The notes beneath the pieces were generated by a model. That model was given only the letters and a program-made list of their open reading frames with translations. It was not told where the DNA came from and made no database searches. 64,000 bases of DNA from Eledone cirrhosa (lineage: Eukaryota): NCBI GenBank assembly GCA_964016885.1, contig OZ024759.1:12338001-12402000 (forward strand). Reading direction: 5' to 3'. Shown here piece by piece: positions 1 through 64,000 of the stretch. Made by a program: the position numbers and the translations under genes. How positions within the stretch are numbered: position 1 is the first letter of the stretch; each line of letters opens with the position of its first letter.

Positions 1-92
1 TAAACGCATAACAACAGCCATAGGTAATGATTTCAATAAGTACAAGACAGATGGTGATAGACTGTTGAACTCAAAACTTTACAATTTGAAAT
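1..92 (+). CDS. Probable internal exon (5'-truncated by window) of uncharacterised plus-strand gene
   Basis: Open frame KRITTAIGNDFNKYKTDGDRLLNSKLYNLK then a phase-1 GTAAGA donor, compatible with the exon at 3034. Confidence 0.5.
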
Positions 93-258
93 GTAAGAAG
101 AATTTCGTTTAAATTTAAATTTACAAGAATCATCATCATCATTGTTGTCATCATCATCATCATCATCATCATCAGCATCCTTAGTTACATAACATAACCT
201 GCTGTTTTATGGATGGAATAAGTTACCAAATTTTCATTGCCAAAGATACTATTTATAA

Positions 259-469
259 TCTATATATATAAAAATGTCTGTACGGAGGCGATAGATTTCC
301 ACAGTTTCCATCTGATTTTGTTCAGATTTGATACATAGGTTATTTAGCTCCCGGAGCATGTTAACATATAGTTTAAATCTTTTTCTCCCCAAAATAGCAG
401 AGTTCTGGGGTTATTTAAAAACAACCATGTTGTGGACTGAGGGTTAGCTACGACAGGCTCTTTTGCTAG
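259..469 (+). mobile_element. Non-autonomous Helitron
   Basis: A|TCTATATATA start and CTAG|T end; homologous to 24883-25562. Confidence 0.65.
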
Positions 470-785
470 TTAGTAATACAGGTAAAATTCTGATATAACG
501 AATACCATTATAACAAATTTTTCAGTATAACGAAATATTTTTCAATCCCCAGCAACACACTTGATGTGTTAGCTCGATTTCATTACAACAATTTTTTTTT
601 ATACCCCATGAATTTCACTGAATAACTAACTTTCTCATTATTAATCTTCTGGGTGCTGTTGGCGACATAAGTCACCGATAGAGTAATCTCTCCTTAATAC
701 ATGATACAGTGTCAAGGGAAGCAATTCATAAAATAATGCAGCATTCTAAAGGTTAAGTTAGTGTTTGAAACATAACTTACCTTAA

Positions 786-979
786 CCCTTTAGCATTGAC
801 ATTACTCTATATATACTATTGTAGTTTTGTGGTAAAGGCTTTACCTCACATAATATCTCACATAATGTTGAATCTATGAGGTTTTGAGAACAATACCTTA
901 ACATCAGTATGAGTGGCTGGTTACATCCAGTTTGAACAGAAAGAGGTGAGAGAATGCAACCGGTTTAAATGCTAAAGGG
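786..979. mobile_element. TTAA-specific (piggyBac-type) MITE
   Basis: TTAA|CCCTTTAGCATT...AATGCTAAAGGG|TTAA; about 10 related copies in the window. Confidence 0.8.
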
Positions 980-1024
980 TTAAAGATTCTTACATAAAAT
1001 TATGATTGAGGGTTTGCAGATAAA

Positions 1025-1326
1025 TATAAAAATAATAATGAAATTATTGTGTAAAGTGCTCAGGTGCACTACAGCTCGTCAAAGGTGTATGTATAGTACA
1101 TAGAATAATACACAAATGTCAGGGAAGTACATGTGTGTATGTGTTAGCTGTTCTGTTGGCGGATCTCGGGAAGCATGGAGGCCTTAAAGGATGCAGTGTC
1201 TCGACAGCTAACAACTGATGCAGGTAGTTTGTTCCATGCTTCAGCAACTCTGAGCGTGAAAAAATGTTTCCGAAAGTCATGGGAACTGTGCTGTTTTCTT
1301 ACTTTGTGGGCATGTCCACGTGTGTT
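1025..1326 (-). mobile_element. CR1-like LINE 3' end fragment
   Basis: [24 protein letters not shown]...SFK C-terminal motif plus 3' UTR. Confidence 0.8.
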
Positions 1327-1869
1327 ATATAAATATAAATGCCCCCGTTCGTAACCATGGCTCACCTCTCATGGGAAGTAATTAATTTAAAAGACCCAGC
1401 AAACAGTATACACCTTTTCTAACAGGTTGGGCCCTGATGCAAAGTAGTTGATTTAAATATACAGTATAGCCCTTCCCCAGCAGGTTTACCTCAAGTGAGA
1501 AGCAACTGGCTTAAAGAAAATGCAAGCATGAACATTCTCAAATGCTAACTGAAATATGTTCACAACATTTAGTACTCTGTCACCATAAATGGAAATAAAG
1601 ATTAGAGAACTCAACTTGGTCCTTCTTAGACCTTCATTATTGGTATGGCAGTATCGGTAGAGTTACCTCCCTTTATGATCTGAGTTCAAATCCCGCTGAG
1701 GTTAACTTTGTCTTTCATCCTTACAGAGTCGATAAAATAAAGTACCAGTAATACACTGCGATAATTGCTGGCCTTGTGCCAAAAGTAGAAACAATTATTG
1801 GTAAACCTGTCCCTGGTGTTGGTAATTAACTAGACAAGCAGTGACTCTGGCTGCTATCTTAACCCTTTA

Positions 1870-2660
1870 CCATTTACATTACTCTATATATACTATTGTA
1901 TTTTCACAGTAAAGGCTTTACCTCACATAATATCTCACATAATATTTACGTTACTCTATATATATACTATTGTATTTTCACAGTAAAGGCTTTACCTCAC
2001 ATAATATCTCACATAACATTTACATTACTCTATATATACTATTGTATTTTCACAGTAAAGGCTTTACCTCACATAACATTTACATTACTCTATATATACT
2101 ATTGTATTTTCACAGTAAAGGCTTTACCTCACATAATATCTCACATAACATTTACATTACTCTATATTTACTATTGTATTTTCACAGTAAAGGCTTTACC
2201 TCACATATCTCACATAACATTTACATTACTCTATATATACTATTGTATTTTCACAGTAAAGGCTTTACCTCATATAATAGCTCACATAACATTTACATTA
2301 CTCTATATATACTATTGTATTTTCACAGTAAAGGCTTTACCTCACATAATATCTCACATAACATTTACATTACTCTATATATACTATTGTATTGTCACAG
2401 AAAAGGCTTTACCTCACATAACATTTACATTACTCTATATTTACTATTGTATTTTCACAGTAAAGGCTTTACCTCACATAATATCTCACATAACATTTAC
2501 ATTACTCTATATATACTATTGTATTTTCACAGTAAAGGCTTTACCTCACATAATATCTCACATAACATTTACATTACTCTATATATACTATTGTATTTTC
2601 ACAGTAAAGGCTTTACCTCACATAATATCTCACATACCATTTACATTACTCTATATATAC
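1870..2660. repeat. Tandem repeat, 74-bp unit (with 62-bp variants), ~11 copies, amplified inside a TTAA MITE
   Basis: Unit matches the MITE at 786-979. Confidence 0.9.
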
Positions 2661-2668
2661 TTTATAGA

Positions 2669-2855
2669 AGGCGGTGGATTAGCAGTATCGGTAGAGGGTC
2701 GGACGCCATGCTTTCCAGTATAGTTACGTCCCTTTACGATCTGAGTTCAAATCCCGCCGAGGTTGACTTTGCCTTTCATCCTTACGGGGTCGATAAAATA
2801 AAGTACCAGTAATGCACTGGGTAATTGCTGGCCTTGTGCCTAAAGTTGAAACAAT
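2669..2855 (+). mobile_element. tRNA-derived SINE family A (Nin/Deu-like central domain)
   Basis: GAGTTCAAATCC B box and GCCTTTCATCC..GGTCGATAAAAT.AGTACCAG; further copies near 1645, 5780, 13770, 17400, 22950, 25207, 39993, 51139. Confidence 0.8.
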
Positions 2856-3033
2856 TACTCTATATATACTATTGTATTTTCATGGTAAAGGCTTTACCTC
2901 ACATAATATTAAATCTATGATATTTTGATATTATCTATTTTGAGAAAAATACCTTAACATCAGTACAAGTGACCAGTTACAGCCAGTTTGAACAGAGAGA
3001 GGTTAAACTTCAAGTTGTTTTATGTTGTTTTAG

Positions 3034-3178
3034 CAAATAATGCAAGAGATCCACTCTTCAATGTTTATTTACAACTGGCCAGACTTCAACTTGATAAACT
3101 CCATTTAAAAGAAGAATTACTTTTAGAAGCTAAAAGACAAGAAGAGCTGGAAAGAACTAGACCACCTCAAAAATATTG
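3034..3178 (+). CDS. Internal exon of uncharacterised protein (NNARDPLFNVYLQLARLQLDKLHLKEELLLEAKRQEELERTRPPQKYW)
   Basis: ttgttttAG acceptor, GTAAGG donor, non-repetitive helical/coiled-coil-like peptide. Confidence 0.75.
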
Positions 3179-3482
3179 GTAAGGATCCCTCACTTCTCTT
3201 CAAGACTACCACTTGCAGTAGTCTAAGGATATATGTGTACCTTAGGTTGTTAATTACCTTAACTACATCTCATACAAACCAAAGGCTTGTGGCTTAGTGG
3301 TGAGATTGGCATGTCTAGGGTATTTTAAAACCTGGTAGAGCCCAACCCTCTCCAGGTTTGAACACAGCCGATTTTTTCTATAGAGGAAGAATCGACCCCA
3401 GATTTAGACTGGTACTTTTTGAGGTCGATAAAAAGTACAAGTCTATATATATATATGGCGCACATATATATATATATGTGTG

Positions 3483-3592
3483 TGTTTCCGAAGAAGACGG
3501 TATATATTATGTCTGATAATATACTGTTCTCTAACTGCTATAGATTAGTCAATATATCAATATGATCAACCCTCCGAAACAATCGTAAAACA
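3483..3592 (+). ncRNA. Variant hammerhead-like motif with extended helix II
   Basis: tgttt-CCGAAGA-(~80 nt with hairpins)-GAAAC-aatc-GTA-aaaca; one core mismatch (U4C). Confidence 0.4.
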
Positions 3593-4015
3593 ATGAAAGA
3601 AATATGTAAAATAACTTGTTTTTGTTATTATCATCATTGTTAAATTAATATAATAATGATAATAATAATAATTGTTTCTACTTTAGGCACAAGACCAGCA
3701 ATTATCCAGTACATTACTGGTACTTTATTTTATCTACCCTGTAAGGATGAAAGGCAAAGAAAATTATTGTGTACAGTGCTCATGTGCACAGCAACTCATC
3801 AAGGGTGTATCTATAGTACATAGAATAATATACAAATGAAAGGAAAGTAAACAATACGAGACATGATATACACACAGATACATGTGTATGGATATATATG
3901 TAATATATCAGACTCTGAATCTGAGAGATTGGCTCAGTGAAACACGGAACCATTCTCTAGATCTCACTGAAATACTTACCAACGGATTGCATTAAGTTCT
4001 AACTACGGCATAGAC

Positions 4016-5558
4016 TAGGGGCTTGCAACAGGTGCCCCACGGGCCACAATCTGGCCCAGTCAGAGTGGCCCCTGATGACTTTTTAATTTTTACCTTGTAG
4101 GCTTATTTAGAATTTTTTTTGTAACTGTAATATAATTTTCTGTTAGTTGACCTATACTAAAGGGCTTCACTGATAGGGTTGTGTGTTATAATTTCCCAGT
4201 TGACCTATACTAAAGGGCTTCACTGATAGGGTTATGTGTTATAATTTCCCAGTTGACTTATACTAAAGCGCTTCACTGATAGGGTTATGTGTTATAATTT
4301 CCCAGTTGACCTATACTAAAGGGCTTCACTGATAGGGTTGTGTGTTATAGTTTCCCAGTTGACCTATATTAAAGGGCTTCACTGATAGGGTTGTGTGTTA
4401 TAATTTCCCAGTTGACCTATACTAAAGGGCTTCACTGATAGGGTTGTGTGTTATAGTTTCCCAGTTGACCTATACTAAAGGGCTTCACTGATAGGGTTGT
4501 GTGTTATAATTTCCCAGTTGACCTATACTAAAGGGCTTCACTGATAGGGTTGTGTGTTATAATTTCCCAGTTGACCTATACTAAAGGGCTTCCCTGATAG
4601 GGTTGCGTGTTATAATTTCCCAGTTGACCTATACTAAAGGGCTTCACTGATAGGGTTGTGTGTTATAATTTCCCAGTTGACCTATACTAAAGGGCTTCAC
4701 TGATAGGGTTGTGTGTTATAATTTCCCAGTTGACCTATACTAAAGGGCTTCACTGATAGGGTTATATGTGTTATAATTTACCAGTTGACCTATAGTAAAG
4801 GGCTTCACTGATAGAGTTGTGTGTTATAATTTCCCAGTTGACCTATACTAAAGGGCTTCACTGATAGGGTTATGTGTTATAATTTCCCAGTTGACCTATA
4901 CTAAAGGGCTTCACTGATAGGGTTATATGTGTTATAATTTCCCAGTTGACCTATACTAAAGGGCTTCACTGATAGGGTTATGTGTTATAATTTCCCAGTT
5001 GACCTATACTAATGGGCTTCACTGATAGGGTTGTATGTGTTATAATTTCCCAGTTGACCTATACTAAAGGGCTTCACTGATAGGGTTATATGTGTTATAA
5101 TTTCCCAGTTGACCTATACTAAAGGGCTTCACTGATAGGGTTGTGTGTTATAATTTCCCAGTTGACCTATACTAAAGGGCTTCACTGATAGGCTTATGTA
5201 TGTTATCATTTCCCCGTTGACCTATACTAAAGGGCTTCACTGATAGGGTTATATGTGTTATAATTTCCCAGTTGACCTATACTAAAGGGCTTCACTGATA
5301 GGGTTGTGTGTGTGATAATTTCCCAGTTGACCTATACTAAAGGGCTTCACTGATAGGGTTGTGTGTGTGATAACTTCCCAGTTGACCTATACTAAAGGGC
5401 TTCACTGATAGGGTTATGTGTGTTATAATTTCCCAGTTCCATGTTATGGAAAGAAGTTGAGGTTTTCATTAGAATGCATATTTTTGACAGTGACTGGCCC
5501 TAACAGTTGTTCCAATGTTCAAAAGTGGCCCACCAAAGGAGTATGTTGTACACCCCTG
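4016..5558. mobile_element. hAT (Charlie-like) MITE containing a minisatellite
   Basis: Imperfect TIRs TAGGGGCTTGCAAC / GTTGTACACCCCTG; 8-bp flanks gcatagac / ctatagac. Confidence 0.6.
4145..5437. repeat. Tandem repeat, 53-bp unit, ~24 copies
   Basis: AGTTGACCTATACTAAAGGGCTTCACTGATAGGGTTGTGTGTTATAATTTCCC. Confidence 0.95.
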
Positions 5559-5586
5559 CTATAGACCTTACCACGAAAGGTAGACT

Positions 5587-5618
<32 letters not shown>

Positions 5619-6684
5619 GTTACCAAGGCCATATAGTACAAACATTTTCTATAGCTCGGTTGCTCACAATTATTCACTCAATAAGAAATAGTTTGAACAT
5701 ATACTTGAGCCATCCATTCTGAGAGTGCTAACAGAATATTTGTAATGGAGCGGTTGCACGTAGTGTTACCCCGGACACAATTGTTTCTACGTTAGGCACA
5801 AGGCCAGCAATTACCCAGTGTATTACTGGTACTTTATTTTATCGACCCCGTAAGGATGAAAGGCAAAGTTAACCTCGGCGGGATTTGAACTCAGAGTGGC
5901 ACGGGCCGTAACTCTATGCGTCAAAGCATGGCGTCCGACCCTCTACCAATACTGCCAATCCACCGCCTGGACACAATGGGTTTCTGCAAGTGCAGACTGC
6001 ACCAACAGATGCAACTCGCAATCTGCTAGTTAAAGTGGCAGTATAAGTGCAAATATGCCTGCCAAATTACTGCAAAGCTTCGTCAGTTGATGTTATTAAA
6101 ATGCGAGAGACTTAAGGCATCCATGTCCAGCTTATGTGTGTAGGTCAGTTACTACTACCATAGCTAAAGTAGTTGGGAGTAAGTTGTGATGTAACGGCTG
6201 CAAGAAAGACCCTTTGTTCGCCTAGGGTCTGTGCTGGCGGGAAAATTGAAATGAGGTGTATTTCGGAATAAGTTGCTGTTATAGATCTCAAACATTTGAA
6301 AAATAGAATTGCCAAGGAATACTGAGACAATAGAATAATATATATAATGAAGGAGGTGTGGTAAGGAACCAGATGGACCATAACGCACCAGAGTACTCAA
6401 TACTTAGGGTAGTAGAGTGGGTAATGGAAAAATGTTTGACCCCGACGGCAGAGCTCAAGCCGTTTTGTTTAATGCATTTAATTGCTGACAATCGTTTCTT
6501 CCAGCAACAAGTAATTACATTCCTAGTCTTTAGAACATTACTGCTCTGTAATACATCTGATATTTTACATTGAGCTAATTTTCTTACTGGTAATTGGGTA
6601 ATAGAAAATATTACTCCCTCTTATTTATAATTGTATGTAGATCATATATATATATGTATGTAATAGTAATATATGTGAATGGCA

Positions 6685-7358
6685 AAGCATAAACGAACTA
6701 AGGGAGAAATTAGAAATAAGAGGGATCAGATGTTGTTTACTCGAGAGAAGACTACGTTGGTATGGTCACGTGATGCGCATGAAAGACGACAGCTGTATAA
6801 AAAAGTGCAGGGTGATAAAAATAGACGGTAGCCACGGAGTAGGCAGACCCAGAAAAACCTGGGACGACTTGATAAATTCTGACCTCACACACTTACACCT
6901 CTCCAAGACAATGTCACTGGACCGAGATCTTTGGCGCTACACAGTAATACAGAAGAACCGCCTTGCCTAAGTACAAAGCGAAACCTACAGTCAGTAGGCA
7001 CCTCTAACAAAATAACACCCACCCACCCCCGTCCTACTATCCACACCACCCCCTTAAATGTGAAGTTATGTTGGTACCACAACATCCAGCCCGAAATAAA
7101 TGAGGTCATGTAGGTGTCACGACAAAAAAACACACAGTCTACGCTGTAATGTGGCCGTGTAGGCAACACGGTAAAAACCTCCCAGTCCACACTGTAAATG
7201 TGGTTGGTGTTAGGAAGGGCATCCAGCCGTTGAAAACCCACCAGACAGTCCTATACGAGCAAGACAACCAATCTTGCCTCAAGTGGGAAACCTCCCGTCC
7301 AAACCCATGCAAGCGTGGAAGATGGACGTTAAACGATGATGATGATGATGATGATGAT
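6685..7358 (+). mobile_element. RTE LINE 3' fragment with (TGA)n tail
   Basis: [11 protein letters not shown]...[13 protein letters not shown] motif. Confidence 0.8.
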
Positions 7359-7408
7359 GTGTATATATATATATATACTGTATACATATATATGTGTATA
7401 TATATATA

Positions 7409-7460
<52 letters not shown>

Positions 7461-7474
7461 CTGTATATATATAT

Positions 7475-7630
7475 ATATACTGTATATGCTGGCGTACAAG
7501 TCGATCCTAAAATTCTGAGGTGTAATTCAGGTTTAGGCCTATATTTGCCAGATAAGACGACCCCAGAAAAATAAGGCAGTTGCAGGGGAAAATAATTTAA
7601 AAATTTAGTGACGCGTTAAAGCCTAAGACA
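7475..7630. mobile_element. Tigger/pogo-like DNA transposon end fragment (second copy ~52888-53072)
   Basis: TACTGTATATGCTGGCGTACAAGTCGA terminus and shared internal sequence. Confidence 0.45.
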
Positions 7631-7740
7631 CAATATTATAACAATATGACCCTCCCCAAATATAACAATATTTGTTTCAATACATGATTTCATATAAAAA
7701 AAACCTTGCAAAACAAATATATATGTATATATATACACAT

Positions 7741-8052
7741 CATCATTTCATCATTTTACGTCCGCTTTTCCCTGCTTGCAAGGGTGGGATGGGAACTGAT
7801 TCTGGCTTGATTTCTACAGCTGGATGCCCTTCCTAACACCAACCTCATTTACAGTGAGTGCTGGGTGCTTTTTTGCCGTGGCACCTCCACAACCACTTTG
7901 CAGTGGAATGATAGGGACCCCAGTCCCTATCATCTCATTTCTACAGCTGAGTAAACTGGAGCAATGTGAAATAAAGTGTCTTGCTCAAGGAAACAACACA
8001 TCACCCGGTCTGAGAATTGAACTCACAACCTTTCAAGGCCAATGCTCTAACC
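7741..8052 (-). mobile_element. tRNA-derived SINE family B (RTE-like tail, (TGA)n end)
   Basis: Near-identical copies at ~14560-14855, 42190-42525, 45080-45420, 46010-46345, 46968-47305, 53721-54064, 56103-56488. Confidence 0.85.
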
Positions 8053-8120
8053 ATATATATATATATGTGTATATATATATACATATTGGAAAATGTGTGA
8101 GATCCTTGGTACAGTCAGGT

Positions 8121-8310
8121 ATATTTGAAAAAAAGGAAAAGAATAACTTCACTTGTAGTGTTAAATAATTTGATTTAATTTTATAATATTGTAATGTTAT
8201 TATATTAGGAGTTGGTAGGTCTACCAACTCATAATATTATAATATTATAAAATTAAATCAAATTATTTAACACTACAAGTGAAGTTATTCTTTTCCTTTT
8301 TTTCAAATAT
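8121..8310. repeat. Near-perfect inverted repeat (fold-back A)
   Basis: Arms of ~95 bp centred at ~8220. Confidence 0.85.
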
Positions 8311-8415
8311 ATATATATATATATATGCAAAAGTTTTATTTAAGATTGTTGGGTTACAACGAGTAAATATTTTATAACTGATATAAAAGCACTCAACAGT
8401 TTCTGGAGTAGGTTT

Positions 8416-8726
8416 ACGATATTAAACAAATGGAAACTATATTTATAAAACCATATTTATTTCGTTATATATATTTCTGGGATATCATATTAAAAATATG
8501 GTATGCCTTCCTCAGACAAAATACAATACATAATCAACTACCAAATCAACTTTTTAAAAGGAAGTTGCATTATTACAAGGTATGTCACTAATTATTAATA
8601 AAACAGCTTATGTATTGTATTTTGTCTGAGGAAGGCATACCATATTTTTAATATGATATCCCAGAAATATATATAACGAAATAAATATGGTTTTATAAAT
8701 ATAGTTTCCATTTGTTTAATATCGTA
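8416..8726. repeat. Inverted repeat (fold-back B) carrying hammerhead motifs
   Basis: Arms ~8416-8532 and ~8609-8726. Confidence 0.85.
8618..8683 (+). ncRNA. Type-I hammerhead ribozyme motif (same family as 59466; inverted copy at ~8459-8524)
   Basis: tattttgt-CTGAGGA-aggcataccatatt..aatatgatatccca-GAAA-tatatata-acgaaata; downstream sequence shared with the 59.5 kb copy. Confidence 0.65.
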
Positions 8727-8743
8727 TATATATATATATATAT

Positions 8744-8969
8744 ATAAACGTTAGAATATGTGTAATAAGGCCAAGACAATGCAGATATGGACATAGAAAA
8801 AAGAATGCAATAGTGAGAGATATTGATGAGAATTCGTCTTTCACCTTGACATTTAAATAAATTCAAGGTGAAAGACGAATTCTCATCAATATCTCTCACT
8901 ATTGCATTCTTTTTTCTATGTCCATATCTGCATTGTCTTGGCCTTATTACACATATTCTAACGTTTATA
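8744..8969. repeat. Inverted repeat (fold-back C)
   Basis: ~105-bp arms around a ~13-nt loop. Confidence 0.85.
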
Positions 8970-9197
8970 CCTCATTACACAATGCTTCAAGTGAACTATA
9001 ACCTCCTCCTATATATATATATATATACAATATAAAAGAAAAGCGAACACATATTAATTTTCTTAATTTTTTCTTAAATTGAGGCAAGTGAACCCAATTG
9101 TCTACAGTTAGTATTCTTTTCACCTTAGCAAATCGGGTCCCTTACGATTTGAACACATATATCTATATATCTGTGTTCGTTTTTCTTTTATATTCTA

Positions 9198-10133
9198 CTA
9201 GCAGTAAAGCCCGGCGTTGCTCGGGGTCGCTCAGTAGCTGTGTTAAAGTTACAATGTTAAGTTTCTTTTTTGGCTTAAAAACTGTAGTGTCTACTGTGCA
9301 GACTTGCATGTGGTGTTTTTGATTAATATTCCCTCAACCAACAATATGCCTTATGAAGTTAAGAAAACATAACGATAACCCGAATGTTATAACAAAAGAG
9401 GATGCTGGGGATAAAAACTGCACTAGTTATTTATTAACAAAGATCGAAAATGTAAACACTGCAACGCAGAAAAAAACATTAGCGTAACCAAATTATCAGT
9501 TATGTCTGTCTGCACGCCTATATCACCTCTCTGCATGACTGTCTGTCTGCACGCCTATATCACCTCTCTGCACGACTGTCTGTCTGCACGCCTATATCAA
9601 CTCTCTGCACGACTGTCTGTCTGCACGCCTATATCACCTCTCTGCACGACTGTCTGTCTGCACGCCTATATCACCTCTCTGCACGACTGTCTGTCTGCAC
9701 GCCTAACGACGAAATATTTGCTTGTTTTACGTAGTCTTTAAATAGACTTGTTTTCAAGTAAAAATATTGTTTTAAAAGGCTTTTAAATGGAAATGAAGCA
9801 AAACGGAAGCTTAGTGTTCGAACTGATGAATTTTGCAGGTCAATATTTTGCTGGCTCTACAACTGTTAAAGCCAGCGTAATTTTTTACGTAAGACGCTCA
9901 ATGTAAACAGAACAAAGGGAAATAACTGATAACTTACGCTCAAAAATCGATACATTATATTCGATTTCGTCACATAGGGTGGGTGAATTTGAAATATTTT
10001 TTTTTCCGATGTCTTCGCTAGGGCTCAATGTACAAGTATAGCAATTTCGGTGCAATTCCGTGAGAGATTCTAAGAGGAGATGTGTGCCAAAAATCGATAG
10101 ACAGACAGACAACCACAGTTTTATATATATAGA
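9198..10133 (-). mobile_element. Non-autonomous Helitron with internal 37-bp tandem repeat (9503-9705)
   Basis: Minus strand A|TCTATATATA...CCCGAGCAACGCCGGG hairpin...CTAG|T. Confidence 0.8.
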
Positions 10134-10267
10134 TTATAATATACGGCTCAGAAATATCTCTTTCTTAGAGCTATTTTGTTGTAAGAGACTATTTTGGGTT
10201 CCTAACTCAATATATACATTTAATATATATATATACAGTAGAAGTCGCACTGATAGACACATTTTTC

Positions 10268-11158
10268 AAATGCAAGAGGGCGCTATAGAAGTGGTGGATA
10301 GTTTCCGGTACCTAGGAGATCAGATTAGCATGGGAGGAGGGTGTTCCGAGGCCATAGTATCTAGAATAAGGACGGGTTGGAAGAAGTTTAGGGAGCTGTT
10401 TCCTCTGTTGACGAAGAAGGGTTTCTCCCTGCGTACGAAAGGCCGGTTGTATGATGCCTGTGTGAGGAGCGCGATGCTGCATGGTAGTGAGACATGGGCA
10501 GCAACTGCAGAGGATATGCGACGGCTGGAGAAAAATGAGGCAAGCATGCTCCGTTGGATGTGCAGTGTAAATGTGCGTGAACGACCCAGCATGGATGTGT
10601 TGAGAGAGAAACTGTCTGAGAGGGATAGAATGTAGTGTACGGGAGAGGTGACTGAGGTGGTATGGACATGTGATGTGTTGAGAGAGAAACTGTGTCTGAG
10701 AGGGATAGAATGTAGTGTACGAGAGAGGTGACTGAGGTGGTATGGACATGTGATGTGTTGAGAGAGAAACTGTGTCTGAGAGGGATAGAATGTAGTGTAC
10801 GAGAGAGGTGACTGAGGTGGTATGGACATGTGATGTGTTGAGAGAGAAACTGTGTCTGAGAGGGATAGAATGTAGTGTACGAGAGAGGTGACTGAGGTGG
10901 TATGGACATGTGATGCGCATGGAGGATGACCGATGGGTGAAGAAGTGCCAGGAAATGCCAGTTGAAGGAAGACGTGGTAGAGGTAGACCACGAAAAACAT
11001 GGGCGGAGGTGGTGAGAACAGACCTCAGATCGCTGAAGCTCACGGTGGAGATGACGAAGGACCGTGAGAAGTGGAGAGATGCTGTGCTGAATAGGACCCA
11101 TCCCACCCTTGCAAGCAGGGAAGAGCGGACGTGAAATGATGATGATGATGATGATGAT
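10268..11158 (+). mobile_element. RTE LINE 3' fragment with internal 80-bp x4 duplication
   Basis: [25 protein letters not shown]; (TGA)n tail. Confidence 0.85.
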
Positions 11159-11187
11159 ATACATTAATGTGTATATATACATAAAGG

Positions 11188-11402
11188 ATCGATCGACTTT
11201 CGTCAAATCGGACCGAGGAAACAATGTTTCCGTTGGTCTTTCCAGTTGCTAATACTATCTATTGGTCGCAACTCCAGGTAGAAGGAACAATGTGAAATAA
11301 AGTGTCTTGCTGAAGGACATAACGCATCACCCGGTCCAGAAATCGAACTCACAGCCTCAAGATTGTGAATCCAATTCCCTAACCACTCAGCCACACGCCT
11401 TC
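11188..11402 (-). mobile_element. tRNA-derived SINE family C (structured 3' tail)
   Basis: Copies at 13546-13640 (partial), 44153-44366 and 46739-46950. Confidence 0.7.
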
Positions 11403-11953
11403 ATATATATGTATATATACATATATACACATATCTATACATCTAATCTAATCTGGCTGAGTTTTCACTCACAAATAAGAAGAACCAAGGCCGCCCCTAG
11501 GAACATTGGATTTGGTGTACTTCATATTTGTTTCAGTTGCTGAATACAATCAGGGGGTCACTGCTTCTCCTGAAGGTCAATAGTTCTTTTCTAACTCGAG
11601 TGGGAGCGCCTTTCCATCGTTAATTTGCATTGATCATCTGCAAAGCCGCATTGTTCTCAGAACCACTACACCAGTCTTTCGATGTGTGCAGCTGGAACTA
11701 CTGCCACCCATTGATTTGGCTGGATTTTTTTTTTTTTTTTCTTTTTTTTTTTAGATGGCTGTTAGTTCTTAGTTCTTCCACCCTTTGTCATGTTTTGTTT
11801 TTTGTTCTGCAGGGTGTCCAAAATCACCCTCCTCACCAAGAAACATGGTGGGGTTGCCGGATTAGTCACCGACGACCCGCCATGCGACAGGTTGTACTGA
11901 GTTACACGCTACCAGTAGCACTCGAGTGTGACCTGACATAATGTATATATATG

Positions 11954-12003
<50 letters not shown>

Positions 12004-12009
12004 TGTATA

Positions 12010-12910
12010 TCATCATCATCATCATCATCGTTTAACGTCCATCTTCCACGCTAGCATGGGATTGGACGGGAGGTTTCCCACTTGAGGCAAGATTGGTTGT
12101 CTTGCTCGCATAGGACTGTCTGGCGAGTTTTCTACGGCTGGATGCCCTTCCTAACACCAACCACATTTACAGTGTGGACTGGGAGGTTTTTACCGTGTTA
12201 CCTACACGGCCACATTACAGCGTGGACTGTGTGTTTTTTTGTTGTGACACCTACACGACCTCATTTGTTTCGGACTGGATGTTGTGGCACCAACATAATT
12301 TTACATTGAAAGGGGTGGTGTGGATGGGGTGGGGGTAGTGGGATGGGGGTGTATATTTGGTTAGGAGGTGCCTACTGACTGTAGGTTTCGCTTTGTACTT
12401 AGGCAAGGCGGGTCTTCTGTATTACTGCGTAGCGCCAAAGATCTCGGTCCAGTGACATTGTCTTGGAGAGGTGTAAGTGTGTGAGGTCGGAATTTAGCAA
12501 GTCGTCCCAGGTTTTTCTGGGTCTACCTACTCCGTGGCTACCGTCTATTTTTATCGCCCTGCACTTTTTTATACAGCTGTCGTCTTTCATGCGCATCATG
12601 TGACCATACCAACGTAGCCTTCTCTTGAGTAAACAACATCTGATCCCTCTTATTCCTAATTTCTCCCTTATTACTATTACACATCCAATGGAGCATGCAA
12701 GCTTCGTTCCTCTCCAGTCTGCGCAGATCCTCTGCACACAATGCCCAAGTCTCACTGCCATGTAACATTGCTGTTCGTATGCAGGCATCATACAGCCTGC
12801 CTTTCATTTTTAGAGAGAACCCTTTAGCGGCCAATAGTGGTATAAGCTCTCTGAACTTTTTCCATCCCGTACTGACTCTAGCTACTGTACTTTCAGAGCA
12901 CCCTCCACCG
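12010..12910 (-). mobile_element. RTE LINE 3' fragment
   Basis: [34 protein letters not shown]; frameshifted. Confidence 0.85.
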
Positions 12911-13113
12911 TGTCTCTGGCAGGTTTTTCACAGCTGGATGCCCTTCCTAACACTGACCACATTTACATATATATATATACACACACGTATGTGTATATAT
13001 ATATACACACACGTGTGTATATATATACATATATAACAAAGGAATTGTGGTAAGGAACCTAATGGACCATAACGCACCAGAGTACTCAATACTTAGGGTA
13101 GTAGAGTGGGAAC

Positions 13114-13394
13114 TAGGAAAAAGTATGACCCCGACGGCAGAGCTCAAGCCATTTCGATGGCTATTTCTGGACTAAATTAGAATTTTTAGCCTAGTGAATA
13201 AATAGCCAAACTTTTCAAGGGGGGTACTTCCTTATATGGGAAGACTGTAGTTGTCAACTACAATCTTCCCATATAAGGAAGTACCCCCTTGAAAAGTTTG
13301 GCTATTTATTCACTAGGCTAAAAATTCTAATTTAGTCCAGAAATATCTGTCGAAACAGCTTGAGCTCTGCCGTCGGGGTCATACTTTTTCCTAT
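13114..13394. repeat. Near-perfect palindrome of an L1/Tx1-like fragment
   Basis: Centre GTTG-T-CAAC at ~13254; SLYGKTVVVNY peptide; related sequence at 6357-6465. Confidence 0.75.
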
Positions 13395-14094
13395 ATATAT
13401 ATATACTAACAAAATTAAAGATGTTATGTCTAAAAAGGTCAGAAACATGCGTCTTACCACCTGTAGAAGTTCAAATAATCTAAGGAATAAATCCGAGCAT
13501 TTATTAAAAATTAAATTAAAGGTTGATTGACATATATATTATGAACGATCGACTTTCGTCAAATCGGACCGAGGAAACAATGTTTCCGTTGGTCTTTCCA
13601 ATTGCTAATACTATCTATCGGTCGCAACTCCAGGTAGAATGACATATATATATATATATAAAATAAACATATTGACAGGGGATAATTTGTAAACAGTGTA
13701 AACACATAGTTAGGGAGGTAGCATATTAAAATTTAACGAGAATTTTGAATATAGATACCTTGTAATAATTGTTTCTTCTTTAGGCACAAGGCCAGCAATT
13801 ACCCAGTGCATTACTGGTACTTTATTTTATCGACCCCGTAAGGATGAAAGGCAAAGTCAACCTCGGCGGGATTTGAACTCAGATCGTAAAGGGACGTAAC
13901 TATGCTGGAAAGCATGGCGTCCGACCCTCTACTGATACTGCCAATCCACCTTGTAATAATGATGTATCTATATTCAAAATGCTCGTAAAATTTGAATATG
14001 CTACCTGTGTAACTATGTGTGTTTACACTCTACAAATTTTCACCAAGCCACTATATTTTTAATTTTTAATTTTTAATGTTTTCATCATTTAGTT

Positions 14095-14485
14095 TCATTG
14101 TGATATTTGCAAAAATGATACGTGATGGGGCCCACCCACAGCCCCAGCGGACAGAATGGAGAAGGCGTTTCCCCGGAGGACGGCAAGGGAGACGCGCTGG
14201 AAAAGCCACTCCAACTCGCGGGGCTCACACCTGCGGCTGGTCAGCTTAGCGCCTATGGTGGTGAGTAAGGAGGTAGCCCTGGGGCCGAGGACACCAGAAG
14301 TCTCCACTGCCAGGGGAATGATTGCAAACCTGTCGGAGTGCGACCGGTATTTGAGGAGTTTGGTCTCCTCTGCCCGACGTGCAGCAGAACCTGGTTGCGG
14401 ATGCAGAAAGTGTCGGTGCAAGTGGCATCCCAGACGAGGGGTTTGCCACCACGGAATGGAGAGATGGTCATGCCATCTGGCCTTT
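14095..14485 (-). mobile_element. CRE-like non-LTR retrotransposon restriction-like endonuclease fragment
   Basis: [25 protein letters not shown] and [14 protein letters not shown]...LFQRVSLAVLRGNA; more decayed copies at ~54100-54230 and ~57200-57370. Confidence 0.75.
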
Positions 14486-14529
14486 TGCCGTCAATGTTTG
14501 ATATGTTTATTTTTATATGTCAATCGTCC

Positions 14530-14562
<33 letters not shown>

Positions 14563-14942
14563 CATCATCATCATCATCATCATTTTACGTCCGCTTTTCC
14601 CTGCTTGCAAGGGTGGGACGGGAACTGATTCTGGCTCGATTTCTACAGCTGGATGCCCTCCCTAACACCAACCTCATTTACAGTGAGTGCAGTGGAATGA
14701 TATGGACCCCAGTCCCTATCATCTCATTTCTACAGCTGAGTAAACTGGAGTAATGTGAAATAAAGTGTCTTGCTCAAGGAAACAACACATCACCCGGTCT
14801 GAGAATTGAACTCACAACCTTTCGATTGCAAGGCCAATGCTGTAACCACTAAGCCATATATATATTCCTCTCTATCTCCACCACTGCCACCACCATCACT
14901 CCATCGATTGACTATTTGTTCTACATACATTCTGTCTTACAG

Positions 14943-15099
14943 GTATATGTTACGAACGAGAGAGTTCACTCCTGAAAATATCCGAAACCGAAACATGGTA
15001 AAACATGCTGAATATTTAAAAGATATTCTCAGTTATCGAAAACGTTTGTTGAAAGCTTCACAAAACGCCCACCGCCATTTTCTAAAGCATTTATATTAA
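14943..15099 (+). CDS. Terminal exon of uncharacterised protein (YMLRTREFTPENIRNRNMVKHAEYLKDILSYRKRLLKASQNAHRHFLKHLY*)
   Basis: ctgtcttacAG acceptor; the phase-2 join TG|G completes a Trp codon with the previous exon; TAA at 15097-15099. Confidence 0.72.
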
Positions 15100-15167
15100 A
15101 AAAAAAAAAAAATTATCTAGTTGGATATTATTTTAAATAGTTAATTTCTATTGACTTTATAAGTGAG

Positions 15168-15685
15168 AAAATACACCCAGTACGCTCTGTAAAGTGGTAG
15201 TGCTAGTCCTACGATAAAATGCACCCAGTACGCTCTGTAAAGTGGTAGTGCTGGTCCTACGATAAAATACACCCAGTACGCTCTGTAAAGTGGTAGTGTT
15301 GGTGCTATGATAAAATACACCCAGTACACTCTGTAAAGTGTTAGTGTTGATCCTAAGATAAAATACACCTAGTACGCTCTGTAAAGTGGTAGTGCTGGTC
15401 CTACGATAAAATACACCCAGTACGCTCTGTAAAGTGGTAGTGCTGGTCCTACGATAAAATACACCCAGTACACTCTGTAAAGTGGTAGTGCTGGTCCTAC
15501 GATAAAATACACCCAGTACACTCTGTAAAGTGGTAGTGCTGGTCCTACGATAAAATACACCCAGTACGCTCTGTAAAGTGGTAGTGCTGGTCCTACGATA
15601 AAATACACCCAGTACATTTTGTAAAGTGATAGTGCTGGTGCCATGATAAAATGCACCCAGTACACTCTGTAAAGTGGTTGGTGTT
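15168..15685. repeat. Tandem repeat, 48-bp SINE-derived unit, ~11 copies
   Basis: CTGTAAAGTGGTAGTGCTGGTCCTACGATAAAATACACCCAGTACGCT. Confidence 0.9.
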
Positions 15686-15879
15686 GAGAAGTGATTCCAC
15701 AGCTGGAGCATGAAATAATAATAATAATAATGAAATTATTGTGTAAAGTGCTCAGGTGCACTACAATATGAGATGCCACCCCCACTCACCCCACTCTTAG
15801 TCCAACTGTATGTCTCCTAGGTAACAAAAAGTAAGAGACTATAGAAAAATGACATGACACCACGTAGGCAAGACATTGT

Positions 15880-16585
15880 TGAAAAGTACAAAACAACACT
15901 ATGATTGTATCACATTAAATGGTAACGTCTTTACTTTAATACTGTAAATATTTACAACAATCTTTCCACTGGTAAAGAAACATTTAGTACAAAACAACAC
16001 TATGGCTGTATCACATTAAATATTAGTCTTTTTGTTTACTAGTAAAGATTTACTATAAACATTTAGTACATCACATCACATTAAATATTAAAGTCTTTAC
16101 TATAATACTGTAAATTTCACAACAATCTGTCCACTGGTAAAGATACTATAAACATTTAGTACAATACAACACTATGACTTCACATTAAATATTAAAGTCT
16201 TTACTATAATACTGTAAATTTTCACAACAATCTGTCCACTGGTAAAGATACTATAAACATTTAGTACAATACAACACTATGACTGCTTCACATTAAATAT
16301 TAAAGTCTTTACTATAATACTGTAAATTTCACAACAATCTGTCCACTTGTAAAGATACTATAAACATTTAGTACAATACAACACTATGACTGCTTCACAT
16401 TAAATATTAAAGTCTTTACTATAATACTGTAAATTTCACAACAATCTGTCCACTGGTAAAGATACTATAAACATTTAGTACAAAACAACACTATGACTGC
16501 ATCACATTAAATATTAAAGTCTTTACTATAATACTGTAAATTTTCACAACAATCTGTCCACTAGTAAAGATACTATAAACATTTG
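15880..16585. repeat. Tandem repeat, ~118-bp unit, ~5-6 copies
   Basis: Recurring ACATTTAGTACAATACAACACTATGACT...CCACTGGTAAAGATACTATAA. Confidence 0.85.
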
Positions 16586-16748
16586 AATTAAGAAAACCAC
16601 ATTAAACAAGGCATCAGAAAGACAAATCTGTTTTGAAACATTTTCTACTAAATCATTTTTTATAATTAAAAATAACCTGTTTTTTTAAAGACATTTTCTG
16701 CTACATCATTTCAGGATGTTAAAAGTTGAAGTCCAGTATATATATTAA

Positions 16749-16969
16749 CCCTTTAGCATTCACATTACTCTATATATACTATTGTATTTTTGTAGTAAAC
16801 ACTTTATCTTACATAATTATCTCACATAATATCGAATCTATGAGATTTTGATATCATTTATTTTGAGAACAATACCTTAACATCAGTATAAGCGGCCAGT
16901 TTCTACTGGTTTGAACAGAAAGAGGTGAGACATTTCTGGTCGGATATGGCCGGTTTGAATGCTAAAGGG
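16749..16969. mobile_element. TTAA MITE, full length
   Basis: TTAA TSD and CCCTTTAGCATT TIRs. Confidence 0.8.
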
Positions 16970-18332
16970 TTAAAGCAGATAGACTGATCAAATGTATTTC
17001 TTTGTAATCCAACCATTTCCCAGATGAAGCGGTAGAAATGTTTGGTTCTATTCCCTGCCCGTCCATATTGTTGAAGTGTCAGTTGGGCTGGGTGCTGGGT
17101 TTGAACTCAGAATGCAAGACCCAGGACTGCCCATTTTAAAAGAATAATAACAATGGTTTTTGATTTAGAAACAAGACAGACAATTTTGTGGGGAGGGGAA
17201 AGCCAATTAAATCAACCCCAGTACATTACTGATACTTTATTTTATCGACCCTGTAAGGATGAAAGGTAAAGTTAACCTCGGCGGGATTTGAACTCTGAAT
17301 ATAAAGAGCCATAACTCTATGCCATGAAGCACGTTGTCTGACACACTACTGATTTCTGCCAACCCACCACCCTCATGATGATGATAATAATAATAATTGT
17401 TTCTACTTTTGGCACAAGGCCAGCAATTATCCCAGTGTATTACTGGTACTTTATTTTATAGACCCCGTAAGGATGAAAGGCAAAGTTAACCTCGGCGGGA
17501 TTTGAACTCAGACCGTAAAGGGACGTAACTCCTTGTTGCAAAGCATGGCGTCCGACCTAATGATACTGCCAATCTAATAATAATAATAATTGTTTCTACT
17601 ATAGGCACAAAGCCAGAAATTTGGGAGGAGGCGAAACTCGATTAAATCAACACCAGTGTATTACTGGTACTTTATTTTATTGACTCTGGAACATAAAGAA
17701 CTGTAACCCTATACCATACAGCATGTTGTCTGAAGCTCTACTGATATTGCCATAAAAATAATAATAATTGTTTCTATTTTGGACACAATAATAATAATAA
17801 TAATTTAATGTCAAAAATAAATATTGTAAGATTTATGGGAATTCTTTTCTTAGAAAGTGATGCTGAATCCAGTCTTCCTGAAATGTTGGTTGGAAAATAC
17901 TTGAAGAGTTTTAATTCTTTAAAGAATAGATTTGGTTTGGTCTATTGGGATTTCCAGTGGTAGCGAGTGTACGAGGAACTGTAAAAATATTTGGAAAAGA
18001 AATATTTAAAATATTACCACACTGTAAATGTGGTTGGTGTTAGGAAGGGCATCCAGCTGTAGAAAACCTGCCAGATAGTCCTATATGAGCGAGACACGGT
18101 CACCCGACCAACCTTGCCTCAATTGGGACAACTCCCGTCTAACCCATGCTAGCGTGGAAGATGGACATTAAACGAAGATGATGAGATGATGATGATGAAT
18201 ACATTATGAAACTCCAAAAGGTTTAGTTAAAGGAAAGTTAGAAATATTTTAACCTCTGCCCAGAAACCATCTATTACTAGAAAGGCAAAGGGCAGACTGT
18301 CAGATTGAACCAAGGTAACAATATTTCCTCTG

Positions 18333-21300
18333 ATGCTGGTGCCATGACAAAAAACACCCAGTCCAGCCTGTAAGTTTGGTTGTGCTGGTGCCATGACAAA
18401 AAGCACCCAGTCCAGCCTGTAAGGTGGTTGTGCTGGTGCCATGACAAAAAACACCCAGTCCAGCATGTAAAGTGGTAATGCTGGTGCCATGACAAAAAAC
18501 ACCCAGTCCAGCCTGTAAGTTGGTTGTGCTGGTGCCATGACAAAAAACACCCAGTCCAGCCTGTAAGGTGGTTGTGCTGTTGCCATGACAAAAAACACCC
18601 AGTCCAGCCTGTAAGGTGGTTGTGCTGGTGCCATGACAAAAAGCACCCAGTCCAGCCTGTAAGGTGGTTGTGCTGGTGTCATGACAAAAAACACCCAGTC
18701 CAGCCTGTAAAGTGGTAATGCTGGTGCCATGACAAAAAGCACCCAGTCCAGACTGTAAGGTGGTTGTGCTGGTGCCATGACAAAAACACCCAGTCCAGAC
18801 TGTAAGGTGGTTGTGCTGGTGCCATGACAAAAAGCACCCAGTCCAGCCTGTAAGGTGGTTGTGCTGGTGCCATGACAAAAAACACCTAGTCCAGCCTGTA
18901 AAGTGGTAGTGCTGGTGCCATGACAAAAAGCACCCAGTCCAGCCTGTAAGGTGGTTGTGCTGGTGTCATGACAAAAAACACCCAGTCCAGCCTGTAAAGT
19001 GGTAATGCTGGTGCCATGACAAAAAGCACCCAGTCCAGACTGTAAGGTGGTTGTGCTGGTGCCATGACAAAAACACCCAGTCCAGACTGTAAGGTGGTTG
19101 TGCTGGTGCCATGACAAAAAGCACCCAGTCCAGCCTGTAAGGTGGTTGTGCTGGTGCCATGACAAAAAACACCTAGTCCAGCCTGTAAAGTGGTAGTGCT
19201 GGTGCCATGACAAAAAGCACCCAGTCCAGCCTGTAAGGTGGCAATGCTGGTGCCATGACAAAAAGCACCCAGTCCAGCCTGTAAGGTGGTTGTGCTGGTG
19301 CCATGACAAAAAGCACCCAGTCCAGACTGTAAGGTGGTTGTGCTGGTGCCATGACAAAAAGCACCCAGTCCAGCCTGTAAAGTGGTTGTGCTGGTGCCAT
19401 GACAAAAAAGCACCCAGTCCAGACTGTAAGGTGGTTGTGCTGGTGCCATGACAAAAAACACCCAGTCCAGCCTGTAAGGTGGTTGTGCTGGTGCCATGAC
19501 AAAAAGCACCCAGTCCAGCCTATAAAGTGGTAATACTGGTGCCATGACAAAAAGCACCCAGTCCAGCCTGTAAAGTAGTTGTGCTGGTGCCATGACAAAA
19601 AGCACCCAGTCCAGCCTGTAAAGTGGTTGTGCTGGTGCCATGACAAAAAAACACCCAGTCCAGACTGTAAGGTGGTTGTGCTGGTGCCATGACAAAAAGC
19701 ACCCAGTCCAGCCTGTAAAGTGGTTGTGCTGGTGCCATGACAAAAAGCACCCAGTCCAGCCTGTAAAGTGGTAATGCTGGTGCCATGACAAAAAGCACCC
19801 AGTCCAGACTGTAAGGTGGTTGTGCTGGTGCCATGACAAAAAACACCCAGTCCAGCCTGTAAAGTGGTTGTGCTGGTGCCATGACAAAAAGCACCCAGTC
19901 CAGCCTGTAAAGTGGTAATGCTGGTGCCATGACAAAAAGCACCCAGTCCAGCCTGTAAGGTGGTTGTGCTGGTGCCATGACAAAAAACACCCAGTCCAGA
20001 CTGTAAAGTGGTAATGCTGGTGCCATGACAAAAAGCACCCAGTCCAGCCTGTAAAGTAGTTGTGCTGGTGCCATGACAAAAAGCACCCAGTCCAGCCTGT
20101 AAAGTGGTTGTGCTGGTGCCATGACAAAAAGCACCCAGTCCAGCCTGTAAAGTGGTTGTGCTGGTGCCATGACAAAAAGCACCCAGTCCAGCCTGTAAAG
20201 TGGTAATGCTGGTGCCATGACAAAAAGCACCCAGTCCAGCCTGTAAAGTGGTAATGCTGGTGCCATGACAAAAAGCACCCAGTCCAGCCTGTAAAGTGGT
20301 TGTGCTGGTGCCATGACAAAAAGCACCCAGTCCAGCCTGTAAAGTGGTTGTGCTGGTGCCATGACAAAAAGCACCCAGTCCAGCCTGTAAGGTGGTTGTG
20401 CTGGTGTCATGACAAAAAACACCCAGTCCAGCCTGTAAAGTGGTAATGCTGGAGCCATGACAAAAAGCACCCAGTCCAGCCTGTAAGGTGGTTGTGCTGG
20501 TGCCATGACAAAAAGCACCCAGTCCAGCCTGTAAAGTGGTAATGCTGGTGCCATGACAAAAAGCACCCAGTCCAGACTGTAAGGTGGTTGTGCTGGAGCC
20601 ATGACAAAAAGCACCCAGTCCAGCCTGTAAGGTGGTTGTGCTGGTGCCATGACAAAAAGCACCCAGTCCAGCCTGTAAAGTGGTTGTGCTGGTGCCATGA
20701 CAAAAAGCACCCAGTCCAGCCTGTAAAGTGGTTGTGCTGGTGCCATGACAAAAAACACCCAGTCCAGCCTGTAAAGTGGTTGTGCTGGTGCCATGACAAA
20801 AAACACCCAGTCCAGCCTGTAAGGTGGTTGTGCTGGTGCCATGACAAAAAACACCCAGTCCAGCCTGTAAGGTGGTTGTGCTGGTGCCATGACAAAAAAC
20901 ACCCAGTCCAGCCTGTAAAGTGGTTGTGCTGGTGCCATGACAAAAAGCACCCAGTCCAGACTGTAAGGTGGTTGTGCTGGTGCCATGACAAAAAACACCC
21001 AGTCCAGCCTGTAAGGTGGTTGTGCTGGTGCCATGACAAAAAACACCCAGTCCAGACTGTAAAGTGGTAATGCTGGTGCCATGACAAAAAGCACCCAGTC
21101 CAGCCTGTAAAGTGGTTGTGCTGGTGCCATGACAAAAAGCACCCAGTCCAGCCTGTAAGGTGGTAATGCTGGTGCCATGACAAAAAGCACCCAGTCCAGC
21201 CTGTAAAGTGGTAATGCTGGTGCCATGACAAAAAGCACCCAGTCCAGCCTGTAAAGTGGTTGTGCTGGTGCCATGACAAAAAGCACCCAGTCCAGACTGT

Positions 21301-21545
21301 AAGGTGGTTGTGCTGGTGCCATGACAAAAAGCACCCAGTTCAGCCTGTAAGGTGGTAATGCTGGTGCCATGACAAAAAGCACCCAGTCCAGCTTGTAAGG
21401 TGGTAATGCTGGTGCCATGACAAAAAGCACCCAGTTCAGCCTGTAAAGTGGTTGTGCTGGTGCCATGACAAAAAGCACCCAGTCCAGCCTGTAAAGTGGT
21501 AATGTTGGTGTCATGATCTACCCTGTAAGGTGGTAGTGCTGATGC
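18333..21545. repeat. Tandem repeat, 48-bp SINE-derived unit, ~67 copies
   Basis: CTGTAAAGTGGTTGTGCTGGTGCCATGACAAAAAGCACCCAGTCCAGC. Confidence 0.95.
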
Positions 21546-22055
21546 CACAACAAAAAAAAAAATCTAATTGAACCTATAAAGAGGTAGTGTGGTGCCACGA
21601 CAAAGAGCATCAAGTTCACCATTTTATTCCTATTGCATGCCAGCTGGTTGGAAACATGATGGAAAATATACGTTAAAACAGTTTTCTATTGTAAGAGCAG
21701 TCTTAGGACTGGTAACAAATGGGTTGATAGAATCATCACCATCATCATTTAATGTTCAGGGGTTGAAGAGGTCTTCTTAGACTAAATTTGTACTAAAGTG
21801 GAGCCACTGACCTCTCAGACAGGCTGCAGTTTTGCATCTCGCTTATATACAATCATGTGTTCTATGAAGTGTATTTTATCATGGCACCTGCCCCAGAGAG
21901 TATGTCATGACTTCAACATGACTGGAGGGCCCTGCCAACCTTTTGTTTGGCTAGCATTCTCCGGCTGGATATCTGACCTTCATAACACTAACCACTTTAC
22001 AGCATGTACTGGGTGCTGTTAGGGTTATTAAATCCAATACTACCTTAGATTTGGA

Positions 22056-22242
22056 CTATGTCGTGATAGAAGTCTGGACCACTTCCATACCGCCTGCCAT
22101 ATTCATTCCTGGATTTCTGTGCTCTATAGTTTCTGAATGTTCCCAGTGAACACGAATGAATGTGTCATAGATCAAAACTCCTGCAATTGCGCCAATATGA
22201 GGACCTAAAATTGGAATCCAGAACCAGGTGTAGTTTCTGTAA
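22056..22242 (-). CDS. AQP: Aquaglyceroporin exon 6 ([34 protein letters not shown]...stop)
   Basis: TM6 motif; strong tttttgcAG acceptor; TAG at 22058-22056. The 3' end may be alternatively spliced. Confidence 0.88.
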
Positions 22243-25200
22243 CTGCAAAAAAACAAAAAAGAAAGCAAACAAGAAAAATCGATAAAAATGTTTATAAATT
22301 GAAAGTATTCACCAAAATAATAATTATTATTTCTACTTTTGGCAAGAAGCCAGAAATTATAATAATGAAATTATTGTGTACAGTGCTCAGGTGCACTACA
22401 ACTCATCAAAGGTGCATGTATAGTACATAGAATAATGTACAAATGTCAGGAAAATAAACAGTGTATGAGTCATGATATAATAACAATAATGAAATATTGT
22501 GTACAGTGCCCAGGTGCACCACAACTCATCAAAAAAGTGCATGTACAGTACATAGGGCAATGCACAAACATCAGTAAAATGAACAGTGCACGAGTCATGA
22601 TACACACGTGTGCATGTGTATGGAAGGGGTACATCAGGTGTAGTTTTGGCGTATTTCGGGAAGCATGAGTGTCTTAAAGGATGCAGTGTCTCGGCAGCTA
22701 ACAATTGACGCAGGCAGTTTGTTCCATGCTTCAGCAACTCTGAGCGTGAAAAAATGTCTACGAAAGTCATGGGAGCTGTACTGTTTTCTGATCTTGTAGG
22801 CATGTCCACGTGTGTTAGACACATGGAGATCAAAGAGACGCTCAGGGTTGCAATTGGCGAGATGGTTAAAAACTTTGTGGGTATTCACCAAGTCCATTGC
22901 CAGACGTCGGAGCTTCAATGAATCCATGCCCAGGGAAGCAAGGCGTTCAGTGTATTACTGGTACTTTATTTTATCAACCTCGTAAGGATGAAAGGCAAAG
23001 TTAACCTCAGCGGGATTTGAACTCAGATCATAAAGGGCCGTAACTCTATGCTGCAAAGCATGGCCCGACATTTGAAAATTTTCAAATGTCAACACTTCCG
23101 GTTAGCGATTGCTTTACTTGCATATAATATCAATATACACACTACACACGCTAGCAGAAAACCACCCGAAGGGTGGATTTTGTGCTAATCATTTTAATAA
23201 TCTTCAAATTAATATTGCTATTTTTCTTCTATACCAGTGCAAGTTCTAAAAGTCAACAGGACGATAGATCAATAGTTTGACCCTTTAGCATTTAACCCGA
23301 CCATATCTGGCCAGAATTCTTTCACCTCTTTCGGTTCAAACTAGCTGTAACTGGCCACTCATACTGATGTTAAGGTATTGTTCTCAAAATAAATAATATC
23401 AAAATCTAATAGATTCGATATTATGTGAGATAAAGACTTTACTGAGAAAATACAATAGTATATATAGAGTAATGTAAATGCTAAAATGTTAACTGTTAAT
23501 ATCCTGTACCACGAGAAACCACATTAACAAAACATTCCTGAAAAGTATAAAACAACACTATGACTATTACATTAAATATTAAAATATTTAGTTCAACCAT
23601 TAGCATTTAAATCGTCCAGAATTCTCTTATCTCTTTCTGTTCAAACCAGCTGTAATAGGTCACTCACACCAATGTTAAGGTATTGTCCTCAAAATAAATA
23701 ACATCAAAATCTCATAGCTTTGATATATAATCATCATCATCATCGTTTAACGTCTATCTTCCACACTAGCATGGGTTGTCGAAAATTGATCGGGTGACCG
23801 TGTCTCGCTCGTATAGGACTGTATCCGACAGGTTTTCTACGGCTGGATGCCCTTCCTAACACCTACCACATTTACAGTGTGCACTGGGAGCCTTTTTACT
23901 GTGTCTCCTACACAACCACTCTACAGTGTGGACTGGGTGTTTTTTTGTCGTGACACCTACATGACCTCTTTAGTTTGGACTGGATGTTCTGTGGTACCAT
24001 CATAACTTTACAGAGAAAGGGTGGTGTTGGTGGAAGTAGGAGGATGGAGTAGGGGTAGTGGGTTGAGGTGTATATTTGGTTAAGAGGTGCCTACTGACTG
24101 TAGGTTAACTTTGTATGTAGGGAAGGCGGGTCTTCTGTATTATTGCGTGGTGCCAAAGATCGAGTGGTCATGTAGGAGACACAGTAAAAAGGCTCCCAGT
24201 CCACACTGTAAATGTGGTTGGTGTTCGGAACAACATCCAGCCATAGAAAACCTGCCAGATACAGTCCTATACAAGCGAGACATTGTCACCCGATCAATCT
24301 TGCCTCAAGTGGGACAATTCCCGTCTAACCCATGCTAGCTTGGAAGATGGACGTAAACTATGATGATGATGATGATACCCATAGTATTGGACTGTGATCT
24401 CTCAATTCAGAGAAGTAGCAGCTCTACCTGCAATATTATCTCAGTAAAATATTACTTTACTGAAGCTCACAGAAAATTTACAAAAAGATAAAAATAACAT
24501 ACCTAAAAACTTCAGTGCCCCAGCCAGCTATCAGGGTAAAGACACGAGGTCCCAAGTCCCTTGCTGGGTTAATAGCATAGCCACAATTGAAACCATATGC
24601 TGTACCGATTACAAACACAACACTCCCTATAGAAATTGGAAGGAGGCTTTTGTCAATCTTATTATTATTTTCATCTGTCAATGCTGATATACATAGTAGC
24701 AAAAACGCAGTACCAATAATCTAAAAAGAAAAAAAACAAAAATAGAAATGTTACACCTGCCCCAGCATGGCCAGTCTAACGACTGAAAATGAGTTACTGA
24801 CTAAATTGTTCACTTTATCAGAATAGGGATGATCTTTCACTATAAAAACATAATAGAAACTGATATATAATTTTATTTCAAACTAGCAAAAGAGCTCGTC
24901 ATTGCTGAGCACACCTTTCACTACTGTAAATACCTCTCTCCTTAACATGGCCATCTTTAAATAACCCCAGAATTCTGCTATTTTAATGAAGAGCAACATT
25001 TAACCCTTTAGTGTTCAAACCAGCCAAAACCGGCCAGAATTCTCTACCTCTTTCTGTTAAAACTGGCTGTAACTGGTCACTCAAACTGATGTTAAGGTAT
25101 TGTTCTCAAAATAAATACTTTCAAAATCTCATAGATTCGATATTATGTGAGATAATTATGTGAGGTAAAGCATTTACCATGAAAATATAATAGTATATAT

Positions 25201-28200
25201 AAAATAATTGTTTCTACGTTTGGCACAAGGCCATCAATTACCCAGTGCATTACTGGTACTTTATTTTATCGACCCCGTAAGGATGAAAGGGAAGGTTAAC
25301 ATTGGCGGGCTTTGAACTCAGAATGGCAAGGGCCGTAACTCTATACGTCAAAGCATGGCGCCCAACCCTCTGCCGATACTGCCAATCCACCACCCTATAG
25401 TATATATAAAATAATGTGATTGCTAAAGGGTTAAACTATATGTGGACATGCTCCAGGAGCTAAATAACCTATCTATCAAATTTGAATGAAATCAGATGGA
25501 AACTGTGGAAATGCATCGCCTGCATACAGATAGAGAGACATTTTTGTTTTTATATATATAGATTATTACAAGTGATTCATGTTGTTACAGCTCTCACCTA
25601 CAAGGTCGTATCTCATAGGAGTTTTGTTGTTTTAATGAAAGGGACCTCAGTCCTACCATGTAGTTGTTACAGCTCTCACCTACAAGGTCGTATCTCATAG
25701 GAGTTTTGTTGTTTTAATGAAAGGGACCTCAGTCCTAACATGTAGTTGTTACAGCTCTCACCTACAAGGTCGTATCTCATAGGAGTTTTGTTGTTTTAAT
25801 GAAAGGGACCTCAGTCCTACCATGTAGTTGTTACAGCTCTCACCTACAAGGTTGTATCTAATAGGAGTTTTGTTGTTTTAATGAAAGGGACCTCAGTCCT
25901 ACCATGTAGTTGTTACAGCTCTCACCTACAAGGTTGTATCTCATAGGAGTTTTGTTGTTTTAATGAAAGGGACCTCAGTCCTACCATGTAGTTGTTACAG
26001 CTCTCACCTACAAGGTTGTATCTCATAGGAGTTTTGTTGTTTTAATGAAAGGGACCTCAGTCCTAACATGTAGTTGTTACAGCTCTCACCTACAAGGTTG
26101 TATCTCATAGGAGTTTTGTTGTTTTAATGAAAGGGACCTCAGTCCTACCATGTAGTTGTTACAGCTCTCACCTACAAGGTTGTATCTCATAGGAGTTTTG
26201 TTGTTTTAATGAAAGGGACCTCAGTCCTAACATGTAGTTGTTACAGCTCTCACCTACAAGGTTGTATCTCATAGGAGTTTTGTTGTTTTAATGAAAGGGA
26301 CCTCAGTCCTAACATGTAGTTGTTACAGCTCTCACCTACAAGGTTGTATCTCATAGGAGTTTTGTTGTTTTAATGAAAGGGACCTCAGTCCTAACATGTA
26401 GTTATTACAGCTCTCACCTACAAGGTTGTATCTCATAGGAGTTTTGTTGTTTTAATGAAAGGGACCTCAGTCCTAACATGTAGTTGTTACAGCTCTCACC
26501 TACAAGGTTGTATCTCATAGGAGTTTTGTTGTTTTAATGAAAGGGACCTCAGTCCTAACATGTAGTTGTTACAGCTCTCACCTACAAGGTTGTATCTCAT
26601 AGGAGTTTTGTTGTTTTAATGAAAGGGACCTCAGTCCTACCTTGAAGTTGTTACAGCTCTCACCTACAAGGTTGTATCTCATAGGAGTTTTGTTGTTTTA
26701 ATGAAAGGGACCTCAGTCCTAACATGTAGTTGTTACAGCTCTCACCTACAAGGTTGTATCTCATAGGAGTTTTGTTGTTTTAATGAAAGGGACCTCAGTC
26801 CTACCATGTAGTTGTTACAGCTCTCACCTACAAGGTTGTATCTCATAGGAGTTTTGTTGTTTTAATGAAAGGGACCTCAGTCCTACCTTGTAGTTGTTAC
26901 AGCTCTCACCTACAAGGTCGTATCTCATAGGAGTTTTGTTGTTTTAATGAAAGGGACCTCAGTCCTAACATGTAGTTGTTACAGCTCTCACCTACAAGGT
27001 TGTATCTCATAGGAGTTTTGTTGTTTTAATGAAAGGGACCTCAGTCCTAACATGTAGTTGTTACAGCTCTCACCTACAAGGTCGTATCTCATAGGAGTTT
27101 TGTTGTTTTAATGAAAGGGACCTCAGTCCTAACATGTAGTTGTTACAGCTCTCACCTACAAGGTCGTATCTCATAGGAGTTTTGTTGTTTTAATGAAAGG
27201 GACCTCAGTCCTAACATGTAGTTGTTACAGCTCTCACCTACAAGGTTGTATCTCATAGGAGTTTTGTTGTTTTAATGAAAGGGACCTCAGTCCTAACATG
27301 TAGTTGTTACAGCTCTCACCTACAAGGTTGTATCTCATAGGAGTTTTGTTGTTTTAATGAAAGGGACCTCAGTCCTAACATGTAGTTGTTACAGCTCTCA
27401 CCTACAAGGTCGTATCTCATAGGAGTTTTGTTGTTTTAATGAAAGGGACCTCAGTCCTAACATGTAGTTGTTACAGCTCTCACCTACAAGGTCGTATCTC
27501 ATAGGAGTTTTGTTGTTTTAATGAAAGGGACCTCAGTCCTAACATGTAGTTGTTACAGCTCTCACCTACAAGGTTGTATCTCATAGGAGTTTTGTTGTTT
27601 TAATGAAAGGGACCTCAGTCCTAACATGTAGTTGTTACAGCTCTCACCTACAAGGTCGTATCTCATAGGAGTTTTGTTGTTTTAATGAAAGGGACCTCAG
27701 TCCTAACATGTAGTTGTTACAGCTCTCACCTACAAGGTTGTATCTCATAGGAGTTTTGTTGTTTTAATGAACAGGACCTCAGTCCTAACATGTAGTTGTT
27801 ACAGCTCTCACCTACAAGGTTGTATCTCATAGGAGTTTTGTTGTTTTAATGAAAGGGACCTCAGTCCTAACATGTAGTTGTTACAGCTCTCACCTACAAG
27901 GTTGTATCTCATAGGAGTTTTGTTGTTTTAATGAAAGGGACCTCAGTCCTAACATGTAGTTGTTACAGCTCTCACCTACAAGGTCGTATCTCATAGGAGT
28001 TTTGTTGTTTTAATGAAAGGGACCTCAGTCCTAACATGTAGTTGTTACAGCTCTCACCTACAAGGTTGTATCTCATAGGAGTTTTGTTGTTTTAATGAAA
28101 GGGACCTCAGTCCTAACATGTAGTTGTTACAGCTCTCACCTACAAGGTCGTATCTCATAGGAGTTTTGTTGTTTTAATGAAAGGGACCTCAGTCCTAACA

Positions 28201-31200
28201 TGTAGTTGTTACAGCTCTCACCTACAAGGTTGTATCTCATAGGAGTTTTGTTGTTTTAATGAACAGGACCTCAGTCCTAACATGTAGTTGTTACAGCTCT
28301 CACCTACAAGGTTGTATCTCATAGGAGTTTTGTTGTTTTAATGAAAGGGACCTCAGTCCTAACATGTAGTTGTTACAGCTCTCACCTACAAGGTTGTATC
28401 TCATAGGAGTTTTGTTGTTTTAATGAAAAGGACCTCAGTCCTAACATGTAGTTGTTACAGCTCTCACCTACAAGGTTGTATGTCATAGGAGTTTTGTTGT
28501 TTTAATGAAAAGGACCTCAGTCCTAACATGTAGTTGTTACAGCTCTCACCTACAAGGTTGTATCTCATAGGAGTTTTGTTGTTTTAATGAAAGGGACCTC
28601 AGTCCTAACATGTAGTTGTTACAGCTCTCACCTACAAGGTCGTATCTCATAGGAGTTTTGTTGTTTTAATGAAAGGGACCTCAGTCCTAACATGTAGTTG
28701 TTACAGCTCTCACCTACAAGGTTGTATCTCATAGGAGTTTTGTTGTTTTAATGAAAGGGACCTCAGTCCTAACATGTAGTTGTTACAGCTCTCACCTACA
28801 AGGTCGTATCTCATAGGAGTTTTGTTGTTTTAATGAAAGGGACCTCAGTCCTAACATGTAGTTGTTACAGCTCTCACCTACAAGGTTGTATCTCATAGGA
28901 GTTTTGTTGTTTTAATGAAAGGGACCTCAGTCCTAACATGTAGTTGTTACAGCTCTCACCTACAAGGTTGTATCTCATAGGAGTTTTGTTGTTTTAATGA
29001 AAGGGACCTCAGTCCTACCTTGTAGTTGTTACAGCTCTCACCTACAAGGTTGTATCTCATAGGAGTTTTGTTGTTTTAATGAAAGGGACCTCAGTCCTAA
29101 CATGTAGTTGTTACAGCTCTCACCTACAAGGTTGTATCTCATAGGAGTTTTGTTGTTTTAATGAAAGGGACCTCAGTCCTAACATGTAGTTGTTACAGCT
29201 CTCACCTACAAGGTCGTATCTCATAGGAGTTTTGTTGTTTTAATGAAAGGGACTTCAGTCCTAACATGTAGTTGTTACAGCTCTCACCTACAAGGTCGTA
29301 TCTCATAGGAGTTTTGTTGTTTTAATGAAAGGGACCTCAGTCCTACCTTGTAGTTGTTACAGCTCTCACCTACAAGGTTGTATCTCATAGGAGTTTTGTT
29401 GTTTTAATGAAAGGGACCTCAGTCCTAACATGTAGTTGTTACAGCTCTCACCTACAAGGTTGTATCTCATAGGAGTTTTGTTGTTTTAATGAAAGGGACC
29501 TCAGTCCTAACATGTAGTTGTTACAGCTCTCACCTACAAGGTTGTATCTCATAGGAGTTTTGTTGTTTTAATGAAAGGGACCTCAGTCCTAACATGTAGT
29601 TGTTACAGCTCTCACCTACAAGGTTGTATCTCATAGGAGTTTTGTTGTTTTAATGAAAGGGACCTCAGTCCTAACATGTAGTTGTTACAGCTCTCACCTA
29701 CAAGGTTGTATCTCATAGGAGTTTTGTTGTTTTAATGAAAGGGACCTCAGTCCTACCTTGTAGTTGTTACAGCTCTCACCTACAAGGTTGTATCTCATAG
29801 GAGTTTTGTTGTTTTAATGAAAGGGACCTCAGTCCTAACATGTAGTTGTTACAGCTCTCACCTACAAGGTTGTATCTCATAGGAGTTTTGTTGTTTTAAT
29901 GAAAGGGACCTCAGTCCTAACATGTAGTTGTTACAGCTCTCACCTACAAGGTCGTATCTCATAGGAGTTTTGTTGTTTTAATGAAAGGGACCTCAGTCCT
30001 AACATGTAGTTGTTACAGCTCTCACCTACAAGGTTGTATCTCATAGGAGTTTTGTTGTTTTAATGAAAGGGACCTCAGTCCTATCTTGAAGTTGTTACAG
30101 CTCACACCTACAAGGTCGTATCTCATAGGAGTTTTGTTGTTTTAATGAAAGGGACCTCAGTCCTATCTTGAAGTTGTTACAGCTCTCACCTACAAGGTCG
30201 TATCTCATAGGAGTTTTGTTGTTTTAATGAAAGGGACCTCAGTCCTATCTTGAAGTTGTTACAGCTCTCACCTACAAGGTCGTATCTCATAGGAGTTTTG
30301 TTGTTTTAATGAAAGGGACCTCAGTCCTATCTTGAAGTTGTTACAGCTCTCACCTACAAGGTCGTATCTCATAGGAGTTTTGTTGTTTTAATGAAAGGGA
30401 CCTCAGTCCTATCTTGAAGTTGTTACAGCTCTCACCTACAAGGTCGTATCTCATAGGAGTTTTGTTGTTTTAATGAAAGGGACCTCAGTCCTAACATGTA
30501 GTTGTTACAGCTCTCACCTACAAGGTCGTATCTCATAGGAGTTTTGTTGTTTTAATGAAAGGGACCTCAGTCCTACCTTGTAGTTGTTACAGCTCTCACC
30601 TACAAGGTTGTATCTCATAGGAGTTTTGTTGTTTTAATGAAAGAGACCTCAGTCCTAACATGTAGTTGTTACAGCTCTCACCTACAAGGTCGTATCTCAT
30701 AGGAGTTTTGTTGTTTTAATGAAAGGGACCTCAGTCCTACCTTGTAGTTGTTACAGCTCTCACCTACAAGGTTGTATCTCATAGGAGTTTTGTTGTTTTA
30801 ATGAAAGAGACCTCAGTCCTAACATGTAGTTGTTACAGCTCTCACCTACAAGGTCGTATCTCATAGGAGTTTTGTTGTTTTAATGAAAGGGACCTCAGTC
30901 CTAACATGTAGTTGTTACAGCTCTCACCTACAAGGTTGTATCTCATAGGAGTTTTGTTGTTTTAATGAAAGGGACCTCAGTCCTAACATGTAGTTGTTAC
31001 AGCTCTCACCTACAAGGTTGTATCTCATAGGAGTTTTGTTGTTTTAATGAAAGGGACCTCAGTCCTAACATGTAGTTGTTACAGCTCTCACCTACAAGGT
31101 CGTATCTCATAGGAGTTTTGTTGTTTTAATGAAAGGGACCTCAGTCCTAACATGTAGTTGTTACAGCTCTCACCTACAAGGTTGTATCTCATAGGAGTTT

Positions 31201-34200
31201 TGTTGTTTTAATGAAAGGGACCTCAGTCCTATCTTGAAGTTGTTACAGCTCACACCTACAAGGTCGTATCTCATAGGAGTTTTGTTGTTTTAATGAAAGG
31301 GACCTCAGTCCTATCTTGAAGTTGTTACAGCTCTCACCTACAAGGTCGTATCTCATAGGAGTTTTGTTGTTTTAATGAAAGGGACCTCAGTCCTATCTTG
31401 AAGTTGTTACAGCTCTCACCTACAAGGTCGTATCTCATAGGAGTTTTGTTGTTTTAATGAAAGGGACCTCAGTCCTATCTTGAAGTTGTTACAGCTCTCA
31501 CCTACAAGGTCGTATCTCATAGGAGTTTTGTTGTTTTAATGAAAGGGACCTCAGTCCTATCTTGAAGTTGTTACAGCTCTCACCTACAAGGTCGTATCTC
31601 ATAGGAGTTTTGTTGTTTTAATGAAAGGGACCTCAGTCCTAACATGTAGTTGTTACAGCTCTCACCTACAAGGTCGTATCTCATAGGAGTTTTGTTGTTT
31701 TAATGAAAGGGACCTCAGTCCTACCTTGTAGTTGTTACAGCTCTCACCTACAAGGTTGTATCTCATAGGAGTTTTGTTGTTTTAATGAAAGAGACCTCAG
31801 TCCTAACATGTAGTTGTTACAGCTCTCACCTACAAGGTCGTATCTCATAGGAGTTTTGTTGTTTTAATGAAAGGGACCTCAGTCCTAACATGTAGTTGTT
31901 ACAGCTCTCACCTACAAGGTTGTATCTCATAGGAGTTTTGTTGTTTTAATGAAAGGGACCTCAGTCCTAACATGTAGTTGTTACAGCTCTCACCTACAAG
32001 GTTGTATCTCATAGGAGTTTTGTTGTTTTAATGAAAGGGACCTCAGTCCTAACATGTAGTTGTTACAGCTCTCACCTACAAGGTCGTATCTCATAGGAGT
32101 TTTGTTGTTTTAATGAAAGGGACCTCAGTCCTACCTTGTAGTTGTTACAGCTCTCACCTACAAGGTTGTATCTCATAGGAGTTTTGTTGTTTTAATGAAA
32201 GAGACCTCAGTCCTAACATGTAGTTGTTACAGCTCTCACCTACAAGGTCGTATCTCATAGGAGTTTTGTTGTTTTAATGAAAGGGACCTCAGTCCTAACA
32301 TGTAGTTGTTACAGCTCTCACCTACAAGGTTGTATCTCATAGGAGTTTTGTTGTTTTAATGAAAGGGACCTCAGTCCTACCTTGAAGTTGTTACAGCTCT
32401 CACCTACAAGGTTGTATCTCATAGGAGTTTTGTTGTTTTAATGAAAGGGACCTCAGTCCTACCTTGTAGTTGTTACAGCTCTCACCTACAAGGTTGTATC
32501 TCATAGGAGTTTTGTTGTTTTAATGAAAAGGACCTCAGTCCTATCTTGAAGTTGTTACAGCTCTCACCTACAAGGTTGTATTTCATAGGAGTTTTGTTGT
32601 TTTAATGAAAGGGACCTCAGTCCTAACATGTAGTTGTTACAGCTCTCACCTACAAGGTCGTATCTCATAGGAGTTTTGTTGTTTTAATGAAAGGGACCTC
32701 AGTCCTACCTTGTAGTTGTTACAGCTCTCACCTACAAGGTTGTATCTCATAGGAGTTTTGTTGTTTTAATGAAAGGGACCTCAGTCCTAACATGTAGTTG
32801 TTACAGCTCTCACCTACAAGGTTGTATCTCATAGGAGTTTTGTTGTTTTAATGAAAGGGACCTCAGTCCTAACATGTAGTTGTTACAGCTCTCACCTACA
32901 AGGTCGTATCTCATAGGAGTTTTGTTGTTTTAATGAAAGGGACCTCAGTCCTACCTTGTAGTTGTTACAGCTCTCACCTACAAGGTTGTATCTCATAGGA
33001 GTTTTGTTGTTTTAATGAAAGGGACCTCAGTCCTACCTTGTAGTTGTTACAGCTCTCACCTACAAGGTCGTATCTCATAGGAGTTTTGTTGTTTTAATGA
33101 AAGGGACCTCAGTCCTACCTTGTAGTTGTTACAGCTCTCACCTACAAGGTCGTATCTCATAGGAGTTTTGTTGTTTTAATGAAAGGGACCTCAGTCCTAC
33201 CTTGTAGTTGTTACAGCTCTCACCTACAAGGTTGTATCTCATAGGAGTTTTGTTGTTTTAATGAAAGGGACCTCAGTCCTACCTTGTAGTTGTTACAGCT
33301 CTCACCTACAAGGTCGTATCTCATAGGAGTTTTGTTGTTTTAATGAAAGGGACCTCAGTCCTAACATGTAGTTGTTACAGCTCACACCTACAAGGTTGTA
33401 TCTCATAGGAGTTTTGTTGTTTTAATGAAAGGGACCTCAGTCCTAACATGTAGTTGTTACAGCTCTCACCTACAAGGTTGTATCTCATAGGAGTTTTGTT
33501 GTTTTAATGAAAGGGACCTCAGTCCTAACATGTAGTTGTTACAGCTCTCACCTACAAGGTTGTATCTCATAGGAGTTTTGTTGTTTTAATGAAAGGGACC
33601 TCAGTCCTAACATGTAGTTGTTACAGCTCTCACCTACAAGGTCGTATCTCATAGGAGTTTTGTTGTTTTAATGAAAGGGACCTCAGTCCTAACATGTAGT
33701 TGTTACAGCTCACACCTACAAGGTCGTATCTCACCTTCAAGGTTGTATCTCATAGGAGTTTTTTTTTTGTAGTTGTTTTAATGATGGGGGTCCCTGTCTT
33801 ATGTTCTTACAGCTCTCACCTATGAAGGTTTAGCTGGCCTCTCACAAGGTTGTATGTCATGAGTTTTCTTGGGTGTTTTAATGATAGGGTGCTCAGCCCT
33901 ATCACAAAAAGCAACCTGAAATGAAAGGCTTAATGACATGTTTTTCAGAAAAACATAAAGATCTACCTGCTCCAGGAATAGAACCCTCAATTATATGATT
34001 GTAATTCTAACATCCGAATCACATTAATTAACAAGTAAATCATTTGTTGTTTAGAATCTTACCTGATCCGTAAAACATGTCATGTTAGAGACAAAAGGTT
34101 TAGGGTATGTAGCAAACACCCCTGCTGTAGCGTTTGGTCCTGTCACCAGTTGCGTTCCATTAGCCATGTTATTGATGCCATCTAAATTAAACAGAAGATC

Positions 34201-37200
34201 AACAGTCTAAGGTTACTGTGCACAGCAACAGTCTAAGGTTACTGTGCACAGCAACAGTCTAAAGTTACTGTGCACAGCAACAGTTTAAAGTTACTGTGCA
34301 CAGCAACAGTGTAAAGTTACTGTGCACAGCAACAGTCTAAAGTTACTGTGCACAGCAACAGTCTAAAGTTACTGTGCACAGCAACAGTCTAAGGTTACTG
34401 TGTACAGCAACAGTCTAAAGTTACTGTGTACAGCAACAGTCTAAGGTTACTGTGCACAGCAACAGTCTAAAGTTACTGTGCACAGCAACAGTCTAAAGTT
34501 ATTGTGCACAGCAACAGTCTAAAGTTACTGTGCACAGCAACAGTGTAAAGTTACTGTGCACAGCAACAGTGTAAAGTTACTGTGCACAGCAACAGTCTAA
34601 AGTTACTGTGCACAGCAACAGTTTAAAGTTACTGTGCACAGCAACAGTGTAAAGTTACTGTGCACAGCAACAGTCTAAAGTTACTGTGCACAGCAACAGC
34701 CTAAAGTTACTGTGCACAGCAACAGTCTAAGGTTACTGTGCACAGCAACAGTCTAAGGTTACTGTGCACAGCAACAGTCTAAAGTTACTGTGCACAGCAA
34801 CAGTCTAAAGTTACTGTGCACAGCAACAGTTTAAAGTTACTGTGCACAGCAACAGTCTAAAGTTACTGTGCACAGCAACAGTCTAAAGTTACTGTGCACA
34901 GCAACAGTCTAAAGTTACTGTGCACAGCAACAGTCTAAGGTTACTGTGTACAGCAACAGTCTAAAGTTACTGTGTACAGCAACAGTCTAAGGTTACTGTG
35001 CACAGCAACAGTCTAAAGTTACTGTGCACAGCAACAGTCTAAAGTTATTGTGCACAGCAACAGTCTAAAGTTACTGTGCACAGCAACAGTCTAAAGTTAC
35101 TGTGCACAGCAACAGTGTAAAGTTACTGTGCACAGCAACAGTCTAAAGTTACTGTGCACAGCAACAGTGTAAAGTTACTGTGCACAGCAACAGTCTAAAG
35201 TTACTGTGCACAGCAACAGTCTAAAGTTACTGTGCACAGCAACAGTCTAAAGTTACTGTGCACAGCAACAGTGTAAAGTTACTGTGCACAGCAACAGTCT
35301 AAAGTTACTGTGCACAGCAACAGTCTAAAGTTACTGTGCACAGCAACAGTCTAAAGTTACTATGCACAGCAACAGTGTAAAGTTACTGTGCACAGCAACA
35401 GTCTAAAGTTACTGTGCACAGCAACAGTTTAAAGTTACTGTGCACAGCAACAGTGTAAAGTTACTGTGCACAGCAACAGTCTAAAGTTACTGTGCACAGC
35501 AACAGTCTAAAGTTACCGTGCACAGCAACAGTCTAAGGTTACTGTGCACAGCAACAGTCTAAGGTTACTGTGCACAGCAACAGTCTAAAGTTACTGTGCA
35601 CAGCAACAGTCTAAAGTTACTGTGCACAGCAACAGTCTAAAGTTACTGTGCACAGCAACAGTCTAAAGTTACTGTGCACAGCAACAGTCTAAGGTTACTG
35701 TGTACAGCAACAGTCTAAAGTTACTGTGTACAGCAACAGTCTAAGGTTACTGTGCACAGCAACAGTCTAAAGTTACTGTGCACAGCAACAGTCTAAAGTT
35801 ATTGTGCACAGCAACAGTCTAAAGTTACTGTGCACAGCAACAGTCTAAAGTTACTGTGCACAGCAACAGTGTAAAGTTACTGTGCACAGCAACAGTCTAA
35901 AGTTACTGTGCACAGCAACAGTCTAAAGTTACTGTGTACAGCAACAGTCTAAAGTTATTGTGCACAGCAACAGTCTAAAGTTACTGTGCACAGCAACAGT
36001 CTAAAGTTATTGTGCACAGCAACAGTCTAAAGTTACTGTGCACAGCAACAGTCTAAAGTTACTGTGCACAGCAACAGTCTAAAGTTATTGTGCACAGCAA
36101 CAGTCTAAAGTTACTGTGTACAGCAACAGTCTAAAGTTACTGTGTACAGCAACAGTCTAAAGTTACTGTGCACAGCAACAGTCTAAAGTTACTGTGCACA
36201 GCAACAGTCTAAAGTTACTGTGTACAGCAACAGTCTAAAGTTACTGTGTACAGCAACAGTCTAAAGTTACTGTGCACAGCAACAGTCTAAAGTTATTGTG
36301 CACAGCAACAGTCTAAAGTTACTGTGCACAGCAACAGTCTAAAGTTACTGTGCACAGCAACAGTCTAAAGTTACTGTGTACAGCAACAGTCTAAGGTTAC
36401 TGTGCACAGCAACAGTCTAAAGTTACTGTGCACAGCAACAGTCTAAAGTTACTGTGTACAGCAACAGTCTAAAGTTACTGTGTACAGCAACAGTCTAAGG
36501 TTACTGTGCACAGCAACAGTCTAAAGTTACTGTGCACAGCAACAGTCTAAAGTTACTGTGCACAGCAACAGTCTAAAGTTACTGTGCACAGCAACAGTCT
36601 AAAGTTACTGTGTACAGCAACAGTCTAAGGTTACTGTGCACAGCAACAGTCTAAAGTTACTGTGTACAGCAACAGTTTAAAGTTACTGTGCACAGCAACA
36701 GTCTAAAGTTACTGTGCACAGCAACAGTCTAAAGTTACTGTGTACAGCAACAGTCTAAAGTTACTGTGTACAGCAACAGTCTAAAGTTACTGTGTACAGC
36801 AACAGTCTAAAGTTACTGTGTACAGCAACAGTCTAAAGTTACTGTGTACAGCAACAGTCTAAGGTTACTGTGCACAGCAACAGTCTAAAGTTACTGTGTG
36901 CAGCAACAGTCTAAGGTTACTGTGCACAGCAACAGTCTAAAGTTACTGTGCACAGCAACAGTCTAAAGTTACTGTGCACAGCAACAGTCTAAAGTTACTG
37001 TGTACAGCAACAGTCTAAGGTTACTGTGCACAGCAACAGTCTAAAGTTACTGTGTACAGCAACAGTTTAAAGTTACTGTGTACAGCAACAGTCTAAAGTT
37101 TCTGTGCACAGCAACAGTCTAAAGTTACTGTGCACAGCAACAGTCTAAAGTTACTGTGTACAGCAACAGTCTAAAGTTACTGTGTACAGCAACAGTCTAA

Positions 37201-40200
37201 AGTTACTGTGTACAGCAACAGTCTAAAGTTACTGTGTACAGCAACAGTCTAAAGTTACTGTGTACAGCAACAGTCTAAAGTTACTGTGCACAGCAACAGT
37301 CTAAAGTTACTGTGTACAGCAACAGTCTAAAGTTACTGTGCACAGCAACAGTCTAAGGTTACTGTGTACAGCAACAGTCTAAAGTTACTGTGTACAGCAA
37401 CAGTCTAAGGTTACTGTGCACAGCAACAGTCTAAAGTTACTGTGTACAGCAACAGTCTAAAGTTACTGTGCACAGCAACAGTCTAAAGTTACTGTGTACA
37501 GCAACAGTCTAAAGTTACTGTGTACAGCAACAGTCTAAAGTTACTGTGTACAGCAACAGTCTAAAGTTACTGTGCACAGCAACACAAACATTACAACCAT
37601 TAACACTTAAGCATTTAAACTGGCCATATTTGGCCAGAATTCTCTCAATTATTGTGGTTCAAACCGGCTGTAACTGGCCACTCATACTGATGTTAAGGTA
37701 TTATTCTCAAAATAAATAATATCAAAATCTCATAGATCCAATATTATGTGACATAAAGCCTTTACTGTGAAAATATAATAGTACATATAGAGTAATGTAA
37801 ATGGTAAAGGATGAACCTGTTCAAAACCAAACTGCCTGATAATGTTTCTTTTAAACTGTTTGTTATTATGTAAGAACTTTTGTTGAGTTATGTTCCAAAT
37901 ACTATCTTAATAATGTTTTTTGATTTAGTTGCAAGGTCAACAATTTTGGGAGGGAAGGGAAAGTTTATTAAATCGACTCAATGCATTACTGGAACTTTAT
38001 TTTATCGATCCCATACAGATTGACAGGATTTGAACTCAGAACATAAAGGGCCATAATTATATGCTGCAAAACATGTTGTTCGATGCTCTACCAATTCTGC
38101 CAATCCACCAGCTTAATATTGATAAAGTTAATTACATTAGTAAATTATCTCAAAATTCTTGATTATTTTTTAAATCTATTTTTAAATAATAGGCAGTGTC
38201 ATTTATTAAAAATATATATAGTAATGAAAGAATTAAAGTGTTTATATTTATCTAAAATACCTTCCATCATTTGTTAAGTGATGTTCCAATGAGAAAGTTA
38301 GTTATACTACTAATCATAGTGTCTTTCATAAGAAATATGTTAATAAAAGGGTTAATGACATAGACAGTGTCTTTCATAAAAAATATGTTAATAAACGGGT
38401 TAATGACATAGACAGTGTCTTTCATAAGAAATATGTTAATAAAAGGGTTAATGACATAGACAGTGTCTTTCATTGAAATATGGTAATGGAAGGGTTAATG
38501 ACATAGACAGTGTCTTTCATTAGAAATATGGTAATGAAAGGGTTAATGACATAGACAGTGTCTCTCATTAGAAATATGGTAATGAAAGGGTTAATGACAT
38601 AGACAGTGTCTTTCATTGAAATATGGTAATGAAAGGGTTAATGTCATAGACAGTGTCTTTCATTGAAATATGGTAATGGAAGGGTTAATGACATAGACAG
38701 TGTCTTTCATTAGAAATATGGTAATGAAAGGGTTAATGACATAGACAGTGTCTTTCATTAGAAATATGGTAATGGAAGGGTTAATGACATAGACAGTGTC
38801 TTTCATTAGAAATATGGTAATGGAAGGGTTAATGACATAGACAGTGTCTTTCATAAGAAATATGTTAATAAAAGGGTTAATGACATAGACAGTGTCTTTC
38901 ATTGAAATATGTTAATAAAAGGGTTAATGACATAGACAGTGTCTTTCATTGAAATATGGTAATGAAAGGGTTAATGTCATAGACAGTGTCTTTCATTGAA
39001 ATATGGGAATGAAAGGGTTAATGACATAGACAGTGTCTCTCATTAGAAATATGGTAATGGAAGGGTTAATGACATAGGTAGTGTCTTTTATTAGAAATAT
39101 GTTAATAAAAGGGTTAATGACATAGGTAGTGTCTTTCATTAGAAATATGGTAATGAAAGGGTTAATGTCATAGACAGTGTCTTTCATTGAAATATGGTAA
39201 TGAAAGGGTTAATGAAAGACAGTGTCTTTTATTAGAAATATGTTAATGAAAGGGTTAATGACATAGGTAGTGTCTTTCATTAGAAATATGGTAATGAAAG
39301 GGTTAATGTCATAGACAGTGTCTTTCATTGAAATATGGTAATGAAAGGGTTAATGAAAGACAGTGTCTTTTATTAGAAATATGGTAATGAAAGGGTTAAT
39401 GAAAGACAGTGTCTTTCATTAGAAATATGGTAATGAAAGGGTTAATGACATAGACAGTGTCTTTCATTAGAAATATGGTAATGAAAGGGTTAATGACATT
39501 AGCAGAAAAACCACCCTTCAGGTGGTTTACTGCTAACATGTGTAGTGTGTATATTGATATTATACGCAGGTATATATACATGTAGATATGATACATCAAA
39601 TAAAATCGTAATTGACAATATACACAGAAATTGAACGAAGACTATTACACTGTCTTATGTAATCAGTAACGTAATCCATGATACATTAAAAAAGACGATA
39701 TTATATAATAAACTGCATTAGGAGAAAATTAGTGACAGAAAATTAGTATGTTTATTTAAGTGATCGCCACCGGAAGTGTTGACATCACACACTCTCTCTT
39801 TCTATATATATGGTAGTTGAAGTGGTGGTGGTGGCAACAATATACCGGAAGTGCAACTTTGAAAAGAAGTCAATTTTAAATTATTTATTTTTACGAAATT
39901 AGTTTTGTTTACGAAATTTAGTAGATAAATTATCTAATATTCATTCATTATTTATTCAAAGAAATATTGTCAAAATTTATTCAAAGAATACTGTGGATTA
40001 GCAGTATCGGTAGAGGGTCGGACGCCATGCTTTCCAGCATAGTTACGTCCCTTTATGATCTGAGTTCAAATCCCGCCGAGGTTGACTTTGCCTTTCATCC
40101 TTACGGGGTCGATAAAATAAAGTACCAGTAATGCACTGGATAATTGCTGGCCTTGTGCCTAAAGTAGAAACAATTATTTATTCAAAGAAATCCAACTTAT

Positions 40201-43200
40201 TTTACTAATGGGATAAAAAAAAACCTTCTTTATTATAGTTTAGATAGACAGTGTCTTTCATTAGAAATATGGTAATGAAAGGGTTAATATACCTCTGTAA
40301 ACCAAGAATACCACACAGGATGTTAAAAATGTGGAAAGATATTGGGCTGCAAAGTAGACTGGAACATGGCGCCAGGGAAATTTTCTGAATAAGGCCATAG
40401 CCAGTGTGACCGCTGGGTTGAGATGACCACCTGTTAATAAAGATAATATAGTGTTTAAACCGGCCATATCCGTCCAGAATTCTCTGAAATCTTTCTGTTC
40501 AAACTGGCCATAACCAGCTACTGATACTGATGTTAAGGTATCATTCTCAAAATAAATAATATCAAAATATTACAGATTCGATATTATGTGAGATAAAGTG
40601 TTTTCTGTAGAAATACAATAGTATATATAGAGTAATGTAAATGCTAAAGGGTTAACTAAGATACAACAGCTGAAGTGGGGTTCCTCAAAGGGCCTTTTGA
40701 GTAACATTATTTGATAGAGTTGACTTTGCCTTTCACCCTTACGGGGTCGATAAAATAAAGTACCAGTAATGCACTGGGTAATTGCTGGCCTTGTGCCTAA
40801 AGTAGAAACAATTATTTGATAGAGTGTGTACTTTGGAGATCAGAGAGTTGCACAAGGTAGAGCCACTACTCCGAATTGAGAGATCACAGCTTCGATACTA
40901 TGAGCATGTAGTTAGAATGTCTGAGGAAAGAATCACTGGACAGATTTGTAGTTTGGAGATCAGAGAGTTGCTTCAGGTAGAGCTGCTACTTCTCTGAATT
41001 AAGAGATCACAACTCCGATACTATGGGCATGTGGTTAGAATGTCTCAGGAAAGAATCACTGGACAGATTTGTAGTTCAGATATCAGAGAGTCACTCTAGG
41101 TAGAGCTGCTACTTCTCCGAATTCAGATATCACAGCTCCAATACTATGAGCATGTGGTTAGAATGTCTCAGGAAAGAATCACTGGACAGATTTGTAGCTT
41201 GGAGATCAGAGAGTCACTCCAGGTAGAGCTGCTACTTCTCCGAATTCAGATATCACAGCTCCAATACTATGGGCATATGGTTAGAATGTATCAGGAAAGA
41301 ATCACTGGACAGATTTGTAGCTTGGAGATCAGAGAGTCACTCCAGGTAGAGCTGCTACTTCTCCGAATTCAGATATCACAGCTCCAATACTATGGCATGT
41401 GGTTAAAATTCTGACGAAAGAATCACTGGACAGATTTGTAGCTTGGAGATCAGAGAGTCACTCCAGGTAGAGCTGCTACTTCTCCGAATTCAGATATCAC
41501 AGCTCCAATACTATGGCATGTGGTTAAAATGTCTGACGAAAGAATCACTGGACAGATTTGTAGCTTGGAGATCAGAGAGTCACTCCAGGTAGAGCTGCTA
41601 CTTCTCCGAATTCAGATATCACAGCTCCAATACTATAGCATGTGGTTAAAATGTCTGACGAAAGAATCACTGGACAGATTTGTAGCTTGGAGATCAGAGA
41701 GTCACTCCAGGTAGAGCTGCTACTTCTCTGAATTGAGATATCACAGCTCCGATACTATGGCATGTCATTAAAATGTCTGAGGAAAGAATGGCTGGATAGA
41801 TTTTATGGGCAAAACCAACTGGCAAGAGACCCAGGGGTAGACCCTGAGCAAGATGGTTGGATAACATCCATTAGCTTGGTTGGTCTTACTTGGGGATCCA
41901 GCCAGATTAGTTGCACTAAGGAGTGGGGTTTAGGTTGGTGTGAGGGAGGGGGAATTCCTCGATTCTTAAAAGTACAGAAAAATTAATGTAACGTTGTTAA
42001 CCTACCACACACACAAGTGTACGCATACACACACATGTGCACATGCATGCACACACCCTCACATGTATACTCAAACACACAGGTCACATGCTTGCACACA
42101 CACACACACATGTATACTCACACACACATGCACATGTATTCACACACACACACACATGCACATACATGCACACATATATACAAACATATCATTTTCATCA
42201 TTTCATTTTACGTCTGCTTTTTCCCTGCTTGCAAGGGTGGGACGGGAACTGATTCTGGCTTGATTTCTACAGCTGGATGCCCTTCCTAACACCAACCTCA
42301 TTTACAGTGAGTGCTGGGTGCTTTTTTGCTGTGGCACCTGCACGACCACTTTACAATGGAATGATAGGGACCCCAGTCCCTATCATTTCTACAGCTGAGT
42401 AAACTGGAGCAATGTGAAATAAAGTGTCTTGCTCAAGGAAACAACACATCACCCGGTCTGAGAATTGAACTCACAACCTTTCGTTTACAAGGCCAATGCT
42501 CTAACCACTAAGCCATGTGCCTCCATATGCACATGTATACTCATATCCACGTGGAGGCACGTGGCCTAGTGGTAAGGGTGTTGGACTTACGATCATAATG
42601 TTGTGGGTTCGATTCCTGGGTTGCGTGTTGTCTTCTTGAGCAAAACACTTTATTTCACGTTGCTCCAGTATACTCAGCTGAAAATGAGTACCAGCAATAG
42701 TTGGAGGTTTAACCCTGCGATGGACTGGCGTCTTGTCCAGGAGGGAGTCTTGCACTCTGTCGCTTCACGCCATGAGACCAGTATAAGCACTGGCCAAATG
42801 AGCCTTCTGGTTTAAGACAGACTTTAAGACTTTAAGACAGACATTAAGACTTTAAGATAGATTTCTTTATTAGCCACAAGGGCGCAACAAGAAAGGGGAC
42901 AATACAAAGACATGCCGGGGATTTTACATACAGTCGTGTAAAAAATATAAAAACAAACAATTTCAACAATCGAAATCCCCAATAGGGGGGAGGCGCCACA
43001 AATGGGTTGTTTAATACCCCGTCGATAGAACAACCCTCAACTCAAGGAGCGTGTTGTGCAAGTGCTCCTTTCTTCCTTTTGCTCTCTTCCTCAACCTACA
43101 GGCTTATAAACAGAGAAGGCCCAATCACTCGGGCCATTTTCGCTTCATTCACCCACCTTTCAGTAAATTTACTGGGGTGCAGTGCCTCTCTCTCCACCCT

Positions 43201-45972
43201 GATTCTCCTTCTAAAGTGATACTTAAAGAATGGAATCAATTGTTGTCCGGAGAGAAAGGCATCTGTCCTCAGTCCTCTCAACCTCGTCCACCATATAACT
43301 TCTTTCACCATAGCCACCGTACAGAGGAAAACCGCCTCTCTTTCGTTTTTGAAAGAGTCTGGCGGTTTGATCCTTACTATGGATTCGGCAGTCAACTGTA
43401 TTTGTCCCATACGCGACAGCAGTTGTTCTGCATAGTTCCACAGGTCGCTTACGCCCGGGCAGTGTACAATTGCGTGCAGAACTGTTTCAATGTTTCAATG
43501 TCCTGCGCACATCTTGGACACGTCCTCTTGGAAGGATCCCTGCCAGGGCGTCCGTGCCTGTAGATCTTGTCACGAACCGGTAGAGCTCCTCGGTAGCACT
43601 GCCAGGCCAGGGACCTCTGGAAGTTGTCCATAGGTCCCGGGCGGAAAGTCCTACCAAACATACTGGTGAGCTCATCGTCTTCGACGCCCAGAGTCTCTCC
43701 GAGCACGTCGTCGCCCTTGTAACGTACAATCCCTCTATAGAATGTCGAAAAGATAGACTTTAAGACAGACTTTAAGACTTTAAGACAGACTTTAAGACTT
43801 TAAGACAGACTTTAAGACTTTAAGACAGACTTTAGACTTTTTAGACTCATACCCACACACATAGAGGCCGAATGTGGTGAAAAGTACAAAGTTGGAACTA
43901 AAAATGAATAGATGCAATGTGCACTCACCTGAAATTGTTGCAGATGTATATAACCCAAGTGTAACTCCTACACCCCAAGATGCATTGATGCTGAAGAAAT
44001 CTCCATTGTCGGTCCTACTGAGGACAGACTGTGCCACTGAACCAAGACCAACCAGCTAAGAATAATAACAACAATATCTATATTTAAATGCTTATTTCAA
44101 ATTTCTCTACAAATATAGAAATAAAATAACACACACATATATATATCAAGAGTCGATCGGCTTTCGTCAAACCGGACCGAGGAAAAAATGTTTCCATTGG
44201 TCTTTCCAATTGCTAGTACTGTCTATTGGTCGCAACTCCAGGTAGAAGGGGCAACATGAAATAAAGTGTCTTGCTCAAGGACATAACGCATCGCCCGGTC
44301 TGGGAATCAAGCTCACAACCTCACGATTGTGAATCCAATTCTCTAACCACTCAGCCACACACCTTCAAAAATATATATCTAAGTACAAAGTGAAACCTAC
44401 AGTCAGTAGGCACCTCTAACAAAAATACACCCCCGTCCCACTACCCCCACCCCATCCACACCACCATTTTCAATGTAAAGTTATGCTGGTGTCACAAGAT
44501 CCAGTCCGAAATAAATGAGGTCGTGTAGGTGTCACAACAAAACAACACACAGTCCACGCTGTAATGTGGCCGTGTAGGTAACACGGTAAAAACCTCCCAG
44601 CGCCACACTGTAAACGTGGTTGGTGTTAGGAAGGGCATCTAGCCGTAGAAAACCCGCCAGACAGTCCTATACGAGCAAGACAACCAATCCTGCCTCAAGT
44701 GGGAAAATTCCCGTCCAAACCCATGCTAGCGTGGAAGATGGACGTTAAACGATGATGATGATAATGATGATATGTGTTCCCCATAGAAAAGGTAAAGGAA
44801 AGACGAGTGCTCTATGTATAATACAGAGCTATTTAATTACATAATAAACAGCACACCATTCCATTACCAAATGTTTCAAGAAACTAGACGATCCTTACAA
44901 AAATGTCTAGCTGTTCATCAGATGAAATAGACGTTTCTGTAAGGATTGTCTAGTTCCTTCAAACCTTTGGAAATGGAATATTTATATTGTGTTGTTTATT
45001 ATGTAATTATATCTATATATGTAATTATATCTATATATATATGGAGGCACATGTTTATTATGTAATTATATATATATATGGAGGCACATGGCTTAGTGGT
45101 TAGAGCATTGGCCTTGCAATCGAAAGGTTGTGAGTTCAATTCTCAGACTGGGTGATGTGTTGTTTCCTTGAGCAAGACACTTTATTTCACATTGCTCCAG
45201 TTTACTCAGCTGTAGAAATGAGATGATAGGACTGGGGTCCCTATCATTCCACTGCAAAGTGGTCGTGGATGTGCCACGGCAAAAAAGCACCCAGCGCTCA
45301 CTGTAAATGAGGTTGGTGTTAGGAAGGGCATCCAGCTGTAGAAATCAAGCCAGAATCAGTTCCCGTCCCACCCTTGCAAGCAGGGAAAAGCGGACGTAAA
45401 ATGAAATGATGATGATGATGATATATCCTAACACCAACCATATTTACAGTCCACACTGTAAACGTGGTTGGTGTTAGGAACGGCATCCAGCCGTAGAAAA
45501 CCTGCCAGGGACAGTTCTGTACGAGCGAGACATGGTCTCCCGACCAATCTTGCCTCAAGTGGAACAGAACCGTCCAACCTGTGCTAGCGTGGAAGATGGA
45601 CGTTAAACGATGGTGATGAGGATAAATGTGAAAGATATATATATATATAGAGAGAGAGAGAGAAAGAACCATATATCGTAGATAATACACAATATATAGT
45701 ATATATACTAATAGATATTTCAGAGAGGAATATGTACACTAGATTCCATGGTTCTTTCTCTCTCTCTCTCTCTCTATCTATCTATATATACATATATCTT
45801 TTACATTTGATTTATTATTGTTCTAGATAAAGTCTAAGTGGTCATGATGGTGTCACATGACAAAAAGCATCCAGTCCACACTGTAAATGAAGTAATTGCT
45901 AGGTAGGGCATCCAGCTGTAGAAACCAAGCCAAAATTGGTTCTGAATGAACAAGACATGCCAGCATATATTC

Positions 45973-46006
<34 letters not shown>

Positions 46007-47400
46007 ATCATCATCATCATCATTTTACATCCGCTTTTCCCTGCTTGCAAGGGTGGGACGGGAACTGATTCTGGCTTGATTTCTACAGCTGGATGCCCTT
46101 CCTAACACCAACCTCATTTACAGTGAGTGCTGGGTGGTTTTTTGCCGTGGCACCTCCACGACCACTTTGCAGTGGAATGATAGGGACCCCAGTCCCTATC
46201 ATCTCATTTCTACAGCTGAGTAAACTGGAGCAATGTGAAATAAAGTGTCTTGCTCAAGGAAACAACACATCACCCGGTCTGAGAATTGAACTCACAACCT
46301 TTCGATTGCAAGGCCAATGCTCTAACCACTAAACCATGTGCCTCCATGTGCCACAATATATATATATACACAATATATATCAAAGACCCCCTTCGGCCAT
46401 GAATGACCATGTGATTTGCACCTAGAAAGTTTCCCTCTGAGGGAAGGAGGACCAGCAGTCACCCATGCATACCAGTCTCTCCTCACCATGCCACCAATGT
46501 TGTCCAAAGGAAAGGCAAAGGCCGATACAGCTTGGCACCAGTGACGTGACAATTTATTTCTACAGCTGAGTAAACTGGAGCAACGTGAAATAAAGTGTCT
46601 TGCTCAAGGATATAACACATAACCCGGTCCAAGAATTGAACTCACAATCTTTCGATTGTAAGCCCAATGCTCTAACCATTAAGCCATGCGCCTTCACATA
46701 TATGATATGTTTTGATTCATTATATATATAATAATTATGAAGGCGTGTGGCTGAGTGGTTAGAGAATTGGATTTGCAATCTTAAGGTTTTGAGTTCGATT
46801 CCTGGACCAGGCGATGCGTTATGTCCTTGAGCAAGACACTTTATTTCACGTGGCTCCTTCTACCTGGAGTTGCGACTGATAGATAATATTAGCAACTGGA
46901 AAGACCAACGGAAACATTGTTTCCTCGGTCCGATTTGACGAAAGTCGATCTTCCCTTTATATATATATCATCATCATCATTATTTTACGTCCACTTTTCC
47001 CTGCTTGCAAGGGTGGGACGGGAACTGATTCTGGCTTGATTTCTACAGCTGGATGCCCTTCCTAACACCAACCTCATTTACAGTGAGTGCTGGGTGCTTT
47101 TTTGCCGTGGCTCCTCCACGACCACTTTACAGTGGAATGATAGGGACCCCAGTCCCTATCATCTCATTTCTACAGCTGAGTAAACTGGAACAACGTGAAA
47201 TAAAGTGTCTTGCTCAAGGAAACAACACATCACCCGGTCTGAGAATTGAACTCACAACCTTTCGGTTGCAAGGCCAATGCTCTAACCACTAAGCCATGTG
47301 ACTCCACTAAAAAAATATATATATATATATATATACACACACATATACATAACAGTAATAATAATTGTGAAGACTAAAATCCAAAGAGGGCTTGTTAAAG

Positions 47401-47467
<67 letters not shown>

Positions 47468-49579
47468 GTAAAAGGGTGAAAGCAGCAATTCTTAAACTTT
47501 AATCTGTACTTATAATAAATATCTTCATCATCATCTTCGTTTAACGTCCATTTTCCATGCTAACATGGGTTAGATGGGAGTTGTCCCACTTGAGGCAAGG
47601 TTGTTTGGGTGACTGTGTCTCACTCATATAGGACTATCTGGCAGGTTTTCTACGGCTGGATGCCCTTCCTAACACCAACCACATTTACAGTGTGGACTGG
47701 GAGGTTTTACCGTGTTACCTACACGGCCACATTACAGCGTGGACTGTGTTTTTTTGTTGTGACACCTACACGAACTCGATCTCATTATCTCATTTATTTG
47801 GACTGGATGTTGTGGTACCAACTTTACAGAGAGAGGGTGGTGTTAGTGGGAGGATAGGGTAGGGGTAGAGGATTGAGGTGTATATTTGGTTAAGAGGTGC
47901 CTACTGACTGTAAGCTTTGTACATAGGCAAGGCAGGTCTTCTGTATTACTGCGTAGTGCCAAAGATCTGGCTCCAGTGACATTGTCGTAGAGAGGTGTAA
48001 GTGTGTAAAATCGGAATTTATCAAATCGTCCCAGGTTTTTCTGGGTCTACCTACTCCGTAACTACCATCAATTTTTATCTTCCTGCACTTTTTTATACAG
48101 CTGTCGTCTTTCATGCGCATCACGTGACCATACCAACGTAGTCTTCTCTCAAGTAAACAGCATCTGATCCCTCTTATTCCTAATTTGTCACTTAATTCAT
48201 TTATGCTTTGCCGTTCGCGTATATTACTATTGCACATCCAACGGAGCATGCATGCTTCGTTCCTTTCCAGTCTGCGCAGGTCCTCTGCACGCAATGCCCA
48301 TATATATATAATATATATATATATATAAACGGAAAAAATGAAACAAAATTTCATTTCTCACTCTTAGTACGGCTGTTACTTAAATATAAGTATGTATACG
48401 TACATACATATATGTATACAGACGTACAGTAGCATGTATATATATATATACATACATGCACACACATATATATGTACGTATGGATTCATCGAACATTTAT
48501 TATAATGATCGGTGTGTTTGTAAACAAACATCCCGAATTAAGCCGTAGTGTCTAGCAACCATCGTTGCTCATTTGTTCAACCCTGACAAAGGAACGCCGT
48601 ACTAGTTTCAAGCTTATTAGCTATCGTCAGCAACATATACCTTCCTGCCAGCCGTTAATATGCATAAGGAAAGTATATACTTTCAGACGTTCAATCATCT
48701 GGCAGGAAGGTATACGTTGCTGACGATAGCTAATAAGCTTGAAATTAGTACAGCTTTCCTTTGTCAGGGTTGAACAAATGAGCAACGATGGTTGCTAGAC
48801 ACTACGGCTTAATTCGGGATGTTTGTTTACAAACACACCGAGCATTATAATAAATGTTCGGTGAATCCATACGTACATATATATGTGTGTGCATGCATGT
48901 ATATATATATACATACTAGTGTACGTCTGTATACATACATGTATGTACGTATACATACTTATATATATATATATATAATATATATATACACATGTCGACC
49001 TTACCCAATTACACCTCTCAAAGGCGATGACACACGACTGTGACCTCTGGCGTCACGCAGTAATACAGAAGACCCGACCCCCCCACGGGTACAAGCCAAA
49101 GCTGAAGAATATAGAAAATATGCCCCCACACCCTCCCACTGCAAAGTGGTCGTGGAGGTGTTGTTTCCTTGAGCAAGACACTTTATTTCACATTGCTCCA
49201 GTTTACTCAGCTGTAGAAATGAGATGATAGGAACTGGGGTCCCTATCATTCCACTGCAAAGTGGTCGTGTAGGTGCCACGGTAAAAAAGCACCCAGCCCA
49301 CACTGTAAATGAGGTTGGTGTTAGGAAGGGCATCCAGCTGTAGAAATTAAGCCAGAATCAGTTCCCGTCCCACCCTTGCAAGCAGGGAAAAGCGGAGGTA
49401 AAATGAAATGATGATGATGATGATGATATGTATATATAAATAAATATATATATATATGATATGTATATATAAATATATATATATATATATGATATGTATA
49501 TATAAATATATATATATATATATGATATGTATATATAAATATATATATATATATATAATATGTATATATAAATATATAT

Positions 49580-49642
<63 letters not shown>

Positions 49643-50975
49643 TATATATATATGTATAATGTGTAATTCTCGGACCGGGTGATGTGTTGTTTCCTTGAGC
49701 AAGACACTTTATTTCACATTGCTCCAGTTTACTCAGCTGTAGAAATGAGATGATAGGGACTGGGGTCCCTATCATTCCACTGTAAAGTGGTCGTGGAGGT
49801 GCCACGGATAAAAAGCACCCAGCACTCACTGTAAATGAGGTTGGTGTTAGGAAGGGCATCCAGCTGTAGAAATCAAGCCAGAACCAGTTCCCGTATGAGC
49901 AAGGCAAGGTCAGCCGACCGGACACTGCCCACAACAGGACAACCTGTCTAACCCATGCTAGCGTGGAAGAACGGACGTAAAATGGTGATGATGATGATGA
50001 TGATATATAGAAAATGAGTGAAAAGTTAGATTGTAATTCATTTGATGAGAGGAAGTGTGAAGGAATTTTTAAGATAAAGTTACACCAAGTGATTACAAGA
50101 CTTGAACTGGGAGACACAAGTTAGTGTATAGTGAAACATGTGTCAAACATTAGGGAAGAAACATACCTTCTCCTCATATATATGTGTGTGTGTGTATACA
50201 TATATACATGTGTGTACATATACACACACTTTCATGTATGTGTATATACACACATGCATGTGTGTATATATATATACACACACACACACTCATATATATG
50301 TACATACATACACACACACATACATACACACTCATATATATATGTACATACATACACACGCACACACATACATATATATAATATATATACATACATATAC
50401 ACATATAATATATATATACATACACACACACTCACACATATATATACTCACACAATATTTATACATGTACATATACACACTTTCATGTATATACACACAT
50501 GCATGTGTGTATATATATATACACACACACACTCATATATATGTACATACATACACACACACATACATATATATAATATATATACATACATATACACATA
50601 ATATATATATACATACACACACACACACACATATATATACTCACACAATATTTATACATGTACATATACACACACTTTCATGTATGTGTATATACACACA
50701 TGCATGTGTGTATATATATATATACACACACATCATCATCATCATCATCATCATCATTGTTTAACGTCCATATTCCACGCTTGCATGGGTTTGGACGGGA
50801 GTTTTCCCACACACACTCATATATATGTACATACATATATACACACACACATACATATATATAATATATATACATACAAATACACATATAATATATATAT
50901 ATATACATACACACACACACACATATATATATATACTCACACAATATTTATACATGTACATATACACATACATAC

Positions 50976-51037
<62 letters not shown>

Positions 51038-54000
51038 AGTCACAAAACAAAGGATTCTTTATGTTCTAGTTCCAACTTCTAAAAATAACAGCTAAATTTC
51101 TTTAATATCACACACGACTGTCATTCTAATACTTGTTTCGACTTTAGGCACAAGGCCAGCAATTACCGAGTACATTACTGGTACTTTATTTTATCGACCC
51201 CGTAAGGATGAAAGACAAAGTTAGCCTCGGCGGGATTTGAACTCAGACTGTAAAGGGACGTAACTATGCTAGAAAGCATGGTGTCCGACCCTCTACCGAT
51301 ACTGCCAATTCACCGCCTTGACTGTCATTCTAATACTGAAGACGACATATATATATATATATATCAAGTAAGAACTAACCACTAAGCCATGTGCCTCCAT
51401 ATATATATATATATATCAAGTAAGAACTAACCACTAAGCCATGTGCCTCCATATATATATATATATATATATCAAGTAAGAACTAACCACTAAGACATGT
51501 GCCTCCATATATATATATATATCAAGTAAGAACTAACCACTAAGACATGTGCCTCCATATATATATATATATATCAAGTAAGAACTAACCACTAAGCCAT
51601 GTGCCTCCATATATATATATATATATATATATCAAGTAAGAACTAACCACTAAGCCATGTGCCTCCATATATATATATATATATCAAGTAAGAACTAACC
51701 ACTAAGCCATGTGCCTCCATATATATATATATATCAAGTAAGAACTAACCACTAAGCCATGTGCCTCCATATATATATATATATCAAGTAAGAACTAACC
51801 ACTAAGCCATGTGCCTCCATATATATATATATATCAAGTAAGAACTAACCACTAAGCCATGTGCCTCCATATATATATATATATCAAGTAAGAACTAACC
51901 ACTAAGCCATGTGCCTCCATATATATATATATATCAAGTAAGAACTAACCACTAAACCATGTGCCTCCATATATATATATATATCAAGTAAGAACTAACC
52001 ACTAAGCCATGTGCCTCCATATATATATATATATCAAGTAAGAACTAACCACTAAACCATGTGCCTCCATATATATATATATATCAAGTAAGAACTAACC
52101 ACTAAGCCATGTGCCTCCATATATATATATATATCAAGTAAGAACTAACCACTAAGCCATGTGCCTCCATATATATATATCAAGTAAGAACTAACCACTA
52201 AGCCATGTGCCTCCATATATATATATCAAGTAAGAACTAACCACTAAGCCATGTGCCTCCATATATATATATCAAGTAAGAACTAACCACTAAGCCATGT
52301 GCCTCCATATATATATATCAAGTAAGAACTAACCACTAAGCCATGTGCCTCCATATATATATATCAAGTAAGAACTAACCACTAAGCCATGTGCCTCCAT
52401 ATATATATATATATCAAGTAAGAACTAACCACTAAGCCATGTGTCTCCATATATATATATATATCAAGTAAGAACTAACCACTAAGCCATGTGCCTTCAT
52501 ATATATATATATATATCAAGTAAGAACTAACCACTAAGCCATGTGCCTCCATATATATATATATATCAAGTAAGAACTAACCACTAAGCCATGTGCCTCC
52601 ATATATATATATATATCAAGTAAGAATATTTTAGAAACAGCCGGCGAGTTTGAAATTAGAAATATAAGCTATTGCCGTATTTTGACTCAAGAAATTACTT
52701 AGGCTGATAGTGGGGTTAAGAACCCTCTGAGAAATGGAAAAAGATGAGTATTGACGTACATGGGAGTCGAACCCACATCTTTGGTTATCCAGACCACTGT
52801 GCTACCATTACACCAACACATCACCCGTCTTCTTCCGTTCATGCACCTTAGCACTGTACACAATAATTTTCATTATTATTATATATATCCTGTATATGCC
52901 AGCATACAAGTCGATCCGGTGCATAGGTCAACCCCTAAACTTCTGAGGTGTAATTCAGGCTTAGGCCTATATTCACTAATAAGACGCCCCCCCCCCCCCC
53001 CAAAAAAAAAAAAATAAGGCAGTTGCAGGGGTAATAATTAAAAAAATTTAGTGGCGCTCTAAAGGCTAAGACACTTCTTCTAAAACACTTCAGTCATAAG
53101 TGAGTTCTAATTCACTGAGTAAGCCAGCCTAGTCTAACCTTAACCTACCCTATGGTACCCTACCCTATGGTACCCTATCCTATGGTAACCTACCCTGTGG
53201 TAACTTAACCTATGGTAACCTACCCTATGGTACCCTACCCTATGGTACCCTATCCTATGGTAACCTACCCTATGGTAACCTACCCTGTGGTAACTTAACC
53301 TATGGTAACCTACCCTATGGTACCCTACACTATGGTAACCTACCCTATGGTAACCTACCCTGTGGTAACTTAACCTATGGTAACCTACCCTATGGTACCC
53401 TACCCTATGGTACCCTATCCTATGGTAACCTACCCTATGGTAACCTACCCTGTGAGCTACAGCAAGTCATTGATATTATTATAATCTCTACGTTAAATAG
53501 TCTTAACAATATGAGGTTCAGTAGGAAATAATTGTGGTGGGCTGCTAGAGTTATGGTAAGTGGTGTACAACGAGTGTTAGGCAGGCAGTTTCACTGTTTA
53601 CCCCTCAGTGGTAAGGGTTCACATTTTATATTTGGTGGACAAGTCAGCCCTTGTTTTTGGAGAGAGAGATTTTTAGGCTCCAAATGTCGACTTGTACGCC
53701 GAGTTGAAATTACAAACACATGGAGGCACATGGCTTAGTGGTTAGAGCATTGGCCTTGCAATCAAAAGGTTGTGAGTTCAATTCTCAGACCGGGTGATGT
53801 GTTGTTTCCTTGAGCAAGACACTTTATTTCACAGTGCTCCAGTTTACTCAGCTGTAGAAATGAGATGATAGGGATTGGGGTCCCTATCATTCCACTGTAA
53901 AGTGGTCGTGGAGGTGCCACGGCAAAATAGCACCCAGCACTCACTGTAAATGAGGTTGGTGTTAGGAAGGGCATCCAGCTGTAGAAATCAAGCCAGAATC

Positions 54001-57000
54001 AGTTCCCGTCCCACCCTTGCAAGCAGGGAAAAGTGGACGCAAAAATGAAATGATGATGATGATGAAACAGCATAGCTGTCAAAATTCTAATTTTTCAAAT
54101 TATCCTCCTTACCACCATCGAGACGGAGTTGGCTACCCACGGGTGTGAACCTCGTCTGCTGGAATGGCTCTTCCAGTGTGACTCTTTCACCATCCTCCGG
54201 GAAACACCTTCTCTACTCTGCCCCCTGGGGCTGTGGGGTGGCCACACTTGCTCATAATAGTGAGAGATGGGGAAAGCGGGAGAGATGGAGGCAGTGGAAG
54301 TTAGGTTCCGTTGTGTTCAGACCTGATGTATATGTATATACAGTGTACCCACTATGTATTTGTGGTCCCAGTTATTCGTGGAATTTTCCTTAGAACCTAA
54401 CTAATAATTGTTTGTGAAAACCACCACATATTCACGGAATCATAAATATCTTCCGTGATTTTTTTTAATGATTTATATTTGATTTATATTTTTTATGATT
54501 TATATATATATATATATATGAGCATAAGAGGAATCAAATGCTGTGTGCAGGAGAGGAGGTTGTGTTGGTATGGACATGTGATGTGTATGAAGGATGACAG
54601 CTGCATAAAAAGGTGCAGAGCACTAGAAGTCGATGGAAGACCCAAGAAGACCTGGGATGAGGTTATAAAAGCCGACCTTACCCAATTGCACCTCTCAAAG
54701 GCGATAACACAGGACCATGACCTCTGATGTCACGCAGTAATACAGAAGACCCGATTTCCCATGGGTGCACGCCGAAGCTGAAGCATATAGACAATATGCC
54801 CCATCCCCTCCCACTGATAAGTGGTCATGGAGGTGCCACGGAAAAAAAAGCACCCAGCGCTCACTGTAAATGAGGTTGGTGGTAGGAAAGGCATCCAATT
54901 GTAGAAATCAAGCCAAAATCAGTTCCCGTATGAGCAAGACAAGGACACCCGACCGGGTGCTATCCACAACAGGATAAAACCTGTCTAACTCATGCTAGCA
55001 TGAAAGAATGGACGTAAAACAGTGATGATGATTATTTATTTTGAGAACAATATCTTAACATCAGTATGAGTGGCCAGTTACAGTCAGTTTGAAGAAAAAG
55101 AGGTGAGAGAATTCTGGCCGGATACGGCTAGTTTAAATGCTAAGGTAGGTCCAGCATTGTATACGACTGGCTGTCTCTATAGAGTTATAGGTAGGTCCAA
55201 CATTGTATAGGACTAGCTGTCTCTATGTATTTGAGGTTTCTAAAACCATAGCAACGTTAAAACACTTAAACTTTGCGGCGTAACCAAACAGGTGAGCAAT
55301 AGAATTAGCTGGTAACCCACTTAGTCTGGATTGTTAATTATACCAATGAGGTGAGGTGAAGGAAGATGGTGGTGGATTGGCAGAATTGGTTGAACGTCAA
55401 CACCTTTGTAGTATTTGACCTTGTTCGTGACATTCTGAGTTCAAATCCTGGTGAGGTTAAAGTTATATATTTTTGTGTTATATAAAAAACAAAAACCAAC
55501 TGGCAGGAGACCCAAGGGTAGACCTCAAGCAAGATGATTGGATAACATATATGAGCTTGGCTGGTCATGCTTTGAGATCCAGCTGGATCAATAGGAGATG
55601 GTTGCTTCTGACACGACCTGCTGGAAGGAGTGTTTCAGGACTCTTCCCCCATGATCCTCTCAGGAATAAGGGGGCAAAAAAGAAGATATATTTATAAGAG
55701 GGCAGTGAATTGGCAGAGTCTTTAGAACATCAGATAGGACACTTTTAGGTATTTGTTCCAGCTCTCTTCTCTCTGAGTTCAAATCCAACCGAGCTCAACT
55801 TTGCCTTTTGTTCTTTCAAGTTTGATTTTTAAAGAAGTACCAGTTAAGTACTGGTTGATTTTTCCTCTATATCTCTCTCTCTCACACTGTCTATTCTTCA
55901 TGAGAAGAAATGTGCTGGAGAGGAGATGGTTTCTGCCAGATTTAAAAACCAATGCCCTTGAAACACCGTATGTCACTACAGTGCCCCTACAACTCCATCA
56001 GGATTTATGGGACTATGCCTATTTATAAGGTTCCATGAATTCTATTTTTATGTGAAACATGATGATTATAATATATTTTCTTTCATTTTGATTTTATATT
56101 TTATGGCTTAGTGGTTAGAGCATTGGGCTTGCAATCGATAGGTGTGAGTTCAATTCTTGGACAAGGTGATGTGTTGTTTCCTTGAGCAAGACACTTTATT
56201 TCACGTTGCTCCAGTTTACTCAGCTGTAGAAATGAGATGATAGGACTGGGGTCCATATCATTCCACTGCAAAGTGGTCGTGGATGTGCCACGGAAAAAAG
56301 CACCCAGCCCACACTGTAAATGAGGTTGGTGTTAGGAAGGGCATCCAGCTGTAGGAATCAAGCCAGAATCAGTTCCCGTATGAGCAAGACAAGGTCAGCC
56401 GACCGGATACTGCCCACAACAGGACAATCCGTCTAACCCATGCTAGCGTGGAAGAATGGATGTAAAATGGTGATGATGATGATGATGAATTAATTTATAT
56501 TTAGCAAGGGAGGAGGGTGCTCCAAGGCCATAGTATCCAGAATAAGGATGGGTTGGAAAAAGTTTAGGGAGCTGCTTCCTCTGTTGACAAAGAAGAGTTT
56601 CTCCCTACGAACAAAAGGCTGGTTATATGATGTCTGTGTGAGATGCGCGATGCTGCATGGTAGTGAGACATGGACAGCAACTGTGGAGGATATATGGCAG
56701 CTGGAGAGAAATGAAGCCAGCATGCTCCGATGGATGAGTTGTGAGAGAAACTGTGTATAAGAGGAATAAACTCTAGTGTGCGGGAGAAAAGACTGAGTTG
56801 ATATGGACATGTGATGAGCATGGAGTATGACTGCTGGGTAAAGAAGTGTCAAGAAATCCCAGTAGAAGGAAGACGCAGTCAAGGAAGACCACGAAAAACA
56901 TGGGTGGAGGTGGTGAGAGCAGACTTCAGGTCGCTGAAACTCACAGAGGAGATGACAAAGGACCGTGACGAACGGAGAGATGCCGTGTTCAATAAGACCC

Positions 57001-58096
57001 ATCCCACCCTTGCAAGCAGGGAAAAGCAGACGTAAAATGATGATGATGATGATGTAATTAAGTATTGCATATTGCTAAAATTTAAAGTGCATTTCTGAAA
57101 AAACCTTATGGTGAGATAAAAAGTACCAGTTAATTACTGGGGTCTAATTTTCCTCTATATCTCTAAGAATAGATAAAATAAACAAACAAATACTGGGGAT
57201 TGTCCAGCCGCTTCCACTTCGCACCGGTCACTGTCAAAACCTCAGGCATCCTCGGACCCAATACTTTGGAGCTCCTCTGCAAAATCAGAACATCAGCAGC
57301 CTGTCTGAGGAAGGAGCTTAGTAAGGTGGGGTGGCTGTTGCAGCAGGTGTCTGGTTATTGTCTGCGGGACGCAGTCCCAACACTGCCACATCCTAGGCCT
57401 AGAGCCCATCACCCTCTTACCTTCCCTCTACATATATTATTTTGTAAGACTGCTATGTCTTGAAAATTTGCTAAATATATCATCATCATACAAATTCAAT
57501 TGAACCCTGACTTGTTAAACCCCACTTTCACCTCCGCCCCTTCAGTACTGGGGTTGATTTAACCCTTTAGCATTTAAACTGGCCATATCTGGCCAGAATT
57601 CTCTCACCTCTTTCTGTTCAAATCGGCTGTAACTGGCCACTCATACTGACATTAAGGTATTGTTCTCGGAATAAATAATATCAAAATCTCATAGATTTCA
57701 TATTATATATATATTGAATAATGTAAATGTTATGTGAGATATTATGTGAGGTAAAGCCTTTACAAAAGGGCGCATAATGGGCGAAATACTTTGAAAGGAA
57801 GTTAACCCTGAAATGGGAATACAAATGGAATAAAACAAGTTTCGCGTAAACTGGACCACAGGTTCCCGACATATAGGGTTTTTCTGGGTACCTTCATAAA
57901 CAAAGAGAGAGAGAAAGATATGGAGAAAGAGATAGTGGTTGTGAGAGAGTAGATTGAAAGAGAGACATAGAGAGAAGGAGAATAGAAGAGAGAGAGAGAG
58001 CTGGTGGTGTTGTGTATATATATATATATGTGAGTGTGTGTGTATATATGTATATGTGTGTGTGTCTATGACCAGTGTATATAGATCACAGACACC

Positions 58097-58140
<44 letters not shown>

Positions 58141-60234
58141 AAAGAATAGAGGTGTAACACACAAGTTATTATATATTGGTAAACGGAATAGAAAATGCTG
58201 ACAAATTGTTCACAGTTGAAAAATGGTTTAATTAGGAATAAAAGAGTATTAGTGATTGTATGGGTTAGTATTCAGTTGTGGTTTTAAGTTTTTAAGTTTT
58301 TACCGGTTGCGCTTTTCTAAATGCTTTTCAAAAATAATTTTGAGATAGAGTGTCCGTGCTGTTTGCTCTGATCTGTAAAAACTTAAAAACTTAAAAACTG
58401 ACCGGTAAAAACTTAAAAACTTAAAACCACAACTGAATACTAACCCATACAATCACTAATACTCTTTTATTCCTAATTAAACCATTTTTCAACTGTGAAC
58501 AATTTGTCAGCATTTTCTATTCCGTTTACCAATATATATATATATATACACACACACATTTATATATATACATACACACACGTTCTTCCTCTCAACAACA
58601 TCATCTTCCGTATTCCCAATCTTTGCTCCCAAATACAGGAAGTCCTCAACCAATTCTAGCGGCCTCCCGCCTACATTAGTGATCCCCTCTGGCTTCTCAA
58701 CATTCTCTACCAGATATTTTGTTTTAGTCTCATTCATTCTCAGCCCCACACTCATCGACACAGTCTCAACCTCCTGCATCAAATCCTCTGCCTCCTTCAC
58801 TGTATTTGTCACCAAAACAATGTCGTAAGCAAATTCAGCATCCGATATCTTTTTCGCCTTAACTCTCCTGGACACACTGGAAGAGGAAGACCAAGGTTTA
58901 ACGTATGTTGATGCCCTAAGGACAGACACTGGTCTGTTGGAGACGCAGGACATGGCAGCGATAATGAGGGACAGAGACCGCTGGAGAGAACTCGTCCATG
59001 GATCTCGGGAATTTTACCCGCCCTAGATACACACATATATATATATATATGGGGCCTTCCACTTTCATTTCACATTATATACATGTCTGTGTATATTTTA
59101 ATTATTTGAAAATTATTTTTAAGTGAACATGATTTAAAAAAAATATATATATATGTCTGTGCCTGTTCGACCACGGCTGATCTGGAGACTAAATAACAAC
59201 TAAACTATTACAACAACAACAACAACTACCAAGGCCTTGTTTCAGGGGGGTATCAGGGGACAAGTCCACCTACCACCCCACACTTTTTCAAGAACGGGGG
59301 GGGGGGGGGGGACACAAACCATCTTTTGTCGCCCCCTACTTTTCCCCAATTAACAAACAAAGAAACCCACTAACAAGTCATACATATGTATAATACATAT
59401 TTTTACATGTTTATTTATGTGCATATATTTCTATGAATATATAAATATTTATAAAACAAACTTTGTATTTTATCTGAAGAGAGCGTACCAAAGTTTTGGT
59501 ACCCTTGAAATATATATAATAGAATAAATATGGTTTTATAAATATAGTTTCAATTTATCATTGTATATATGTATATATATATAAAATTTGCCTTGGTTGT
59601 TCTTGAAATATATATAATAAAATAATTATGGTTTTATAAATATAGTTTCCATTTATTAATATATTGAATATTTACCCCACTTATATGTTGAGTGCTTTAT
59701 ATTAGTTATAAAAATTTAATATCATTATAGTTTAGATTCATATTATACTCCAGAAAATATGTCGAGTGCTTCGAAACTGTTATAAATAAATATATATATT
59801 TGTTGAATTACCAACAAATTAAATATCCCTTTGCTTATATGAATATATATATAGACCCTAACTTGCAATCGGTATTGAATTTTGTTCTATATTTATATCA
59901 ATTTGTTAAAAATTAAAAAGATCAACTCATCAATAATTTGATTGAGAATTGTATAACATTTTTATAAGTATTTATCTAAGTTAATATAGATAAATATACA
60001 ATACATTGTTTATCAAACTGTTGGTCTGTCACCCTCACACATTTTATAGGCAAACGTAGACCTACACTACTACTACTACCACCACAAATACTACTGTTAC
60101 TACTACTACTACCACTACTACTACTAGTATTAAGAATTATCTTTTATACTTACCAAAAGTATGAAAGTTCCCAAAAACTCAGCCAAAAAACATCTGATTA
60201 ATTTATTGCCGATTTGACAAGTACACAACTTCAT
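22056..60234 (-). CDS. AQP: Aquaglyceroporin (MIP family, AQP3/7/9/10-like), 6 coding exons: 60234-60154, 44055-43929, 40430-40293, 34181-34063, 24720-24503, 22242-22056; 289 aa
   Basis: Exons join in frame through GT-AG introns (81+127+138+119+218+187=870 nt). The protein has [42 protein letters not shown] and [18 protein letters not shown] marks a glycerol-permeable channel. Exact vertebrate orthologue not assignable. Confidence 0.95.
22360..22950 (-). mobile_element. CR1-like LINE 3' fragment
   Basis: [10 protein letters not shown]...NTRGH..K...[16 protein letters not shown]. Confidence 0.8.
24503..24720 (-). CDS. AQP: Aquaglyceroporin exon 5 ([16 protein letters not shown]...[26 protein letters not shown])
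   Basis: Second NPA(RD); polypyrimidine/AG acceptor, GTATGT donor; 218 bp. Confidence 0.95.
24883..25562 (-). mobile_element. Helitron interrupted by a TTAA MITE (25000-25434), itself interrupted by a SINE (~25207-25395)
   Basis: TC/CTAG termini, homology to 259-469, TTAA-flanked TIRs. Confidence 0.7.
25581..33785. repeat. Tandem array, 82-bp unit, ~100 copies (aquaporin intron 4)
   Basis: GTTGTTACAGCTCTCACCTACAAGGTTGTATCTCATAGGAGTTTTGTTGTTTTAATGAAAGGGACCTCAGTCCTAACATGTA. Confidence 0.97.
34063..34181 (-). CDS. AQP: Aquaglyceroporin exon 4 ([40 protein letters not shown])
   Basis: Loop C FATYP motif; tttAG acceptor, GTAAG donor; 119 bp; not in the ORF track. Confidence 0.93.
34201..37583. 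repeat. Tandem array, 26-bp unit, ~130 copies (aquaporin intron 3)
   Basis: AACAGTCTAAAGTTACTGTGCACAGC. Confidence 0.97.
38318..39498. repeat. Tandem array, 47-48-bp unit, ~25 copies
   Basis: GACAGTGTCTTTCATTAGAAATATGGTAATGAAAGGGTTAATGACATA. Confidence 0.93.
40293..40430 (-). CDS. AQP: Aquaglyceroporin exon 3 ([45 protein letters not shown])
   Basis: First NPA motif; AG/GT boundaries; 138 bp. Confidence 0.95.
40825..41885 (+). repeat. ~123-bp tandem repeat (~8 copies) amplified from a LINE 3' coding segment
   Basis: Translates as [35 protein letters not shown], followed by an RPRGRP..RW.DNI-type LINE end. Confidence 0.85.
42860..43750 (-). mobile_element. L1/Tx1-like LINE 3' fragment
   Basis: [14 protein letters not shown] and CPRC..DIETLKH zinc-binding motif; AATAAA near the 3' end; frameshifts. 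Confidence 0.75.
43929..44055 (-). CDS. AQP: Aquaglyceroporin exon 2 ([43 protein letters not shown])
   Basis: ttcttAG acceptor, GTGAGT donor, 127 bp. Confidence 0.93.
44856..44930 (-). ncRNA. Type-I hammerhead ribozyme motif
   Basis: Minus strand ctatttcat-CTGATGA-acagctagac..gtctagtttctt-GAAAC-atttg-GTA-atggaatgg. Confidence 0.65.
47525..48300 (-). mobile_element. RTE LINE 3' fragment
   Basis: [13 protein letters not shown]...[11 protein letters not shown]...GRPRKTW. Confidence 0.85.
48596..48634 (-). ncRNA. Minimal type-I hammerhead ribozyme motif (cleanest copy)
   Basis: Minus strand gttg-CTGACGA-tagctaataagctt-GAAAC-ta-GTA-cggc; palindromic ACTAGT helix III and GUA cleavage triplet. 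Confidence 0.8.
48716..48754 (+). ncRNA. Minimal type-I hammerhead ribozyme motif
   Basis: gttg-CTGACGA-tagct(aata)agctt-GAAA-ttag-TA-cagc; stems I and II can form. Confidence 0.7.
50175..51035. repeat. Compound (TA)/(CA) low-complexity region with internal duplications
   Basis: Direct inspection. Confidence 0.85.
51347..52626. repeat. Tandem repeat: 34-bp SINE-head-derived segment plus variable (AT)n, ~25 copies
   Basis: CAAGTAAGAACTAACCACTAAGCCATGTGCCTCC(AT)n. Confidence 0.92.
52752..52822 (-). pseudogene. tRNA-like sequence (GGA at anticodon position, short variable arm); SINE head or pseudo-tRNA
   Basis: A box TGGTGTAATGG and B box GGTTCGACTCC; foldable cloverleaf with several G-U pairs and one mismatch. 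Confidence 0.5.
53140..53453. repeat. 15-bp minisatellite
   Basis: ACCCTATGGTAACCT repeats. Confidence 0.9.
54520..55032 (+). mobile_element. Decayed RTE 3' fragment with SINE-like tail
   Basis: [13 protein letters not shown]...GRPKKTW. Confidence 0.75.
56500..57053 (+). mobile_element. RTE LINE 3' fragment
   Basis: [27 protein letters not shown]; same family as 10268-11158. Confidence 0.85.
58171..58536. repeat. Inverted repeat, ~135-bp arms
   Basis: Arms 58171-58306 and 58401-58536; degenerate hammerhead-like CTGACAA..GAAA. Confidence 0.85.
58582..59025. mobile_element. RTE-type LINE fragment with 5' inversion
   Basis: Minus-strand RT motifs ([20 protein letters not shown]) abut a plus-strand C-terminus (GRGRP..DRDRWR). 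Confidence 0.65.
59466..59526 (+). ncRNA. Type-I hammerhead ribozyme motif
   Basis: tattttat-CTGAAGA-gagcgtaccaa(agtt)ttggtaccctt-GAAA-tatatata-atagaata. Confidence 0.7.
60154..60234 (-). CDS. AQP: Aquaglyceroporin exon 1 ([27 protein letters not shown])
   Basis: ATG at 60234, AEFLGT TM1 motif, phase-0 GTAAGT donor at 60153. A CAG just upstream of the ATG could be an acceptor for a further 5' exon. Confidence 0.9.
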
Positions 60235-60529
60235 TTCTGGTGATATATTGTCCTGTAATGGTATATTGTATCTGATGATATATAAATATTGTCCTGTAAT
60301 GGTATATTGTATCTGATGATATATATATATATATATTGTTTTGTAATGGTGTAGATATTGTGTCTGATATATATATATGTGTTTTCAACTAGCAATAACC
60401 ACGCCTTGGATATACCTCATTGGCGAAGGTACCGCCTTTAATTATTGTGTACACTGCTCAGGTGCACTACAACTCATCAAAACTGCATGTATAGAACATA
60501 GAATAACGTACAAAAGTCAGGAATATATT

Positions 60530-60830
60530 GTCTTGTGATGGTGTAAATATATTTTCTGGTGATGGTATAAATATATTTTCTGGTGATGGTGGTATAAATA
60601 TATTTTCTGGTGATGGTATAAATATATTTTCTGGTGATGGTGGTATAAATATATTTTCTGGTGATGGTGGTATAAATATATTTTCTGGTGATGGTATAAA
60701 TATATTTTCTGGTGATGGTATAAATATATTTTCTGGTGATGGTGGTATAAATATATTTTCTGGTGATGGTATAAATATATTTTCTGGTCAGTGTAAATAT
60801 ATTTTCTGGTGGTGATATAGATATAATTTT
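60530..60830. repeat. 24-27-bp minisatellite upstream of the aquaporin ATG
   Basis: GGTGATGGTATAAATATATTTTCT repeats. Confidence 0.85.
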
Positions 60831-61454
60831 TGGTGATGGTGACTTGTAGTGGTGTAAATATATTCTCTGGTGATGATATAGATATAATTTTTGGTGACTC
60901 TATATATATTGTCTTCTGTTGGTGTAAATATATTTTCTGGTGGTGGTATAGATCTAATTTCTGGTGGGAGTGTATATATATTGTCCTGTGGTAGTAAAAA
61001 TATTTTTTCTGGTGATGGTGATGGTATAATAATAATAATAATAATAATAATGAAATTATTGTGTACAGTGCTCAGGTGCACTGCAACTCACAACATCAAT
61101 TCCTGGTGATGGTGTAAATATATTTTGTTGAGTGATAGTGTAAAAATATTCTTTGGTAATAGTAAAAATATCCTTTAGTGATAGTAAAATATATCCTTTA
61201 GTGATAATATAGGTGTATAATTTTTGGTGGTAGTATAAATAAATTAATTTGAAGTACTAAAAGCAAAAAAGAGAGAGAGATAGAAAGATGAAGAAAGAAC
61301 AAGAAAAAAGTGTGTTGACCTTAGCCTGTTTGTTGTTGTTGTTATCTAACTTTTGAGGTCATCTCCCAAAGTAACAGTAGCAGTTGTGGCCTTCGTTCAC
61401 TCACAACTTCCACTATTGTCGTAGATATCTCAACCCTCGTTTTATATATAACAT

Positions 61455-62200
61455 TGTCCAGCCCTACATGTAATGTAACCCCTATTTTAACTCTCCAGCC
61501 CTACATGTAATGTGACCCCTATGTTAACTGTCCAGCCCTACATGTAATGTAACCCCTATGTTAACTCTCCAGCCCTACATGTAATGTAACCCCTATTTTA
61601 ACTCTCCAGCCCTACATGTAATGTAACCCCTATGTTAACTCTCCAGCCCTACATGTAATGTAACCCCTATTTTAACTCTCCAGCCCTACATGTAATGTAA
61701 CCCCTATTTTAACTCTCCAGCCCTACATGTAATGTAACCCTGTATTTACAATATTATACTTAGCATTGTCCAGCCCTACATGTATTGTAACCCCTATGTT
61801 AACTGTCCAGCCCTACACGTATTGTAACCCCTATGTTAATTTTCCAGCCCTACATGTATTGTAACCCCTATGTTTACTCTCCAGCCCTACACGTATTGTA
61901 ACCCCTATGTTTACAATGTTTACTGTATTATATATAACAGTGTTCAGCCCTACATGTAATGTGACCCCTATGTTAACTGTCCAGCCCTACATATAATGTA
62001 ACCCTTATTTTAACTCTCCAGCCCTACATGTAATGTGACCCCTATGTTAACTCTCCAGCCCTACATATAATGTAACCCTTATTTTAACTCTCCATCCCTA
62101 CATGTAATGTTACTCCTATTTTAACTCTCCAGCCCTACATGTAATGTGACCCCTATGTTAACTCTCCAGCCCTACATGTAGTGTCACCCCTATGTTTATG
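61455..62200. repeat. 37-bp minisatellite
   Basis: TCCAGCCCTACATGTAATGTAACCCCTATTTTAACTC. Confidence 0.9.
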
Positions 62201-62219
62201 TTTACTGTGTTATATATAA

Positions 62220-63040
62220 TGTAATGTGACCCCTATATATACCTCTGTCCAGCCTCACATATAATGTGACCCCTATATATACCTCTGTCCAGCCTCACAT
62301 ATAATGTGACCCCTATATATACCTCTGTCCAGCCTCGCATATAATGTGACCCCTATATATACCTCTGTCCAGCCTCACATATGTGACCCCTATATATACC
62401 TCTGTCCAGCCTCACATATAATGTGACCCCTATATATACCTCTATCCAGCCTCACATATAATGTAACCCCTATATATACCTCTGTCCAGCCTCACATATA
62501 ATGTAAACCCTATATATATACCTCTGTCCAGCCCCACATATAATGTGACCCCTATATATACCTCTATCCAGCCTCACATATAATGTAACCCCTATATATA
62601 CCTCTGTCCAGCCTCACATATAATGTAAACCCTATATATATACCTCTGTCCAGCCCCACATATAATGTGACCCCTATATATACCTCTGTCCAGCCCCACA
62701 TAAAATGTAAACCCTATATATATACCTCTGTCCAGCCCCACATATAATGTGACCCCTATATATACTTCTATCCAGCCTCACATATAATGTGACCCCTATA
62801 TATACCTCTGTCCAGCCCCACATATAATGTGACCCCTATATATACTTCTATCCAGCCTCACATATAATGTGACCCCTATATATAACCCTGTCCAGCCCCA
62901 CATATAATGTAAACCCTATATATACCTCTATCCAGCCTCACATATAATGTGACCCCTATATATAACCCTGTCCAGCCCCACATATAATGTAACCCCTATA
63001 TATACCTCTGTCCAGCCCCACATATAATGTAAACCCTATA
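62220..63040. repeat. 40-bp minisatellite
   Basis: ATATAATGTGACCCCTATATATACCTCTGTCCAGCCTCAC. Confidence 0.9.
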
Positions 63041-63352
63041 CTTACAAAGTTAACTGTATTCTACATACATGTATGTGTGGTTAATAAAGAAAGACTTATT
63101 AAGAGAGCACTCGCAAGTAACGTGTCCCAGCTCAGGAATATACACACTAACGTGTGTATATATACACCAGCATGTCTATATATATACACCAGTATGTATA
63201 TAATATACCAACTAACATAAAAAAGACCATATACAGTAATGGTATTATGTTACAAAAGTTATTGAAACCAGCCAACTTATTAAATAGACTAATAAATCAT
63301 TGTACTTAATTAATTAATTAAACTGAACTAAGGATAGGTTCGTTAAAGTAGA

Positions 63353-63985
63353 GTGGTGGTGGTGGTGGTGGTGTGGTGGTGATGGTAGCGGTATGATGGT
63401 GGTGGTGGTGGTGGTGGTATGGTGGTGATGGTAGTGGTATGATGGTGGTGGTGGTGTGGTGGTGATGGTAGCGGTGGTATGATGGTGGTGATGGTAGTGG
63501 TGGTGGTGGTGGTGACGGTGGTGGTGATGGTGGTGGTAGTGGTGTGATGGTGACGGTGGTGGTGGTATGGTGGTGGTGGTGGTAGTGGTATGATGGTGGT
63601 GGTGGTGGTATGATGGTGGTGGTGGTGGTGGTGGTATGGTGACGGTGGTGGTGGTATGGTGATGGTAGTGGTGTGATGGTGACGGTGGTGGTGGTGGTAG
63701 TGGTATGATGGTGGTGGTATGATGGTGGTGGTGGTGGTGGTGGTGGTATGGTGACGGTGGTGGTGGTATGGTGATGGTAGTGGTATGATGGTGGTGGTGG
63801 TATGGTGATGGTAGTGGTATGATGGTGGTGGTGGTGGTATGGTGACGGTGGTGGTGGTGGTATGGTGACGGTGGTGGTGGTATAGTGGTGATGGTAGTGA
63901 TGGTGGTATGGTGACGATGGTGGTAGTGATGGTATGGTGATGGTGGTGGTAGTGATGGTATGGTGATGGTGGTGATTGTGGTGGG
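63353..63985. repeat. Degenerate (GGT/GAT)n microsatellite
   Basis: Direct inspection. Confidence 0.9.
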
Positions 63986-64000
63986 TTTTATAAGTCTTGC

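Follow-up and report, generated by a model that had tools for sequence, protein, structure and literature searches.

The window analysed here (64,000 nt of the Eledone cirrhosa genome, contig OZ024759.1, positions 12,338,001 to 12,402,000) contains several families of type I hammerhead motifs, which probably end Penelope-like elements inserted at (TA)n tracts. Judged from sequence and folding models, these ribozymes would likely cut only as pairs in tandem transcripts, and the copies in introns are likely silent passengers.

Hammerhead motifs in the window and in the genome

The following features were located in the window.

22056..60236, minus strand: aquaglyceroporin host gene (start approximate)
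44056-60153, minus strand: aquaglyceroporin intron 1, containing families B, C, D and the Neptune-like end
3179..14942, plus strand: probable intron of an unnamed gene, holding families H and A
3483..3592, plus strand: family H hammerhead variant, core CCGAAGA (U4C), single arm, stem III palindrome broken here
8327..8724: family A fold-back insertion, Hydra-clade 3' end, flanked by (TA)n tracts
8327-8533: inverted left arm of family A, with a 90-nt tail, terminating at the long end (site 2)
8458..8523, minus strand: identical copy of the family A hammerhead in the inverted arm, core at 8515
8537-8724: right arm of family A, terminating at the short end (site 1)
8618..8683, plus strand: type I hammerhead of family A with an 8-bp stem I and the core CTGAGGA
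44774..45010: family B fold-back insertion (ends approximate), junction just 5' of the ribozyme
44856..44930, minus strand: type I hammerhead of family B with a 9-bp stem I, stem II of 37 nt, GUA site
48325..48967: fold-back of the non-coding family C unit of 430 nt (ends approximate)
48594..48636, minus strand: family C type I hammerhead, stem II 14 nt with U.U base
48716..48754, plus strand: family C hammerhead of the other arm, stem III altered to ATTAGT
58138..58535: Neptune-like element, fold-back 3' end with a tail of ~35 nt
59446..59563, plus strand: single-arm 3' end of family D (a sister family of A), of the short kind, lying antisense to the host gene
59466-59526, plus strand: family D hammerhead, stem I 8 bp, stem II 26 nt, stem III ATATATAT
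59585..59853, plus strand: piece of a related family cut within stem II (half hammerhead, 59585-59718), followed by a D tail (59736-59853)

A first-pass annotation of this DNA had placed the motifs inside introns of both genes. This holds for families B, C and D, which lie in intron 1 of the aquaglyceroporin gene, where three of the five exon frames scanned matched Pfam MIP. For family A and the 3483 family (H), the gene is without family support and the intron is only probable. It begins with GT at 3179, ends with AG at 14942 and is flanked by two single-copy plus-strand frames that are spliced in phase; a family search of the frames of this gene gave no match.

Intact motifs with formable stems I-III were found where the annotation had listed them, at 8618-8683 (plus strand, with its inverted copy), 44856-44930 (minus), 48594-48636 (minus), 48716-48754 (plus) and 59466-59526 (plus). 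The type I descriptor counted six in the window, against a mean of 0.035 and a maximum of 1 in 200 local dinucleotide shuffles, which is above the chance level of AT-rich DNA. A stricter descriptor recovered three of the six (A and B were missed) versus 0.03-0.05 expected. A, B, C and D each represent a dispersed family (478, 1042, 1460 and 629 first-look candidates in window order), with 40 candidates per family scored. The motifs had been regarded as a dense population; 28 were also found in 400 kb of unselected DNA of the same genome (0.225 in shuffles). The density is about 70 motifs per Mb, and that of the window is ordinary for Eledone cirrhosa. The genome-wide total was estimated at roughly 200,000 motifs in 3 Gb. 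The axolotl, with a far larger genome, has a lower published count, 126,247 (PMC7229834), obtained with a different descriptor.

Comparison with Rfam, proposed together with shuffling as a check on the motifs, came out negative. B, C and D scanned singly gave no hammerhead match at E<=10, and the whole-window scan, the sole cover for A and H, had no hammerhead among the best 150 of its 251 matches. Because Rfam misses B, C and D, annotation pipelines likely undercount such hammerheads; in a 2026 annotation of octopus repeats (PMC13282606), a term search of the main text found neither ribozyme nor hammerhead, Hydra or retrozyme. The lack of an Rfam match, the weak folding z-scores given below and the non-independence of copies within one family would suit motifs that are chance products of AT-rich inverted repeats, passively copied with the elements. 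Such an origin is highly improbable in view of the excess over shuffles in both the window and the unselected DNA. It is also contradicted by compensatory changes between unrelated clusters, and the hammerhead occupies the same position in the element as in published Hydra hammerheads.

The arrangement of the motifs differs in part from the first description. Most were said to sit in inverted repeats; A, B and C are fold-backs, whereas no inverted arm accompanies D or the copy at 3483. At least four were said to have no flank in common, but the motifs at 8.6 kb (A) and 59.5 kb (D) share their 3' flank, so the four named motifs form three unrelated groups, or four if 3483 is counted. Nor are these minimal hammerheads, since stem II is long, 26-38 nt in A, B and D and 93 nt in the 3483 family.

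Parent elements of the motif families

Families A, B and D are assigned by sequence to the 3' ends of Hydra-clade Penelope-like elements. At other places in the genome all three continue into RT-GIY-YIG frames of the Hydra clade, which agrees with the proposed Penelope origin, and all insert into (TA)n with the hammerhead near the 3' end, in keeping with the reported (TA)n association. Within the window, tblastn found no Hydra-type RT/EN frame, as the first-pass annotation had stated for RT/GIY-YIG ORFs. Family A has a parent with an intact 741-aa RT-endonuclease frame (locus L129), and its protein carries RWR (not RWK), DKT, a CxCX5C linker, CxxC..E and CxH. The hammerhead lies 1.13-1.45 kb 3' of the stop codon in 26 of 30 ORF-selected loci; in a 27th the hammerhead was seen and the frame was not called. 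The word remnants does not suit family A, whose parents are young and often have intact frames. In the window, its arms show 0/106 mismatches to each other; stem II of the hammerhead at 8618-8683 is 31 nt long with A.A at its base, stem III is the palindrome ATATATAT, and cutting is predicted after AUA at 8675.

Family B is an older Hydra-clade family, with copies 73-93% alike. In its parent at L200 the frame lies 265 nt after the hammerhead, is broken and covers aa 1-733; family G, a neighbour of B, has the full Hydra motif set, with RWK. Stem III of the window copy of B is damaged (ACATTTGGT versus the family form ACCTTTGGT). For family D, the endonuclease end was found 1.0-1.45 kb upstream in 7 of 15 loci, and the parent parts seen are this end and one RT-side piece.

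Pfam gave no match for the Hydra proteins, so the clade assignment rests on motifs; published Hydra RT sequences were compared by eye. A quick tree of 23 rows placed A, B, F and G with database relatives, apart from the sole Neptune-like row, which has a long branch. Naiad elements, suggested as parents of A, B and D by the (TA)n target and a published 'half core' label, were rejected because the endonuclease of these parents is C-terminal, while that of Naiad is N-terminal and Naiad elements lack a canonical hammerhead. In the Eledone cirrhosa genome, the upstream sequence of 10 candidate ends contained no Naiad frame. Among 11 further published Naiad 3' ends inspected by eye, none had a rearranged motif like that of octopus Naiads, and three (nematode, spider) had core and GAAA in ordinary order. 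A literature search found no paper on a rearranged hammerhead motif in Naiad elements.

As far as the Hydra clade is described in the available text of Craig et al. 2021 (PMC8557442; e.g. Hydra-1_Obim), the elements found here share with it a single RT frame with C-terminal GIY-YIG, DKT, the CxCX5C linker, CxxC and CxH flanking E and N, the absence of CCHH and the (TA)n target. They also share the type I hammerhead ~100 nt from the 3' end, the inverted 5'-truncated partner and the single-end tail. They differ in unit length, which is 3.7 kb (A, 3727 nt) to ~4.3 kb versus generally <3 kb, in the distance from stop codon to ribozyme (1.0-1.9 kb in most families, unlike published Hydra) and in the tail (90 nt in A versus 30-40). 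The core-to-GAAA span is 26-93 nt, compared with no more than ~26 nt among the Hydra entries of File S2, and many young families have open frames of 714-750 aa, again unlike published Hydra. Hydra elements with hammerheads at (TA)n, one family being from octopus, are included in Files S1-S2 of this paper, the only relevant one found in a literature search on octopus hammerhead ribozymes. The hammerhead-Hydra association is already published, and the additions made here are the long stems, the U4C family and the copy number. One genome here combines Hydra-clade elements that are young and intact with a non-coding passenger and dozens of natural ribozyme variants, so the role of the hammerhead, a question raised in PMC8557442 and PMC11167929, is directly testable.

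Family C is a different kind of element. It consists of a 430-nt non-coding head-to-tail unit with one type I hammerhead each, which fits the earlier term retrozyme-like, and it can be classed as such an element. Same-strand cores lie 425-433 nt apart in 4 of 20 loci (L064, L065, L066, L068), and a search for an RT-coding parent or helper found none. Among the sequencing runs listed as containing family C there was no RNA run. In the hammerhead at 48594-48636, stem III is the palindrome ACTAGT, which is unable to close within a monomer. Short non-coding head-to-tail units, one type I hammerhead per unit and a palindromic stem III are also described for metazoan non-LTR retrozymes (Cervera and de la Pena 2020, PMC7229834; bioRxiv 10.64898/2026.07.22.740005). 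The U.U at the base of stem II occurs in axolotl HHR_Amex2, and 430 nt is at the upper edge of the retrozyme range of 150-450 (both PMC7229834). Unlike retrozymes, family C, known here from DNA, forms fold-backs at (TA)n with two fixed ends, as Penelope-like elements do; 10 of 12 fold-backs have one end of each kind and two do not fit. Cephalopods are not named among retrozyme hosts in the available text of these two sources.

The motif at 3483-3592 had been called degenerate. The window copy is indeed damaged, with stem III broken and stem II shortened by a deletion from 93 to 81 nt, but it is not a product of mere decay, as it belongs to a high-copy U4C family. The CCGAAGA core occurs in 17 of 20 motifs of this family, stem I is 8-10 bp long, and U4C is named as a natural hammerhead variant (PMC3088659). 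Eight loci extended to 10 kb contained no linked parent frame. A Hydra-like frame beside L285 was rejected as parent since a TA tract lies between it and the H copy. Family H likely has the same origin as the (TA)n-inserted Penelope-like elements. At 58198-58230, where a second degenerate hammerhead had been listed, there is none: the sequence is CTGACAA, lacks G8 and lies antisense within the Neptune-like fold-back 3' end. None of eight related loci had a CUGANGA core in register with GAAA and three stems. The Neptune-like element has a 441-aa frame at L253 (reached via L202 and L212) with C-terminal GIY-YIG, CCHH and a CX2-5CxxC linker.

Ribozyme structure and predicted cleavage

Covariation was examined in 43 motif clusters chosen without a stem I criterion, with the register set on stem III alone. 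Stems II and III were selection criteria, and covariation therefore bears on stem I alone. The first four positions of stem I were paired in 80% of cases over the 43 clusters, compared with 45% for permuted partners (maximum of 2000, 58%) and 40-43% for slid partners, and each position had four to five pair types. Nine of the 43 clusters had no stem I and are probably chance or mis-registered. Stem III was perfectly palindromic in 18 of 34 well-paired clusters, with eleven different sequences. None of seven stem III sequences folded as a monomer hairpin; homoduplexes of four family forms reached -3.2 to -10.0 kcal/mol. Stem I covariation and the mostly palindromic stem III together point to dimer-type ribozymes.

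The motifs resemble the Penelope-associated dimer-type hammerheads described by Cervera and de la Pena 2014 (PMC4209133) in the palindromic stem III, the additional base that often follows the core, the multitude of sequence families in one genome and the weak predicted monomer activity. The published ones keep the G10.1-C11.1 pair and have stems II of 7-8 bp, whereas here the pair varies and stems II reach 93 nt. G10.1-C11.1 was present in no window motif and in 5 of 34 clusters, and its scarcity means that some families may be slow or dead. Stem II starts and ends with A.A in family A, A-U in B, U.U in C, G.U in D and A.C in H, and U.U at this position is a known tolerated variant.

Folding z-scores of the isolated motifs against shuffles were -0.86, -1.01, 0.59, -0.24 and -2.75, only D being better. 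In whole-element RNA, an equilibrium calculation paired 100%, 59% and 94% of the A, B and C hammerhead bases outside the motif. The ribozymes are predicted to cut only as pairs, with the mirror arm blocking cutting. It is quite unlikely that the long stem II instead stabilises the fold so that monomers cut, also in host introns, trimming or regulating pre-mRNA. Folding energies of stems II of 26-93 nt do reach -5 to -17 kcal/mol, stem III of B is 3 bp long and its stem I has a probability of 0.61 when B is taken alone, and at about 70 motifs per Mb intronic sense copies would be common. However, stem III forms no monomer hairpin, the sense copies in the window lie behind an antisense arm (A, B, C) or are damaged (H), D is antisense to its host, and the copies decay like neutral insertions.

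Fold-back ends and a proposed insertion route

Family A has two fixed 3' ends, 90 nt apart, and tandems place the long end ~50 nt before the start codon. Among loci selected by the short end, 23 of 30 had an inverted arm no more than 1.5 kb away, and every one of these arms reached the long end through the tail, as did 5/5 further fold-backs in longer fetches. Both ends were visible in 11 of 20 ORF-selected loci, with one of each in 10 of the 11. Overall, 38 of 39 family A fold-backs combined a long with a short end; the exception, L133, is an ORF-selected fold-back with two long ends. Arms within one insertion differed by 0.8% (56 of 7079) versus 2.6% between copies, and the partner arm was the closest sequence in 10/10 overlaps of at least 200 nt. 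These values indicate that both arms of an insertion come from the same source. Fold-backs made from RNAs of different source loci were rejected because arms match their own partner best, which arm conversion could mimic.

A route consistent with these ends begins with a tandem transcript (end-ORF-end), in which the palindromic stem III would pair two hammerheads and trimming would give unit length. The RT-endonuclease would nick both strands of a (TA)n tract, each nicked strand would be primed at one of the two internal start sites, and head-to-head joining of the resulting pair of 5'-truncated cDNAs would give a fold-back. In a host intron the antisense arm would always be transcribed before the sense hammerhead, whichever strand is read, and a long hairpin is expected to sequester that hammerhead. 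In another clade, in vitro work on Poseidon PAc of Anolis (Frangieh et al. 2024, PMC11167929) showed that the tail is bounded by two internal RT start sites, with AT-rich targets; both strands are cut and extended there, as would apply here. For PAc in vitro, neither site was seen to prefer a strand, whereas the family A arms use different sites in 38/39. According to the same paper's available text, ribozyme cleavage was not needed for insertion in the purified system, the only one of its kind, and no reads ended at the cut site.

If cutting is secondary, or lost in some families, the fold may be retained chiefly as a pairing or protein-binding module, with stem III clamping the ends for two-strand priming. 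This is unlikely, although palindromes are retained in 18/34 clusters while U4C (several clusters) and G10.1-C11.1 (5/34) drift, and PMC11167929 describes insertion in vitro that does not depend on cleavage, together with a dimer model of the protein. In 15 of 23 fold-backs, and over as much as 3.1 kb in L133, the same 3' region was also copied twice, which calls for two templates or a second round of copying. Against it, every well-paired cluster keeps the remaining catalytic core and a cleavable NUH triplet, both required by the descriptor, and dimeric cleavage, as described in PMC4209133, already accounts for palindromic stems III. The shared source of the arms excludes random pairing of RNAs from different loci, and Neptune-like fold-backs are identical in kind with no hammerhead seen near their end.

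Cutting as pairs in tandem transcripts thus remains the preferred reading, to which one speculative extension, in itself rather unlikely, may be added. The hammerhead could double as an RNA clamp, in which the stem III-locked pair offers two ends to a dimeric RT-endonuclease and dictates long-plus-short fold-backs. If so, this arrangement would keep the ribozyme silent whichever way it is read, and would explain how ~200,000 motifs of dozens of families, with stems II of up to 93 nt and U4C cores, are tolerated in introns.

Hammerhead motifs, their density and their folds

The core, the GAAA and a UH triplet are all present in the five intact motifs named by the first-pass annotation, and three stems can form in each. 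All five belong to dispersed repeat families (A at 8.6 kb, B at 44.9 kb, C at 48.6 kb, D at 59.5 kb). With a type I descriptor, 6 motifs were counted in the window, including both arms of two fold-backs (head-to-head, inverted arms at (TA)n), whereas 200 shuffles preserving local dinucleotide content averaged 0.035. The motif at 3483, described as degenerate, is indeed a damaged copy, but its family, H, mostly carries CCGAAGA (17 of 20 motifs; 1165 first-look candidates) with a stem II of 93 nt. U4C is known as a natural, slow hammerhead variant (PMC3088659). The motif at 58198 is not a hammerhead: it lacks G8, and its 8 relatives did not supply a hammerhead. It sits in antisense orientation inside a fold-back element end, and the corresponding parent frame combines a Neptune-type linker with a CCHH endonuclease. 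The absence of common flanks does not extend to A and D, which share a 3' flank and tail, nor does the location in inverted repeats to D and H, both of which have no inverted arm. A 123-nt tandem repeat (8 units, 40833-41803) has CTGANGA in several units and no three-stem fold with the descriptor used here. A tRNA-like SINE (11213, 44177, 46928 and many loci) was a recurrent false match of the relaxed descriptor, having a CCGAGGA core without stem I.

In unselected DNA, forty 10-kb stretches chosen at round coordinates on 19 large contigs only, 28 motifs were found versus 0.225 in 40 shuffles, and one of the 28 resembles chance. At this density, about 70 per Mb, a 64-kb stretch would contain 4.5 motifs and the 3.0-Gb genome about 200,000 (Poisson range roughly 140,000-300,000, extrapolated from the 19 large contigs). 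The hammerhead density of the window is ordinary for the genome.

Covariation was examined in 1.74 Mb of retrieved sequence in which the searched families are over-represented. The core, a stem II able to fold and stem III were the only criteria by which 590 sites were selected; the sites were then clustered, and 43 clusters present in at least 2 loci each were retained. Stem I positions 1-4 were 80% paired, versus 40-43% when slid and 45% with permuted partners (maximum 58% of 2000, a count that is not a probability because the clusters are related). At least three of four stem I pairs formed in 34 of 43 clusters, and each position was represented by four to five kinds of base pair. Among the 34, stem II ranges from 14 to 106 nt in length, and the upper extreme probably reflects a wrong register. 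Perfectly palindromic stems III, with eleven different sequences between them, were seen in 18 of the 34, and the G10.1-C11.1 pair in only 5. Folding calculations predict that stem III pairs as a homodimer and forms no hairpin when alone; in mode of working the window system resembles the dimer-type Penelope hammerhead system. Among isolated motifs, D alone folds better than shuffles, and Rfam scans of B, C and D gave no hammerhead match. Palindromic stems III and stems II of 81-91 nt also characterise four further hammerhead clusters, at L302 (589), L134 (5094), L286 (1329) and L261 (9674); core position 4 is a C in one of them.

The hammerhead finding is real, well supported and mostly known. 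PMC8557442 describes hammerhead-bearing Hydra elements at (TA)n, among them one octopus family, and earlier papers also cover hammerheads in tandem repeats and connect such repeats with Penelope elements. In File S2 of PMC8557442, the Hydra core-to-GAAA span is at most about 26 nt, with two spike-moss elements flagged as deviant being longer; D is within this range, whereas A and B are longer and H is far longer.

Parents of the families

The proposed origin as Penelope remnants was borne out for A, B and D, which were traced to RT-GIY-YIG or Hydra frames or endonuclease ends elsewhere in the genome. Walking upstream from A led to an RT and then a GIY-YIG endonuclease. With the C-terminal half as query, 120 of 88,167 candidates were scored, all 90-100% identical, many of them open frames of 700-750 aa. 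The hammerhead lies 1.13-1.45 kb past the stop in 26 of 30 ORF loci and is present in a 27th.

L129, 3727 nt: whole family A unit; 741-aa frame with RWR, DKT, CxCX5C, CxxC and CxH

This motif set is given as the mark of the Hydra clade in PMC8557442, and the element protein has two named relatives from an octopod. For B, L200 has a broken Hydra frame that starts 265 nt past the hammerhead, the same spacing as in the intact family G; L201 and L202 have frame pieces in their inverted arms. In a quick tree, the B frame piece clusters with families G and F. Of 15 D loci, 7 have the endonuclease end upstream, at a distance of 1.0-1.45 kb. Judged by sequence, A, B and D appear to carry the Hydra motifs tested, save the length tendency. 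H has the same two-ended anatomy as the others, but its parent frame was not found. Family G is a very young Hydra family (L206-L208; G000:C12, C1, C3), with many copies having 714-aa open frames and equal scores; its stop-to-hammerhead distance is about 1.9 kb.

The suggestion of retrozyme-like elements fits family C, a 430-nt non-coding unit arranged head-to-tail in 4 of 20 loci. In its sequence features, the anatomy is that of a non-LTR retrozyme. At L253:6638-7750, three tandem 528-nt units, each with a hammerhead (stem II 49-50 nt, 10-nt palindromic stem III), form a second retrozyme-like family.

Fold-back ends and host RNA

Family A copies stop at either of two sites 90 nt apart, the long and the short end (12 and 14 of 30 ORF-selected loci, 4 unresolved). 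The two arms ended at different sites in 28 of 28 A fold-backs found by a short-end query (an inverted arm was absent from 2 of the 30 loci), in 10 of 11 found with neither end as query, and in 10 of 12 C fold-backs. PMC8557442 gives a qualitative account of the one-sided tail of Hydra elements, and for another clade it was demonstrated that the RT starts at two sites (PMC11167929); the addition here is the count of fold-backs with one end of each kind. Arm divergence within one insertion was 0.8% versus 2.6% between copies (25 of 29 loci yielded a pair), and both arms of a fold-back appear to derive from one source. A small bulged hairpin lies past both ends in A. In B and D the hairpin follows the short end, and none was found in C or H. 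Directly after the A insertion, 8795-8960 is a near-perfect inverted repeat (arms about 80 nt) without a hammerhead core.

22056-60236 (-): aquaglyceroporin gene, six-exon type; 38 kb, five exon frames located

The placement in introns of both genes holds for B, C and D, in intron 1 of this gene, whose fourth exon was not found; the intron around A and H, in an unnamed gene on the plus strand, is only probable. The last two exons of the plus-strand gene (3034-3178 and 14943-15099, +) splice in phase and had no Pfam or Atlas match. The head-to-head layout of a fold-back means that transcription always passes through the complement before it reaches the sense hammerhead. In whole-element folding, 100% (A), 59% (B) and 94% (C) of motif bases paired outside the motif. 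D is antisense to the host gene, and the window H copy has a broken palindrome. The window copies are therefore all predicted not to cut host RNA efficiently. The aquaglyceroporin introns also hold satellite arrays, with 99 repeats of 82 nt and 130 repeats of 26 nt. Other retroelement fragments lie at 14095-14490 (-), 57182-57463 (+) and 42986-43800, with RTE-like pieces throughout and other RT-associated domains.

Neptune-like element and rearranged hammerhead blocks

Window 58138-58535; L202:5035-8383; L253:7979-10000: Neptune-like element, 1.3-1.5 kb 3' region, (TA)n fold-back
L305-L334, L335-L364, also L012, L033, L093, L113, L214, L265: rearranged repeats

The Neptune-like element has a one-sided tail of ~35 nt, and no hammerhead was seen near its 3' end in the window, L202 and L253 loci. 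The rearranged repeats are high-copy and non-coding, with units of about 350-510 nt that end at (TA)n; their hammerhead blocks are ordered cleavage site, GAAA, core (a non-circular order), and the stems covary. Beyond a kink-turn-like loop, stem III continues. None of these motifs lies within the 64-kb window, and no Naiad frame was linked to the repeats among the candidate ends examined in this genome. For the first pattern, 40 copies were scored (98-100%); the second gave 124 matches versus 1 for the control, with both stems of at least 4 bp in 8 of 30 fetched. The order corresponds to type SGC as given in PMC10085705. Read by eye, it also ends the published Naiad_Obim, Naiad_Ovul and Naiad_Esco, and two of these three cephalopod Naiads carry the label 'half core'.
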